From a virus (taxonomy: Duplodnaviria; Caudoviricetes): DNA of 55,816 bases. Positions 1 through 55,816 of the stretch are shown piece after piece. The position numbers and the translations under genes were made by a program. The number at the start of each line of letters is the position of its first letter. Position 1 is the stretch's first letter. A model generated the notes under the pieces. That model had not been told where the DNA came from. It saw only the letters and a list, made by a program, of their open reading frames with translations, and ran no database searches. Where the stretch lies: positions 1-55,816 of IMG/VR virus record IMGVR_UViG_3300029183_000004; one strand, given 5' to 3'.

Positions 1-93
1 GTTTCCCAGTCACGATCATAGACCACATTGACACCATGCTGTGAATTTTTTCACAGACAAAATGGGGATTCCTTACTGTTCAAATCTTACAAT

Positions 94-129
94 TGAGATT
101 ATTGATAGTTCAATCTATCAATAATCTCA
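94..129. repeat. Perfect 15-bp inverted repeat (hairpin) in putative origin region
   Basis: TGAGATTATTGATAG (94-108), loop TTCAAT, CTATCAATAATCTCA (115-129). Confidence 0.9.
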
Positions 130-210
130 GTTAATCTCAATTTGTTTCAAAAAATCTCAATTTGTTTCAAAAAATCTCAGTTAATCTCAATTTGTCTCAA
201 AATCTGCTCA
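121..210. repeat. AT-rich AATCTCA / TTTGTTTCAA short tandem repeats
   Basis: AATCTCA recurs with 10-20 bp period; the 20-mer AATCTCAATTTGTTTCAAAA is duplicated. Confidence 0.85.
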
Positions 211-232
211 ATGCCGCATCATTTCCGCATCA

Positions 233-360
233 TTGCCACCCTAATGCCACGTGGCATTTCAAATGACACCCTAATGACACCCTTGTTTTGCCACCCTAAT
301 GCCACGTGGCATTTCAAATGACACCCTAATGACACCCTTGTTTTGCCACCCTAATGCCAC
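233..360. repeat. 55-bp direct tandem repeat (about 2.3 copies) built from TG(C/A)CACCCTAA subrepeats; iteron-like, candidate replication origin
   Basis: Identical units start at 233 and 288, partial unit at 343; non-coding and upstream of the primase-helicase. Confidence 0.85.
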
Positions 361-455
361 CTTATTGCCACATCATTACCGCATTATTTCCGCCGAATTT
401 CCGCCGCATTTCCATCTCAAATTGAGATAAGTTGAAACTGATCTAAATTAGGGGA

Positions 456-484
456 TTGACAAACAATGGAACTCATGCTACCAT
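456..484 (+). promoter_or_regulatory. Sigma70-type promoter for the replication arm
   Basis: TTGACA-17 bp-TACCAT with extended -10 TG. Confidence 0.7.
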
Positions 485-903
485 TAAGGAAATTTCAGTG
501 CCACAAAGTACCAACCAACAATTTTCCGGATAGATTACAAACACCTTCCGGATCTATATCAGATCTAAAAATCAACTGGGAAGTGTAGTCAAATAGTCCT
601 ACATAAAATGTTAAACCTACATATTGGTATCTATCGGTAGCTAGCTACCATATACAGCAGGCAGGAGAGGAAGGAGAAATAAAGCTGCTTTAGCCATAGT
701 CCCCCCTGTGGTACAATGGATTTACCTGATGATTTTCGAATGGTTCTTACTTGGCCCTCGATAAGTACTCACTTGGATCTAATTTGGTCCTCTCTTGGCC
801 CTCACTTGGCCCTCAGATATAAAGTACCTCATCAGCTACAGACAGCAAACTGACAGACAGCAGTAGGCTTACCGTCCCTACGGACAAACTAAAGATTGAT
901 TTC

Positions 904-936
904 CTTTAAAGTTAATTATATTGATTAACTTTAAAG
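904..936. repeat. 13-bp-arm inverted repeat in primase leader
   Basis: CTTTAAAGTTAAT-7 nt-ATTAACTTTAAAG. Confidence 0.85.
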
Positions 937-992
937 TCGGTTCAATCTCTCTAGTAGACTCAGTATTGAACTCGTTGTTGAACTAGGTAGTA

Positions 993-1012
993 AATTTGTT
1001 CATGAACAAATT
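993..1012. promoter_or_regulatory. Perfect 20-bp palindrome, possible operator upstream of the primase
   Basis: AATTTGTTCATGAACAAATT. Confidence 0.55.
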
Positions 1013-1059
1013 CATGAAATCGTTATTGGAAACTCTATATTTTCTTAGGACGTATACTT

Positions 1060-4000
1060 ATGGCAAAACATTCTGAAATCGTTGCACAGACGATGAAAAC
1101 AAAACCCCCTGTGAATCAATCAACACAGATCAAGGATATCGTTAGATACCTTACGCTCCTTTTTCCACCTGCTAAACCAGAAGCTAAAGCTTCTAGTCCA
1201 AAGACTACTTCAAAAGCTAAATCGAAATCTAATGCTTCTGAAGAATCCGAAATCCTAATTCAGACTTATTGGAAAGATGAAGAATTGGCCCTTAAAAAGG
1301 GGAGTACAGAATACTTCGGCCACCTAGCTACCTTTGATAATGGAGCGAAATCTCTGTCTGACTTTGCCAAATCAATCGTCGACTACTATGTGGAGGCAGA
1401 GCAATCAGAAGAAGGAAAGTACAACAGTATCTTTGCTCGTATGGGGAATGTTTCAGAGCCAAAGTTTCAGTCAGTAACCAAAGAGGATATTGATTCCATT
1501 GGGACATTGTGGGTAGACTTGGATTATCCGCCAGGAGACAAGCCCTCAATTCCCCCTGTGAGTTCATTCTTTCTACCCCCTTCAATGATTGTTGATTCCG
1601 GTAACGGCTATCATTTCTACTGGCTATTAGATTGTCCTACGGATAACCTAGACGCAGTTGAAAGCTTGAATAAGCAATTAGAGACAATCTTTAACTCGGA
1701 TGCTGTCAGCGATGTCACACGGGTATTACGTATCCCAGGAACCTGGAACGCTAAAGATCCGGAGAATCCTCAGCTATGCCAAATACAAAGTTACCCTACA
1801 GGAAAGCCTCATCGTTATACATTAGCAGAAATTGAATCAGTACTACGAAGCCCATTGGCAATTGAAACAAAGTTTAACTACGATACAAAAAAGGAGACTG
1901 ATCGATCAAGTAATGACTTTAATGCCCTTTGCGCACTGCGGAAGGATTATAACTTCACGCTTGAGACCATCATTGCTCTATTGGATTTCAACCCAAAATT
2001 CTCACTAGCGAGAAAGTATTCAGAGCGTGGGGAAAAGTATCTCCAAACACAATGGAAAGCCATTGAAAAGACCAAGCATTATAAAAACGTTACCTTTAAA
2101 GACTCCCAAAATTCCCAAAATAATTCCCAGAATTCCCAGAATTCCCATAATTCAAAATGGGAATCCCAAAATCCTGATCGGGCGGAAGTACCGGAGGATT
2201 CCCGTCTTTATGAATCCCTTCAATTTTTATCAAATGGAAATATTTCTGAGCTTGCACAGTTAAATAGGGAAAATGAAACGTATATAGCATTATTAGATAC
2301 TCAAGCTAAACCTACCATCGGTCTTTATCGTACTAGTCCACCACCAAAGAAGAGCGGTCTTACCTATGTGATAAATGAAATAATCTTTCCTGGCATTATT
2401 ATTCCTCGCTCATCAATATATCTGGGGGACCAATGGCTAGGGTACTATTGTGAGTACTTCACAACCCCCAATGAATCGACAATGATTTACATTCCCGAAA
2501 GTTATTTACTCGGTATTGAATCAAACGCCAACTATTCGAAACTCTTTTCAAAAGTTATTGATCACATCATACCAACTAAATCAAAGAGAGGCATCGTAGG
2601 TGAAACAATTTCGGATTGGCTGTATCGATTAGATAACTTCAAGTCACGAAAGACCTACCCAACAGTAGAAAAGGCACTGGCAAAAGGAATCTACTTCGAC
2701 AAGAAATCCAAAAAGAAATGGCATATCGATAAAACTGAAACCTATAAGGTATCCCTTACTGATACCGGCTTACAGACATCTCCTGTTAGTCCAGGGACAA
2801 TATCGTACGAAGTACGCAACCCCCAAAACATCGGAGACAACTTACTCACAGGGGCATATGAGAAGCAATCTTATTGCAAAGAGGATATCAAAGGATTCAT
2901 TCAGTACTTACTCCCCCTGTGGGAAATCAATCCCGAGGGAATGACCTTAGCATCCTTTGGTTGGGCATTTGCAACCCCTTATAAGCAGGAATTACACTAT
3001 GCCCTTGGAGCAAAATTTCCCTATCTTCATTTACTTGGATCTCAGGATTCCGGTAAATCTGTTTGGGCCAAAGTAACCAAGCATTTAATTGGATTGACCG
3101 GTGATCATGTAAACTCAGGTGCGGCAGATTCCGGATCAGCCTATCGATTGATCAATATTTTTGCTGAATCTTTATCGACTCCGGTCTACCTTGAAGAACT
3201 TCCGGCGGAAAAAGTTGCCAATCATTTAATTGAAAATATCAAAGACTCATACAATATCAATCACATTGTTCGTCGGGGTACACGCCAACAGACCATGAAT
3301 GAGTATCCATTGTGTCGGCCAATATGCATTACCTCAAACATTGAGATTGGGGACAAAGCTGCTAGATCTAGAGGATTACTCTTCAATGTAACTAGAGATC
3401 ATCATACAACAGAAGCCTCAAATCTTTTAGATCTTTTACTTGGACCAACCGATGAACATAATCTAATGTGTCAATTTGGTCTTCAATATACCCTTTGGAC
3501 CATGACACAGGATTGCCAGGAACTTTTTGCAGAGGCACGGCAAATTGTTCAAAAGTATATCGAACACATGCGAGATTTAATATCTGTTCATGAAATGAAC
3601 CATATACTAAGTACTCGACAGCAGCACAATTACGCTGTGGTAATCTTTGGTCTACTATCATTCCGGAAATTCTTAACTGAATACCTTCAATGTGAAGTAC
3701 CCGAAAGATTAAAGTATATTGACTCGCCCGATGTTGTCGGCATGATAACCCAGTATGGAACGACAGAGACTGCCTACAAAGAGAAGGTCCAAGAGGATGA
3801 ATTAAACGACATCTGTTCATTAAACAATTTTCTTCGGTATGTTATTGATCAGATTCTTATCGATGCTATACCCGAAGATCAGCCAAATATTAAAGGAGTT
3901 CAAAATAAATCTGAGAACAACAAATACGTAAGAAAGCCAGGGATAGTAAATTTCCCTTTTCCACATCATCAAGGGAATCAATTTAAAGCCGTTCCAGAAG

Positions 4001-4233
4001 GACAAAAATATGTTCATTTTGCTCAGATAGGGGCTGTTACAGAATATATCGGAATGCTTCGGAAAAGAGGAATAACGGTTCCACAAAATATCTCGCAACA
4101 ACTAAACAAACAGATTAAGGATGAACTAGATAAGAAGAAAGATTCATCGCTAGTTCGACCAACAAGCCCTATTGGTAATAAACCTAATACATGTAGAATG
4201 CTAAGAGTATTTACTGAGAAGTACTTAGACTAA
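1060..4233 (+). CDS. RepB-like (AEP) DNA primase fused to C-terminal P-loop helicase-like domain
   Basis: LWVDLD, IVDSGNGYHFYWLL and DVTRVLRIPGT primase motifs; GSQDSGKS Walker A and VYLEE Walker B. Confidence 0.85.
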   Translation: MAKHSEIVAQTMKTKPPVNQSTQIKDIVRYLTLLFPPAKPEAKASSPKTTSKAKSKSNASEESEILIQTYWKDEELALKKGSTEYFGHLATFDNGAKSLSDFAKSIVDYYVEAEQSEEGKYNSIFARMGNVSEPKFQSVTKEDIDSIGTLWVDLDYPPGDKPSIPPVSSFFLPPSMIVDSGNGYHFYWLLDCPTDNLDAVESLNKQLETIFNSDAVSDVTRVLRIPGTWNAKDPENPQLCQIQSYPTGKPHRYTLAEIESVLRSPLAIETKFNYDTKKETDRSSNDFNALCALRKDYNFTLETIIALLDFNPKFSLARKYSERGEKYLQTQWKAIEKTKHYKNVTFKDSQNSQNNSQNSQNSHNSKWESQNPDRAEVPEDSRLYESLQFLSNGNISELAQLNRENETYIALLDTQAKPTIGLYRTSPPPKKSGLTYVINEIIFPGIIIPRSSIYLGDQWLGYYCEYFTTPNESTMIYIPESYLLGIESNANYSKLFSKVIDHIIPTKSKRGIVGETISDWLYRLDNFKSRKTYPTVEKALAKGIYFDKKSKKKWHIDKTETYKVSLTDTGLQTSPVSPGTISYEVRNPQNIGDNLLTGAYEKQSYCKEDIKGFIQYLLPLWEINPEGMTLASFGWAFATPYKQELHYALGAKFPYLHLLGSQDSGKSVWAKVTKHLIGLTGDHVNSGAADSGSAYRLINIFAESLSTPVYLEELPAEKVANHLIENIKDSYNINHIVRRGTRQQTMNEYPLCRPICITSNIEIGDKAARSRGLLFNVTRDHHTTEASNLLDLLLGPTDEHNLMCQFGLQYTLWTMTQDCQELFAEARQIVQKYIEHMRDLISVHEMNHILSTRQQHNYAVVIFGLLSFRKFLTEYLQCEVPERLKYIDSPDVVGMITQYGTTETAYKEKVQEDELNDICSLNNFLRYVIDQILIDAIPEDQPNIKGVQNKSENNKYVRKPGIVNFPFPHHQGNQFKAVPEGQKYVHFAQIGAVTEYIGMLRKRGITVPQNISQQLNKQIKDELDKKKDSSLVRPTSPIGNKPNTCRMLRVFTEKYLD

Positions 4234-4250
4234 CAAAGGACAATTTACTT

Positions 4251-4676
4251 ATGTTTCCACTAACTGAAAATCCACAGGAACTCATTGATAAATGTATTTT
4301 TAAAGCATTTGTTTCAATGCTAAGAGGGGAAGAATACATTGATTGCTATTGGGAAACCCCTGGAAAAGTACTTATATCACTTCCATCATTTAATGATTAT
4401 TGTCTTGTTGTTAGGGAAGAATATACCCAATATCAATATGATTTTGAAGTTAGGGAATTTATACTCGGAATTAGTAATTTTTTCATTGAAGGATTTATAA
4501 CCGGTTATCATAACAAGATAGAGAAACGCTGTGTCCTTGAATTCAAAAATTCAAATAGATCTTATTCCGATCCCTTTTTAAATCCATTGGTTAAAATTGC
4601 TTTCCTACCTGCTAGAATTACTCAGATAAATGTTTTTCTATGGAGAGAAGTTATTGCCTACCATTTTCAAACTTAA
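4251..4676 (+). CDS. Hypothetical protein
   Basis: 141-aa ORF with AAGGA RBS, in operon. Confidence 0.7.
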   Translation: MFPLTENPQELIDKCIFKAFVSMLRGEEYIDCYWETPGKVLISLPSFNDYCLVVREEYTQYQYDFEVREFILGISNFFIEGFITGYHNKIEKRCVLEFKNSNRSYSDPFLNPLVKIAFLPARITQINVFLWREVIAYHFQT

Positions 4677-4696
4677 AGTAAAAGGACAATTTACCT

Positions 4697-4960
4697 ATGA
4701 AAATGACAGCGAAGGAATTAACCGATACTGCCGATCTGGATATCAGGAATCACGCTAAGATCTTGTGCCGGTGTGGCTATGAGGACAGTACATATATCTC
4801 CAATTATTGGGATGGATCAACGGTATGGTCATACAAAGGAAGGCATATTCACTTACCTCCAATTGATCCTACTTTTTTAACCATTCTCTTTAGAAACCTA
4901 CCACGTAAGGATTTACTTCGGAAGCAATCAACTGGAGGAAAATCGAATGTTACAGAATAA
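4697..4960 (+). CDS. Hypothetical protein
   Basis: 87-aa ORF with AAGGA RBS. Confidence 0.65.
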   Translation: MKMTAKELTDTADLDIRNHAKILCRCGYEDSTYISNYWDGSTVWSYKGRHIHLPPIDPTFLTILFRNLPRKDLLRKQSTGGKSNVTE

Positions 4961-5072
4961 CCCTCTGCGTCTTGTTGATCAATGCTTGCACAGAGCATTT
5001 ATTTCAATCTTCGTCGGAGACGACTACATCTCATATGATTGGCTGTCCCCTGGCAAAGTTCGAATCTACTGA
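4947..5072 (+). CDS. 41-aa paralog of the N-terminus of ORF 4251 (not in ORF track)
   Basis: GGAGG RBS; MLQNNPLRLVDQCLHRAFISIFVGDDYISYDWLSPGKVRIY aligns with ENPQELIDKCIFKAFVSMLRGEEYIDCYWETPGKV. Confidence 0.7.
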   Translation: MLQNNPLRLVDQCLHRAFISIFVGDDYISYDWLSPGKVRIY

Positions 5073-5091
5073 ATAAAGGAAAAACCTACCT

Positions 5092-5580
5092 ATGATACCC
5101 TTCTATACTTATTACTCTGTCCCTCCGATAAGTGTGGGTCAATCGGAATCTTCCCCAGTTGTCACGATGTTTTTAGATCCAGGCCCAACAACTGGCGTAG
5201 CTGTTACCATAAATACCACTGTAGTTAAAGTCTTAGATTTTCAAGTCGGTGGGCGATACGCTGATTTTTACCGGTTCATAGAGATCATTAACCCGACCAA
5301 AATTGTCTATGAAGGATTCTTCCTTTACCCACGAATGAGCGTAGGTAAAAAGTTTAGTTCCTTACCTGAAGTTGAAATCATTGGGATCATTAAACTCTTT
5401 GCAGATCAACATCAACGGGAGTACCAAACTCATGGTGCATCTCTGATCAAGGATTTCACTAAAAAGGAGGTAGCTAACTACCTTGAATTGCCCTGGGTAG
5501 TAATGAATTCAATATCTAACCATGCTTTTGATGCCTTACGCCATTGTTTCTATTATCAATTAAGGAGTTCACAAGAATGA
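5092..5580 (+). CDS. RuvC-like Holliday junction resolvase (RNase H fold)
   Basis: FLDPGPTTGVA, IVYEGF and HAFDALRH acidic catalytic motifs. Confidence 0.75.
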   Translation: MIPFYTYYSVPPISVGQSESSPVVTMFLDPGPTTGVAVTINTTVVKVLDFQVGGRYADFYRFIEIINPTKIVYEGFFLYPRMSVGKKFSSLPEVEIIGIIKLFADQHQREYQTHGASLIKDFTKKEVANYLELPWVVMNSISNHAFDALRHCFYYQLRSSQE

Positions 5581-7283
5581 TTAAACCTTCACGAAAGATC
5601 ACAAAGCCTATGGAATTACAATGGACCAAACATAATACGGCATGGACCATCAACCCCCCTGTGAGATCTAAGCCAATTCCTGGCGATCAATACCAATCTC
5701 AATTTGATGTCGGGGGGAAAGTTGCTTCTATCTACCCCTCTATTGAAGCCTATGACTCAATTCTTGAACAATATCCCGATATCGAAATCCCAAAAGAGAT
5801 TGAAGAGTGGTACTTTGGTCAGTCAATTATCTTTAGACAACAGCAAAAATTTATTGCTGCCAGAGATCAATTCTATGATTATGAGATGCCCTCGAACAAT
5901 GTCACACTTTATCCACATCAACGGCATACAATTGAATTTCTAAAGCATAATGATCGAGCAATGTGTTTCGATGAAGTGGGACTAGGTAAAACTGTTTCAA
6001 CTTTGGTGGCCCTAACAGACAAGATTGATCGAAAGCAATTCCCAATCAAGATTGTTATTGTCGTTCTGGGGAAGCTTCAAAAGCAATGGAGTAATGAAGT
6101 AGCTCAATGGTTTGGTTTTCCATCTACCGAATTTAATATCTGTAATCGAGCAAAACGAACACGTGAAAATTTATGGGCTGAGTTCTTACAAAATGCTGAC
6201 AACATTTCTATTGCTTATGTTAATTGGGAAGCATTGAAGCTTTTAAATCTTAACTGGGAAGAAGTTAACAATATTCAGTATCTTATTGCAGATGAAGCCC
6301 AAGCTTTGCGTAACCGGAAATCAAAGCAAACAATTGCATTTAAGCAACTGGCAGATAAATCCAAGGTAGTATGGATGTTAACCGGTACGCCATTAGAAAA
6401 AGCACCTCATGAACTTTGGTCTTTGCTCAACATCCTTAATCCAAGATGGTTTCGATCCTACTGGAATTTCTTCAATAGCTTTGTAGATTTTGAACTCACA
6501 GGGGCAGCGGGTTATATAACCCCTGTGGGTGTACGGGAAGAAAGTAAACCAGTCTTACATGAGATTTTGCAAAAGTATTCTGTCCGCCATACTCGTCTAG
6601 AGGAATTTGCAGATCTTAAAGAGGTACAACGAATTTATATTCCTGTATCTTTGACTCGTCAACAGAAAGCCCTGTATAAGGAATTAAAGACTCGAAGCTA
6701 TATTGAACGCTTGAAGCTAGTAATTCCGCATGGTGCTGCTAGATTGCTGCGTATGCGCCAAGTAATCAATTGTCCTACAGCTATTGATCCAGGTATCAAA
6801 AAGCCAGAGCAAGCCAATGCGAAGATTGAAACTGTTCAGGAACTTCTAAGTACAATTCCAGATGCCAATCAGGTAATAATCTTTTGTAGCTTTATCGAAT
6901 CTCTTCGATTACTTGAGCGTACTTGCATCGCAATTCCTTATTATTCAGAAGATCCAGACAAAGAAGAGATACTTCAAGAATTCCAAGCCGGTGAGTTTCA
7001 AGTACTTGCCTGCACCCCCCAATCATTAGGCACCGGTGCCAATCTTCAAAACGCCAACGTAATCATTTACTTTGATGTACCGATATCATCTCTCCAATAC
7101 AAACAAGGCATCGGACGAATTGATAGGATCGGCCAACAAAAGATTCCGTTGGTCTACCATTTAATTGCTGAGGATACTGTTGATGAAGTGATTCACCAGA
7201 TGCTACAGCAAAAAGAAATTGTTTTTGACGAGACAATCCTCACCAATGCCATGCTGAAACAGATTCAAGAAAATGAATCTTGA
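5544..7283 (+). CDS. SNF2-family (SF2) helicase
   Basis: DEVGLGKT, IADEAQ, LTGTP, GTGANLQ and QGIGRIDRIGQ motifs; true start probably ATG 5577. Confidence 0.92.
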   Translation: MFLLSIKEFTRMIKPSRKITKPMELQWTKHNTAWTINPPVRSKPIPGDQYQSQFDVGGKVASIYPSIEAYDSILEQYPDIEIPKEIEEWYFGQSIIFRQQQKFIAARDQFYDYEMPSNNVTLYPHQRHTIEFLKHNDRAMCFDEVGLGKTVSTLVALTDKIDRKQFPIKIVIVVLGKLQKQWSNEVAQWFGFPSTEFNICNRAKRTRENLWAEFLQNADNISIAYVNWEALKLLNLNWEEVNNIQYLIADEAQALRNRKSKQTIAFKQLADKSKVVWMLTGTPLEKAPHELWSLLNILNPRWFRSYWNFFNSFVDFELTGAAGYITPVGVREESKPVLHEILQKYSVRHTRLEEFADLKEVQRIYIPVSLTRQQKALYKELKTRSYIERLKLVIPHGAARLLRMRQVINCPTAIDPGIKKPEQANAKIETVQELLSTIPDANQVIIFCSFIESLRLLERTCIAIPYYSEDPDKEEILQEFQAGEFQVLACTPQSLGTGANLQNANVIIYFDVPISSLQYKQGIGRIDRIGQQKIPLVYHLIAEDTVDEVIHQMLQQKEIVFDETILTNAMLKQIQENES

Positions 7284-7302
7284 ATTTTCTTCAAATTGGG
7301 GG

Positions 7303-7331
7303 TTGACATACTGAATTAAATATGTTAGAAT
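7303..7331 (+). promoter_or_regulatory. Sigma70-type promoter
   Basis: TTGACA-17 bp-TAGAAT with TG extension. Confidence 0.8.
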
Positions 7332-7431
7332 ATAGAAGTTAACAATGATTAGTAACATTTAGTAACGATAAGTAACATTTAATCGGGAGAAATTTATTTA
7401 TGAACAAAACAATCAAGCGTGATAGTCCTAC

Positions 7432-7761
7432 TTGGAGCCAATAAGTATGGAGAATGTACTATCGACTCAATGGTGGAAAAGAAAAGATTATCAGGAGATT
7501 TTAACCGATTATTTTCGTGGGCAAAAGTGTATACTTTCTCCTGATAATTCAATAGGACACATTGATAAGGTAGTCTTTCAACATCCAGAGAAATCATTCC
7601 CTGATGTAGGAGACCTTCCCCCTAAAGTATTATTTTATATCAATCGTGCAACCGGCGGGATGAGTGTATTTACACATGACAAGTTTTATTTTGCTAATGA
7701 ACAAGTCGAAATGAAGATCAAGGAGCTAACATCTTCTGTAAAGGAATTAACTTATGAATAA
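7432..7761 (+). CDS. Hypothetical protein
   Basis: ORF downstream of promoter, coupled to next gene; start uncertain. Confidence 0.55.
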   Translation: MEPISMENVLSTQWWKRKDYQEILTDYFRGQKCILSPDNSIGHIDKVVFQHPEKSFPDVGDLPPKVLFYINRATGGMSVFTHDKFYFANEQVEMKIKELTSSVKELTYE

Positions 7762-8584
7762 ACCTAAACCTAAGCCTAAACGTGGGGTTGTTAAGCCCGT
7801 AAATAAGGTTCAACCATTTACGCCAATTACTTTTAATGCCTCAATGGAACGAATCACCGCATTTATTTACGGAAGTTCTGGAAGTGGTAAAACCTATATG
7901 CTTCGAACATTGGAGAATATTCCTCAACTTTATCCGGCATTGATTATCGTATGTGACCAAGGACATCTGTCATTAAAAGGGATTGATCAAGGAAAGATTA
8001 CTCTCACTACAGCTACTACATATCAGGAACTCAATGATATCTATGAGTATGCGCTGACTGCCCAGGAGTATAAGACAGTTGTCTTAGACAATATTTCGGA
8101 GTTACACCGGCGATTTTTAATTGACAAAGCAAAGGAGCGAAACAAAGGCAAAGGAAATACAGATCTATTTGGCCTAGTGGAAAACGATTACGGTAATGCC
8201 AGAAGTAAAATCATGGATGTCTTAGCAGGATATGCCTTGAACCTACCTCAGAACGTGATTGTTAATGCCTTATCCCATGAGTATATCGACAATGATACCG
8301 AACGTCGATACATTAAACCTAAACTTTTTGGGCAAGTGGCAGAAGAAGCCCCAGGACTATTTGATTTGGTTGGGTACTTAACAATCTATAATCCAACGGC
8401 GAAGGAAAAGCGTGAAGCACAGCGGCTTAAAAAGGAGATTAAACCAGAACGACAATTATATACCCAAGAAACATCGAAGATCAAAGAGGCACGGATACGT
8501 GGGAACGTCCTCCCCCCTGTGATATCGAATCCCACTTGGGATCTAATCTATACTACTTGGGAAGAAAACTATCTGAAGCTTTAA
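7754..8584 (+). CDS. AAA_24 / Sak4-like P-loop ATPase (phage recombination)
   Basis: IYGSSGSGKT, TVVLDNISE and GLFDLVGYL; adjacent to DUF669 gene. Confidence 0.8.
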   Translation: MNKPKPKPKRGVVKPVNKVQPFTPITFNASMERITAFIYGSSGSGKTYMLRTLENIPQLYPALIIVCDQGHLSLKGIDQGKITLTTATTYQELNDIYEYALTAQEYKTVVLDNISELHRRFLIDKAKERNKGKGNTDLFGLVENDYGNARSKIMDVLAGYALNLPQNVIVNALSHEYIDNDTERRYIKPKLFGQVAEEAPGLFDLVGYLTIYNPTAKEKREAQRLKKEIKPERQLYTQETSKIKEARIRGNVLPPVISNPTWDLIYTTWEENYLKL

Positions 8585-8603
8585 TCCTAAGTAGTTTCAG
8601 GCC

Positions 8604-8658
8604 AAACTCAGTCTAAACTCAGTGTAAATTCAGTCTAAACTCAGACCAAATTCAGTGT
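8604..8658 (+). repeat. Five tandem 11-bp repeats (AAAYTCAGTST consensus) upstream of SSB-like gene
   Basis: AAACTCAGTCT AAACTCAGTGT AAATTCAGTCT AAACTCAGACC AAATTCAGTGT. Confidence 0.9.
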
Positions 8659-8686
8659 AATTTAAGAACTTACTAAGGAAAAGATT

Positions 8687-9373
8687 ATGAAAATCAATTT
8701 TAGCGGTATGAAAACGATGTCTTTCGATCCGGTTCCAGCGGGCTTGTACGAAGTAGCCGTTAGTAAAGTAAAAACGGGTACTTCCACTAGTGGATACGCA
8801 AAGATTGACATTACCTTTGATATTGTGGATGACGGGCAATATAACAAGCGAAAGCTTTTCACAACCTTAACGACTCATCCCAATGCCTTGTGGAAATTCT
8901 ACGAAGGATTAAACGCTTTCGGTTACACAGAGGAAGATCTGGAAGGGGATGAAGAGGGAAACGTTGAATTTGACCCACAGGATCTACTTGAAGCGGGCTG
9001 TTATGCCGATGTCATCATCACTGAGTATCAGGGTAAGGAAAAGAATAGCGTTGAGAAGCTGCGTTCTCATGAGGAAATCGAAGGTCTAAATGCCGAGGAT
9101 GTCGAGATTGAAGAAGATGAGGATTTCTATGACGATCCAGAAGAAGCCTTTGAGGAAGATATCCCCGAAACGGTTAATCTGAATGTAGATGCCTCATCTA
9201 TTCTTTCTCCTGCCGCCAAGCGTGTTCTTCAAGAATATCTTGAAGAGATGGATCGAAGTGAAACGCCAGAGGAAATTGCCGAAGGGATCGAAGGGACCGG
9301 CAAGAATGGTCTGATTACCAAGAAAGATATGCAATATTATCTTGAATCTTGGGAAGGTCATTCGATAGAATAG
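8687..9373 (+). CDS. DUF669-like ssDNA-binding protein with acidic linker and C-terminal E3-binding (PSBD)-like domain
   Basis: FDPVPAGLYEV...YNKRKLF; acidic tract; SPAAKR...IEGTGKNGLITKKD. Confidence 0.75.
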   Translation: MKINFSGMKTMSFDPVPAGLYEVAVSKVKTGTSTSGYAKIDITFDIVDDGQYNKRKLFTTLTTHPNALWKFYEGLNAFGYTEEDLEGDEEGNVEFDPQDLLEAGCYADVIITEYQGKEKNSVEKLRSHEEIEGLNAEDVEIEEDEDFYDDPEEAFEEDIPETVNLNVDASSILSPAAKRVLQEYLEEMDRSETPEEIAEGIEGTGKNGLITKKDMQYYLESWEGHSIE

Positions 9374-9403
9374 TCTCAATCCTCTAGACGCATCGCTAAC
9401 TTA

Positions 9404-9431
9404 CTCACAGGGGTAATTAAACCCCTGTGAG
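9404..9431. terminator. Intergenic hairpin made of two inverted motif copies
   Basis: CTCACAGGGGT-AATTAA-ACCCCTGTGAG; no U-tract, so function uncertain. Confidence 0.45.
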
Positions 9432-9448
9432 ATTGGAAGGAATTACCT

Positions 9449-12400
9449 ATGTTACATTTCTATTCACTTAATAAGCTTGATCAATACTCCTGCTATTTAC
9501 TTAGCGAAGTTTGCCAGAAGTATAAAACCGAGTACACTGTCCATGAGCAATTCTATTTCCCAGATGATTATGAATTCCAAGAGAATTCTACCCATGTATT
9601 TCTAGGTAGTGATTATCTTGATCGTCTGCGTGAAACTGTTGGACTAGATAACGAAAAGCTAAAGACCATTCAAGGATTCATTTTTCCTTTTGAAAATGAT
9701 GTCCGCTTTACATTCTTCTATGCCCTTCCTTATCTTTTTCTAAATCCAAATAGTCTACTTGACCTAGAGCAAATTGTACACGTCTCCACACTGCCTATTG
9801 ATCCGGATCTCTCAAATTGTATCAACAATGTTTTAGACGATACTGATAAGATTGGTGATCTATACGAAAGACTCAAGCATACACATACCCCTGTGGCATT
9901 GGATCTTGAAACATCTGGGTTATCATCCCATGATGACGAAATTTTGTGCATTGCCATTGGCTTATCTGAAACTGAATCATACATTATTCCAAAGGAAAAA
10001 CTAGATCATCTACTGGTAAAGAACATTTTGGTATTACAGAACGTTCAATGGGTAGGACATAACGCTAAGTTTGATGCCGGATTTTTGCTTCAGCGGTACG
10101 GGATACATGTAACCTTTACCAATGACACAATGCTCCTTCACTACATTCTAGATGAACGCCAGGGAACACATGGCCTAAAGCCTCTTAGCCGTAGACTCTT
10201 AGGATTGTCCGACTATGAAGAGGAAATTAGGCATTATTTACCAACTAAAAACAGCAGCTATGCTTTAATTCCCTCCGATGTCTTATACGAGTATGCCGGA
10301 TTCGATGTATGTTTTACACTTCGATTGCTAGATCGTTTAGAGCTATTTCTTGATAAGGCACAAGCTTCTGATAAGCTTTGCGATGTGTATGATTTTCTTC
10401 TTCAAGCTTCTGATATGTTTGTAGACATTGAACAAACAGGAATGTATTTTGATATTGATACAGCGAAGGAGCTAGAGAAAAGTTATTTTGAAAAAGAAGA
10501 AGATTTAAAAAATCAACTTGCCGAACTTACCCACAAAGAATTTAATCCGGCATCCCCAAAACAAGTAGCCGATTATCTTTATCACAAATTGAATCTGGAA
10601 GATCCCTATCAAGAACTTGAAAAGAAGCCTCGATGTACGGATAAACAAACACTGACATATCTGTCAGAAAAGTATCCTGATATTGAAATTCTTCAATTGA
10701 TTCTAGAGATCCGAAAGATATCTAAGATTCGTAGCACCTACATTACAGCACTTATCAATTGTGTCAATACAGATCAACGATTGCGTACTCAGATTAAGTT
10801 GCATGGTACCGTCACTGGCCGTTTATCTTCTTCACAACCTAACTTTCAAAACTTCCCTCGGGCAGCTAGAAACGAATATGCTAGACCGATTCGAAATTTA
10901 ATCACGGCTACGGATGAGGATACAATTTTATTGGGTGCAGACTATAGCCAATGTATTGCTCAAGATACATTTGTTTCTGGAAATGTCCTTATCCAGGATC
11001 ATCCAAATGCAGTCTATAAAGGAGAAAAAGAAACAATTGAACTATTTTTCTCCACAGGAGGGTCTTTAGTGTGTACCCTTGATCACAGAATTTTTACTTC
11101 TAATGGCTGGATAGAGGCACAAAACTTAACCAAAGATCATTTTATTGCGTGCCAAGGTTTTAACCCCCCTGTGAGAAAATCGGATGATTGGTTAGTAGGA
11201 TTTTGTGTTGCTGATGGTTACGTTAGAAAAGGGGAATATTCCCTCGCAAAAAAGACTAATTATTCCGAAGTGCAACAAAAAGTTTCTGAATATATCGATT
11301 CGAAACTGTTTCGAGATAGTGGGAAGTCCTCAAATGACTTTAGATGTTTAGCACAAGGAGATAGAATTGATCAGTTTCTTTCGTGGTTTGATAAAAAAGA
11401 CTTACGAATGAATAAGTTTGACGGTGATTTAGCAACATTTTTAAGTGGTTTATTTGATGGGGATGGTACAGCCTCACTCACAACAAAGACAATCTCGTTA
11501 GCAAATAAATCCAAAGTTTTTTTACAGGATATCCAACAAATACTTTTTAGCTTTGGTATTCATAGTACTATCATTAAACAAGTAGGAGGTAAAAATTGGT
11601 ATCCAGGAGGAAAGATCTATTATCGATTACAATTTTCTGATCTTACGTCAGTACAGAACTTTAATGCTAATATAGGTTTTTGTTTCATAGATAAAGCTAC
11701 TAAAGCAAATGAAATCGAGGAAACATTATCTGTTCGGACCAAGAAAAATATTGTCCCTATTCCTGTGGAATACTTTAAAGATAACGGTTATTCTTACCGA
11801 AAATGGGTTTTTAATCATCGTTCTGGACGACCTTATGGAAGACATAAGTCACTTAATAATTCTGTTGAACATCCTTTGATGCAGTACCATTGGACTAAAC
11901 TACAATCAATTAAAGTCTCAGGTAAAAAACCCGTTTATGATTTAGTAAATCAACCAAATCAACGTTTTATTGCTAATAGTGTCGTAGTTCACAACTGTGA
12001 AATCAGGGTCGCTGCTACATTAAGCCAAGAACCATTCTATCAGCGTGTGTATGCTCAAGGATTGGATGTTCATACCGAGACAGCTAAAATGCTATTTAAT
12101 CTCTCTGTGGTCCCCTGTGAGGGGGAGGAAGGCTATGCCGAATTTACAGAGCAACGATCATTAGCAAAGAATTTAAACTTCGGTCTTATCTATGGTCAAG
12201 GTGCCTCGGCTATCGCTAGGCTTTATGGTATGGAAGTAGACGAAGCGCAATCTTTGTATGATCAATTCTATGAAACGATTCCTAACTTAGCTCAATGGCT
12301 ACAGGAAACCCGAGAGTTTGCATATGAAAACGGCTACTGTACTACTTCTTTTGGTAGACAAAGAAGATTTGGCTTTTGTATTTCGCCAGAACTTCTAGAT

Positions 12401-12736
12401 GAAATTGGGTTTGGTGCTTCCAATCAATGGCGAATCAAAACAATGGCCGGTAATTTCGCTATCCAAAGCCTTGCTTCAGATATTACACTTCAAGCTGCTA
12501 TTGATTTGCATCAAAAACTTCGATCATCAAATTTTATTCATGGAAAGATATTAGTCTTAGTCCATGATGCAATCTACCTAGAAGTACCAAAACGCTCTGT
12601 GAATATTGCCAGTAATATGCTTGAGAAATACATGCTTGAGGCACCAAAGAAGATTTTGAAAACAGACTCACAGGGGAATCTATTTGTACCGTTTGCAGTT
12701 GATATGCATACAGATCAGAAATGGGGTGAGTTATAA
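9449..12736 (+). CDS. polA: DNA polymerase family A (3'-5' exonuclease + polymerase) with intein
   Basis: ALDLETSGL, GHNAKFD, YAGFD, TGRLSSSQPNFQN, ADYSQ, AKNLNFGLIYG and VHDA. Confidence 0.95.
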   Translation: MLHFYSLNKLDQYSCYLLSEVCQKYKTEYTVHEQFYFPDDYEFQENSTHVFLGSDYLDRLRETVGLDNEKLKTIQGFIFPFENDVRFTFFYALPYLFLNPNSLLDLEQIVHVSTLPIDPDLSNCINNVLDDTDKIGDLYERLKHTHTPVALDLETSGLSSHDDEILCIAIGLSETESYIIPKEKLDHLLVKNILVLQNVQWVGHNAKFDAGFLLQRYGIHVTFTNDTMLLHYILDERQGTHGLKPLSRRLLGLSDYEEEIRHYLPTKNSSYALIPSDVLYEYAGFDVCFTLRLLDRLELFLDKAQASDKLCDVYDFLLQASDMFVDIEQTGMYFDIDTAKELEKSYFEKEEDLKNQLAELTHKEFNPASPKQVADYLYHKLNLEDPYQELEKKPRCTDKQTLTYLSEKYPDIEILQLILEIRKISKIRSTYITALINCVNTDQRLRTQIKLHGTVTGRLSSSQPNFQNFPRAARNEYARPIRNLITATDEDTILLGADYSQCIAQDTFVSGNVLIQDHPNAVYKGEKETIELFFSTGGSLVCTLDHRIFTSNGWIEAQNLTKDHFIACQGFNPPVRKSDDWLVGFCVADGYVRKGEYSLAKKTNYSEVQQKVSEYIDSKLFRDSGKSSNDFRCLAQGDRIDQFLSWFDKKDLRMNKFDGDLATFLSGLFDGDGTASLTTKTISLANKSKVFLQDIQQILFSFGIHSTIIKQVGGKNWYPGGKIYYRLQFSDLTSVQNFNANIGFCFIDKATKANEIEETLSVRTKKNIVPIPVEYFKDNGYSYRKWVFNHRSGRPYGRHKSLNNSVEHPLMQYHWTKLQSIKVSGKKPVYDLVNQPNQRFIANSVVVHNCEIRVAATLSQEPFYQRVYAQGLDVHTETAKMLFNLSVVPCEGEEGYAEFTEQRSLAKNLNFGLIYGQGASAIARLYGMEVDEAQSLYDQFYETIPNLAQWLQETREFAYENGYCTTSFGRQRRFGFCISPELLDEIGFGASNQWRIKTMAGNFAIQSLASDITLQAAIDLHQKLRSSNFIHGKILVLVHDAIYLEVPKRSVNIASNMLEKYMLEAPKKILKTDSQGNLFVPFAVDMHTDQKWGEL
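10952..11995 (+). mobile_element. Intein (348 aa) with LAGLIDADG endonuclease in Pol motif A
   Basis: ADYSQ|CIAQDT...TLDH...GFCVADG...GLFDGDG...VVHN|CEIR. Confidence 0.95.
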
Positions 12737-13248
12737 TGCAAAACGTATCTTGGATTAACCTAGTAAATTTAGAGAACTATTTTCGTAGAAATACCCCCGA
12801 ATGGCCTATCCCCTGTGAAATGGATGCCGTACTATTTTCGCTATCCGAAGTGATAGAATTTATTGAAGCTTATCATCTACGCCAAAATGAAAAGTACTTA
12901 CGTACCAATAATCGGGATCCTGAAATCGAGAAGGAATTAACCCAAGTAGCAATGATGATCTGTACATCTATAGTCTTACAATCACGTCCAATCAAGTCAG
13001 TATCTCTAAGCACCGATCAGCGGAATGTACTTTTATTCTGTATGGCGATAATCAAAAATCTGATTGAAGTACTTGAACGACAGATTGTTAATGCTACTCC
13101 CAATATTCCCAATGAAAAAGATAGCTTTTTACTTGGGGCATTAACTTCCTGTATCGAAATAGCCGATATCTTGGACGTAGATCTTGCCGAACAATTACTA
13201 ATTGAACATGAACGTATCATCGAGAAGATTAACTCACAGGGGGAATAA
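12736..13248 (+). CDS. Putative MazG-like all-alpha NTP pyrophosphohydrolase
   Basis: SEVIEFIEA...IEKELTQV helical acidic pattern; nucleotide-metabolism context. Confidence 0.4.
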   Translation: MQNVSWINLVNLENYFRRNTPEWPIPCEMDAVLFSLSEVIEFIEAYHLRQNEKYLRTNNRDPEIEKELTQVAMMICTSIVLQSRPIKSVSLSTDQRNVLLFCMAIIKNLIEVLERQIVNATPNIPNEKDSFLLGALTSCIEIADILDVDLAEQLLIEHERIIEKINSQGE

Positions 13249-13790
13249 TGGAATTTGTAGCGGAGTATCTCCAAGATGGAGAATGGATAACTGAGGTACT
13301 TACGGCCAAGGATAAAAGTACACTTGAATATAACCTGGGGCGCAGAAAGAACGTTGATAAGAAGTCAGTCATGGTCACAGAAGTCTATAACGGAGACCCA
13401 TTCCATTACTGGCAACCCCTACTTGATCCCAAGGAATGTAAATCTGGATCATTATTGTGTCAATGTGTTTGTGGGAAATTTCGCAAGGTAATTCTTTCGA
13501 CATTAAAATCTGGTGCCTCAAAGTCATGTGGCTGTCAACGTAGCAATCTTCTTTCACAGCGAAAGCAAGTACCAACCTATGAGTATAAAGGTAAATCCTT
13601 AACCCTTAGTCAATGGTCAAGAGAAACCGGTATTCGTTATCAGACATTACTTAGAAGAGTTGAATTAGACTGGACCGTCGAAGAAATGCTCGAAACCCCT
13701 GTGAGAAATTATGTCAAAGGACAAAATGACGATGAATATACAAACTCTATCCATCATGTTTCAAACGGCGAGAACAATTCTGTACCATAA
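13248..13790 (+). CDS. HNH-endonuclease-related protein lacking the nuclease core
   Basis: CQCVCG...KSCGC and YKGKSLTLSQWSRETGI...LETPVRN modules shared with the HNH paralogs; no DRIDN core. Confidence 0.65.
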   Translation: MEFVAEYLQDGEWITEVLTAKDKSTLEYNLGRRKNVDKKSVMVTEVYNGDPFHYWQPLLDPKECKSGSLLCQCVCGKFRKVILSTLKSGASKSCGCQRSNLLSQRKQVPTYEYKGKSLTLSQWSRETGIRYQTLLRRVELDWTVEEMLETPVRNYVKGQNDDEYTNSIHHVSNGENNSVP

Positions 13791-14187
13791 ATGTTGGGTA
13801 CTTTATTACGGATTGACACATCTGCTAGAACTCTCCATTGAAGATTGGCCTAAGTATCTTTTCAATTTATTGGTCCATGACTGGAGCAAATTCAGACCAT
13901 GTGAGTTTATTGGTCATATGCAATATCACGGTTATCCAGTAGATGATCGTAGGGATATAGCTTTTAGTTACCACCTAGAAAAGACTAACCACCATTGGCA
14001 GAATTGGATCAATGAAGAAATGCCTTTAGTCTATCTACTCGAAATGATCTCTGACTGGCAGGCAGTAAGTAAGTCATACCCAAACAAAGTACCTATCCAA
14101 CAGTATTGGAAAGAACTTCATAAATCAGGTATCCATCAAAAAACCCAAATTGCTGTTTCATATTTTATCGAAGGATTAGCCAAATGA
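13711..14187 (+). CDS. HD-like / DUF5662-type protein
   Basis: VHDWSKF, NHHWQ and EMISDW motifs. Confidence 0.65.
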   Translation: MSKDKMTMNIQTLSIMFQTARTILYHKCWVLYYGLTHLLELSIEDWPKYLFNLLVHDWSKFRPCEFIGHMQYHGYPVDDRRDIAFSYHLEKTNHHWQNWINEEMPLVYLLEMISDWQAVSKSYPNKVPIQQYWKELHKSGIHQKTQIAVSYFIEGLAK

Positions 14188-15515
14188 ATAACTATATTGA
14201 TCTACTAGACCGAGTACTAAGTGACGGTACGGACACTAAAACACGTAATGGTATCCGGCGAACAATCTTTCGCCACCAATTAAAGTATGATCTTCGAGAA
14301 GACTTCCCAATTGTAACGACAAAGAAAGTATTTTGGCGTGGGATCACAACAGAATTGTGCTGGTTTCTAAACGGTGATACTAATACCAAATATCTTACAG
14401 ATAGAGGAATACATATTTGGGATGGTAATGCCGATGAAAATGGGGAATGTGGTCCTATCTATGGTCATGCTTGGAGAAATTTTGGTGGGAGACCTAATGC
14501 TATAGTCCAACCTAAGCCTACCCCCTGTGAAAATAATACTTATCTAGGCATTGCTGACGGTACGGGAAAAGAAGGTCATATTTTAAAAAAGACTTGGGAA
14601 GGAATGATCTCTAGATGTTATGACAAAAATAATATAAGTTATCAGTATTATGGGGGAAAGGGGGTATATGTTTGTAATCGATGGTTAAATTTTCTTTACT
14701 TTGCAGAGGATTCAAAGTATTTATATGGTTGGGAAAGAAAGAAAAAATACCCAAAAGAGTATACATTAGATAAAGATGGCATTGGGAATGGGTTTCTTTA
14801 TAGTCCCGAACATTGTCAATGGGTATCATGTGCAGAAAATAGTAACTTGAAAAATAGATATATCTATACTGTACAGAAAGAAAGTACTGGACAGTTATAT
14901 CATTTTTCTAATCCTACTCAATTTTGTAAGGATCATTTTCTAGAAGGAAAAAACTTTTCCGATCTATGGACCGGATCAAAAAATGCTAAGATACGCAATG
15001 GTTTTACATTTATTGAGAAAAAGGATCGTTGGGGAGGAATCGATCAAATCAATAATTTAATTTTCGATCTGATCAATAATCCTAATTCGACTCGTCATGT
15101 TGTTACAGCATGGAATCCGCAACAACAAAGACAAATGGCTCTTCCACCATGCCATTTTGCTTTCCATTGTCATGTAGAAAATAAATCTCTTCTACATATG
15201 GAAGTCTTTTTACGTAGCTCCGATGTAGCACTTGGCTTACCCTTTAACATTAGCTCGTATGCCTTACTTCTTCACATCTTAGCCATGCGTACCCAGTACA
15301 CTGCGGGAAAACTTTGGTTTAATCTAGGAAATGTCCATCTATATCAGGAACATTGGGATCTAGCAGAGGAACAGATTATGAGGAAACCATTCCCATTACC
15401 TCGGCTAGAGATTCAACAGCCAATTACATACAATTTAAAGGATCTTAATCCCGAAAGCTTCGTATTAAGAAACTATCAGTATCATTCAGCTATCCCATAT
15501 AAGTTAATTCCGTAA
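14184..15515 (+). CDS. thyA: Thymidylate synthase with in-frame ~180-aa HNH insertion
   Basis: FPIVTTKK, ELCWFLNG, GPIYG, MALPPCH, RSSDVALGLPFN and HLYQEH. Confidence 0.93.
   Translation: MNNYIDLLDRVLSDGTDTKTRNGIRRTIFRHQLKYDLREDFPIVTTKKVFWRGITTELCWFLNGDTNTKYLTDRGIHIWDGNADENGECGPIYGHAWRNFGGRPNAIVQPKPTPCENNTYLGIADGTGKEGHILKKTWEGMISRCYDKNNISYQYYGGKGVYVCNRWLNFLYFAEDSKYLYGWERKKKYPKEYTLDKDGIGNGFLYSPEHCQWVSCAENSNLKNRYIYTVQKESTGQLYHFSNPTQFCKDHFLEGKNFSDLWTGSKNAKIRNGFTFIEKKDRWGGIDQINNLIFDLINNPNSTRHVVTAWNPQQQRQMALPPCHFAFHCHVENKSLLHMEVFLRSSDVALGLPFNISSYALLLHILAMRTQYTAGKLWFNLGNVHLYQEHWDLAEEQIMRKPFPLPRLEIQQPITYNLKDLNPESFVLRNYQYHSAIPYKLIP
14490..15032 (+). mobile_element. In-frame HNH homing-endonuclease-like domain inside thyA
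   Basis: WEGMISRCY...YGGKGVYVCNRWLNF...LDKD...YSPEHCQWV between WRNFGG and GGIDQI; boundaries approximate. Confidence 0.85.
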
Positions 15516-15522
15516 TTCAATA

Positions 15523-15551
15523 TTGACAAACTGAATTAAATATGTTACTAT
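15523..15551 (+). promoter_or_regulatory. Sigma70-type promoter, near copy of the 7303 promoter
   Basis: TTGACA-17 bp-TACTAT; 26/29 identical to 7303-7331. Confidence 0.8.
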
Positions 15552-15606
15552 GGATGAAGAAAGTAATAACTTAGTAATGATTGTTAGCATTTAAGAGGTA
15601 ATCAGA

Positions 15607-15843
15607 ATGGCCGATAATGAGCAAAAATTAACTAAACGATTAAAGAAGTACGTACGTCAGGGCAAGGTTCATAATATATCTATAGAGTCGTCATCAATAA
15701 AACCAACAAAGGTAACTTGTGATATCTATCTACCTGGATCTGTCCATATTACACTCGAAATAAGGGCATGTAACTACCCTCGCATATTGTCAGTTTTGTG
15801 TCAGATAATTAAGACTCTTCATAAACCTTTTAAAGGAGAATAA
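15607..15843 (+). CDS. Hypothetical protein
   Basis: GAGG RBS, first gene after promoter. Confidence 0.65.
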   Translation: MADNEQKLTKRLKKYVRQGKVHNISIESSSIKPTKVTCDIYLPGSVHITLEIRACNYPRILSVLCQIIKTLHKPFKGE

Positions 15844-15846
15844 CAA

Positions 15847-16152
15847 ATGTTTTATCAGGCTAATATTAAAAGTCGGCCAGTGCCAGTTGAGTTTCCAAGC
15901 GGGTTATTGCGTAATGATCAGGAAACTTTTGAAGTAACATTGATCCATAATGATGGAAACATACATGCTTTCGATATCGTTCGAGACAACGATAATCACA
16001 TTGCGGAAATCGTAACGTGTTTGGTTGCCATGCTCAATAATAACAATGTTGCCAAATTAGTTATTGAATCAACCACGCCACAAGAGGAACTTCCAACCGG
16101 TCCAGATATGTCAAACGACAGTGAACTCACAGGGGAAGAGGGTGCCGGATAG
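15847..16152 (+). CDS. Hypothetical protein
   Basis: AAGGAG RBS. Confidence 0.7.
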   Translation: MFYQANIKSRPVPVEFPSGLLRNDQETFEVTLIHNDGNIHAFDIVRDNDNHIAEIVTCLVAMLNNNNVAKLVIESTTPQEELPTGPDMSNDSELTGEEGAG

Positions 16153-16172
16153 TATACACCTAACCCAATAGA

Positions 16173-16203
16173 CTAAAAACGGGATTCACAATCCCGTTTT
16201 TAG
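16173..16203. terminator. Intrinsic terminator, probably bidirectional
   Basis: CTAAAAACGGGATT-CAC-AATCCCGTTTTTAG. Confidence 0.8.
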
Positions 16204-16220
16204 GTTACAATGGATTACCT

Positions 16221-18059
16221 ATGCATCAACAATGTTACTATTTAAATAATGCCTCCGATAGATTAGACCTTTATATAATGGCAGAAACCATAACCAAGAG
16301 CGATACCTCTTGGTTATCTCCTTATGGAGTGTATACTGTCCTTAGTAACTACTGTCCATATGTGAATTTAACTTATCCTCAAAGACTTCTTCTGAATCCA
16401 GAGTTTAAGCGTGAAGGTGCTACGGTTCTACCTTATAAGAATCCTAAGAATCTGCCTGTTACTTATGCTAATTCAATTCAACAAGCATTAGAGATTCAGA
16501 TCCCTGAATTTGATCTAGTATCCTCTGTATTCCCTATAGGCATTGCAATTGTTTTAACTGTGCTATTCAAATCTCTTTGGGACTATACAAAGATACCTAA
16601 GCCTGTACCGGCTAAAGTAAGTACAAAACCCCCTGTGAGATCAGAGAAACGAATGCAGGTACCCAAAGTAGATCAAAAACAAACGATGCCAGTAGATAAG
16701 TCAAGAAGCGGTAATTCTCCAGTTTCACAGGGGGTGAAGAGTTCTCCTATGCCTAAGCAGGAAAATAGATTCATTGGCTACCAACAAGAGGAAGGGTTAA
16801 TCAATAACATTCTGAAGGAACATAAAACTTTCTTTCGAATTGATCCGAGAAAAAAGGTTTTGATTACCCCTAAGACTATCATCTATCCATTACAGCGTGC
16901 GCAGCGTGGGAAATTCTCTTCTCTCTATTCCGTTACTGAAGTCTTGAATTCAGAAATTTATTCTCTTCGATTACAACATGGGTATCGAACGGGAATTTCT
17001 TCTTTAATCTTAACTCAGCCACCATGCCTGATTGTACCTCGGGTAGATCCATTAACCCTTCATTGGGCTGATAGACGTGATCGATGTAAACCTATTCACA
17101 TGTTAACAGGTTTATCCTATGAGACCGGCAAACCTGAGCCATTGACATTGAACTTAAATTCACCGACACAATTTAGTATCCTGATTGGAGGAACATCTGG
17201 CAGCGGGAAATCAACCCTACTGGATGGAATGATCATATCTATTTGTGAAGCAAGTTCGCCAGAAGAATTTAAATTGATCATGATTGATATCGGTCTTAAG
17301 CATTTCTCTCCTTTTTCAGAATTACCTCATTGTACAGAAGTGGTTTCCGAATTAGATCAAGCATTAGAAACCCTTCGGTATGTTGAGAAACAGATGACGG
17401 GACCAGAAGATCAATACCCATATCGCACAGCAATCGTGATAGATGAGATCCAAAAACTGACTAAATGTGGTATTGACGCTAAGGAAAAAGAATTTAAGCG
17501 ATTACTTATGATGATTGCGTCTAATGGCAGAGCATACGGCTATAGCATTATAATTGCTACACAGAAGCCTAAAGCCGGTACAATTCCCACAGATGTTAGG
17601 GATAACTGTGTTGTTCGTATTGCCGGTAAATGCTTCTCACAGGGGCAATCAGAAATGATCCTGGGGGATAATCATTATGAGGCTACTCACTTATCAGGTG
17701 TAGGCTCATTCGCCATATATGATGGAAATGCAACGACTTTAATTTATTCCTACATGTTAAATGTCAAACAGGAAATCAAAGCCATACGGGATAGATATCC
17801 GAATTATGTCTCGGTACCGTTAGTAAAACAAGAATCGATACCCCCTGTGAGCAGAGAGACAATCTCAATTCCTGAAAGTATTAAAGAAGTCTTTGACCAA
17901 TATTGGGGGGAGACAGGATTACGACGGGGGTGGCTCACCTTAGCAATCAAAGAATACGCTCAAATGGTAGGTAAATCATATACAGGAGATAACTATCAAC
18001 CATTTAAACGAATTGTAACAGAGATGTCGGAGCAATATTTATTGGAGGTAACAGAATGA
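16221..18059 (+). CDS. FtsK/SpoIIIE-family ATPase with one TM segment
   Basis: LIGGTSGSGKS, LIMID, IVIDEIQ, GRAYG and IIIATQKP; hydrophobic VFPIGIAIVLTVLF. Confidence 0.9.
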   Translation: MHQQCYYLNNASDRLDLYIMAETITKSDTSWLSPYGVYTVLSNYCPYVNLTYPQRLLLNPEFKREGATVLPYKNPKNLPVTYANSIQQALEIQIPEFDLVSSVFPIGIAIVLTVLFKSLWDYTKIPKPVPAKVSTKPPVRSEKRMQVPKVDQKQTMPVDKSRSGNSPVSQGVKSSPMPKQENRFIGYQQEEGLINNILKEHKTFFRIDPRKKVLITPKTIIYPLQRAQRGKFSSLYSVTEVLNSEIYSLRLQHGYRTGISSLILTQPPCLIVPRVDPLTLHWADRRDRCKPIHMLTGLSYETGKPEPLTLNLNSPTQFSILIGGTSGSGKSTLLDGMIISICEASSPEEFKLIMIDIGLKHFSPFSELPHCTEVVSELDQALETLRYVEKQMTGPEDQYPYRTAIVIDEIQKLTKCGIDAKEKEFKRLLMMIASNGRAYGYSIIIATQKPKAGTIPTDVRDNCVVRIAGKCFSQGQSEMILGDNHYEATHLSGVGSFAIYDGNATTLIYSYMLNVKQEIKAIRDRYPNYVSVPLVKQESIPPVSRETISIPESIKEVFDQYWGETGLRRGWLTLAIKEYAQMVGKSYTGDNYQPFKRIVTEMSEQYLLEVTE

Positions 18060-18562
18060 GTATGCCAAAAAAGTATACGAAAATGGAGAGGGAAACATTA
18101 AGCCTTTTGATTCGAGAACGGGAAGCCTCAAGTACTGAATCAATGACAAGAGGAATGTATGTAGCCATTACAATGCTTCCTGTTTTTCTAATCCTAACCT
18201 ATGTACATATTTTTGCCGGATACGTATATGTTCTGATCTTGCTTGCCTTTGCAGGAATTATTAGTATTGGATTTCTCTTTGCTTACCTGAATGATCGAAG
18301 CCAAGAACGGGCGAATAGACATTCTGTTGAAATGGCCCACGCTATGGGAAAGGGTATCAATGAAGTTATGGTACAGAATGCTAGAACCACAGGGGAAGAA
18401 AATCGAAACCTAATAAAAGCTTGGTTGGTTGAGCAAGTAAATGCTCAAAAGATTGAGACTAACAGGCAAATTACAGCGGATAAGTTAGAAGCCAATGAAC
18501 CGGTATATCAGGATATCAAAATCATTGATACCCCATATGATAGATATGAAGAGGCATACTGA
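18056..18562 (+). CDS. Membrane protein (2 TM), translationally coupled to the FtsK gene
   Basis: ATGA overlap; ~45-aa hydrophobic stretch. Confidence 0.75.
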   Translation: MSMPKKYTKMERETLSLLIREREASSTESMTRGMYVAITMLPVFLILTYVHIFAGYVYVLILLAFAGIISIGFLFAYLNDRSQERANRHSVEMAHAMGKGINEVMVQNARTTGEENRNLIKAWLVEQVNAQKIETNRQITADKLEANEPVYQDIKIIDTPYDRYEEAY

Positions 18563-18564
18563 AG

Positions 18565-19008
18565 ATGAACTACCCAAGGAAAATCAAATATAATAAAGAA
18601 TTAACTGATGAGGATATCTTAGATCTCCTTGTTAGTTTATTTGTTGGGGATAACCCGCCATCGGAGAATTATTATAACAACAAAAAGCCAGAGGACTATC
18701 CAACATCAACGATGCTTTTGCGAGATTACTTCAAGCATTTTTCGTTTAGTCGTAACAATCCGGATGCTGCTTGGAATACGTTAATGCTAAAGCTATTTGG
18801 AAAAGAAGCAAATAGCGCCACCGTTAAACACCCTGAACGTCCATTACCCAAAGTTACTGAACTTCCTCAACAAGCAAAGCTATATGATTTAGAAGGGCCA
18901 AACTATTGGGGATTAAATCTAATTCCCAAAGATGTATCTTACCGACGGAAGAAAAAATCCAATGGGGATGTTGTATTAGTTACCCGTACTAGCTATATGA
19001 TCAGATAA
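18565..19008 (+). CDS. Hypothetical protein
   Basis: 147-aa ORF in operon with GAGG RBS. Confidence 0.65.
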   Translation: MNYPRKIKYNKELTDEDILDLLVSLFVGDNPPSENYYNNKKPEDYPTSTMLLRDYFKHFSFSRNNPDAAWNTLMLKLFGKEANSATVKHPERPLPKVTELPQQAKLYDLEGPNYWGLNLIPKDVSYRRKKKSNGDVVLVTRTSYMIR

Positions 19009-19021
19009 GGAGAATAATCTA

Positions 19022-19645
19022 ATGGCAGCATTATTGAAACAGAATTTTAATCTCTATACGGCAACCCGAACATGGGATCAGAAATCTCGTTGTGACATTC
19101 AGGAAGTCATTACCGAATTAAATATGCAATTTCGACCTCTTTATCATGGTACCTTTTGGCAGAGTGGAACATGGCAAAAGGTTTCAGATAAACATTGGCT
19201 AGCATTCATGTGTCAGTTAGAAGATAATAATGAATCAGAAAAGCTTCAAACCCTAGAGATGCTTTTCAAATATCTTTTTGGGGAAATGCCAGAGTTCAAA
19301 AAAGAAGTTCCTCAGCCAGTAAAAGAGGAGACAACTTCTATCCCTTGGTCTCAACGAACTAAGAACTACAAGAATAAAGTTAAAGCTAGAATTGCTTTGC
19401 TAAAATACCTAGTTCACTCACAGGGGTATGCTCTTAACGATTGCCAAAAAATGAAATTGATTGACCTACATCAGTACTTTGGGCAAGAGGATTACACTAT
19501 ACAACCAAACGTTTTAGCTTATATTCAAACTCTGGATTTAATGGATGAGGATTATTTATTCTATGATGTTAAGCGAGGAACCAAAGATAAATTCCTTAGC
19601 CTAAGTACTCTTCAAAAAATCTTAGTCCAAAAGGTTAAATCATAG
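19022..19645 (+). CDS. Hypothetical protein; C-terminus weakly resembles a truncated tyrosine-recombinase domain
   Basis: AAGGAG RBS; ARIALLKYL..QG....D..KMKLIDL and DYLF...LSLSTLQKI. Confidence 0.55.
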   Translation: MAALLKQNFNLYTATRTWDQKSRCDIQEVITELNMQFRPLYHGTFWQSGTWQKVSDKHWLAFMCQLEDNNESEKLQTLEMLFKYLFGEMPEFKKEVPQPVKEETTSIPWSQRTKNYKNKVKARIALLKYLVHSQGYALNDCQKMKLIDLHQYFGQEDYTIQPNVLAYIQTLDLMDEDYLFYDVKRGTKDKFLSLSTLQKILVQKVKS

Positions 19646-19659
19646 AATGGCAACATAAC

Positions 19660-19995
19660 TCACAGGGGATACTTGCCTTTATAGAGATACATTAAAAGGA
19701 CTAAGGAATTTAAGATCACCAATATTACTCCCATTATCAAACGTCCTAAGACAAGATATGGCCTAATTGTATTGATATCATAAATCGGATTCTCCCCTGT
19801 GAGAATGGAGAGTAAACCCACAACAAAAGTCATGCTCAATAATAGGCTTCCTAATAAACATTTGGGAAGCCTATTTTCAAAGAACAATTGATAGAGATAA
19901 GTGGATGGTCCGAAAAGGAAAAACAATCCCAGAAATAAAAGATTGCAGGCAACCAATGCATAGATCAATGCCATGTATTCTACTAAGTTACCCAC
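19660..19995 (-). CDS. 3-TM membrane protein, possible holin
   Basis: Three hydrophobic helices at the end of the late operon. Confidence 0.5.
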   Translation of the reverse strand: MGNLVEYMALIYALVACNLLFLGLFFLFGPSTYLYQLFFENRLPKCLLGSLLLSMTFVVGLLSILTGENPIYDINTIRPYLVLGRLIMGVILVILNSLVLLMYLYKGKYPL

Positions 19996-20590
19996 GAAAA
20001 ACGATCCCCATATTTGCTGCCAGTACTAAGATAATAAACAGTAATATAACCCCTAGAATAATATAGAGAAGGTTTCTGCCTATCTTAGCGTCGTTTTGTT
20101 GAACTCGGTTAACGATAGTTAATTGATCTAAATTTTCATCAACCTGAGTAAGTTTAGCACTTACCCGAGTTAATTCTACCTTTGTTTCGAGTTTGAAATC
20201 GTCTAAGTCTTTACGCAAACTTTTCACATCTTGTTGCATATCGGTTAGTAAAGGTGTTACATTACTTACTGGGGATGTAAACATGGTTGTATTTGTCTCC
20301 ATTGACTTCTCTAAGTATCCCTCATATGCCGGTAATAGTCGATCAAGTACACCATATTCATTTCCCACAGTAATTAAAAGACGATGTAACTTTGCTTCCT
20401 GATAGCGTAACTTTCCTAATACGGTACTCCAGATAGAAATAGGCGCAGCATTCAAATTTAATTGGCCTGAATCAATCCCTATGTCATTAAGAATTCTTTC
20501 AATACCTTGATTGTCTGAATACAGATCTGATAAAATAATCTCTAACTTGTCATGTTTCATAGTGTGTCCATCTACATATAAAGTGGACAC
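19988..20590 (-). CDS. Putative EAD1-like domain + coiled coil + C-terminal TM protein
   Basis: LSDLY...ILNDIGID...NL...W..VL......LHRLL..V..EY pattern; heptad region; TM tail. Confidence 0.55.
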   Translation of the reverse strand: MSTLYVDGHTMKHDKLEIILSDLYSDNQGIERILNDIGIDSGQLNLNAAPISIWSTVLGKLRYQEAKLHRLLITVGNEYGVLDRLLPAYEGYLEKSMETNTTMFTSPVSNVTPLLTDMQQDVKSLRKDLDDFKLETKVELTRVSAKLTQVDENLDQLTIVNRVQQNDAKIGRNLLYIILGVILLFIILVLAANMGIVFRG

Positions 20591-20625
20591 ACTATAAGGG
20601 ATAGATTATCCACTTTGATCGTAAG

Positions 20626-22269
20626 TTATTCGAAGTAATTCTTAAGCCATTCTGCCAATATAAACCACATAGTGGCCTGACTTTCTACCCAATCAATAAT
20701 AAATTCTGGGCTTTCCTCTGTTGGTCTAGGGGTTGGTGTGACCGTTGGTTCTGTTGGAATAGGACTAGGTGTTACTGTTGGCGTCTTTGTCCCCTGTGAG
20801 GTAGCTGTTGGTGTAGCTGTTGGTGTAGCGGTAGACATATCTGCTTTATGTAAACCATTAGCATAAGCTTCTAACATACTCCACCCAGTTGAATGAAGTT
20901 CCCAAGGATCAATATCTCGATCAAATAAGTCTTCAAATTCATCTGGCAAACCATCTTTATCTCTATCCTCACAGGGGGAACCTGGATCTACTGGGCCAGC
21001 AAATATCATTGGGTTATCGGTTTCAATATGCGCACCCTCACGGATAGCAGCTATCACAGTTGTATCAAAAGGAGATCGTCTTGAATACCATTCCCCCCTA
21101 CAATTAACCGCCCGACTATTCCCAGCAAAGCTAAGAAGAAATGTTTTCAATTCATCCCCTGTGAGGCGATAGTTTTGAATTTGCGGAGCTACATAAGCTG
21201 TTTTTACTAAAGCTGATCTGTCTTCCTGTTTTACTACTTCTCGGGCGTGTAAAGAGTTTCCTTGTGTGTCAATAATTACATTTGTTTCATCAACAAAAAT
21301 TGGTGAGTTATCATCAATTGAAATGTAATAGGGTAGGGGTTTGTCATCTTCAAGATCCTGTTTTATATCACCTGCGTAAGAATAATAGTTTCCCCGGTAA
21401 TTCACAGGAGAACCCTCTGAAACTTTACTTGGTGCATTATCGTTAAAAAAAGCTGTAATATAGTTGTAAGAAACATCAACCACTCTATCCGTCCTAATTC
21501 GTGGCATACGTTGGCTCATATGAGCAATGATATTATGGTGATAAGAATATCTACCCCCGTTAAAGTCTACTCTACCCAGTAATGGCCCTTTACCATCGGG
21601 CATTAAGGCAACAGTATCTAGTCCATACTCAATTGTTACATCGTGGGAATTGTACCAAACAATAGTATTTTCGTCTTCACTTACTCCTACCGTTGCATGG
21701 GAAATTAGTACATTATGTACACCATTTGGAAGGTTTCGATTTGAAATTGATAATGCTCGACTACCTTCGCCAGTAGACCTAGCAAGTAAGGTTACATATT
21801 GGATAGCAACATAAGGGGCATCAATATTAACTAGGCTAATTTCCGCTTGCCCAGATCCTTCAATTACAACACCACTACCTGAAGCCGTTTGCCCAATGAC
21901 TGTTACTCTACCATCGACGATAGATACCTCACCTGCTATTGTATACTTTCCGCCTTTAGTAAAGAGGCATACACGTGGCCCTCTGCCCTCAAAACAACTA
22001 ATCAATTCAGATGTGGAAGTAATTAAGTGGATTGTCCCGCCTCGGCCACCGGCAATCTCCTCACCGTCTAAATAAACAGTCTTAGATCCAAAGCCTTCTG
22101 AGCCAGGAAAAATAGGCTTTTCAACCCCCTGTGAGTTAATAACAATTGGCGGACGATTCACAGGGGCTTCAACCCAAAAATTATTGATATCGGCAAAGCC
22201 AAAGAAGACAAATGTACTAAACAGAAGTATCACCATATATAGTAGTTGTTGCATAGTTTCATCCTTCAT
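20626..22269 (-). CDS. Pectate-lyase-like (PL1, beta-helix) protein with N-terminal signal or anchor and Thr/Pro linker
   Basis: FPGSEGFG...GGRGG, TVIGQTA, HHNIIAH..QRMP, DRDKDGLPD and ATPTATPT. Confidence 0.85.
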   Translation of the reverse strand: MKDETMQQLLYMVILLFSTFVFFGFADINNFWVEAPVNRPPIVINSQGVEKPIFPGSEGFGSKTVYLDGEEIAGGRGGTIHLITSTSELISCFEGRGPRVCLFTKGGKYTIAGEVSIVDGRVTVIGQTASGSGVVIEGSGQAEISLVNIDAPYVAIQYVTLLARSTGEGSRALSISNRNLPNGVHNVLISHATVGVSEDENTIVWYNSHDVTIEYGLDTVALMPDGKGPLLGRVDFNGGRYSYHHNIIAHMSQRMPRIRTDRVVDVSYNYITAFFNDNAPSKVSEGSPVNYRGNYYSYAGDIKQDLEDDKPLPYYISIDDNSPIFVDETNVIIDTQGNSLHAREVVKQEDRSALVKTAYVAPQIQNYRLTGDELKTFLLSFAGNSRAVNCRGEWYSRRSPFDTTVIAAIREGAHIETDNPMIFAGPVDPGSPCEDRDKDGLPDEFEDLFDRDIDPWELHSTGWSMLEAYANGLHKADMSTATPTATPTATSQGTKTPTVTPSPIPTEPTVTPTPRPTEESPEFIIDWVESQATMWFILAEWLKNYFE

Positions 22270-22455
22270 ATAGTATAAATATTCGTCCCTCTATTTTACC
22301 AAATAAAGTGACGAAACAAAAATAAAGTATATAGTTCTTGACAAAGGAAGTAAATCTAAATAAGAAGAAAGGGGGAAAGGGGAATTAAGTTACTGGGTCT
22401 GCGACCTCATTTATAACCAGACAAAATGGATATGTATCAAGAACTATTAGTTCTG

Positions 22456-22830
22456 TTATGTTGGTGAGGCAACTTCATAGAATGAATCTATCTCTAAAAC
22501 TTCATAAACTTTACCTGGAAACATCCATGATATTGAATAGAGATCATAATAAGGAAAATTGGGATCAGGATTTGGGATAGAAACATCATCCCCTACACCA
22601 GTAGGATCACGAATAATTCCATTGTCATCATGGTATAACCATCGAAATTGATTAACGATTGTATCCCCTCCAGAAGTAGTAACTAAAATTGACGGTTGCA
22701 GGATACCAGCAGGATTCCCTAGTTGATCATAAATAAAATCTAAATTATCTGAATAAGTTTGCATGTCAGTGGCACTTACATTGTCGCCGAACGCCCAAGC
22801 GGGCGGATCAGTATATGGCATAATATCCAT
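22456..22830 (-). CDS. Minor tail / virion protein
   Basis: PYTDPPAWAFGDNVSATDMQTYSDNLDF; N-terminus paralogous to ORF 23675. Confidence 0.6.
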   Translation of the reverse strand: MDIMPYTDPPAWAFGDNVSATDMQTYSDNLDFIYDQLGNPAGILQPSILVTTSGGDTIVNQFRWLYHDDNGIIRDPTGVGDDVSIPNPDPNFPYYDLYSISWMFPGKVYEVLEIDSFYEVASPT

Positions 22831-22841
22831 CCTGGTAATAT

Positions 22842-22870
22842 TTGACTAATATTACCAACTAAAGTAAAAT
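22842..22870 (+). promoter_or_regulatory. Promoter of HNH gene; -35 lies in the loop of a palindrome
   Basis: TTGACT-17-TAAAAT; GGTAATATT-TGACT-AATATTACC. Confidence 0.6.
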
Positions 22871-22911
22871 ATTTTTATTGGTTAACTATAGTATTTATCC
22901 AAAGGAAAAAT

Positions 22912-23670
22912 ATGATTGGTAAACAATTTCATTCATGGACCGTAGTTTCTTTCGACCAAACTTTTAAAGGAAAACGATACTGGATTATTCAATGCCAATG
23001 TGGTTTTCAGCGTTCAATATCTACAAGTGAGTTCAATGTAGGTACTTTCTCTAAAGAATGTAAACAGTGTCGAAAAAAGAAGAGTAAAAGCTACACTAAA
23101 ACATATCGAGTTTGGAATGACATGAAAAAACGTTGTGCAAACCCTAACCATCCAAGTTATCATAATTATGGGGGTCGAGGTATCGATGTATGTGATCGAT
23201 GGAAATATTCTTATGACAACTTTTTAACTGATATGGGTGAACGACCATCAAATAATCACTCTTTAGATAGAATCGATAATAACGATTCATATACACCAGG
23301 AAATTGTCGATGGGCTACTCTTCAACAACAAGCAAATAATAAGTCAACAACTGTCCAAGTAACTTATCAAGGAAAAACTCAATCAATTAAACAGTGGTCA
23401 AATGAATATAACATTCCTTATTCACTGTTACGATCTAGATTACAAGAATTAAATTGGCCTATCAAGAAAGCTTTAACAACCCCTGTGGGAATAACAAAGT
23501 TTAAAGGAAATTCCCATACTTTAAATGGGGCTTCAAAACCTTTAACAGATTGGTGCAAAGAATATAATATAGCTCATCGACTTGTTTATAAGAGAATTAA
23601 AGAAATGAATTGGGACATTGAAAAAGCCTTAACAACTCCTGCAAGAAAAATTTCATTAAAAGGAAAATAA
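22912..23670 (+). CDS. Free-standing HNH homing endonuclease, antisense to late operon
   Basis: YGGRGIDVCDRW, DMGERP and SLDRIDNN..Y.PGNCRWAT..QQANN. Confidence 0.9.
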   Translation: MIGKQFHSWTVVSFDQTFKGKRYWIIQCQCGFQRSISTSEFNVGTFSKECKQCRKKKSKSYTKTYRVWNDMKKRCANPNHPSYHNYGGRGIDVCDRWKYSYDNFLTDMGERPSNNHSLDRIDNNDSYTPGNCRWATLQQQANNKSTTVQVTYQGKTQSIKQWSNEYNIPYSLLRSRLQELNWPIKKALTTPVGITKFKGNSHTLNGASKPLTDWCKEYNIAHRLVYKRIKEMNWDIEKALTTPARKISLKGK

Positions 23671-23674
23671 TCAC

Positions 23675-24166
23675 TTAGATAGGGCTGGTGGTGGAACCGT
23701 ACTCGCCAAGAAAGACTACTTTTCCTGCACCGGTTCCCCCCGACTGCCAAGAAAAGTTAAATTGAACATCATAGAAATTTCCTAATGTTAATCCACCAGG
23801 GTTGCTATTTAAATCTACATATCCTTGCCAGGTATAAGGTGCAGTTCTAGAACCTGCATCTGAAAAGACAGTCGTTCCATTATATGAAATACTTAAAGTA
23901 TCATGTGTTCCAGAAGTAATCTGGATATTATAATGGAAATATTGCGCACGATGTAATTGATTAAATAACGACGAAGTACTTCCACTATTGTTTAATGTTA
24001 CTTGAGCAAACGCTGGATTAACTCCCCCCAATAAATCATTGAGGAAATCTAAGTTATTCGAAAGTATGTTTAAATCACTTGCAGTGAGTATGTTGCCTGA
24101 GCTAAAAGTGGGCGTCGTCTGGTACGGAATAATACACCTCCTAATAAGAGATAATCTTTGCTCCAT
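23675..24166 (-). CDS. Minor tail / virion protein
   Basis: PYQTTPTFSSGNILTASDLNILSNNLDF; tail module position; start uncertain. Confidence 0.6.
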   Translation of the reverse strand: MEQRLSLIRRCIIPYQTTPTFSSGNILTASDLNILSNNLDFLNDLLGGVNPAFAQVTLNNSGSTSSLFNQLHRAQYFHYNIQITSGTHDTLSISYNGTTVFSDAGSRTAPYTWQGYVDLNSNPGGLTLGNFYDVQFNFSWQSGGTGAGKVVFLGEYGSTTSPI

Positions 24167-25973
24167 TTAATTGATCGGTATCGATAATAAAGAACTCTGC
24201 ACCTTCATTATCACCACCCCCAGGATTGCCCCCAGGGTTTCCTCCCCCAGCTAAAGTAAAGGCAGCATCGATACAGTTTAAATCTTGGCTAAATCCATTG
24301 ATATCATATGACCAATTGATCCCAATGATAAAAGCATCTCGGGTAGTGGATAACACTTTCTCATCTTTAACCGTGATACGGTCTCCTAATCGGCGGGCTG
24401 ATTCCCCAGGGCATTTAATCAATCGATAGAAGAGTGTCGGAATTTGTTGCCTGTCGAGAACAAATTGGGCCAATGCATCTGTTTGAACTCCACTTTGGAT
24501 ATAATCATTCGTAATCCTACGCTCTTTTGATTGTCTAGCAGTTATCCAAAAAGGACTAGTACTTTCCTTTGTAGTTTCGATACGGTCTTGAAATACGACC
24601 GGTCGTCCAAAGACTTGAACATTGGTTAATGTAGTTGCTGATCCCCCTGTGGTATCAACAGTTAACTCAATTCCCTCTGCAAGATCTAATTGAGTTATTG
24701 AAGCACTACCCGTTTGTTGTAAGGTAAAGCTAGTAATTGTAAATGCTGGGTTATCAAACTTGATTAAGACCTTACTTATAGTATTTGCTGCTACGGTAGT
24801 AAGTACCGAAGAGTTATGAATTTGGGTATTAGCTTCCGCTTCAGCTATTCGTCCAACAATCGTAACCTTTTTTGATAAGTTCGTATCATCATAATAAAGA
24901 CGAAGATCTGAGAAACCATAATCGTCTCCATCAATCCCCCGTGAATAAGTTGCTTGAGAAGTTGTGTGGGGTGCCTGTGTCCAATGGTTTAGGTTCTCAT
25001 AGACATAATCCCCTTGATAGTTACAATAGAATCGCCCGCCCGCCGAAGCTGCCAGTTTCCAGCATGTTTGTGCTACAGAGGAATTCAGTGTTGAAAAGAA
25101 TGGAATCTTAAACACCCCTGTATCTAATACCATATCTCCAGTATTGATACCGGCTTGGTTCAAGGTATTATGAATCAACTGAGACTCTGTTTGAGGATTT
25201 GAGACAAAAGAAGCAAAGTTAGTTTGTGATAATGAAACCCGACGATTGATTATCTTTTCTTCATTCCCTCGGCAATCAAGAGTAATCGCTCGAATTTGAT
25301 TATTGATAACCGTATTTTCAATTGGGTTCTTGATCACCCCTTGAAAAATTTGATTCCAAGATGCGCCGCCATCGGTAGTCACAGAGAACCTAGCAGGAGC
25401 GTGCCATGCTTGACCATCGGAAACATGGGCATATAATGCACCGGTAGTAACCTTTGAACTATAACGGTTATCATGGTTATCCAATGTAGCCGTCATAGTT
25501 GCAATCATCCCCTGTGAGGCTTCTACGGCTTGGCCTGGGGGAACTAGGTTATGAGTACCTCGAACACCAATAATCCGATCTGTTTCATCTGTATAGGTAC
25601 CGTCAAAATCCCAATCAACTTCAAGTCGGGTAAAGACTTCTCTATCAGGGGGTGTATTTGCAGGAGGATTCCCAGGATCAGTAGGTGGAAATGTTGGTGG
25701 AATTTCATCTGTGCTAGCAAAATATTCTATTTGAATACCAACTAATGTAACTCTGGCAGAGTTATCCGGATCCGCTGGACCTCCATATGTCCCAGCGGAT
25801 ACGATACTAATCTCAAGAGCATTTAAATCTGTCTCAGACCACGATCCAGAATTGCTAGGTTTTAGCTCATAGAAATCACTATAATTCTGATATGTCGCTG
25901 TCAGCGTTTTTTCAGAACCATTTGTGACAGTTGAATTTTCTTCTATCCGAATAATTACTTTTGGTTCTGCCAT
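24141..25973 (-). CDS. Tail protein (baseplate hub-like)
   Basis: LEVDWDFDG, LDNHDNRYS and LGDRITV; downstream of tape measure. Confidence 0.7.
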   Translation of the reverse strand: MAEPKVIIRIEENSTVTNGSEKTLTATYQNYSDFYELKPSNSGSWSETDLNALEISIVSAGTYGGPADPDNSARVTLVGIQIEYFASTDEIPPTFPPTDPGNPPANTPPDREVFTRLEVDWDFDGTYTDETDRIIGVRGTHNLVPPGQAVEASQGMIATMTATLDNHDNRYSSKVTTGALYAHVSDGQAWHAPARFSVTTDGGASWNQIFQGVIKNPIENTVINNQIRAITLDCRGNEEKIINRRVSLSQTNFASFVSNPQTESQLIHNTLNQAGINTGDMVLDTGVFKIPFFSTLNSSVAQTCWKLAASAGGRFYCNYQGDYVYENLNHWTQAPHTTSQATYSRGIDGDDYGFSDLRLYYDDTNLSKKVTIVGRIAEAEANTQIHNSSVLTTVAANTISKVLIKFDNPAFTITSFTLQQTGSASITQLDLAEGIELTVDTTGGSATTLTNVQVFGRPVVFQDRIETTKESTSPFWITARQSKERRITNDYIQSGVQTDALAQFVLDRQQIPTLFYRLIKCPGESARRLGDRITVKDEKVLSTTRDAFIIGINWSYDINGFSQDLNCIDAAFTLAGGGNPGGNPGGGDNEGAEFFIIDTDQLNGAKIISY

Positions 25974-25975
25974 AA

Positions 25976-27478
25976 TTAACTCAATGATGCCATATTAGCG
26001 GAGAGAGTAGCGATATCCCCAGAGGATAATTTATCAGAGTACATTGCAAATGCGAGTATATTACCCGAGGACCAACGACTTGCAACGATAATCCCAATAT
26101 TTCGACCGCCTAAAGTAAGGGTTAAGGTTTGAACTCCTGCGCCATCCCCCCAATCAGGAGCTACAGAAGGTACCTGTAACACACCATTTCTATAAAGACC
26201 ATCTTCATTCATAACAAGAACAGCATTAGCTACCCCTGTGGAACTTCCCATATTGAGATTCTCATTTCCCCATGCTGCCAATGTGTTATTATTGATAGCA
26301 GAGTAAGGAGTAATCTGCACTTCGGGTAAGGTATTACTATCATTTGCGCCAAGCATTTGAGTACTATCATTTGGTGCGCCACTAAAACGAATCGCAATAG
26401 TGTATCCTTTACCTACCCCTAAAGATCCACCGACAAAATAAGCACCTATGCCAGAGAATGACCAACCGGTACCCGATGCCCAAGTCGGTTCAGTACCATT
26501 CCATGAAGTAATAGAATTTCCATTACCGGTTAAATCCGTCTTACTATCTGCTTGACTAGCAGCACCAATAGGTTTATATGCAACCAATGGTGTTCCAAAA
26601 TCCCACCAATCCCCAGGAACAACATTATCATTACCGTATTTAGCAACAATGAAGGGGCGAATCGAAGAGACTGTTTTCCCAGCAGGTAAGCTTACCGTAG
26701 CTAATTTATAAGTATCAACAAGACTAGCTGCATTAGCAAAGTTATAAGAAGCATCGTTATCAGAAGGATACTCATCTACATTCTCATGATTATTGGTTAC
26801 TGTGTTTGGTTCAGGTGTCCATGCCGCTGAGACAGTACTTGCAACACTTATAAATTCAATCTCAATTTCAGGAGGTTTTTTATCTACATCTGAATCCGAA
26901 GTGTTAACAAATAAATTATCCATATCCATTAACTCTCCGCCACCACCCCAACCAGATCCACCAGCATCCCCACCACCATAGGCAGCTACAATATTTTGGC
27001 TAGAGAGATCTCCTGTGTACGATACCACAGGGGAATTATTGAGATAAAGGGTAAACCATCCACCACTTAAAGCAGATTTATAAGAGAAGCCACAGAAGAT
27101 CCATGTATTTAAAGTAGCAGTTAAAGCACCGTCATCAACACTAGCAACCGCTGTATTATTTTGACGAATTCGAATGGATGCCGCTGTGATATCCCAAACA
27201 ATATCATTGTATAATCCATCCGCTCTTTTAACTACCCAAAGAACAGCAACATTTCCGGCACCGGTATTAGTTGTACGAAGGTGATACCCGCCCTCGGCTT
27301 GGCTAATAGAAGAAAAAGTATAGCCAATAGGTTTAACATCTGAAAAATGGGTAAATCCTCTAGCGCCGTTTCTAGCTGCCGCTCCTGAAATACTGCCAGG
27401 GGTTGCTCCATAAGGACCAGTCAAGCTAGAATAATTATCGGTACTTCCATCTTCAAACCCCGTGGATCCAACTCTCAT
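25976..27478 (-). CDS. Tail protein with ConA/LamG-like domains
   Basis: Gly/Ser/Thr-rich beta protein; C-terminal WWD...AYKPIGAAS...DLTGNGN module. Confidence 0.7.
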   Translation of the reverse strand: MRVGSTGFEDGSTDNYSSLTGPYGATPGSISGAAARNGARGFTHFSDVKPIGYTFSSISQAEGGYHLRTTNTGAGNVAVLWVVKRADGLYNDIVWDITAASIRIRQNNTAVASVDDGALTATLNTWIFCGFSYKSALSGGWFTLYLNNSPVVSYTGDLSSQNIVAAYGGGDAGGSGWGGGGELMDMDNLFVNTSDSDVDKKPPEIEIEFISVASTVSAAWTPEPNTVTNNHENVDEYPSDNDASYNFANAASLVDTYKLATVSLPAGKTVSSIRPFIVAKYGNDNVVPGDWWDFGTPLVAYKPIGAASQADSKTDLTGNGNSITSWNGTEPTWASGTGWSFSGIGAYFVGGSLGVGKGYTIAIRFSGAPNDSTQMLGANDSNTLPEVQITPYSAINNNTLAAWGNENLNMGSSTGVANAVLVMNEDGLYRNGVLQVPSVAPDWGDGAGVQTLTLTLGGRNIGIIVASRWSSGNILAFAMYSDKLSSGDIATLSANMASLS

Positions 27479-27858
27479 TAAGCTTCCCTCAAATTCATCT
27501 TAATGTCTTTGTGATAGATAGTTTTTAAATTCCCTACTGTAATTCTATCATACCTCAAGTCGGGTTGCTGTGGGTCTATATTCACTTGATAAAGAGTCCC
27601 ATCAATATCAATGTAAGATTTTGGTAAGGTTTTTAGATCTTGGAAAGCAATTTTAATATTTGGGAATAAAGGATCTGTTGTTGAGACTAACTGCCAGGTA
27701 ATCTCAAATCGATGACGTAATGTATTACTTGATAGATCAATAACCACTGTTCCATCTGCAAGTATCTGACGACCACCTAAATAAAATGCAGTAACTTTTA
27801 CATCAGAAGGTGGAGGTAATTCGTTTCCGTTTACACTTATAGCCTGATAGCTACTCAC
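27478..27858 (-). CDS. Putative distal tail protein
   Basis: First structural gene after the tape measure; ISVNGNELPPPS. Confidence 0.6.
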   Translation of the reverse strand: MSSYQAISVNGNELPPPSDVKVTAFYLGGRQILADGTVVIDLSSNTLRHRFEITWQLVSTTDPLFPNIKIAFQDLKTLPKSYIDIDGTLYQVNIDPQQPDLRYDRITVGNLKTIYHKDIKMNLREA

Positions 27859-27864
27859 GGGTAT

Positions 27865-27893
27865 TTGTTCCTATACATATTGTATGGTATAAT
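27865..27893 (+). promoter_or_regulatory. Promoter predicted to give leaderless HNH mRNA
   Basis: TTGTTC-17-TATAAT with TG extension; ATG 6 nt after the -10; no SD. Confidence 0.7.
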
Positions 27894-27899
27894 AAATCT

Positions 27900-28598
27900 A
27901 TGCCAAAATTTATAGATTTATCCCATAAAACTTTTTCCAGATTAACCGTTCAAGACTGTGTTGTGTTAGATCAGCAAACCTATTGGTATTGTACATGCTC
28001 TTGTGGTAATGAACAATATGTTAGATCCGCTTCCTTAAGATCAGGCAAAACAAAAAGTTGTGGGTGCCTGCAAAAAGAAAGTGCTGCCAAGCATATTGTC
28101 ACAACTAAAAAACATTCTACACATAAACTTTCTGATTCAAATGAACATGCTATCTGGCAAGCAATGAAACAACGCTGTCATAATCCTAATAATCGTCAAT
28201 ATAAAAATTACGGTGGCAGAGGCATCTATGTTTGCGACCGATGGAAAGAATCATTTGAAAATTTCTATTCTGATATGGGACCAAAACCACAGGGGTTAAC
28301 ATTAGATCGTATCGATAATAATGGTCCCTATACACCAGAAAATTGTCATTGGACAACCCCTAAAGAACAAGCTAGAAATCTTAGAAAAAATCGAATTGTC
28401 ACTTATAAAGGAAGAACCTTACCGTTAGTTACCTTATGTGACGAATTAAATCTTAAGCATAAACCTATTTATAAGCGAATTTTTGAACGTGGTTGGGATG
28501 TTAAAAAGGCTATTGAACAACCATTACAAAAGAGAAATTCTACTGTGGTTCAGTTAAGCTTTCTTGTCTGGTTAACCCTGCCTGCACTCCTGGCGTAA
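27900..28598 (+). CDS. Free-standing HNH homing endonuclease, antisense
   Basis: CTCSCG..KSCGC, YGGRGIYVCDRW and TLDRIDNNGPY.PENCHW. Confidence 0.9.
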   Translation: MPKFIDLSHKTFSRLTVQDCVVLDQQTYWYCTCSCGNEQYVRSASLRSGKTKSCGCLQKESAAKHIVTTKKHSTHKLSDSNEHAIWQAMKQRCHNPNNRQYKNYGGRGIYVCDRWKESFENFYSDMGPKPQGLTLDRIDNNGPYTPENCHWTTPKEQARNLRKNRIVTYKGRTLPLVTLCDELNLKHKPIYKRIFERGWDVKKAIEQPLQKRNSTVVQLSFLVWLTLPALLA

Positions 28599-31062
28599 CT
28601 AGGTCCACAAGGATCGAAATTAGTCTAGGGGGTACTCCGGATTCGACACTATTTAAAAATCCTGTACCCCAGTTTGCCCCTGAGTTTGCTCCTGATTGTC
28701 GGAGAACAGTTAAATTTTTCTCATCATTCATTTGAGTTTCGATTACAGTTGAAATCTGTAATCCAATACCCGTATTTGCAAAGGCAAAAGTAAAACCTTC
28801 GGCTAAAGCATTTGCTTGAATCCCTACTTCTGGGCTTCCTGAAATGTTCAACATTTGTTGAATTAAAGAAGTTGATTGCTCTGGAGCAACATTATTAAAT
28901 GCTGTAGTGAATCTTTGCAACAAATTAGTGGCTAAGGTTGTAAAATCTGTCTCACCCACTAAGAGTTTTTCAAACTGTCCCCCCTGTGAGTTTACTTGTT
29001 GTAAGCCAGTTTCAACCCCCTGTTTAAATACCTCACTTAGATCTTGACCTTGCGATTGAACTTTACCCGTATCAATACCCAAAACTTTATTGGTAAGATT
29101 TGCGATGTTCCCAAAATCCGTACCGGCAAATTCCGCTGCTAATTCTTGCGTGATCTCTTCTGCCAGTTGAGCAAGATTTGCCTCACCTACAATTAAAGCT
29201 CGAATACGTTCCTTTGCTAAGTTCTTATCAATTAACTCTGGCCGTAGACCTTGCTCAAATCCTTGTAGCAATCTAGCAGCTTGCTCCTTCACATCAAATC
29301 CTTCAGCAAATAATGATTTTGCTAATTCTGGAAATTCTTGTTTAAAATAATCCACCCAAGGACTATTGAAGCCATTAACAGCAATGTCCGCTAATCGTCT
29401 AGCTGGTTCATTGATTGCGTCTTGTCGGCCAAGAATTTCATCAAAATCAATTCCCACACCAACGTCTAAAGCTTCAGATAAAACAGATGAAACTTTACCT
29501 TTTAATTGATTAAATGCCTGTTCCCCCGAAGAAGCAACATTACGGGCGGCTTGTTGACTTTGATTAAATTGTTCTTGAATAACATTAAAACCTTCTAAAG
29601 CATCATTACGAATCTTCGTTTCAAGAAATGCCCGTTCAGCTAAAGAAGTATTAGCAAAGTCAATAGCGTTAATTTGATTCTTATACTCGTCTGTTACATC
29701 TTGAGCAAGTCTAAGTGCAGTTTCTTGACCGACAATATCAGCAATCCCAGCGGCAGCACTTCCAATTGCTCTAGCACCAGATGACTCTAATCGGTCAATT
29801 GTTTTTAATAATTCTTCAAATTCTAAGTTTGCTTGGCGTACAGCATCAGCAGTAGCTTCTACTCCACTTTCAAAGGCACGTATCTTTGCCTGATCAAATG
29901 CTGCGGAAGCATCAACAGCAGCTTGGATCTCAACATCAGCCCTAGTATTTTTAATTGCTACTAAGCTATTAAGTACACTTGTTAACCCAGTATCAATTCC
30001 AGCGGGAAGATTTAATTCTCCGATAACAATTTGCGCCGCTGCAACTTGAGCTAGATCTAATGTGTCAATAAAATCTAAAACTTCCTGTTGAGCATTACCA
30101 AAGAAGTCACCAAAAACATTCGATCCAAATAATGTCTCATAGGTTTGAATTAACGCTTCGCCTCGGGCGATACTTTGATCGATTCGATCATCAATTGTTG
30201 ATAACTGAATGTCTACAAATTCAGCTAAGAAACCAATTGATTGGGATCCAAAATCACTATTGAGAATATCATTAAGATCTTCAAGTTGATCGGCCAATCT
30301 ACCGGCTAAATCTCGACCAATGATTTCTGTAAAAGCATTGGCAAGATTGATACCAAAGTTTTCCGCTTGTGCCTGTGCTTTTTCAAACTCACTAGTAAGC
30401 TTTGAAAAATCAGCCCCCTCAACTAAATCTTGACTTTGGGCAATGACTTCATTAACAATCAATTGCTTCTTTTCGATGTCTGTTAATGATCCAACCGTTC
30501 TACCATTTTGTTCTGCAAAACTTCGATATGCTTTTTCTAAGTCAACAACAATACCCAAGTTATCCAGAATCAATGCCGATCCTCGACCGATACCAGTAAC
30601 GATATCATTAAAAGCTTGATTCAGCGTTAAACCCATAGCCGAACCACGAACTTCGGCAATCTCCATCAACTTAGCCATATCTTCAGCAGAAGAAGCAACC
30701 CCTAACAACATTGCTCTATTGGCCGAGGTAATCAAATCAATTGAATTGATTTGACCTCGAGAACTTGCTTCTAGAGCTGCCAACATGCTGTCAGCATCTT
30801 GACCGACACTAGCTGCGGTTGTGGCAAAGCTTTCTCGGAGAGAATCTATTCGAGTACCTAAAAGACCTATGTCTAATGCTGCGGTAGCTAATTGTTTACC
30901 ACGTGAAAACAAAACATCTAAGGAGATTACCTTAAGACTTGAATTAGCTTGCTTTGAAGCCCGAGAAATACCATCAAGACCTTTGATAACATCATCAAGG
31001 CTTTTTTGTCCTTTTAATTGCGCATCAACTATAAGTCTTAAGGTTTCTTGGCTAACTGCCAT
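28540..31062 (-). CDS. Tape measure protein
   Basis: 840 aa, Ala/Gln/Leu-rich helical; GIGRGSALILDNLGI; follows chaperone pair. Confidence 0.88.
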   Translation of the reverse strand: MAVSQETLRLIVDAQLKGQKSLDDVIKGLDGISRASKQANSSLKVISLDVLFSRGKQLATAALDIGLLGTRIDSLRESFATTAASVGQDADSMLAALEASSRGQINSIDLITSANRAMLLGVASSAEDMAKLMEIAEVRGSAMGLTLNQAFNDIVTGIGRGSALILDNLGIVVDLEKAYRSFAEQNGRTVGSLTDIEKKQLIVNEVIAQSQDLVEGADFSKLTSEFEKAQAQAENFGINLANAFTEIIGRDLAGRLADQLEDLNDILNSDFGSQSIGFLAEFVDIQLSTIDDRIDQSIARGEALIQTYETLFGSNVFGDFFGNAQQEVLDFIDTLDLAQVAAAQIVIGELNLPAGIDTGLTSVLNSLVAIKNTRADVEIQAAVDASAAFDQAKIRAFESGVEATADAVRQANLEFEELLKTIDRLESSGARAIGSAAAGIADIVGQETALRLAQDVTDEYKNQINAIDFANTSLAERAFLETKIRNDALEGFNVIQEQFNQSQQAARNVASSGEQAFNQLKGKVSSVLSEALDVGVGIDFDEILGRQDAINEPARRLADIAVNGFNSPWVDYFKQEFPELAKSLFAEGFDVKEQAARLLQGFEQGLRPELIDKNLAKERIRALIVGEANLAQLAEEITQELAAEFAGTDFGNIANLTNKVLGIDTGKVQSQGQDLSEVFKQGVETGLQQVNSQGGQFEKLLVGETDFTTLATNLLQRFTTAFNNVAPEQSTSLIQQMLNISGSPEVGIQANALAEGFTFAFANTGIGLQISTVIETQMNDEKNLTVLRQSGANSGANWGTGFLNSVESGVPPRLISILVDLVTPGVQAGLTRQESLTEPQ

Positions 31063-31331
31063 TGTTCATATATCCCGTCATTTTCACCAATGATTTCCCA
31101 TTGCTCTTCCGATATATCTTTATGAGCTAATTTACCTTCAAGCCATCTTGATCGAGCAATCTCAGCAGATTTTACCGATCTAACTTGAAACATTCTCATC
31201 AATCGCCCATAATCAATATCGTCAAATTCATGAGGTAATTTCCCTGGAAAAGCATTACATAAAATATCATCTAAACAAGCTTGTATATTTTCTAAGCTAG
31301 GTTTTTTTAATCCCAGTAGATCACGTTCCAT
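31038..31331 (-). CDS. Tail assembly chaperone, -1 frameshift extension (gpT-like)
   Basis: The -1 frame is open from the slippery site at 31388-31394 into this ORF. Confidence 0.75.
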   Translation of the reverse strand: MERDLLGLKKPSLENIQACLDDILCNAFPGKLPHEFDDIDYGRLMRMFQVRSVKSAEIARSRWLEGKLAHKDISEEQWEIIGENDGIYEQWQLAKKP

Positions 31332-31369
31332 TGGTGAGTCTGGAATCCGATACCACGCAACCAGTTTTT

Positions 31370-31672
31370 CTAACTGGTTTGGCTCAATAAAAAAAGCTTA
31401 CCTATAGCCTTATACAGAGATGTCATAACAAAGCCATAAAGACGATAATCAATATCCTCTAACACATCTAGAGTTAAACCCATAGTATCGGTAATATCTC
31501 CAGACTCACAGGGGATAGAAAGCGCACTAACCTTTTTAGGAAACCATTCCTCAATGTATTCTTCGGGACTAGCGTTTCTACAAGCATCAACTTCTCGCTT
31601 TGTCCACCTATCCGAAACATCAATATAGATTTCGCCTTCAATCCCCAGATCAATTTCTGGCTTAATTCTCAT
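31370..31672 (-). CDS. Tail assembly chaperone (gpG-like)
   Basis: Between tail tube and tape measure; T TTT TTA near the 3' end. Confidence 0.75.
   Translation of the reverse strand: MRIKPEIDLGIEGEIYIDVSDRWTKREVDACRNASPEEYIEEWFPKKVSALSIPCESGDITDTMGLTLDVLEDIDYRLYGFVMTSLYKAIGKLFLLSQTS
31388..31394 (-). other. Programmed -1 ribosomal frameshift heptamer TTTTTTA
   Basis: CTT TTT TTA; the -1 frame reads FIEPNQLEKLVAWYRIPDSPMER. Confidence 0.75.
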
Positions 31673-31717
31673 AGGTATTTCCTTTTCGATTTAAATACTT
31701 CGTTAAGAACTACTAGA

Positions 31718-32125
31718 TTATGCTCGTGTAGGATTGCCATTCAATCCAAAACTGATATCAGCGGTAACTAGTCCCGATGAAGTGGCCGTGATCGTATACT
31801 CATCAATGAATGCATTTGTGGTCCAAGTATATGAGGTATCATTACTTGGGGATGACGGACCGGTCAAGCTAACTAATGTTTTCTTGGTTGCTGGCGCTGT
31901 CAATGCATCTGGACCAATAGCATTATCTAGTGCTACTGACCATAAAGCGGTAACGCTACATGTCCAATCCTGCACACCGGCGATAATTTCTTCCCCTGTG
32001 GAATCATAGTTAGATGCGTCAAGTTCCTCAACTTGGACCTCTAACTTATGTTGATTCATGTACCCTTCGATAGCTACACTATCATAACTAAGATCTTGAT
32101 TCAATACTGCCTTTATAGCTGCCAT
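31718..32125 (-). CDS. Tail tube protein-like
   Basis: EVQVEELDASNYDS.GEEIIAGVQDW; position before chaperones. Confidence 0.7.
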   Translation of the reverse strand: MAAIKAVLNQDLSYDSVAIEGYMNQHKLEVQVEELDASNYDSTGEEIIAGVQDWTCSVTALWSVALDNAIGPDALTAPATKKTLVSLTGPSSPSNDTSYTWTTNAFIDEYTITATSSGLVTADISFGLNGNPTRA

Positions 32126-32276
32126 TGTATTTATCTCCTAAAAAAGTGGGGGATTTCGTTCGATCTAAAATCCCCCTGTGGTATATCTTTAAAATGGGTT
32201 AAATGATGTAATTAGTGGCTCGGATAATTACCCCTAGTTTATAAAAATCCGATACGAAATTAACCCACTTTATACC

Positions 32277-32687
32277 CTATGCCCGAGTCATCGCTCCGTC
32301 GGTTGGTCTCCATGTAGCTGATACCAATAGAAGATTATCAGATGTAGACTCAATAATTAGGTTGGTACTCATTGCATTGGTAATTGTATAAGTCTTTGTT
32401 GTAGCACCTTCGGTAATTGCTACGGCTACCGCTACAGCACTCGCTTGCTCAACACCTAGAGCGGCATAAATTTCACCTTCTAATTCCCCAGCGTCTGGGC
32501 CATTGTAATAGCCTTTATGCGATATCTCATTGCTTGGGTAGGTTGGTTCTTTCTTGACGGAGCATTCTGCTAAGTCACGATGTTCAATAGTATTCATATC
32601 CATCTTAACCGTTACTTCATCTGTAACAGCGGACATATCAACAGAATTCACACTTAAAGTCACTTGCTCGCAACTTTTTATTGCCAT
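32277..32687 (-). CDS. Second tail tube protein-like paralog
   Basis: Similar length (136 aa), MAIK start, TRA end, beta-rich. Confidence 0.6.
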   Translation of the reverse strand: MAIKSCEQVTLSVNSVDMSAVTDEVTVKMDMNTIEHRDLAECSVKKEPTYPSNEISHKGYYNGPDAGELEGEIYAALGVEQASAVAVAVAITEGATTKTYTITNAMSTNLIIESTSDNLLLVSATWRPTDGAMTRA

Positions 32688-32712
32688 TTCACACTTTCTC
32701 CCTTTAAAACAC

Positions 32713-32741
32713 TTGACATTAAGTCACTTAAGTGTTATACT
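32713..32741 (+). promoter_or_regulatory. Promoter predicted to give leaderless HNH mRNA
   Basis: TTGACA-17-TATACT with TG extension; ATG at 32749. Confidence 0.8.
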
Positions 32742-32748
32742 TATTTAC

Positions 32749-33507
32749 ATGAATACAAAATATATAAATCAAACCTATGCTCGATGGACAGTTTTATCAT
32801 TTTCCCATAAAAATGATCTTGGTGTCCATTACTACAATTGCCAATGTTCTTGTGGTACTATCCGTAAAGTACGTATTACTGCGTTAAGAAATGGTAGATC
32901 TAAATCTTGTGGTTGTTATAATCGAGAGCAAACGACCACAAGATTAGGATTATCTAGAACCCTTGTTTATCGTTCTTGGAAAAATGCTCTCTCTAGATGT
33001 ACCGATAACACTAATAAGTCCTATAAAAACTACGGAGGACGTGGTATCTATGTTTGTGATCGTTGGAAAGATTTTACCACATTTTATCAAGATATGGGTG
33101 ATCCCCCTACAGATGAGCATTCACTAGACCGTATTGATAATGACGGACCATACTCTCCTGAAAATTGCCGCTGGGCCACAAGACATCAACAAGCTAGAAA
33201 TAAACAATCTAGTAAGTACATCACCTATCGAGGGCATGAGTATGAATTAAACGACATCTGTGAAAAATTTGATTTAAAGACTAGTACAGTTAAGAAACGC
33301 TTACAACTTGGTTGGTCGATTGAGAAAGCACTTGAAACCCCTGTGAGAAATAGTGTTTATCTTACTTATCAAGGCAAAACTCATAATTTAAATATTTGGG
33401 AACACATAACAGGTATTCCACAACAAACTTTAAATATGCGTATCAGACGTGGTTGGTCGGTTAAAAGAACTTTAACTACTCCCGTCCAGCAAAAAACCAA
33501 GTCTTAA
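32749..33507 (+). CDS. Free-standing HNH homing endonuclease, antisense; true start 32749
   Basis: CQCSCG..KSCGC, YGGRGIYVCDRW and SLDRIDNDGPYSPENCRWAT. Confidence 0.9.
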   Translation: MNTKYINQTYARWTVLSFSHKNDLGVHYYNCQCSCGTIRKVRITALRNGRSKSCGCYNREQTTTRLGLSRTLVYRSWKNALSRCTDNTNKSYKNYGGRGIYVCDRWKDFTTFYQDMGDPPTDEHSLDRIDNDGPYSPENCRWATRHQQARNKQSSKYITYRGHEYELNDICEKFDLKTSTVKKRLQLGWSIEKALETPVRNSVYLTYQGKTHNLNIWEHITGIPQQTLNMRIRRGWSVKRTLTTPVQQKTKS

Positions 33508-34484
33508 CTCACCTGTTCTAAAATCCTTCTAAGTAACTTAGTCTGTTTCTTTAACTCCGCCAATATATCACCCTCTTCCACAGGGGGTGGTTCTATTGGT
33601 GGTGGATCAATTTCTTCAAGTAAGCGTAAAATATCATTGTGTGCTGGTAATGTATCAAAACTTGACCAATCTTTACTACCGTAATCAGTAGTAAAGGGTT
33701 GAATACATTTAACCCGTTTATCAATAGTTATTGCACTGAGATATTCAACAAGTTGAGCAGCATAATGCGCCGGTTCTAAATGACCTAACCAACCACGATT
33801 ACCTTCAAAGTTAGGACCGGCAACATAACGATCTATCCCACATTCCCCAATTACGATATTGATATTTTGCCAGGGGCAATGATGGATTCTTCCTCCCCAC
33901 CAACCCCACATTTGATTAGGACCGTGTATATCCCAATACTCATGGACATTAAGATAATGTTTAGACTCAACAAGTAAAGGGTATATAGGGGAATATGGTT
34001 CCCAATTTGGCGGAGTTCCCTCGCCCGTATTTCCAGGCCAACCAACAGAAAGATTCAAAGCTTGACCACTAAGATCAAACCGATTTAAATTCCCTAAAAA
34101 ATCAACTGTATATTGAACAGTTTGATCTAATGCCTCCCAAACAGGTGGTTCATTGATTCCACATACTGATAATTGTCTCACAGGGGGGAAAGGTATTTCT
34201 CGCCGTAAAGCTTCCCGTTGTAATTCATTTATTTTATTTACCCACCAATTAGCATGATCAATCGCCAGTTGACTGGGATTGTTTTTCATTTCTTCTTTTT
34301 GTTCAGAAATAGAATGCTCCCGAAGAAGAATCAATCCATTAGGAACTAGGGTAAAAACATCCGAAATCTGTTGCACATCCGGATCAATTATTTTGATCAT
34401 TGCTGGATTAAGACTTTGCATATAAGCAAGATCTTCATTACGGCCATGTGTGGGAATCCAATGTACACCCATTAAACTTGACAT
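33504..34484 (-). CDS. Glycoside hydrolase (clan GH-A-like TIM barrel), possible lysin or virion hydrolase
   Basis: GINEP acid/base, VHEYW and VIGECG nucleophile motifs. Confidence 0.65.
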   Translation of the reverse strand: MSSLMGVHWIPTHGRNEDLAYMQSLNPAMIKIIDPDVQQISDVFTLVPNGLILLREHSISEQKEEMKNNPSQLAIDHANWWVNKINELQREALRREIPFPPVRQLSVCGINEPPVWEALDQTVQYTVDFLGNLNRFDLSGQALNLSVGWPGNTGEGTPPNWEPYSPIYPLLVESKHYLNVHEYWDIHGPNQMWGWWGGRIHHCPWQNINIVIGECGIDRYVAGPNFEGNRGWLGHLEPAHYAAQLVEYLSAITIDKRVKCIQPFTTDYGSKDWSSFDTLPAHNDILRLLEEIDPPPIEPPPVEEGDILAELKKQTKLLRRILEQVS

Positions 34485-34489
34485 AAGAT

Positions 34490-35131
34490 TTATAGATTTC
34501 CTAGATCAGTATGCAAAATATTAACTTCGCCCGCTGTAAGGGTTTTGTTATAAACAATAACTGACTGAATTTTACATGCGCAAAATCCCGTATGGGTTGT
34601 CGTAAATCTAGCACCAATATCTAAATTATCTGTCGGTCCCCCTGTGAAGGTTCCGCTAGATGTCCCTACCAAAGATCCATCATGATAAAAGCTATTACCA
34701 GAACAGATAACTGTGCCTGTCAATACCTCAGTGTCTACTAATGATCCTGTTCCCCAATTCCAAGTAAAGTCATTTAGAAAATCAGGTTGTAATTGAAATG
34801 TAGGATTTGAACCACTAACGGCAGCACCAAAGAGAAAACCTGTGTTAGTGACATCTGAGTACTTAATTCCGAATGTCCAATCACTATCAATACCAAAAGG
34901 TAATGTTAGCCGTTGATTTGACCCATTAAAGGTCCATCCCGTACCCGTTGCCCACATAGAACTATCACCGGCAAAAGATACAATATGACGATTATTACCG
35001 GAGACATCTAAGAGACTAGTCTCCCATTGAGAAGCCCTTATGGAATTGTAGGCAGCATATGGCGTACCGTTATTGGTAAGCCAGTTACCTCCGCCTCCCC
35101 CAATAAGACCACCGAATATAAGTGCTGTCAT
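34490..35131 (-). CDS. LamG/ConA-like virion protein
   Basis: DVSGNNRH, GWTFNG, LDIGA and YNKTLTAGEV. Confidence 0.75.
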   Translation of the reverse strand: MTALIFGGLIGGGGGNWLTNNGTPYAAYNSIRASQWETSLLDVSGNNRHIVSFAGDSSMWATGTGWTFNGSNQRLTLPFGIDSDWTFGIKYSDVTNTGFLFGAAVSGSNPTFQLQPDFLNDFTWNWGTGSLVDTEVLTGTVICSGNSFYHDGSLVGTSSGTFTGGPTDNLDIGARFTTTHTGFCACKIQSVIVYNKTLTAGEVNILHTDLGNL

Positions 35132-35811
35132 AAAGCTGCCATCCTACGTGCTACCTCATATATCACAGGGGTACCGATAAAGTTATCGTAAAGAGCGAAA
35201 GCTTGCACACTGCCATTGCTATAGTTGCCTGGGGTACCATTGTTATTACTACAGCCAATATAGAGTGTCAATGAACTAGTTAATCCAGAAGCAATTGAAT
35301 TTTGAAAGACTCCATCAATATAGGCACGTAAACCCCCGATTGCAAGATTGCCATTAGGGGTTTCTCCGGAAACTAGAAGTAAACTACCATTACCAAAAAA
35401 AGTATTGGTGGGTGTCCCTGATTTTGGTCCTAACTGGAGTCTACGATTTGTTGCTCCACCGTAAATTCCAGTTATACTAGCACTGGTTGTTGTTGCCCCA
35501 GTGAATTGTATCAAAAGAGTGACATCTGAATCAGAAGTATCAACACTTACACCGGTTGAAATATACTGGGTACTACCATTAAATGTCCATCCATTCGTAG
35601 CGTCCCAGGAAGGTTCAATCGTTTTTAATGCATCATTTCCGTTACCTGATAGATCTGTATAGCTATCATTTTTAGAAGCTGCACCTTTAGGCTGATAAAC
35701 GGCTAATGCGCCACTAGCACCGGCTTGCTCCCACCAATTGGCAGCATTCGGATATGTTTGAGTTTGGCCTGCTTGAGACGTTCCTTGAAAAGGATTAAGG
35801 TTAACTAGCAT
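35128..35811 (-). CDS. LamG/ConA-like virion protein
   Basis: NWWE..G..GALAVYQPKGA, DLSGNGNDA and GWTFNG. Confidence 0.75.
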   Translation of the reverse strand: MLVNLNPFQGTSQAGQTQTYPNAANWWEQAGASGALAVYQPKGAASKNDSYTDLSGNGNDALKTIEPSWDATNGWTFNGSTQYISTGVSVDTSDSDVTLLIQFTGATTTSASITGIYGGATNRRLQLGPKSGTPTNTFFGNGSLLLVSGETPNGNLAIGGLRAYIDGVFQNSIASGLTSSLTLYIGCSNNNGTPGNYSNGSVQAFALYDNFIGTPVIYEVARRMAAL

Positions 35812-35823
35812 GGGAGTAGTTTC

Positions 35824-36516
35824 CTACACTACCTGTAAATTTGTAGTCAAAGATGAAATCTGTTCAGCGCTTAAAATATAATCATACAAAGCAATACCTT
35901 GTATTTTACAAGATAAGTGAAGGGCAACACTGCCGCTATTTGTTGCACCAATATAAATACTTCTTGTATTCCCTAGCGTAGGCGTTCCTGCTGTCAAGGA
36001 TACTACCTCGACACCATCGAAGTACCCTTTTAATCCTGCAATGGCAATGACACCTGCTGCTTCTGGTGGAGAATGTGATCCCAATGTATTGTTTGCAAAA
36101 TGTTTTGCTAGTGGATTCCAAGTGCTACTAAGTTCGAATCTTTTACTACCATGCGCACTGTTCACACAACCAGCTAACACGTTATTTCCTAGAGATGTTG
36201 AAGAATCCGAGTAACGAATTATCATCGACCATGTTTCATCAATGACAGGAACCACTCCTGTGTCAAGATATTGATCAGATCCATTAAATATCCACCCATT
36301 ATCAGCATCCCATGTAGGAGCAACCCCCAATGTCGCATCATTACCATTACCAGATAAATCAACATAACTATTTGCCAAGCTAGAAGCACCTTTAGGCTGA
36401 TAAACTGCTATTGCTCCTGTCACACCCCCAGATTCCCACCAATTAGGAGTAGAAATAATTGCAGATCCAGAAACGTTTATTGTAGCCTTAACTATTACTT
36501 TGAGTGCTTTAGCCAT
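35824..36516 (-). CDS. LamG/ConA-like virion protein
   Basis: NWWE...GAIAVYQPKGA, DLSGNGNDA and LSAEQI. Confidence 0.75.
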   Translation of the reverse strand: MAKALKVIVKATINVSGSAIISTPNWWESGGVTGAIAVYQPKGASSLANSYVDLSGNGNDATLGVAPTWDADNGWIFNGSDQYLDTGVVPVIDETWSMIIRYSDSSTSLGNNVLAGCVNSAHGSKRFELSSTWNPLAKHFANNTLGSHSPPEAAGVIAIAGLKGYFDGVEVVSLTAGTPTLGNTRSIYIGATNSGSVALHLSCKIQGIALYDYILSAEQISSLTTNLQVV

Positions 36517-36890
36517 TAAGAATAATCCCGTAGAATAAGAATAATGTCACGCTCGGCACCTTGATTAACACTTGTTCCACCTGTTTGTGACCAAACCTTT
36601 AGGTAAGGCATCCCTACAGTAGCAACTGGATTAACCAGGTAAGTTCTTGAAGCTTGAGCCACAGCTATCTCAAGTAAAGCATCATCACTATCATAGGCAG
36701 CTTGGAAAATTCCTCCAGAAGATAAGGCTAACTGAAAGCCTATTCCCGCTGCTGTCCATGCAGAGGGCATTACCACCCCTGTGATACTTAAAGTCCGATG
36801 ATCGTTAACACCATCTTGTAAATTTATTTCTTGTGATAATGCCGTTCCATTTGGAATTGTGGCTGTAACTTGAATCAATCTTGAATTCAT
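36516..36890 (-). CDS. Virion structural protein
   Basis: TATIPNGTALS...MPSAWTAA beta-rich; late operon. Confidence 0.6.
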   Translation of the reverse strand: MNSRLIQVTATIPNGTALSQEINLQDGVNDHRTLSITGVVMPSAWTAAGIGFQLALSSGGIFQAAYDSDDALLEIAVAQASRTYLVNPVATVGMPYLKVWSQTGGTSVNQGAERDIILILRDYS

Positions 36891-36919
36891 TTTTTAGTTC
36901 CTTCAATCTCACAGGGGGA

Positions 36920-37876
36920 TTAAGATACTACGCTCTTATAAAAGACGTTCAATGTGCAATCATCAACATTTGAAATGCTGCCCGACGGTTCACCCTCGAA
37001 TCGGATAATGATCCCTTCATTCTTTGTTGAGGCTTCAATAACATTTTCATCACTAGTAAAATATGTTTCGTAATCATTATATTTCAGTACAAAACTACTT
37101 CCACTAGGTAACATATTTACACCAAAAGTATAGCTTCGATCATCCCCTCCGGTACGAAGGTTATCATATATTTGACCATTTCCCGCTGTAGAATCAATTC
37201 CTATACTTTCCATTGTAACGATACTCATTTTATCATTACCGTCATCTTGAATCTTTTCTAAGATGAGTCGAATATCAGCAGCATTTGAAGAGGATTTAAA
37301 TTCTGCCCTAAAGCCCACAACAATAAAATCAATATTTAATCGATCCAGATATCCTAGTACTCTGATATCATAATCAATCCCTGTGATGGCTCCGGTTGTG
37401 ACATCAATGTTTGTTATTTCTAACCATTTCTTGCCTGTTTGATAATGTTGGGCAGCGGTTGTATCGACAGTAATTGTTTCAGTGTCGGAAGTTGTAGGCA
37501 CACCATTTGTTTCGGTAACAGAAGTACCCGTTATAACAATGTCTCCCCCTGTGGTAATGCTATTCACCAAAATACATACATGATGACCCATAGCAGAAAA
37601 GTCAGTTGTGTAATCCCCACTTTGCCCTGTAGCAACTTCTTCATTGGTTCCAGCAATCACAAAAGAATTTGAAGAGACACCAGATAGATCGATGAAATAA
37701 TCAAAATGTTTGTTCGAAAAGTCATCTTGAATTTGAGTGGATACAAAAGCCGAGAGTGTTGTTGCCGAAGCATTGATATCAGAAGGTGTCCCGTTTGGAT
37801 CTCTCACACCATAAAATCTGTCGGTTCCTTGAAGTGCAGTTACATTAGTGATACTTGGATCAATTATAGTTGTCAT
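36920..37876 (-). CDS. Virion structural protein
   Basis: Thr/Ser/Asp-rich 318 aa in late operon. Confidence 0.6.
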   Translation of the reverse strand: MTTIIDPSITNVTALQGTDRFYGVRDPNGTPSDINASATTLSAFVSTQIQDDFSNKHFDYFIDLSGVSSNSFVIAGTNEEVATGQSGDYTTDFSAMGHHVCILVNSITTGGDIVITGTSVTETNGVPTTSDTETITVDTTAAQHYQTGKKWLEITNIDVTTGAITGIDYDIRVLGYLDRLNIDFIVVGFRAEFKSSSNAADIRLILEKIQDDGNDKMSIVTMESIGIDSTAGNGQIYDNLRTGGDDRSYTFGVNMLPSGSSFVLKYNDYETYFTSDENVIEASTKNEGIIIRFEGEPSGSISNVDDCTLNVFYKSVVS

Positions 37877-37878
37877 AA

Positions 37879-38178
37879 TTAAGATGCTCTTTGAATCTGT
37901 TTAGGCACGGTCTGAAACTCCAATCGATGGCCTGAAATAGTATGAAGAAAATTCACCTTAACTCTAGTAATTGGTTGACCATTGATAAAAGTAAGCTTTT
38001 GATAATACCCTTCCTCTGCAACACTAAGTTGAGCAGGTGAATTAAAACGCAAATCAATTTCTTGGAGAATCGTTTTAAATAGCGCCGATAATCCTTCGCC
38101 CGATACCTCGGGCTGTAAAGAAACGGGTTGATCAATATGAGTTCTTTTTTTAAGATACGTCGGTAAGATGTTAGACAT
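37879..38178 (-). CDS. Hypothetical protein
   Basis: 99-aa ORF co-oriented and abutting the next gene. Confidence 0.55.
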   Translation of the reverse strand: MSNILPTYLKKRTHIDQPVSLQPEVSGEGLSALFKTILQEIDLRFNSPAQLSVAEEGYYQKLTFINGQPITRVKVNFLHTISGHRLEFQTVPKQIQRAS

Positions 38179-38195
38179 TTATTTTTAAGGAAAAG

Positions 38196-38263
38196 TTCAC
38201 TATAGCTTTAGTCTCCTTTTATACTGGTTTCTTTACTTTAGTATCCTCTAAAGCTATAGTGAA
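38196..38263. repeat. 16-bp perfect inverted repeat with 36-nt spacer
   Basis: TTCACTATAGCTTTAG ... CTAAAGCTATAGTGAA, intergenic. Confidence 0.9.
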
Positions 38264-38397
38264 AGTTAATTGGCTATCTCAAATATAGGATTCTCTATTC
38301 ATATGCTCAGAAAAGACACCAGCTAGGTTCATTTTCTTAGTCGTAACAGGTTTCAACGCTGTTACAGTTAGGTTAATTTAATTTAGCCAAAATAACA

Positions 38398-38850
38398 CTA
38401 GGTAAGGTTTGATTGCTCTAGGAGCAATACTCGACAAACAAAGCCTACATAGAAGTTTCCGGAATAGACTAACTCTTCCCCTGTAGTGGCACCGGCAAAC
38501 ACCCCCGTATCATCGACAGATTGAATAATGGTGGTACCATCGGATAGGGTTGAATTATTCATATAGGTATCAAGAAACCGCTCAAGTAAATCAATCGCTG
38601 TTTGTGTCGGTCGATCTATATTACTTTGCCCTACCGCTTCTACATAGCATCGAACGGAATATTGGCGTAAACTTTGATATGCTTTAAAAGTCTGAAACGT
38701 CGTTTCAGCAACCGAGGGCCATGTAATCACCAAAGGTAATTGGGCAGTATTGATCGATCCCTTATATACCACAGGGGCATTTTTTACCCCTGTGATTCCG
38801 CCATGTAAAGTTTGCAACATTGAAATACTATTACTTATGTCAAGGGCCAT
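38398..38850 (-). CDS. Tail terminator / completion protein
   Basis: Neck module position; start MALDIS by TAATG coupling. Confidence 0.6.
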   Translation of the reverse strand: MALDISNSISMLQTLHGGITGVKNAPVVYKGSINTAQLPLVITWPSVAETTFQTFKAYQSLRQYSVRCYVEAVGQSNIDRPTQTAIDLLERFLDTYMNNSTLSDGTTIIQSVDDTGVFAGATTGEELVYSGNFYVGFVCRVLLLEQSNLT

Positions 38851-39002
38851 TAGAGATCCAATCCCCAATCAATTACTTTACCTAAAATTAAAACTGCTAC
38901 AGCGAAAAAAGCAACAACAATAAGAATCGATCCTAAGTCACTTTCCATAGGTGGAACGGGCTTTTGTTGGGCAGCAATGACAGATCCAATGCTTCCAATC
39001 AT
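38850..39002 (-). CDS. 50-aa single-TM peptide (not in ORF track)
   Basis: MIGSIGSVIAAQQKPVPPMESDLGSILIVVAFFAVAVLILGKVIDWGLDL; ATGA and TAATG coupling at its two ends. Confidence 0.65.
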   Translation of the reverse strand: MIGSIGSVIAAQQKPVPPMESDLGSILIVVAFFAVAVLILGKVIDWGLDL

Positions 39003-39580
39003 GATAAAATCCTTCGTCTACGATATTGATTCAATATATCAAGAACATCCTTAGGGGTACCCTTTGGAACCGTAACGACTCCGGCTTGAGCAAAAGCGGT
39101 GTCTTCAAACACTTGTGCATCTTTTTTCCTGTAGAAATAAGCTACCAAACGAATGATTGCATAGACAATATCAGAAGGTGCAGAAGTACTATACCCCCAG
39201 GTTCCCGCAATACTTATAGCATCTTCTGAATCCGTTGTATATGCCCAAGTTTTCCCAGAGCTAGGCTTTAAAGTGATAGCAGCTTGAGGGGACATATTTC
39301 TAGGTAAAAGAGTATACGCTGTGGATGCTATAGTGGATCCATTGACAGTCAATGTAGTGATAGTCAACAGATCCTTATCTAAGATAAGCATCCCGTCAAC
39401 TACATCCTCAATGGCATCATAATAGCGTGTTTCAGTTACAGACTCAAAAGACCTTCGGCAATAATGGTCAATAAAAGCCTGTGCTTGGACAATGAAATTC
39501 CCCAGTAAGGTATCGTCACCGGTATCCGCTACATCCAAACCTAAATATTCTCTTACATCTGATAAAGTAGTATATGCCAT
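38999..39580 (-). CDS. Head-tail connector (gp6/gp15-like)
   Basis: MAYTTLSDVREYLG...AQAFIDHYCRRSF...GTWGY...PSDI. Confidence 0.85.
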   Translation of the reverse strand: MAYTTLSDVREYLGLDVADTGDDTLLGNFIVQAQAFIDHYCRRSFESVTETRYYDAIEDVVDGMLILDKDLLTITTLTVNGSTIASTAYTLLPRNMSPQAAITLKPSSGKTWAYTTDSEDAISIAGTWGYSTSAPSDIVYAIIRLVAYFYRKKDAQVFEDTAFAQAGVVTVPKGTPKDVLDILNQYRRRRILS

Positions 39581-39592
39581 AGTAAGTTCTCT

Positions 39593-39629
39593 TCCCCCTG
39601 TGAGATTGGCCCAAGATCTCACAGGGGGA
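39593..39629. terminator. Intergenic hairpin made of two inverted motif copies
   Basis: TCCCCCTGTGAGAT-9 nt-ATCTCACAGGGGGA downstream of the capsid genes. Confidence 0.5.
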
Positions 39630-39663
39630 TTATCAAAGGAGGAAACGACTCTGGTGTTATCGT

Positions 39664-40122
39664 TTAACCTGCAAACTCATATTGTGATCCACTCGGCAAA
39701 GCAGCGGTTTGCGTGACAGGGGCTTGACGTGCAGAGCTAAGGAAGAAAAGAATATCTCCATAGCTACCGTTAGCGACATCAGCAACCGTCAATGATACAT
39801 GCGTATGCGTATCGGCAAGCTTCTGAGTTTCGATTGACCACAGAATAAACTCATCATCATCATCAGCGGCACTTTCATGCACAAGACTAGCGTCAATTGT
39901 TGCCAGTGTTCCATTAGCGGCATCAGTACTTTGAGGAGTAAATCCTGGGGTATCACTTGCATGAATAGCACCCAAGTGAACTAGGATATGTACCCACTCA
40001 AACCCACGTATATCAACGAAGCTACCCGATGCCGGATAGCTAGCAGCGGTAAGGGCATCTTCTGGGCTTGATTGTCCTGCAACAATCTTAAACCCGTCTT
40101 TCATTGCTCGATCATTAACCAT
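39664..40122 (-). CDS. Capsid-associated protein (possible decoration)
   Basis: Directly after MCP; GGAG RBS; VDIRGFE. Confidence 0.6.
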   Translation of the reverse strand: MVNDRAMKDGFKIVAGQSSPEDALTAASYPASGSFVDIRGFEWVHILVHLGAIHASDTPGFTPQSTDAANGTLATIDASLVHESAADDDDEFILWSIETQKLADTHTHVSLTVADVANGSYGDILFFLSSARQAPVTQTAALPSGSQYEFAG

Positions 40123-40181
40123 TGTTTAATTCTCCAAACTTTATATCTATGTTGTTATGCTCAAACTTACGCTGCAATTTA

Positions 40182-42495
40182 TCAAGCGGCGATCTTTTGC
40201 ACGGCTGCTCTCCAAGGCTCACACAACTGACCACCTAAACGTCGGCGCATAACGAACTTGACTTGATTTACCTCGGCAGTGCTGGAATCCAAGTAACGTT
40301 CAATAGTCATTCCAACACGATCCACAATCTGATAGCCACGTGGGTCAATAAAGAGCAAGGAGAAAGCATTAGCAGCTACAGCAGGCATAGCCTCTTGCTC
40401 TAGTACTTCATGGCCCTTAAGCGTCATTTGCTTACCATCATCTGACATATTGAAAGCGTTCTGATTCCAGTAAGCCCGATTGTCCCCATCTTTCAACAGG
40501 GCGATATCCTCATATGTACCACGTGCAGCAATAAACACAGCGTTCTGGCGATACTGAGATTCCAATCCCCATTGTAGCTTTGTGATACCATCCCAGGTTA
40601 ATGCCGCTGCACTACCGGAATTTACTTCAGTGATACCTCGAAGGTTAGCAGATCCAGGTAGTACACCTTGAGGCTTCCCTACGCCATCCCCTGTGAGGAA
40701 TTGATTATCTTCATCAATGGCACTTGCTTCAGCAAACTTCTCTGTTAGAATGCTTTCTACTGGGTAAGCCGCATCTTCAAGATTGTTACGTGAAATTTGC
40801 GTTGTAGCCAAAACAGTATGTACCGGAATATGCTCCAAGCCCCAGGTAAGATTCGTATCAGCTACGCCAGCGGCGGGAGTTTCATCAACCCACTTAACCC
40901 GTACAGCACTTGTGTACTGAGAATCGCCACCGGTAACAACAGGAAATTCAACACGGTCACGGCTAGTTTGCATTGTGAACGCTCGACCACGCATAACAGT
41001 CATACCAGCCAAGCGAGAGACGATATTTGATTGTACATCAACTGGCACAACATCCTTTTGTTACTATCTATTTTCATAGATGGGTAAGCCATTTCTGCTT
41101 ACCTCCCCATAGTTTCCTAAAGGGATCGGACTATATATTTGCAAAATCAATACGTATTAAAATAGGTTTCAATTGACATCCCTAGATGTTTTTCAACTAA
41201 TTCTCTATACGCCATCAAACCTTTAATAAGTTCGGTTATCTGGTTTTGCATTTTCTTTGTAGTCTCTGAGGTATTCACACCACGACGCATCATAGGTTGG
41301 ATTTGTTCAAATAAAGCAATTTGTTTTCTTGTATAGGGTTTCATACTTCCATTACCAGAAAATCCCATTATTTGAAAATCTTTATGCTTATCAATTGCAG
41401 GTTGATTCATTCGTAACTCAACAAAATTGATAAGACAATTAGCTCTATTTTTCTTTTGTCCATATAAATAAGGGTATGTAGATGTTAAAATATCTTTAAT
41501 TTTTCGTTGTGATCTAGTTGATATTACCTGACTATCTTTCCTATTTCCCTGACCTTTTTGATTTCGTATATGCATATTACAATTTAATTTCTTTGCAATT
41601 TCATTTACTTTATCAATAAGTGAATAATCAGTGTTTGCTACTGACCACTCAGCCCGAATATAGATAGCTTTTAAATCTGTACTAAAGATATTTGATTTTT
41701 GACTTGTATGTCTTTCAACACGCAAACCAAAATAACCTTCCCCTTCAATTATACCGGCTAACCAACCTAATTCGTAGTCTTTAACCTGCTGATTGTCTAT
41801 CATATTTATCCCTAGTATTTTTACAGTTTGGAAGTAACTTGGGCTTTAAGATGTTCCAGCATATTCGAAAATTTAAGGTGAGCCTGTTAACGTGCCAAAT
41901 TAAGTGTTAACCCACCAAGTGTATTGATACCGGATACCATTGTAGCCTTCATAGCTTCGACAGAGCTAAAACCTGTTAACAATGCACCTTTAACGACCTC
42001 TGGTGTAAGGATAACATCTTTCAGAGCGTTATGTACCCAGCTAGGTAAGGGCTGTTGTGGATCGCTACGGAGATAGACACCAAAAGCTTTCTTTTGTTCC
42101 CAGAATTGATTTTGATGATCAGAGCCATGCAAGTCAGTTAAGATTTGGTCAACGGCTTTTTCCGTATTACCGAAGCGAGTAACATAAGCAGCACTAGCAA
42201 CCGGATCAGTACTGCCCTTTTCAGTTTTTACAACTGAAGGATCCTGATCTTTTGTGGCTGTCGTAGTAGCACCGGTTACAATACCAACGGTATTTACATC
42301 ACTCTGGGCTTTCGTTCCCTGTGCTTTCTGCGCTTCGAGAATGGCGTCAAGGTCTCCGAAATCACCTAATGATTTTAGGCTCTTACTGACAACTTCCGCC
42401 TCTTCCTTAAGACGATCACCTTCGTCATTATCGCCCTTCTCATATGCCGCCTTAGCTTGCTCGACCAACAGAGCTAACTTTTCTTTTAAGTTCAT
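40182..42495 (-). CDS. HK97-fold major capsid protein, two exons (42495-41910 and 41053-40182)
   Basis: Splicing restores TLGGYVVPVD; WVDE and FLTGDGVGKPQG capsid motifs. Confidence 0.92.
41054..41909 (-). mobile_element. Group I intron (856 nt) in capsid gene
   Basis: P ATGCTGGAA, Q AATCAGCAGG, R TCAGAGACTACA, S ATATATAGTCC; P1 GGUGGGU/GCUCACC with U-G at splice site; terminal G. Confidence 0.93.
41147..41803 (-). CDS. Intron-encoded LAGLIDADG homing endonuclease
   Basis: WLAGIIEGEGYF single motif, SVANTD and YLYGQKK. Confidence 0.9.
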   Translation of the reverse strand: MIDNQQVKDYELGWLAGIIEGEGYFGLRVERHTSQKSNIFSTDLKAIYIRAEWSVANTDYSLIDKVNEIAKKLNCNMHIRNQKGQGNRKDSQVISTRSQRKIKDILTSTYPYLYGQKKNRANCLINFVELRMNQPAIDKHKDFQIMGFSGNGSMKPYTRKQIALFEQIQPMMRRGVNTSETTKKMQNQITELIKGLMAYRELVEKHLGMSIETYFNTY

Positions 42496-42511
42496 GAGTT
42501 ATTTATCCTAG

Positions 42512-43423
42512 TTATTCTACATCAATCATCAATAGGTCCAATTGTGCTTTCTTGGCATCTAAAGAATCATTTGAATCACTCGATTGTAACCCCTCTATGA
42601 ATTCTTTCCCTAATGCTTTCTCTAGCACGGTTAAAGGATGTGTCATTTGTCTGGGATCAATTGGGCATGGTGTGCCACTTCCTTCATATATTGTCCAAGA
42701 CTTAACATGTCCTTGCTTCGACTTTACCACACTTCTAGGTATAGCGCCAGACGACGTACCTAACGCTTTTTGTTGGATTAACTTTTGTACTGCATTTGCA
42801 TATCTTGAGCCAAGATCCAATTGTGCTTCGTACCATAATCCGATATCTTTTTGCTCAATTGTATCAATGATTCCCACAGGACTACCTTTAACATAACTGT
42901 CTCCACCATGTTGATAAAGCCAAGGCAAGCACTTTGTTACATTAAAGACATCCAACATGCCTTGGGTTTTTTCATCAAAGAAATCACCCTCAAGATCCTT
43001 TTCTTGATCTGAACCATAAAGGACTAACCACCCCCCGATCCTACTTTGGGAATCGTCTAAAAAACTCACAGGGGCGCTAACCGATTTCATATAGCTTCGA
43101 CTTGCCATGAGATCATTATCTGTAACTAGACCGGCTACTGGATTCTCTGTCCCATCAATAATTACTTCGTCAGGAGCTTGTTCCCACCTTACCCGTCCTC
43201 GAAACTGAGGTAAATTCTCTTCAATTTCTTGGCTAAAAACACGTAAAGCGTTTCCAATGGCACCACTTAGCGCAATTCGTTCTGGCTGATTTAACGTACC
43301 GTCCATAAGCATTTCATCAAAGACACAAGTTAGTTGCTTATGTGTAAAGCCAATAATCCAATCATGAAGATTATGCGCTTTTACCGCAAATGCTTCAAGT
43401 AATTTTTGGTTAAAATTTTTCAT
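42512..43423 (-). CDS. HK97-type prohead protease with N-terminal extension
   Basis: DLEGDFF, LYQHG, GLWYEAQL, GTSSG and EGSGTPCP. Confidence 0.85.
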   Translation of the reverse strand: MKNFNQKLLEAFAVKAHNLHDWIIGFTHKQLTCVFDEMLMDGTLNQPERIALSGAIGNALRVFSQEIEENLPQFRGRVRWEQAPDEVIIDGTENPVAGLVTDNDLMASRSYMKSVSAPVSFLDDSQSRIGGWLVLYGSDQEKDLEGDFFDEKTQGMLDVFNVTKCLPWLYQHGGDSYVKGSPVGIIDTIEQKDIGLWYEAQLDLGSRYANAVQKLIQQKALGTSSGAIPRSVVKSKQGHVKSWTIYEGSGTPCPIDPRQMTHPLTVLEKALGKEFIEGLQSSDSNDSLDAKKAQLDLLMIDVE

Positions 43424-43435
43424 CTTAATTGTTCC

Positions 43436-43825
43436 TTATTTTAGTGCTGTTCGTATGGCAACTTGAAAAAATCGAATTATCTGTTGGCGATTTTTTCGCA
43501 TTACACCCCTATCTGTAGGCCATCGATTACGATGTATTCCGGCTTGAAAAATAGCACTTCCTACCCAAGGTGCATATTCTATGTTAGTGGCTACTTTCCC
43601 AGTAACATTAGAAGGGGAAGTTTGGATCTTAGGAATGTTCCACCCCTGGACATAATTATTTGTCCGAATATAAGTTTGTCCTGGCAATTCTGGGGGAGCA
43701 TCTGTAATATCCCCCTCAAGTAAGACTAAACTTGATAACGTAGGTACACGTAAGAATTGAGCAGTACGAATTGGACCAAATCTTTGCTTGAGTCTAGAGA
43801 CATCATCAAAGGAAATGCTAGCCAT
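43436..43825 (-). CDS. HK97 gp10-like / minor morphogenesis protein
   Basis: YIRT...W...VATNIEYAPWV pattern. Confidence 0.6.
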   Translation of the reverse strand: MASISFDDVSRLKQRFGPIRTAQFLRVPTLSSLVLLEGDITDAPPELPGQTYIRTNNYVQGWNIPKIQTSPSNVTGKVATNIEYAPWVGSAIFQAGIHRNRWPTDRGVMRKNRQQIIRFFQVAIRTALK

Positions 43826-44151
43826 TATTCCCCCTGTGAGCCTAATCTTTTTATCTCAAATTCAATGTACTGTTTTGCCTTTTCCAAATCCTGAATAATA
43901 TCTACTCCAGGCTTATTATTAGCTCGCCATAAATGCTTTATTGCTGTTCCAATATTAAATGGAAACCACTGTATAATATCAATGCATTCAACGCCAGAAG
44001 GATGTTTATTATAATGCTTCGGGTGATTAACGAACTCATACCCCATAGCATCATTGATAAGAGAAACTTGTCGTACAGAACATCCATTTTCTGGATATTT
44101 CACAGGGGGTAAATTTTCATTTATCGCCTGAATAAGACTTGTATCATGCAT
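43825..44151 (-). CDS. DUF3310 family protein
   Basis: VNHPKHYN, ECIDII, FNIGTAIKHLWRA and DLEKAKQYI. Confidence 0.88.
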   Translation of the reverse strand: MHDTSLIQAINENLPPVKYPENGCSVRQVSLINDAMGYEFVNHPKHYNKHPSGVECIDIIQWFPFNIGTAIKHLWRANNKPGVDIIQDLEKAKQYIEFEIKRLGSQGE

Positions 44152-44503
44152 TGCTCTCTCCCTCCGCTATCATTAACTCAATTGCACGTTCAATATCGGA
44201 TTCCTCTACAACAGCAGTTTCACGACATCGACATCTGGGATGACCTGGGATAGTCACTAACCGTCCTGTTTCAGGATGAATCCACGGTTCCTTTAGACCA
44301 GTAACTTGTCCTTCCATTGGCCAACATATTGGACAGTTATGCACTAAAATTCCATTTGCATAGAATTCTGGTACAGACCCTAAGTTTAAGCAATGAACCT
44401 TACATGGTTTACCACTTAAGATATGATACAATATTTCTGCTATATTAAACACAAAACTTTTTAGCTGGAGTAAACTATGCCAAAAATTATTAACTGCGCT
44501 CAT
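44144..44503 (-). CDS. C-terminal split-intein half + C-extein of gpF head morphogenesis domain
   Basis: VHCLNL...FYANGILVHN|CPIC...GHPRCRC; ATG with upstream AAAGG. Confidence 0.85.
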   Translation of the reverse strand: MSAVNNFWHSLLQLKSFVFNIAEILYHILSGKPCKVHCLNLGSVPEFYANGILVHNCPICWPMEGQVTGLKEPWIHPETGRLVTIPGHPRCRCRETAVVEESDIERAIELMIAEGESNA

Positions 44504-45298
44504 TGTGAGAAACCTTTTAAAATTAGACCTTCAAGAGAAACCTTATATTGTAGTCGTGACTGCTATACGAAAAATCGATTAAGTCATTCGACCAAAGGAC
44601 GTAAGTATAGTGAATACATTACAAAAATTTGTCCTGTATGCAATAAAGAATTTGAAGTCAAAAAATCTTATGCTGATCGATACATCCGTTGCTCTCTAGA
44701 ATGTCGACTAGTTCCAAGAAAGCCTACTCCAAAGAAAAGAATCACACACACTCATAAAGGAACTTGTGCAAGATGTCATAAAGAATTTACTTGGACAGTA
44801 ACGAGTGCTTGTACAAATGGAAAACCCTATAAAACGAAAAAATATTGTTCCGAAGAATGTTACCGTCCACCTGTTCTTCGAAATTGTAAAAATTGTTCAA
44901 AAGAATTCAGAACTGTTCCTGCAAATAATGGGCAATTTTGTAATGTTTCCTGCTATCGAAAATTCTGTGGTGAAACAATACCCGAGAAAAACACTCGTGA
45001 AACGCTAGAACAATTAGGGATAACTTTTATTCAAGAACATAAAATTAAATGCTATAGTATTGATTTTTATTTACCTGACTTTCAAATCTGTCTCGAGATT
45101 GATGGTATTTACTGGCATCGGACTAAACAACAAAGGCAGAGAGATAAGAAAAAAGATGGAATTCTTAATTCTTTGGGCTATGCTGTAATTAGGGTTTCCG
45201 ATCTCGACATCAATAATACCAGTGATAGGCATGGGTTGATCATTTCTGCCATAAACTGTATCACCAATGTTGAACTCAACCGCTTGTTTCCATCCTAG
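44477..45298 (+). CDS. Zn-finger-repeat + DUF559/Vsr-like endonuclease, antisense, separating the intein halves
   Basis: Four CxxC..F...(Y/F/R)CxxxC repeats; QEH, IDFY, LEIDGIYWH, RDKKKD and GYAVIRV. Confidence 0.88.
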   Translation: MPKIINCAHCEKPFKIRPSRETLYCSRDCYTKNRLSHSTKGRKYSEYITKICPVCNKEFEVKKSYADRYIRCSLECRLVPRKPTPKKRITHTHKGTCARCHKEFTWTVTSACTNGKPYKTKKYCSEECYRPPVLRNCKNCSKEFRTVPANNGQFCNVSCYRKFCGETIPEKNTRETLEQLGITFIQEHKIKCYSIDFYLPDFQICLEIDGIYWHRTKQQRQRDKKKDGILNSLGYAVIRVSDLDINNTSDRHGLIISAINCITNVELNRLFPS

Positions 45299-47740
45299 TC
45301 CATCCCATATTAAATGATCTTCCGTACACCACAGGGGGAAGCATCCAGCTACCTTTAGTACTCGCATTCCCCCTGTGAAATCAGAAACAGTAGGACTTAC
45401 AACTGTTTGTTTGCCTTTTCTTGTTTGGACCTTATCGCCTAATTGAACTTTATCTATACGAATCCCATCAACGTAGGTATTCTTGAGAAAACACCTACTG
45501 ACTATTTCGTCTCGGGTAGTTAGCCACTTACGCTTTCTAACTAAATCAGGAACTTGCTCATAAGATAAAGTATGGCCAGCGTTAGCCGCACGGGTTGTTT
45601 CAGTAATAGCAATAGACTCTGCTCTTTGTGGTGATAGTCCATGAATGTGCTCCCGTAGAGCATTGGCTACTTCGATCCGTGCTTGACCTCTAGATTCTTG
45701 AGCAAAGTAATCAGACACAACATCACGTACAGTTTGTTGGGTAGTCCCATCTAACTGTGTAATCAAATTACCTACATCAGTTCTAGCCCATTCAGATGCC
45801 AATGCAAATGGGTCACGAAAACTAAATCCCGTAGTTGTCGAAATACCAACACGCTCTAACTGTCGAATGGCAATATCTGATCCTAATGCCGCAGATCTCT
45901 GTAGGCTTTGTTCAAGAACTTCGGTAAGGGATTCATTTCCGGTAAGGAATTGAGTAACATCTTGAATTGCAAGTGCCTCATCAGACCATCGGATATTCGG
46001 ATCTGTTTGAAGTTCTTCAAATAGACGGGTAAAAATTTGTCTAGTATCACGAAGATTGACTTGCTCTACAGTATCTATTTCTTCCCATTCGGCCTCTGAA
46101 TTATCAGGGTCAAGAGATAAATCAATTGCTTTAAGTGTATTACTGTCCAAATCAGCAATACGATGATACATAAGATCAACCAAATCTCGAATTTCATCAG
46201 AAGTACTACATCCTTTACTCATACGTAGCAAGGAAAATCCTAATGAATTCGGTAAATGATCAAAGTTAAATCGTAACTTGTCTAGATTTCCATGCTTATC
46301 TAATGTCTTAATTGCTTTGCGACGCCACTGGTTGACCTCTTGATACAGTGGTTTTAAATCAATTTCTTCATCATCAGTCTCACAGGGGGGAAGATCTTTT
46401 TCCTCTATTGATCGTGTTGCTTCCCGTTGACTCATATTCCCAGGAGTATCGTTACCAATCAACGATCCTACTTGTCTTGTGAAGGTTCGTTCAAATCTAT
46501 CTTGTTGACTTTTAAACTCAAGTAGCTTCAAAGGGGTATCGGCCAATGCTGCTAATTCAGGTTCAACATCGTCTAGAACTGGAGGTAGTCCTAATTCTTT
46601 GCGTGTTTCATTTAAACTTCGGAACTGAGAATAAATCGTTGTCTCTTGTACCGCTAATGCTCTATCCTGGGGAATAATGTCAGGAGATTTAAAGATAAGT
46701 CGACTTGACTGAGATTCATAATAAGGAGCTAAATCCGCTGTCAGTTGCGATGCTAGCATATCAATGTGGGGCTGTAATGTGTTACGTGCCAGCATGATTT
46801 CCGCTGCCTGTGCATCGTCCCCAGATGAAGGAGCAAAGAAGCCTTGAGGGATACCAAAGATAGAATAGATTTCAGTTTGATTGGTCTTACGACTTTCAGT
46901 TACCTGCATCTGTTCAAACGTTTGGGCCAATACTTCTACCTTGAGATCTCCGCTGCGAGTAAATAGTCTTTTCTGCCCAGAATCCAATTGCTGTTTAATC
47001 AGCATAATTTGGGTTTCGAAATCAACGGTATCCATATCCTTGTCTAAAGCAATGATAGCCGAAGGAATAGCATTATCATCTGTAAAGAACGTTTGCTGCC
47101 AATCACTTTGACTATTATCCGAAGCAATCGCACCTTGCGCAGCAGTTAGGGGACTAAGACCTTGCCAATAGTCAGAATAATTAGGGTTTCGAAGATGAAT
47201 AATATTTTCCCCTGGAAGAAGATTGATTGTACCTCCTACTTGGTACTCATAATCAATAACAGGTTTTCCAGAAAAGATTCCTACCCCCTCACGAAGATTC
47301 TCACTCCTAGGAAAAACTTCACCTGCAATAAGAGGCCATAGTGCAATTGGTTCTCCTATTCCAACAGAAGGAGTCTCAATAAACCAATAAGCATTTCCCC
47401 TTAAAAAATACCACCACCATACATATCGAAGAGAAAAATTCCAAGTAAGAAGCCCATTTGATCTTTCGAATAAATCGAACAGCTCATTCGGTTCAAATCC
47501 ATCTTCGGTCTCTTCACCTAGCATAGGTAAAGATTTTTGATTCGATAATCTATCCGCCAATAAACGAATAGCTGAGTATACCCACCCATTAGTAACAGCT
47601 TGGGCATAAAGTGCCTCCACATTAACAGTCTCATTTGAAGATCCCCTACTTTCAAATAATGCTGTCTCATGTAGAAACTTTTTCGCCATCTCTGTGTCTT
47701 TTACAGGTGGATGTAAAAAGTTAGCTATTTTTTGAAACAT
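45071..47740 (-). CDS. Portal protein fused to Mu gpF-like domain and N-terminal split-intein half
   Basis: GNAYW, IIHLR, GLSPL, IFGIP and NETRKELGLPP (portal); RAESIAITETTRA and KWLTTRD (gpF); CFLKNT from 45493 and CTEDH (intein N). Confidence 0.9.
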   Translation of the reverse strand: MFQKIANFLHPPVKDTEMAKKFLHETALFESRGSSNETVNVEALYAQAVTNGWVYSAIRLLADRLSNQKSLPMLGEETEDGFEPNELFDLFERSNGLLTWNFSLRYVWWWYFLRGNAYWFIETPSVGIGEPIALWPLIAGEVFPRSENLREGVGIFSGKPVIDYEYQVGGTINLLPGENIIHLRNPNYSDYWQGLSPLTAAQGAIASDNSQSDWQQTFFTDDNAIPSAIIALDKDMDTVDFETQIMLIKQQLDSGQKRLFTRSGDLKVEVLAQTFEQMQVTESRKTNQTEIYSIFGIPQGFFAPSSGDDAQAAEIMLARNTLQPHIDMLASQLTADLAPYYESQSSRLIFKSPDIIPQDRALAVQETTIYSQFRSLNETRKELGLPPVLDDVEPELAALADTPLKLLEFKSQQDRFERTFTRQVGSLIGNDTPGNMSQREATRSIEEKDLPPCETDDEEIDLKPLYQEVNQWRRKAIKTLDKHGNLDKLRFNFDHLPNSLGFSLLRMSKGCSTSDEIRDLVDLMYHRIADLDSNTLKAIDLSLDPDNSEAEWEEIDTVEQVNLRDTRQIFTRLFEELQTDPNIRWSDEALAIQDVTQFLTGNESLTEVLEQSLQRSAALGSDIAIRQLERVGISTTTGFSFRDPFALASEWARTDVGNLITQLDGTTQQTVRDVVSDYFAQESRGQARIEVANALREHIHGLSPQRAESIAITETTRAANAGHTLSYEQVPDLVRKRKWLTTRDEIVSRCFLKNTYVDGIRIDKVQLGDKVQTRKGKQTVVSPTVSDFTGGMRVLKVAGCFPLWCTEDHLIWDGLGWKQAVEFNIGDTVYGRNDQPMPITGIIDVEIGNPNYSIAQRIKNSIFFLISLPLLFSPMPVNTINLETDLKVR

Positions 47741-47907
47741 TTATATAGTATCCTTCATTCTTGTCACAACAAGAAATACAAATAACTCAAAGAGCCAGAG
47801 GGAAGCAACCCATATTAGAGGATAGTAAAGTATACATAGAGGTATTAAGATTACCGTTAAAGCGGATACAATCCAAATTATATCTAATCGAATCTGGGAA
47901 TTCACTT

Positions 47908-50598
47908 TTAAATCCCTATCACAACAACTTTTTTATTTGCCAACATACCAAGGTCTTTACCAGCATAATAACATGCATCGACAAGATCAAAGGGTTTCTT
48001 CACTGGAAAACGTTTTAATGCCTTCTCTAATACTTTGTGGGTGCCTTCTACATGGATAAATCTACCAAAATCATAAGCACTGCGCATTTTATTAGCTCTG
48101 GCAACTTTATCCCCCATACTCTTAGTTGCTTTTACATGACTCACAGGGGGTATTCGTGTATGTTTTGTAACCTGGGGATGCGCTTTAGACTTAAGTAAAT
48201 TTGCCCAAGCTTCCCGATAAACACTATCCCAGGTATCTCCGCCTTGATTCGTTTCAATTAGAATCTTAGTTACACCTAAGTCTAAGGCTTTTACAAAAGC
48301 ATGTTCAAAGGTTTCCACAGGTGAAGCTTGTTTTTCCCAAGAATACAATCGATAAATCAATTGAGTTACAGGATCCAATCCATCTATTTGAATACCCTGA
48401 CAATCAGAATTATCATTACTTGTCACAGCAGGATCAATTACCAGAACAATCTTTGATAGGGGAGGAACATCTTTTGCAAGGCATTGCTTGAATGTTTCAG
48501 CATCAAAGATACCGCCATCGGCTTCTTCGACCTCATGTTGACTTTCTTCTAGGAAGGCAGCTAAACCCCAATCATTCATTTGTTGTTGGCAAATTTCTAG
48601 ATTTTGCCCTTCCCAAGAGGGTTTTCCCCCTGTGATATAGTAGATATTTCTTGAGTGTTCTTCACTCCAAGAGGATTCATATTCTAAGTCATGCACCGCC
48701 GGAATAGGCCCAGAGCGTTGACGTGTTTGTAAAAACGTAGCATCATTTCCGATCAATTGGGAAAATATCCCATTTTCCAAAATCATATTTTGGATCATAA
48801 GAAGCGCACAATCGGCACTTCCAGCAGGATAGATACTCTTACGTAAAACGGCAAGCTTCTTCTCGGTTGTCTTTTCAGTATCAAGAACATCGTCTAAATC
48901 ATCCCCAACCATAAAGTCGGGACGAAGATCCAAATACTTTGTCCCACGTTCTGCACCTAATAAACCGAGGGCATCTAGGACAAAACCATTATTGCATATC
49001 AATCGATTCCGCCGCCATCCCTTAGCTTGACCATATTTTGATACTGCCCTTTGGGACATTGCTGGATAGAATTTCGCAAAATTTTCATCCTCAAGTAATG
49101 CCCCAATTGTTTCAACATGCTTATCCGCCAAGTCTTGTGTGAGTGAAATATACCAACCATACTTACGTACTTTTCTAGCACCTAAGTTAATCGCTAAAAA
49201 TTCCGCTGTACTACTGTTATGTGTGATAAGTTTATCACAAACAAAATTTGAATTATGTGAAACTTCAATATCATATGTAGCTTGTTGGCCCTGAGATTCT
49301 ATCCCGACAATTTTATCCCAAAAAATATCAGCATTTTCTAATTTATCCCACAGGGGGATATTTACATATTGTTGACTTCTTTGGATTTTATCTCTAGTAA
49401 TAGAATATTGAGGAACTAAACGTATACCTTTTGCACGTAGGTATCTATTTGTCCCTCTTGGCAGGTTTTGTACCACCTCCCCAGGGTAAATATCAAATAA
49501 GCTATACCGTTTCTTAGCTGTTAATCTTTGTAATCTATTTTTCTTTAGTTTTAAAGGTAGGTTCTTTTGACACAATTCAAAACAATTATTATCTACATGT
49601 AATGCCCAAGATCCTGCAAATTCATTAGGTTTATAGATAATATTAGAAAGTACCCCGACATGTAAAAATAATCGTTGGATTTGTTTCACTAGGTGTTCAT
49701 TTGCCAATGCAATACCTAGTTTTCTATGTTCGATATAGCCATCTGTATCAATTAAACTAGCTAATAGCAACCATTTTTGTCTTACAGGGAGAAAGAAAAC
49801 CCAGTCGGGTAGTAGTTTAGTTAATGCCGTATGTCCCCACAAACCAACAGATCTTAGCCATTGCCGACCATTACCTGTTAAACACCACTCATTTTCTCGA
49901 TAACTAGCATATGTAATACCTAGATCATCACAGCATGTTTTAAAATCTTGAACAATTATTTGATCATGATTAGTAAAAGAAGATTTTCTATTGGTACATC
50001 CTTCTGCAACCATATAACCCAAGAGCAAAATTTCACTATCGAGCCTAATTTCATCTGTACATGAAGGAAGAGATCGAACACAAGCAATACGATCATTAAC
50101 AGTAAGATCTTGAATGTCTTTCCATCCATTAAAAGTTAAAACAGGGTGATCTTGACTACCAGTTAAGATTTGATTTGTTGCAGTGCGAACTTGATATACA
50201 TCTTTGACACCTGAATACCATTTATTGATTACAGTAGACTTTTCTTGTTTCCAATTGGATTGATTTATTGATACTATTTCATCCCCAATATTCAGATCAA
50301 CTAAATCTACTTCCTCACCTGAAAAGAGAGAAATACGACTTGTACCCAATAGGCATTTCCCCCCACCCCTAGGCCAGACTGCTACAAAAGGATTAGGACG
50401 AATCTTAGGTTGAATATTATATCCCCAATCCCAAAGGTCACAATGGTGATCAGCAAAATTATCGTCAATGTAACTTCCGAATATCGTCAGAAGCCAATCA
50501 CGCCAATTTGTAGGTGCTTCATAAAAGCCCTTTGATTCCGCAGAAGATTGAATCCCTTTATATAACCTTGTTTTTCTACCACCTAAAACATCATACAT
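47908..50598 (-). CDS. terL: Terminase large subunit with intein
   Basis: PRGGGK|SST Walker A, RPDFMVGDD, VIDPA, ETNQGG and DLVDA. Confidence 0.93.
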   Translation of the reverse strand: MYDVLGGRKTRLYKGIQSSAESKGFYEAPTNWRDWLLTIFGSYIDDNFADHHCDLWDWGYNIQPKIRPNPFVAVWPRGGGKCLLGTSRISLFSGEEVDLVDLNIGDEIVSINQSNWKQEKSTVINKWYSGVKDVYQVRTATNQILTGSQDHPVLTFNGWKDIQDLTVNDRIACVRSLPSCTDEIRLDSEILLLGYMVAEGCTNRKSSFTNHDQIIVQDFKTCCDDLGITYASYRENEWCLTGNGRQWLRSVGLWGHTALTKLLPDWVFFLPVRQKWLLLASLIDTDGYIEHRKLGIALANEHLVKQIQRLFLHVGVLSNIIYKPNEFAGSWALHVDNNCFELCQKNLPLKLKKNRLQRLTAKKRYSLFDIYPGEVVQNLPRGTNRYLRAKGIRLVPQYSITRDKIQRSQQYVNIPLWDKLENADIFWDKIVGIESQGQQATYDIEVSHNSNFVCDKLITHNSSTAEFLAINLGARKVRKYGWYISLTQDLADKHVETIGALLEDENFAKFYPAMSQRAVSKYGQAKGWRRNRLICNNGFVLDALGLLGAERGTKYLDLRPDFMVGDDLDDVLDTEKTTEKKLAVLRKSIYPAGSADCALLMIQNMILENGIFSQLIGNDATFLQTRQRSGPIPAVHDLEYESSWSEEHSRNIYYITGGKPSWEGQNLEICQQQMNDWGLAAFLEESQHEVEEADGGIFDAETFKQCLAKDVPPLSKIVLVIDPAVTSNDNSDCQGIQIDGLDPVTQLIYRLYSWEKQASPVETFEHAFVKALDLGVTKILIETNQGGDTWDSVYREAWANLLKSKAHPQVTKHTRIPPVSHVKATKSMGDKVARANKMRSAYDFGRFIHVEGTHKVLEKALKRFPVKKPFDLVDACYYAGKDLGMLANKKVVVIGI
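49216..50355 (-). mobile_element. Intein (380 aa) with LAGLIDADG endonuclease in terminase Walker A
   Basis: GGK|CLLGTS...SQDH...GYMVAEG...SLIDTDG...ITHN|SST. Confidence 0.95.
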
Positions 50599-51223
50599 CG
50601 ATTATATCTTTCTCCGGTAAAGGGATGTCGTCAAGTAATTTATGTGCGCCATCAATCCCCAATTCTTGATAAAGAAATGGAAGGTCAATCAAACCTTTGA
50701 CAAAATAAATCCAAAGTTGATTGGCGTATTCTGTTGGCATTTGGGAAGAGAATAAATCATAATACTGTGCCAGAGTTCTAGCTGCCATATCAGCGGGATA
50801 GATTTCTAAGTCAACTTGAGTATGAGTTGTAACGGTCCATCGACCATCGGTCCCTTCGACTTCCTTTTTATCTTCCTTGTATTTGATCTTCTTAAGATTA
50901 GAAAGTGTTCCAAGTTGTCTAGCCTTATTTAAATTGATCTTAGGCGTCCCATCTTCGGTAATATCAAAATAATCTTCTAACGATCCCTTGGCATGTTTTG
51001 AAATCAATGCAATAACATCATTAGGCGTTAATGCCTCATCACGTAGAAGATTTTGTACTTGCTCTTGGATATGAGGCATTTTTGCAATAACTCTACCTCT
51101 GGCCTGGAAGTAGGCAGGCGTTAAATCATCTCCAATCCTATAATATCCGGCCTGTTCTGTAGCTTCGGCTAAGGATCCCGTCTTTACAAACAGATCACAC
51201 CATAATTTTTCCTGTTCAGTCAT
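50591..51223 (-). CDS. terS: Terminase small subunit
   Basis: MTEQEKLWCD...ATEQAGY helix-turn-helix start; upstream of terL. Confidence 0.8.
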   Translation of the reverse strand: MTEQEKLWCDLFVKTGSLAEATEQAGYYRIGDDLTPAYFQARGRVIAKMPHIQEQVQNLLRDEALTPNDVIALISKHAKGSLEDYFDITEDGTPKINLNKARQLGTLSNLKKIKYKEDKKEVEGTDGRWTVTTHTQVDLEIYPADMAARTLAQYYDLFSSQMPTEYANQLWIYFVKGLIDLPFLYQELGIDGAHKLLDDIPLPEKDIIDV

Positions 51224-51230
51224 AGGTTAA

Positions 51231-51455
51231 TTATCTCACAGGGGAATTAAACAATTCAGCGTTTTCTTGGATATAAGCTTCCGGAAAGGGTTTATAAACT
51301 AATCGACGTTGGGCATCCTTATAGGTTACAATGATTGTCTCGGTAGCGCCAAGTACAAATTGAATATTTGCCTTCACTCTTACTTCGTTCTCTAAAGTTA
51401 AAAGAATTTTAACTCCTTCTTTCAGTTGATCCTTTGACATACATCTACACCCCAC
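51231..51455 (-). CDS. Hypothetical protein
   Basis: Short ORF co-oriented upstream of terS. Confidence 0.5.
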   Translation of the reverse strand: MGCRCMSKDQLKEGVKILLTLENEVRVKANIQFVLGATETIIVTYKDAQRRLVYKPFPEAYIQENAELFNSPVR

Positions 51456-51549
51456 AACAATAAACTAGACGAATGAGCTACAAACATTTTACTTCAAAAG
51501 AAAATAATTGTCTATTAAGATCCAAAAGGCACAGAAACCAGAAAGAAAG

Positions 51550-51888
51550 TTAATCGATGTTATCAATATAAACTTGTATCAAGTCTTCCCGAATAAACGT
51601 AGATAGAGGCTTCTTCCTTGCTTGGGCATACGCTTTTAATTGCTGGTACTGTGAACTAGTTACCAAAAGATTTACCCGTTTTGCCGGATCATCACTAGGT
51701 TGATCTTTACGAGTACCATCCAGACGCTTTCTTCCTCCTGACATATGGATGCCTCTAGGCAATGACTCGTCAGAATCTCTTAGCCGACAATAACATCGTG
51801 TTCCATCCCCTTTGGTCATGTAACAAGTTTGTCCTACTTCTCTAGGGGTATACCGCCATTTACAATGGGCGCAATATAGATAATTCAT
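51550..51888 (-). CDS. Zn-ribbon + ribbon-helix-helix regulator
   Basis: CAHC...C..C; KRVNLLVTSSQYQQLKAYAQARKKPLSTFIRE; AAGGAGG RBS. Confidence 0.7.
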   Translation of the reverse strand: MNYLYCAHCKWRYTPREVGQTCYMTKGDGTRCYCRLRDSDESLPRGIHMSGGRKRLDGTRKDQPSDDPAKRVNLLVTSSQYQQLKAYAQARKKPLSTFIREDLIQVYIDNID

Positions 51889-52030
51889 TTATCCTCCTTC
51901 GTATAATCATCCATGAATCGATTCTAGCATACACAATCAGGTAGCACAACAGATCCCCCTGTGAAATATTTAGTAGGGATATCTGCCTACGACAAATGAC
52001 GTATTTTTCAAAAAATCGAAAATTGGGGGG

Positions 52031-52059
52031 TTGACAGGATGCAAAAAATATGGTACAAT
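52031..52059 (+). promoter_or_regulatory. Strong sigma70-type early promoter
   Basis: TTGACA-17-TACAAT with TG extension. Confidence 0.85.
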
Positions 52060-52124
52060 GGGTGTGTAGGGAAATACACCTACAGAAATGACTGAAAATT
52101 AACAACTAAATAAGGAGATCTACT

Positions 52125-52319
52125 ATGAACGCTGATATGAAAAGGTACCTGAAACTTGAGGTAACAAGTATGGAACTAGCGAAGATGAAGGCAACACTTG
52201 CAATACTTGGCGGAGACGCACCAACGAAGGAAGCGCAGAACCATATCAAAGAAGCATTCAATGCCATCGATAATGCCCTCACATTATGTGAAATTGAGAA
52301 GTTCAAGATAGACAGCTAG
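52125..52319 (+). CDS. Hypothetical protein
   Basis: TAAGGAG RBS. Confidence 0.7.
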   Translation: MNADMKRYLKLEVTSMELAKMKATLAILGGDAPTKEAQNHIKEAFNAIDNALTLCEIEKFKIDS

Positions 52320-52395
52320 TTGCAAGCAATGCGGATAGTAGAAATACTATCCCCATTGTGTGCAGATAGTGCAGTTAATAAAGGAGAAATTACTC

Positions 52396-52749
52396 ATGGC
52401 AATACGCAGAGGGAACAACGGTTCCTATATGGAATCTACTAGCCATACGGCATGGTTGTTTACTGACTTTGGTGAAAGTTACGCACGTAAAATTTTTGGG
52501 GATGAGTACATTGATTCACTTCCCAAATATACCAAACGAAGTAAACATGCTGGAAAACCTAAAGGTAAACTTGCTTGGCGCAAAACCACTAAAGGGGGAT
52601 GGAATACATATGTAAAGGCAGTTATTAAAAATAACTATACATATGGTCATGGCATATGGGAAACCCCTTGGGGTGAAGAAAGTAAGCTTTTGATTGGATA
52701 CAATGCGTATAGTGAAGAAGAAGCTTCTATTTCGTTAGTACGAAAATAA
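52396..52749 (+). CDS. Hypothetical protein
   Basis: AAGGAG RBS before ATG 52396 (MAIRRG). Confidence 0.7.
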   Translation: MAIRRGNNGSYMESTSHTAWLFTDFGESYARKIFGDEYIDSLPKYTKRSKHAGKPKGKLAWRKTTKGGWNTYVKAVIKNNYTYGHGIWETPWGEESKLLIGYNAYSEEEASISLVRK

Positions 52750-52792
52750 TTATTTCACAGGGGGATTGAAAAATCCCCTCAAAGGATCAACT

Positions 52793-53116
52793 ATGAAACA
52801 GCGTATAAATGTTCGGCTTACAACATATGGAACACCCTTCCGTTTCACGCTGGATTTTTTCAGCCGTACCCTCTTCCAAGAACTATGTACTCAAAAGTAC
52901 GACGGCAATAAGAGCAAAACCGGAAGAGAAATCATTAAGATGTTTACCGGATGTGCCACAAGTGAAGAGCTATACGAATGGTGCCAAGAAATGGGGATAT
53001 CTACACAACGAGTATTCGAATATTCTTTATTAGTAGCCTGCTCAGAGGAAGGATTTCTTACCCTCCCCCGTAAAGAAATGTTGGATCAATTCATCTGCCA
53101 GATGCACAACCTATAG
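52793..53116 (+). CDS. Hypothetical protein, possibly RHH-like DNA-binding
   Basis: AAGGA RBS before MKQRIN; beta-helix-helix-like pattern. Confidence 0.55.
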   Translation: MKQRINVRLTTYGTPFRFTLDFFSRTLFQELCTQKYDGNKSKTGREIIKMFTGCATSEELYEWCQEMGISTQRVFEYSLLVACSEEGFLTLPRKEMLDQFICQMHNL

Positions 53117-53137
53117 GATAACCAATTGTGAAATATT

Positions 53138-53335
53138 ATGAATATCTACCTAGAAGTGACCTACCAAGTTTTTTATTACGTAGCCTGGATCTTAAGTAGC
53201 TCCGGAGATCCTAATAGAGATTTCCTAACTACTTGTCTAATCACTCGATCAATCTTAGCCTTACAGGTGATTACGGGTTGGCAGTGGACCGTTCACAGCA
53301 ATATTTATAAAGTACTTAACTACCTATGGGAATAA
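53138..53335 (+). CDS. Small hydrophobic protein
   Basis: 65-aa ORF in operon. Confidence 0.45.
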   Translation: MNIYLEVTYQVFYYVAWILSSSGDPNRDFLTTCLITRSILALQVITGWQWTVHSNIYKVLNYLWE

Positions 53336-53339
53336 CCCT

Positions 53340-53474
53340 ATGAAAACCTTTTGGCGAATTGAGCAATATCTAGAAGCCAGTATACAATCATGTGATAATT
53401 TTCTTGACAGGCTTCTAGTCCTCTTCCTCTTAATCGGATTGATTGCAGGTATTGTAAATCAAATCATCACATAA
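53340..53474 (+). CDS. 44-aa single-TM peptide (not in ORF track)
   Basis: MKTFWRIEQYLEASIQSCDNFLDRLLVLFLLIGLIAGIVNQIIT. Confidence 0.55.
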   Translation: MKTFWRIEQYLEASIQSCDNFLDRLLVLFLLIGLIAGIVNQIIT

Positions 53475-53486
53475 GGAGCTATACTA

Positions 53487-53594
53487 ATGACCGAATTTCT
53501 CAACATCTTTTCTCACTACCTTTTTATTGGATGGCTATCCGCTATGATAATGGTAGCTGTTCTAGTGGTCCTCTATGAATACTTTGATCTATAA
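53487..53594 (+). CDS. 35-aa single-TM peptide (not in ORF track)
   Basis: TAAGGAG RBS; MTEFLNIFSHYLFIGWLSAMIMVAVLVVLYEYFDL. Confidence 0.65.
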   Translation: MTEFLNIFSHYLFIGWLSAMIMVAVLVVLYEYFDL

Positions 53595-53606
53595 GGAGAC
53601 ATCCAG

Positions 53607-53900
53607 ATGTCAAAATTTCTCGCATCAGTGATAGCGCCTACAGTACAATTTCAAATTGAACAGGATCTCAAAAGAATCAACCATTTCTCAGATTGGATAT
53701 ATCAATATATGACAACTGACGATCCGAATGCTCACATCAAACATTCATATGCTTATATGAATTACTTACGTTATTGTGGCCGTACTGAACAGCAACCTTT
53801 GACTGAAACTGACTTTGCTCTATCCGTTCAATCACATGAAATACGTGTGGTTCCTATCGATGATACCTTTGGCTATAAGGGTTTAGCTATACGTAACTAA
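53607..53900 (+). CDS. Stand-alone winged-helix protein resembling the D5/P4 primase C-terminal domain
   Basis: FSDWI...Y..Y..YC......PLT...F...V......YKGL pattern; TAAGGAG RBS. Confidence 0.55.
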   Translation: MSKFLASVIAPTVQFQIEQDLKRINHFSDWIYQYMTTDDPNAHIKHSYAYMNYLRYCGRTEQQPLTETDFALSVQSHEIRVVPIDDTFGYKGLAIRN

Positions 53901-53912
53901 GGAGATTTCAGA

Positions 53913-54353
53913 ATGAAAATATTACTTATTACGCTTTTACTTCCACTCATCTTATCCCCAATCTCACAGGGGGGATACGTTTCAATATCATCCGAATTGA
54001 ATGATCTATGTTTAACGCAAGATACCCCTGTGAGATTAGAGACTTGTGACACTGGCCGATTAGTTCAGCATTGGCAAATATCAAAACAAGGAACAGCTCA
54101 TATTATCCGTTCTGGTTGGAATAGCGAATGTTTGACCGTTGCCAGGAACCAAAAGCCCATTACCTATCGTTGCCGAAATCTTCGATCTCAACGATTTGAT
54201 ATCGTAGCTAATGATTGGGGCAAGGGCTTTCAAATTCAATTGCAGAGATCAGATCTATGTCTTGATGTCGTTGACTGGCAAATAAAAGATCCGGCAGCAC
54301 TTCAATTCTATCAATGTCACATCGGGATCAATCAGCAGTTTTCAGGAGGATAA
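53913..54353 (+). CDS. Secreted ricin-B (beta-trefoil) lectin
   Basis: Signal peptide; three CL...C....Q-x-W/F repeats (QHW, QRF, QQF). Confidence 0.85.
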   Translation: MKILLITLLLPLILSPISQGGYVSISSELNDLCLTQDTPVRLETCDTGRLVQHWQISKQGTAHIIRSGWNSECLTVARNQKPITYRCRNLRSQRFDIVANDWGKGFQIQLQRSDLCLDVVDWQIKDPAALQFYQCHIGINQQFSGG

Positions 54354-54361
54354 AAAAGAAG

Positions 54362-54390
54362 GGGGGTACCCCCATTAAGTACCCCCGTTT
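54362..54390 (+). terminator. Putative intrinsic terminator after lectin gene
   Basis: GGGGGTAC...GTACCCCC followed by GTTT. Confidence 0.55.
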
Positions 54391-54466
54391 GTCGGTATTA
54401 ACCCAATCCGAAGTGTTTCCTTGGAATCAGAATTAGTTAAGAATCACATTCTAGCATAGAAGAAAC

Positions 54467-54500
54467 AAAAAGCCAATCCCCATTAGAGGATTGGCTTTTT
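54467..54500. terminator. Bidirectional terminator between convergent operons
   Basis: AAAAGCCAATCC-8 nt-GGATTGGCTTTT. Confidence 0.8.
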
Positions 54501-54560
54501 GCCACAAAGGATCTACCTATGGCCTACCATGTTACTATACTCACAGGGGATTGAAAAATC

Positions 54561-54851
54561 TTAGATTGGTTGATACCTCAACTGGCGATCTAACTGTGGA
54601 CAAATCCCCCGTTCGTCACACAGTATCTTTCTACGCATTTCCTCACAGTAGCCATACATAGCTTTGACCGTCATTGGAATAGCTGTCTTATGTAACAGAT
54701 AAACCTTTGCCATCCCAGCCATACAACCACGTATAAATGCCGGTCCAAGGTCTGTATAGTTTAGCTCAGTATCCTGTATCGTTGCCGTGTACTCCTGTGA
54801 GTAACATCCCGTTAACAACAATAAGATGACAATATAGATTTTATAGTTCAT
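54561..54851 (-). CDS. Putative lipoprotein
   Basis: AAGGA RBS; MNYKIYIVILLLLTG|C lipobox. Confidence 0.65.
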   Translation of the reverse strand: MNYKIYIVILLLLTGCYSQEYTATIQDTELNYTDLGPAFIRGCMAGMAKVYLLHKTAIPMTVKAMYGYCEEMRRKILCDERGICPQLDRQLRYQPI

Positions 54852-54899
54852 AACAACATCCTTTGATGAGGGAACATATCTCACCAACCAAATTATATG

Positions 54900-55433
54900 T
54901 CAAGTTGAATCGGGATCAAAGTCTCTTCCTACTTTATAAGCTTCTAGAAGCTTATCAGGAGATTCGAAGCTACTACCCTTAGCGATGATGGTTGGAACTA
55001 GTTCGTATTCCCGAAGGTTAAATCGAACCGTTTCCTTCCCTCCCCCAAGGAAATAAACGATTCCATGATAATCAGGATGTATCAATAAAGAAATACAATC
55101 TATTGACGGAACGCCAGAACAAATGACTACTCGTTGCTGTGTCCTCCGTGCAAGCCATTCCGCCTTAACGATCTCTTGTTTCGTCGGATAGTTCCCTTTA
55201 ACTTCCAACCAAAGTTTTGACTGGGGAAGAAAGAAATCAGGTAAATAAGGTCGCATACGATTTTGCCAGAAGTACTTAACTGTATGCCGTTCATATTGAA
55301 ATTCTATCCCTAAGGTCTCAAACATCTTTACATACCGAACTTCAAGAACAGATGCATAGATAATGTTCTTATATGTATAAAGTCTACTCCTTGGCATATT
55401 ACGAAAGTTAACCTTCATTTGATTTGATTCCAA
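54900..55433 (-). CDS. PD-(D/E)XK endonuclease (T7 endonuclease I-like)
   Basis: ASVLE, QYE, YLPDFFLP and WLEVKG. Confidence 0.8.
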   Translation of the reverse strand: MESNQMKVNFRNMPRSRLYTYKNIIYASVLEVRYVKMFETLGIEFQYERHTVKYFWQNRMRPYLPDFFLPQSKLWLEVKGNYPTKQEIVKAEWLARRTQQRVVICSGVPSIDCISLLIHPDYHGIVYFLGGGKETVRFNLREYELVPTIIAKGSSFESPDKLLEAYKVGRDFDPDST

Positions 55434-55816
55434 TCTAAAATTTCCGATATCTTCGGTACACTTGCTTCACACTCACAGGGGGTATAATCAATTGGCAAGC
55501 CCCAGCAACCACAGTCAACTCCGTTACAGCAATGCTTCGCTTCTAATCCATAGCCATTACATTTATCACATGCATTGGGATCTAAGTTTTTGGGTGCATT
55601 ACACATGGCTGTCATGAACTCCCCAAAATCTGTCTCCTTATAGATCATGACTTTAGCTATATTACTATGGTAGCTTTTCTCTATAAGTTCCTCCACTGTG
55701 ATATGTTGCATTACATAGTGAATCATCAAAGTTAATACCTCAACAGGGAAGCTACCTTCCATCCACAATTGACCAGTATGGCCGTGTTCACAACTACATC
55801 GAATCTTACCTTCCCC
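55415..55816 (-). CDS. Cys-rich hypothetical protein, probably 5'-truncated by the window edge
   Basis: Frame is open to 55816 (GEGKIRCSCEHGH...); CDKCNG and CCNGVDCGC. Confidence 0.55.
   Translation of the reverse strand, partial: GEGKIRCSCEHGHTGQLWMEGSFPVEVLTLMIHYVMQHITVEELIEKSYHSNIAKVMIYKETDFGEFMTAMCNAPKNLDPNACDKCNGYGLEAKHCCNGVDCGCWGLPIDYTPCECEASVPKISEILDWNQIK

What the first reader, a model, noticed from the sequence alone, without database searches (positions are those of the whole stretch)
703..55481. Genome-wide, >100-fold over-represented motif CCCCTGTGR: an uptake-sequence-like code written through a phage genome
Seen: at least 72 exact CCCCTGTG/CACAGGGG copies by eye (39 +, 33 -; about one per 780 bp). 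Examples start at 703, 1106, 1553, 2847, 5656, 8514, 12112, 16630, 20791, 28981, 36910, 43831, 48142 and 54025. The ninth base was a purine in the copies I checked, and CCCCTGTGAG is the commonest extension. At ~38% GC an independent-base estimate gives about 0.5 copies. Most copies lie in genes and are read in different frames (PPV/TPV, PCE, PLW, SQG, LTG/ITG/TTG), so no single peptide explains them. There is no strand polarity. Known analogues are Neisseria/Pasteurellaceae uptake sequences, cyanobacterial HIP1, Chi and KOPS/SRS; this sequence matches none that I know. Inference: it is a binding or recognition site used at genome scale, for example for DNA coating/protection, translocation, priming, self-marking, or mimicry of a host uptake or Chi signal. 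This is my best candidate for an undescribed system.
Basis: partly seen in the sequence, partly recalled or inferred. Interest (0 to 1): 0.93.

Follow-up and report, generated by a model that had tools for sequence, protein, structure and literature searches.

The report
Phage genome studded with one 9-base word
A phage genome from an aquatic sample carries one exact 9-base word about every 1.5 kb on each DNA strand, kept by selection even inside genes, and the word looks most like a private start signal for the phage's own DNA primase.

Summary
CCCCTGTG occurs 72 times (39 +, 33 -) in 55,816 bases, against 0.85 expected in dinucleotide shuffles. All 72 copies are followed by a purine. One-mismatch variants stay at background (22 over 24 words).

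It survives a shuffle that keeps every protein and each gene's codon usage: mean 10.5, of which 8 are fixed non-coding copies. 64 of 116 synonymous chances are used.

Contigs from four sequencing runs of one study reproduce the sequence.

A relative at 74% DNA identity has the same density. It keeps 11 of 17 aligned sites, against a 12.7% baseline.

Copies on each strand are spaced more evenly than if strand labels were random (P 0.0015). So the word is read strand-specifically.

I found no host or other phage lineage with this word in the searches run. A distantly related phage has its own word of the same build, CCCTGGGT plus purine.

Best reading, about 35%: a primase start cassette. The 3' end, GTGA or GTGG, is the published recognition motif of AEP prim-pols, and the phage encodes a RepB/AEP-type primase.

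Rivals are a Chi-like nuclease signal, an FtsK/TraB-type loading word, and an uptake-like site. The function is untested.

The parts
703..710 (+). word copy CCCCTGTG
1106..1113 (+). word copy
1553..1560 (+). word copy
2847..2854 (-). word copy
2914..2921 (+). word copy
5656..5663 (+). word copy
6497..6504 (-). word copy (inverted pair with 6520)
6520..6527 (+). word copy
8514..8521 (+). word copy
9406..9413 (-). word copy, intergenic (inverted pair with 9422)
9422..9429 (+). word copy, intergenic, just upstream of the PolA start
9888..9895 (+). word copy
11166..11173 (+). word copy inside the PolA intein
12112..12119 (+). word copy
12669..12676 (-). word copy
12810..12817 (+). word copy
13235..13242 (-). 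word copy; its G-run sits where a ribosome-binding site would be for the gene starting at 13248
13696..13703 (+). word copy
14522..14529 (+). word copy
16128..16135 (-). word copy
16630..16637 (+). word copy
16726..16733 (-). word copy
17638..17645 (-). word copy
17842..17849 (+). word copy
18388..18395 (-). word copy
19419..19426 (-). word copy
19661..19668 (-). word copy
19794..19801 (+). word copy
20791..20798 (+). word copy
20970..20977 (-). word copy
21156..21163 (+). word copy
22126..22133 (+). word copy
22159..22166 (-). word copy
23480..23487 (+). word copy inside an HNH endonuclease gene
24644..24651 (+). word copy
25509..25516 (+). word copy
26233..26240 (+). word copy
27026..27033 (-). 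word copy
28288..28295 (-). word copy inside an HNH endonuclease gene
28981..28988 (+). word copy
31507..31514 (-). word copy, conserved in relative L118
31993..32000 (+). word copy, absent at the aligned place in L118
32173..32180 (+). word copy, intergenic
33338..33345 (+). word copy
33579..33586 (-). word copy, conserved in L118
34179..34186 (-). word copy, conserved in L118
34639..34646 (+). word copy
35164..35171 (-). word copy
36776..36783 (+). word copy, absent at the aligned place in L118
36910..36917 (-). word copy, intergenic, conserved in L118
37546..37553 (+). word copy, conserved in L118
38770..38777 (-). word copy, absent in L118
38787..38794 (+). word copy; L118 differs by one synonymous base
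39595..39602 (+). word copy, conserved in L118 (inverted pair with 39620)
39620..39627 (-). word copy at a gene edge, conserved in L118
40688..40695 (+). word copy in the capsid gene, conserved in L118
43067..43074 (-). word copy; L118 has the same peptide without the word
43831..43838 (+). word copy; its complement's G-run sits before the start at 43825
44101..44108 (-). word copy
45330..45337 (-). word copy, conserved in L118
45370..45377 (+). word copy, conserved in L118
46381..46388 (-). word copy
48142..48149 (-). word copy, absent in L118 (amino acids differ)
48627..48634 (+). word copy, conserved in L118
49349..49356 (-). word copy inside the TerL intein
51237..51244 (-). word copy just upstream of the TerS start
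51956..51963 (+). word copy
52756..52763 (-). word copy, intergenic, before the start at 52766
53965..53972 (-). word copy
54025..54032 (+). word copy
54542..54549 (-). word copy, intergenic
55474..55481 (-). word copy
1060..4233 (+). Primase-helicase, 1057 aa. Proposed reader of the word; this is inferred, not shown.
   Evidence: PHROG DNA primase / polymerase-primase families, E 3e-8 to 1e-7. Pfam RepB_primase E 1e-3, 19.5 bits, below its 24.3-bit cut-off. Homologues P0393 and P0394 carry PF16793, and P0393 also D5_N. tblastn to annotated phage primases. ESM Atlas lead to AEP clusters.
16221..18059 (+). FtsK/TraB-like DNA translocase, 612 aa. It has one predicted membrane helix and a C-terminal three-helix domain. 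Rival candidate reader.
   Evidence: Pfam FtsK_SpoIIIE 3e-16. AlphaFold model pLDDT 83.8. Foldseek to the E. coli FtsK motor 2ius, E 1e-22. C-terminal domain without a significant fold match.
9449..12736 (+). DNA polymerase A with an intein and a LAGLIDADG endonuclease (replication module)
5544..7283 (+). SNF2-family helicase (replication module)
7754..9373 (+). AAA_24 ATPase and DUF669 protein (my reading: a recombination/ssDNA-binding pair, recalled)

Best explanation
The word is a strand-specific start cassette for the phage's own primase.

Read as template, 5'-CCCC-T-GTG-R-3' has two parts:
- GTG plus a purine at the 3' end is a recognition element that is bound but not copied.
- CCCCT just upstream is copied. 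Synthesis starts with A opposite the invariant T and runs over the four C's, giving a primer 5'-AGGGG. About half of the copies add a further G.

The phage replisome moves in both directions over the genome. So each strand needs such a cassette at Okazaki-fragment spacing, about 1.4-1.7 kb. Selection has written it into genes wherever the protein allows, and sometimes at the cost of an amino-acid change.

Shown:
- the enrichment, exactness and conservation of the word;
- the even supply on each strand separately;
- the presence of a RepB/AEP-type primase gene;
- the identity of the word's 3' end with published AEP prim-pol recognition motifs.

Inferred: that this primase reads this word, where synthesis starts, and the primer sequence.
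For: 1. Anatomy of the word.
- Eight invariant bases are followed by a purine in 72 of 72 copies. Then comes G in 44 of 72 and A in 40 of 72.
- The 3' end is therefore GTGA (55 copies) or GTGG (17 copies).
- Passages of PMC8718748 say that pRN1 ORF904 recognises 5'-GTG-3' through its helix-bundle domain. They say the phage NrS-1 prim-pol works best on 5'-GTGA-3' and 5'-GTGG-3'. [quoted passage not shown]
- Here that base is the invariant T, so the first nucleotide would be A.
- T7's extended sites have the same logic: an uncopied 3' base plus a fixed G/C-rich primer template, 5'-GGGTC-3' giving pppACCC (passages of PMC2910064).

2. A primase of the right kind is encoded at 1060-4233.

3. Strand-specific, even supply.
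- Mean gaps are 1,403 bases on the + strand and 1,645 on the - strand.
- Per-strand CV is 0.61 (P 0.0004) and 0.66 (P 0.011).
- Per-strand regularity beats random strand labels on the same positions (P 0.0015).
- Orientations alternate more than chance: 46 runs against 36.7 +/- 4.2 (P 0.018).

4. The word is private to the lineage.
- It is present at like density in relative L118: 25 copies in 18.4 kb.
- It is absent from 44 other capsid relatives, which have 0-4 copies each.
- It was not found enriched in any other locus returned by the pattern scans.

5. A second phage. G001 encodes a Pfam Prim-Pol and has a word of the same build.
- The core CCCTGGGT occurs 37 times and is followed by a purine in 37 of 37 copies.
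- 27 of 37 copies read ...GTG, and 21 of those 27 are then followed by a purine.
- It shows the same per-strand regularity (P 0.0055).
Against: - Known AEP primases need only GTG. Why five more bases should be invariant is unexplained, unless the primer sequence itself must be fixed.
- I noticed the GTGR match after reading the paper, so it is post hoc. The chance of GTG at that place is about 1 in 64, but I compared the word with several other known words too.
- The primase's AEP membership is weak. Pfam RepB_primase is below its cut-off. AEP-TOTE and PriCT_1 (the helix-bundle family) gave no match in the six-frame search. There was no PDB sequence hit.
- Two isolated phages with the nearest primase homologues that I examined have no dispersed word: Oceanotoga phage UFV02 and Synechococcus phage Ssp-JY40, 2 of 2.
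- There is no clear switch of strand at an origin: two-arc test P 0.84, only a weak gradient.
- In G001, 10 of 37 copies end GTA rather than GTG, and the base just upstream of GTG is G, not T.
Confidence: 0.35

Rival explanations
1. Chi-like signal. The word is what the host's RecBCD or AddAB helicase-nuclease recognises on one strand. A dense supply in both orientations protects a circularly permuted or concatemeric phage genome from degradation starting at any end.
For: - The reading is strand-specific, both orientations are needed, and each strand is evenly supplied.
- The core is 8 bases, and its complement is G-rich at the 3' end, as in E. coli Chi (the Chi sequence is in the abstract of 10.1101/2021.07.08.451572).
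- Phages are known to over-represent host Chi (passages of PMC3784561).
- The record has no terminal repeat, and run contigs go on past the window's end. That fits permuted ends.
Against: - Known Chi enrichment in phages is an observed/expected ratio of about 2-5 and about 0.2 per kb. Here it is 1.29 per kb with a ratio above 40.
- In that study the enrichment was strongest in phages without recombinases. This phage has an AAA_24/DUF669 pair, which I read (recalled) as a recombinase module.
- No genome with the word was found. The inverted-pair probe would miss a Chi that does not form pairs, so this is weak.
- No other phage lineage in IMG/VR showed the word in the scans run.
- It does not explain the invariant purine or the GTGR end.
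Confidence: 0.2
2. Loading word for the phage's own FtsK/TraB-like DNA pump (16221-18059). Members of that family read 8-base words: KOPS and SRS (both recalled), and the 8-bp repeats of Streptomyces clt. The membrane-anchored pump would then recognise phage DNA anywhere along it.
For: - The core is exactly 8 bases.
- The gene encodes a true FtsK-type motor: Foldseek to 2ius, E 1e-22, TM 0.70-0.73 on the target.
- It has a predicted membrane helix and a confident extra C-terminal three-helix domain, conserved in its closest homologues.
- TraB reads direct 8-bp repeats with its C terminus (passage of PMC4447253).
Against: - The C-terminal domain has no significant fold match: best E 1.5, and no FtsK gamma chain among the rows shown.
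- Pfam FtsK_gamma is absent, and the profile search of PDB listed no gamma-domain chain.
- The second word-bearing phage, G001 (90% complete by CheckV), has no FtsK-family gene.
- Known words of this family are polar or local, not evenly spread in both orientations.
- A site on double-stranded DNA does not explain per-strand regularity unless orientation sets direction.
Confidence: 0.1
3. Uptake-sequence-like or other orientation-free site on double-stranded DNA. A host or phage protein binds the word wherever it lies, for uptake, coating, compaction or titration of a host factor.
For: Density of about 1 per 0.78 kb, near-equal strands, copies inside genes in many frames, and some inverted pairs. 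These features resemble what I recall of Neisseria DUS and Haemophilus USS.
Against: - Per-strand regularity exceeds random strand labelling (P 0.0015). An orientation-free site does not predict this.
- Inverted pairs within 45 bases are not more frequent than chance: 6 against 4.05 expected, P 0.22.
- One-mismatch copies are at background. As I recall, uptake sequences leave many decayed copies.
- No genome among the 185,579 species representatives scanned showed extra copies around any of the 85 inverted-pair matches.
Confidence: 0.08
4. By-product of a biased mutation or repair process, such as very-short-patch-type correction toward one word, without a function for the word itself.
For: The sharpness of the word, with neighbours not enriched, could in principle come from directed correction.
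Against: - A drive of that kind gives modest enrichment (recalled), not 72 copies against about 1.
- It would not space copies evenly on each strand.
- I found no methyltransferase or Vsr-like gene among the ORFs I scanned. Not every small ORF was scanned.
Confidence: 0.05

Closest known systems
Recognition sites of AEP prim-pols (pRN1 ORF904 5'-GTG-3'; phage NrS-1 5'-GTGA/GTGG-3' and 5'-TTTGGTTA-3')
   Same: The word ends in GTGA or GTGG. The base just upstream, where NrS-1 prim-pol starts, is an invariant T, which gives a purine start. The phage encodes a RepB/AEP-type primase.
   Different: Here nine bases are fixed rather than three or four, and the word is over-represented more than 40-fold and evenly spaced on each strand. 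For NrS-1 the authors say GTG sites far outnumber TTTGGTTA sites in its genome, and suggest the 8-base site may serve initiation at a specific site. No biochemistry exists for this phage.
Extended primase sites of phage T7 (5'-GGGTC-3' and relatives)
   Same: An uncopied 3' recognition part plus a fixed template for a short G/C-rich primer that begins with A (passages of PMC2910064).
   Different: T7 primase is of the DnaG/TOPRIM type with a zinc-binding domain.
Uptake sequences (Neisseria DUS, Pasteurellaceae USS); their features are recalled here, not taken from a call
   Same: About one copy per kb, both strands, written through genes in several frames.
   Different: Those are host-chromosome words read by the competence machinery. 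Here the word is in a phage, no host with it was found, decayed copies are lacking, and the strand matters.
Chi sites and their enrichment in phages
   Same: An 8-base, strand-specific word that would be useful in both orientations on a genome with variable ends.
   Different: The known phage enrichment is 2- to 5-fold at about 0.2 per kb, against 1.29 per kb here. No host is known.
FtsK-family words (KOPS and SRS, recalled; TraB 8-bp clt repeats)
   Same: An 8-base core, and an FtsK-type pump encoded by the phage.
   Different: No gamma-type reading head was detected. There is no polarity and no local clustering.
Stoperators of L5-like mycobacteriophages (recalled)
   Same: Tens of copies of one asymmetric word across a phage genome.
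   Different: As I recall, stoperators are 13 bases long, lie mostly between genes, are oriented with transcription, and are read by a repressor. Here 64 of 72 copies are inside genes and sense/antisense is 35/29.

Membership tests
Primase recognition/start sites (AEP prim-pol type) | The element encodes a primase of the AEP/RepB superfamily | tested here: inconclusive
   PHROG primase families, E 3e-8 to 1e-7. Homologues carry PF16793 RepB_primase. The protein's own Pfam match is below the cut-off (19.5 against 24.3 bits). AEP-TOTE and PriCT_1 gave no match. The ESM Atlas gives a lead only.
Primase recognition/start sites (AEP prim-pol type) | The site contains the recognised triplet (GTG, best with a following purine), with the start base just upstream | tested here: met
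   72 of 72 copies read T-GTG-R. The motif and the start rule come from passages of PMC8718748.
Primase recognition/start sites (AEP prim-pol type) | Sites supplied on the lagging-strand template at Okazaki-fragment spacing | tested here: inconclusive
   Per-strand mean gaps are 1.40 and 1.65 kb and significantly even. There is no origin-centred switch of strand: two-arc P 0.84, with a weak gradient at P 0.042.
Primase recognition/start sites (AEP prim-pol type) | Primer synthesis starts at the site in vitro or in vivo | not testable with these tools
   Needs the protein, or infected cells.
DNA uptake sequences (DUS/USS) | The same word at like density in the host chromosome | tested here: not met
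   Of the 85 stretches matching the inverted-pair probe in 185,579 species representatives, none shows further copies in its flanks. Among 401 cyanobacterial genomes the maximum is 32 copies of the 10-mer per genome. The host is unknown, so this is not exhaustive.
DNA uptake sequences (DUS/USS) | Orientation-free reading on double-stranded DNA | tested here: not met
   Strand labels are not random with respect to spacing (P 0.0015).
Chi | A word over-represented and strand-skewed in the host genome, read by RecBCD/AddAB | not testable with these tools
   The host is not identified. The probes used would miss a word that does not form inverted pairs.
FtsK-family recognition words (KOPS/SRS/TRS) | A translocase with a C-terminal winged-helix (gamma) reading head | tested here: inconclusive
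   The motor fold is present. Pfam FtsK_gamma is absent. The C-terminal three-helix domain has no significant match.
FtsK-family recognition words (KOPS/SRS/TRS) | Polar (skewed) or locally clustered distribution | tested here: not met
   39 + and 33 - copies, alternating and evenly spread.
HIP1-type iterated palindromes of cyanobacteria | A palindromic word shared with a cyanobacterial host | tested here: not met
   The word is not a palindrome. No enrichment of like density in the 401 cyanobacterial genomes sampled.
Stoperator-type repressor sites | One orientation relative to transcription, mostly between genes | tested here: not met
   35 sense and 29 antisense copies; 64 of 72 lie inside genes.

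The most novel reading that the evidence does not exclude
Some phages write a private, strand-specific 'priming code' through their whole genome. This is a 9-base cassette (recognition GTG-purine plus a fixed primer template) on each strand about every 1.5 kb. Lagging-strand synthesis by the phage's own primase then works only on DNA that carries the lineage's word. Different lineages use different words: CCCCTGTGR here, CCCTGGGTR in G001. This would be a new layer of self versus non-self in phage replication, and a strong constraint on protein-coding sequence.
Probability: 0.3. Interest if true: 0.85.

Novelty: new variant of a known kind. Interest (0 to 1): 0.78.

Why it matters
A 9-base word kept at more than 40 times its expected number shows a DNA-level requirement strong enough to override codon choice and sometimes protein sequence. 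It is exact, evenly spaced on each strand, and written through the genes of a lytic-looking phage.

If the primase reading is right:
- It would be the first case I know of where a primase's full start site is long and is selected genome-wide.
- It would give a directly testable specificity (oligonucleotide priming assays).
- It would give a way to read replication requirements from sequence alone.

A second phage with a different word of the same build suggests a wider class that a k-mer survey of viral contigs could reveal.

My searches of the paper library found no description of it. These were, and the literal word. The library lacks most subscription journals, and I could not see supplements.

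Tried and rejected
Host and kin searches that found nothing useful
- megablast of window 1-25000 against isolated phages: no match.
- Portal, primase and FtsK-like proteins as single queries in IMG/VR: no relatives. The FtsK subfamily alignment: none.
It is not exhaustive.
- The contig of the closest ThyA homologue, P0121 (65% identity, 14.6 kb), is not in IMG/VR. So the replication half of a relative could not be read.
- ThyA homologues gave no clear host signal: 45-50% identity to Paenibacillus, Spirochaetes and Patescibacteria entries.
- No tRNA genes.
- No RNA holder was listed among the sequencing runs.

Association tests that did not support a reader
- Streptomyces phage Dagobah (capsid 50% identical to G001's) has neither word nor a strong one of its own.
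- Oceanotoga phage UFV02 and Synechococcus phage Ssp-JY40, the nearest primase hits examined, have none.

How common such words are
- Two screens used a Poisson test against an order-3 Markov expectation. One covered the loci of at least 6 kb held. The other covered 76 further viral loci of at least 8 kb (1.34 Mb).
- Only the window, L118 and G001 stood out. L004 (ATAGATAA, 17 copies) came far behind.
- High counts in L132/L134, L143 and L252/L255 are tandem or protein-repeat arrays, not dispersed words.

Other points
- FtsK reading head: not shown.
- Inverted pairs as a feature: not above chance.
- Rejected ideas: promoters or terminators (64 of 72 copies inside genes, both orientations); one peptide motif (five frames); assembly artefact; composition or codon usage.
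- Supplementary tables of PMC3784561 (Tables S1-S5) and of the primase papers were not seen. They may hold per-phage Chi counts or site lists that bear on the comparisons.

Full report
WHAT THE WINDOW IS

The window is the whole of one virus record: 55,816 bases in one contig, 38.8% G+C. IMG/VR classes its ends as linear, and CheckV estimates it 60% complete. It has no terminal direct repeat of 12 bases or more. Contigs of the sequencing runs go on past its right end. So it may be incomplete or circularly permuted.

It is a tailed phage.
- Replication module on the + strand:
  - primase-helicase, 1060-4233;
  - SNF2 helicase, 5544-7283;
  - AAA_24 ATPase and DUF669 protein, 7754-9373;
  - DNA polymerase A with an intein, 9449-12736;
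  - thymidylate synthase, 14184-15515;
  - FtsK-like translocase, 16221-18059.
- Structural module, mostly on the - strand:
  - tape measure, 28540-31062;
  - HK97-type capsid, 40182-41048;
  - portal, 45071-47740;
  - large terminase with an intein, 47908-50598;
  - small terminase, 50591-51223.

There are no tRNA genes and no near relative among isolated phages.

Shuffles give 0.85. Markov models of order 0 to 3 expect 0.56 to 1.67.

- All 72 copies are followed by a purine: A in 55, G in 17.
- The next base is G in 44 copies, and the base before the word is C in 36.
- The 24 one-mismatch neighbours of the 8-mer together occur only 22 times, which is about background.

COMPOSITION, CODONS AND ASSEMBLY DO NOT EXPLAIN IT

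With my own set of 74 ORFs, 64 copies lie inside genes. They are spread over five of the six frames and encode PV, PCE, PLW, SQG or TG contexts.
- A shuffle of synonymous codons within each gene keeps every protein and each gene's codon usage. It gives 10.5 copies on average (max 15 in 300 shuffles).
- A shuffle of codon order gives 8.6.
- Both figures include the 8 copies outside genes, which were held fixed.

Of 116 places where the encoded peptide would allow the word by synonymous change alone, 64 carry it.

Contigs assembled separately from four runs of one aquatic-metagenome study reproduce window 36001-55816 almost letter for letter. Two of those runs may be the source of the record.

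THE WORD IS UNDER SELECTION IN THE LINEAGE

The capsid protein has one close relative, at 84% identity, on IMG/VR contig L118/G002 (19.5 kb). The next relatives are at about 60%.
- L118 aligns with window 50536 to 30485 at 74.2% DNA identity and carries 25 copies in 18.4 kb. The other 44 capsid relatives have 0 to 4 copies.
- Of 17 window copies in aligned columns, 11 are intact in L118. Only 12.7% of all aligned 8-base windows are fully conserved (binomial P 8e-7).
- Conservation is raised only from position -1 to +8 of the word.
- There is also turnover. Six aligned copies are in the window only and seven in L118 only, and both genomes have copies in DNA that does not align.
- About half of these lineage-specific copies differ from the other genome only by synonymous changes over the word. 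The rest involve amino-acid changes.
- Inteins and homing-endonuclease genes carry the word at 0.92 per kb, against 1.33 per kb elsewhere.

At large scale there is no polarity: cumulative range P 0.63 and best two-arc split P 0.84. There is only a weak gradient, with (+,-) by quartile of 13/5, 11/9, 10/8, 5/11 (Mann-Whitney P 0.042).

The spacing, however, is not random.
- All copies together have CV 0.79 (P 0.022), or 0.70 after merging pairs closer than 45 bases (P 0.0006). Orientations alternate more than chance (46 runs against 36.7 +/- 4.2, P 0.018).
- Each strand taken alone is even more regular. The + strand has a mean gap of 1,403, CV 0.61 (P 0.0004) and a largest gap of 3,329 (P 0.002). 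The - strand has a mean gap of 1,645 and CV 0.66 (P 0.011).
- With positions kept and strand labels permuted, the mean per-strand CV is 0.84 against 0.635 observed (P 0.0015).

An orientation-free site on double-stranded DNA would not need this. Something reads each strand and needs a copy about every 1.5 kb.

NO HOST AND NO OTHER LINEAGE WITH THE WORD

- I probed 185,579 species representatives with an inverted pair of the 10-mer. It gave 85 stretches, many of them one recurrent Prevotella hairpin. None has further copies in up to 8 kb of flank.
- The converse pair in IMG/VR gave 8 stretches, and only the L118 contig is enriched.
- Among 401 cyanobacterial genomes the highest count of the 10-mer is 32 per genome. 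That is about a hundredfold below the phage's density.

The host remains unknown, so a host signal is not excluded.

A SECOND PHAGE WITH A WORD OF THE SAME BUILD

By chance, one locus fetched by the pattern scan belongs to a different phage: G001, 42.7 kb, 50% G+C, 90% complete.
- It carries ACCCAGGG 37 times and CACCCAGGG 27 times (16 forward, 11 reverse). The reversed control word occurs 0 times.
- Written on the other strand, the word is CCCTGGGT followed by a purine in 37 of 37 copies.
- It shows the same per-strand regularity (P 0.0055).
- G001 shares only polymerase A, the SNF2 helicase, portal and capsid with the window, at 21-27% identity.
- It encodes a Pfam Prim-Pol and an AAA_25 helicase and has no FtsK-family gene.

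In the screens of the other fetched loci, nothing else approached these densities.

HOW IT MOST LIKELY WORKS

Read as a template, the window's word is CCCC-T-GTG-R.

What the papers say:
- Passages of PMC8718748 report that the AEP prim-pol of plasmid pRN1 recognises 5'-GTG-3' through its helix-bundle domain.
- They report that the prim-pol of phage NrS-1 works best on 5'-GTGA-3' and 5'-GTGG-3', and that it also uses an 8-base site.
- Passages of PMC2910064 describe the same logic in T7: an uncopied 3' base plus a fixed template, 5'-GGGTC-3', for the primer pppACCC.

Applied here, synthesis would start with A opposite the invariant T and copy the C-run, giving AGGGG.

The window's ORF 1060-4233 is a primase by several lines of evidence:
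- PHROG families;
- tblastn to annotated phage primases;
- homologues that carry Pfam RepB_primase and D5_N;
- an ESM Atlas lead to AEP clusters.

This reading explains the invariant purine, the invariant T, the strand-specific even supply at Okazaki-fragment scale, the privacy of the word, and the presence of prim-pol-type primases in both word-bearing phages. In G001, 27 of 37 copies read ...GTG, and 21 of those are followed by a purine.

WHAT SPEAKS AGAINST IT

- The match to GTGR was noticed after the fact.
- Known AEP primases need only GTG.
- The protein's own Pfam match is below its cut-off.
- AEP-TOTE, PriCT_1 and PDB sequence searches gave nothing.
- Two isolated phages with the nearest primase homologues have no dispersed word.
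- There is no origin-centred strand switch.
- G001 fits only partly: 10 of 37 copies end GTA, and the base before GTG is G.

I therefore give this reading about 35%.

RIVALS

A Chi-like signal for a host helicase-nuclease also fits a strand-specific, two-orientation, evenly spaced 8-base word. But the known Chi enrichment in phages is 2- to 5-fold at about 0.2 per kb, and no host is in hand.

A loading word for the phage's own FtsK/TraB-like pump is attractive. That family reads 8-base words (TraB passage), and the gene encodes a true FtsK motor with an extra C-terminal domain. But that domain matched no reading head, and G001 lacks such a gene.

An uptake-like, orientation-free site is disfavoured by the strand result. 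A pure mutational drive is disfavoured by the size of the effect and by the spacing.

VERDICT

The finding is real, strong and unusual.
- What is shown: a private, exact 9-base word, maintained by selection on each strand of a phage genome, with a parallel in a second phage.
- What is inferred: that it is the start cassette of the phage's primase.

Compared with known primase sites it would be a new variant: much longer, and selected genome-wide. If another reader is responsible, it could be something not yet described.

Noticed in passing
window 41053-41910 (ORF 41147-41803, - strand): The major capsid gene is split. Relatives have capsid proteins of about 470 aa. L118 runs straight from the place matching window 41910 to the place matching 41053. 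The window has an extra ~858 bases there that hold a LAGLIDADG endonuclease ORF, which looks like an intron with a homing endonuclease. No copy of the word lies in it.
   Followed up: partly
window 49218-50356 and 11018-11996: Inteins with LAGLIDADG domains sit in the large terminase and in DNA polymerase A. L118 lacks the terminase insert. Each intein holds one copy of the word.
   Followed up: partly
window 14184-15515 (residues about 126-280): The thymidylate synthase carries an in-frame insert that matches HNH endonuclease families. Its closest homologue, P0121, is 262 aa, the usual length without such an insert.
   Followed up: no
window 13248-13790, 22912-23670, 27900-28598 and the ThyA insert: There are four members of one HNH endonuclease family (phrog_374/3377/8790). 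Two of them are free-standing on the strand opposite to the surrounding structural genes.
   Followed up: no
G001 = IMG/VR contig behind L253 (L256-L258): An unrelated 42.7-kb phage has its own dispersed word: ACCCAGGG 37 times, with its complement followed by a purine in 37 of 37 copies. It is evenly supplied on each strand. Its capsid is 50% identical to that of Streptomyces phage Dagobah, which lacks the word.
   Followed up: partly
loci L164-L241 (genome contigs): A near-identical hairpin recurs in many Prevotella and Prevotellaceae genome assemblies, several times in some of them. It is two inverted copies of the 10-mer around a short GACAGAC-like loop. It looks like a family-specific repeated hairpin element.
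   Followed up: no
window, whole: The hexamer ATCAAT/ATTGAT is the commonest 6-mer, with 174 copies. It stays above a synonymous-codon shuffle (mean 108.7, max 126 in 100 shuffles). GATC occurs 303 times against about 196 expected from base frequencies.
   Followed up: partly
window 13220-13250, 43825-43850, 52740-52768; and 9422-9451, 36890-36917, 51223-51244: Some copies double as translation-start context. Three genes have ...CACAGGGGG followed by 0-4 bases and the start codon. Three others (polymerase A, the gene 36516-36890, small terminase) have the word in sense orientation 14-20 bases before the start.
   Followed up: no
G047, G048, G059 (cyanobacterial genomes): Three of the 401 cyanobacterial genomes hold 21-32 copies of CCCCTGTGAG, against 0-1 of the reversed control word. 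This is a mild enrichment, far below the phage's density.
   Followed up: no
L004 (IMG/VR contig of 170 kb): ATAGATAA occurs 17 times, dispersed over 12.3 kb, against 0.88 expected. It may be a promoter-type word of a large phage.
   Followed up: no
window 36001-55816, runs X1 and X2: Besides the identical contigs, the runs hold contigs of a second, more distant relative that fit the window only in short patches. These are the joints at 85% likeness in table 5.
   Followed up: no
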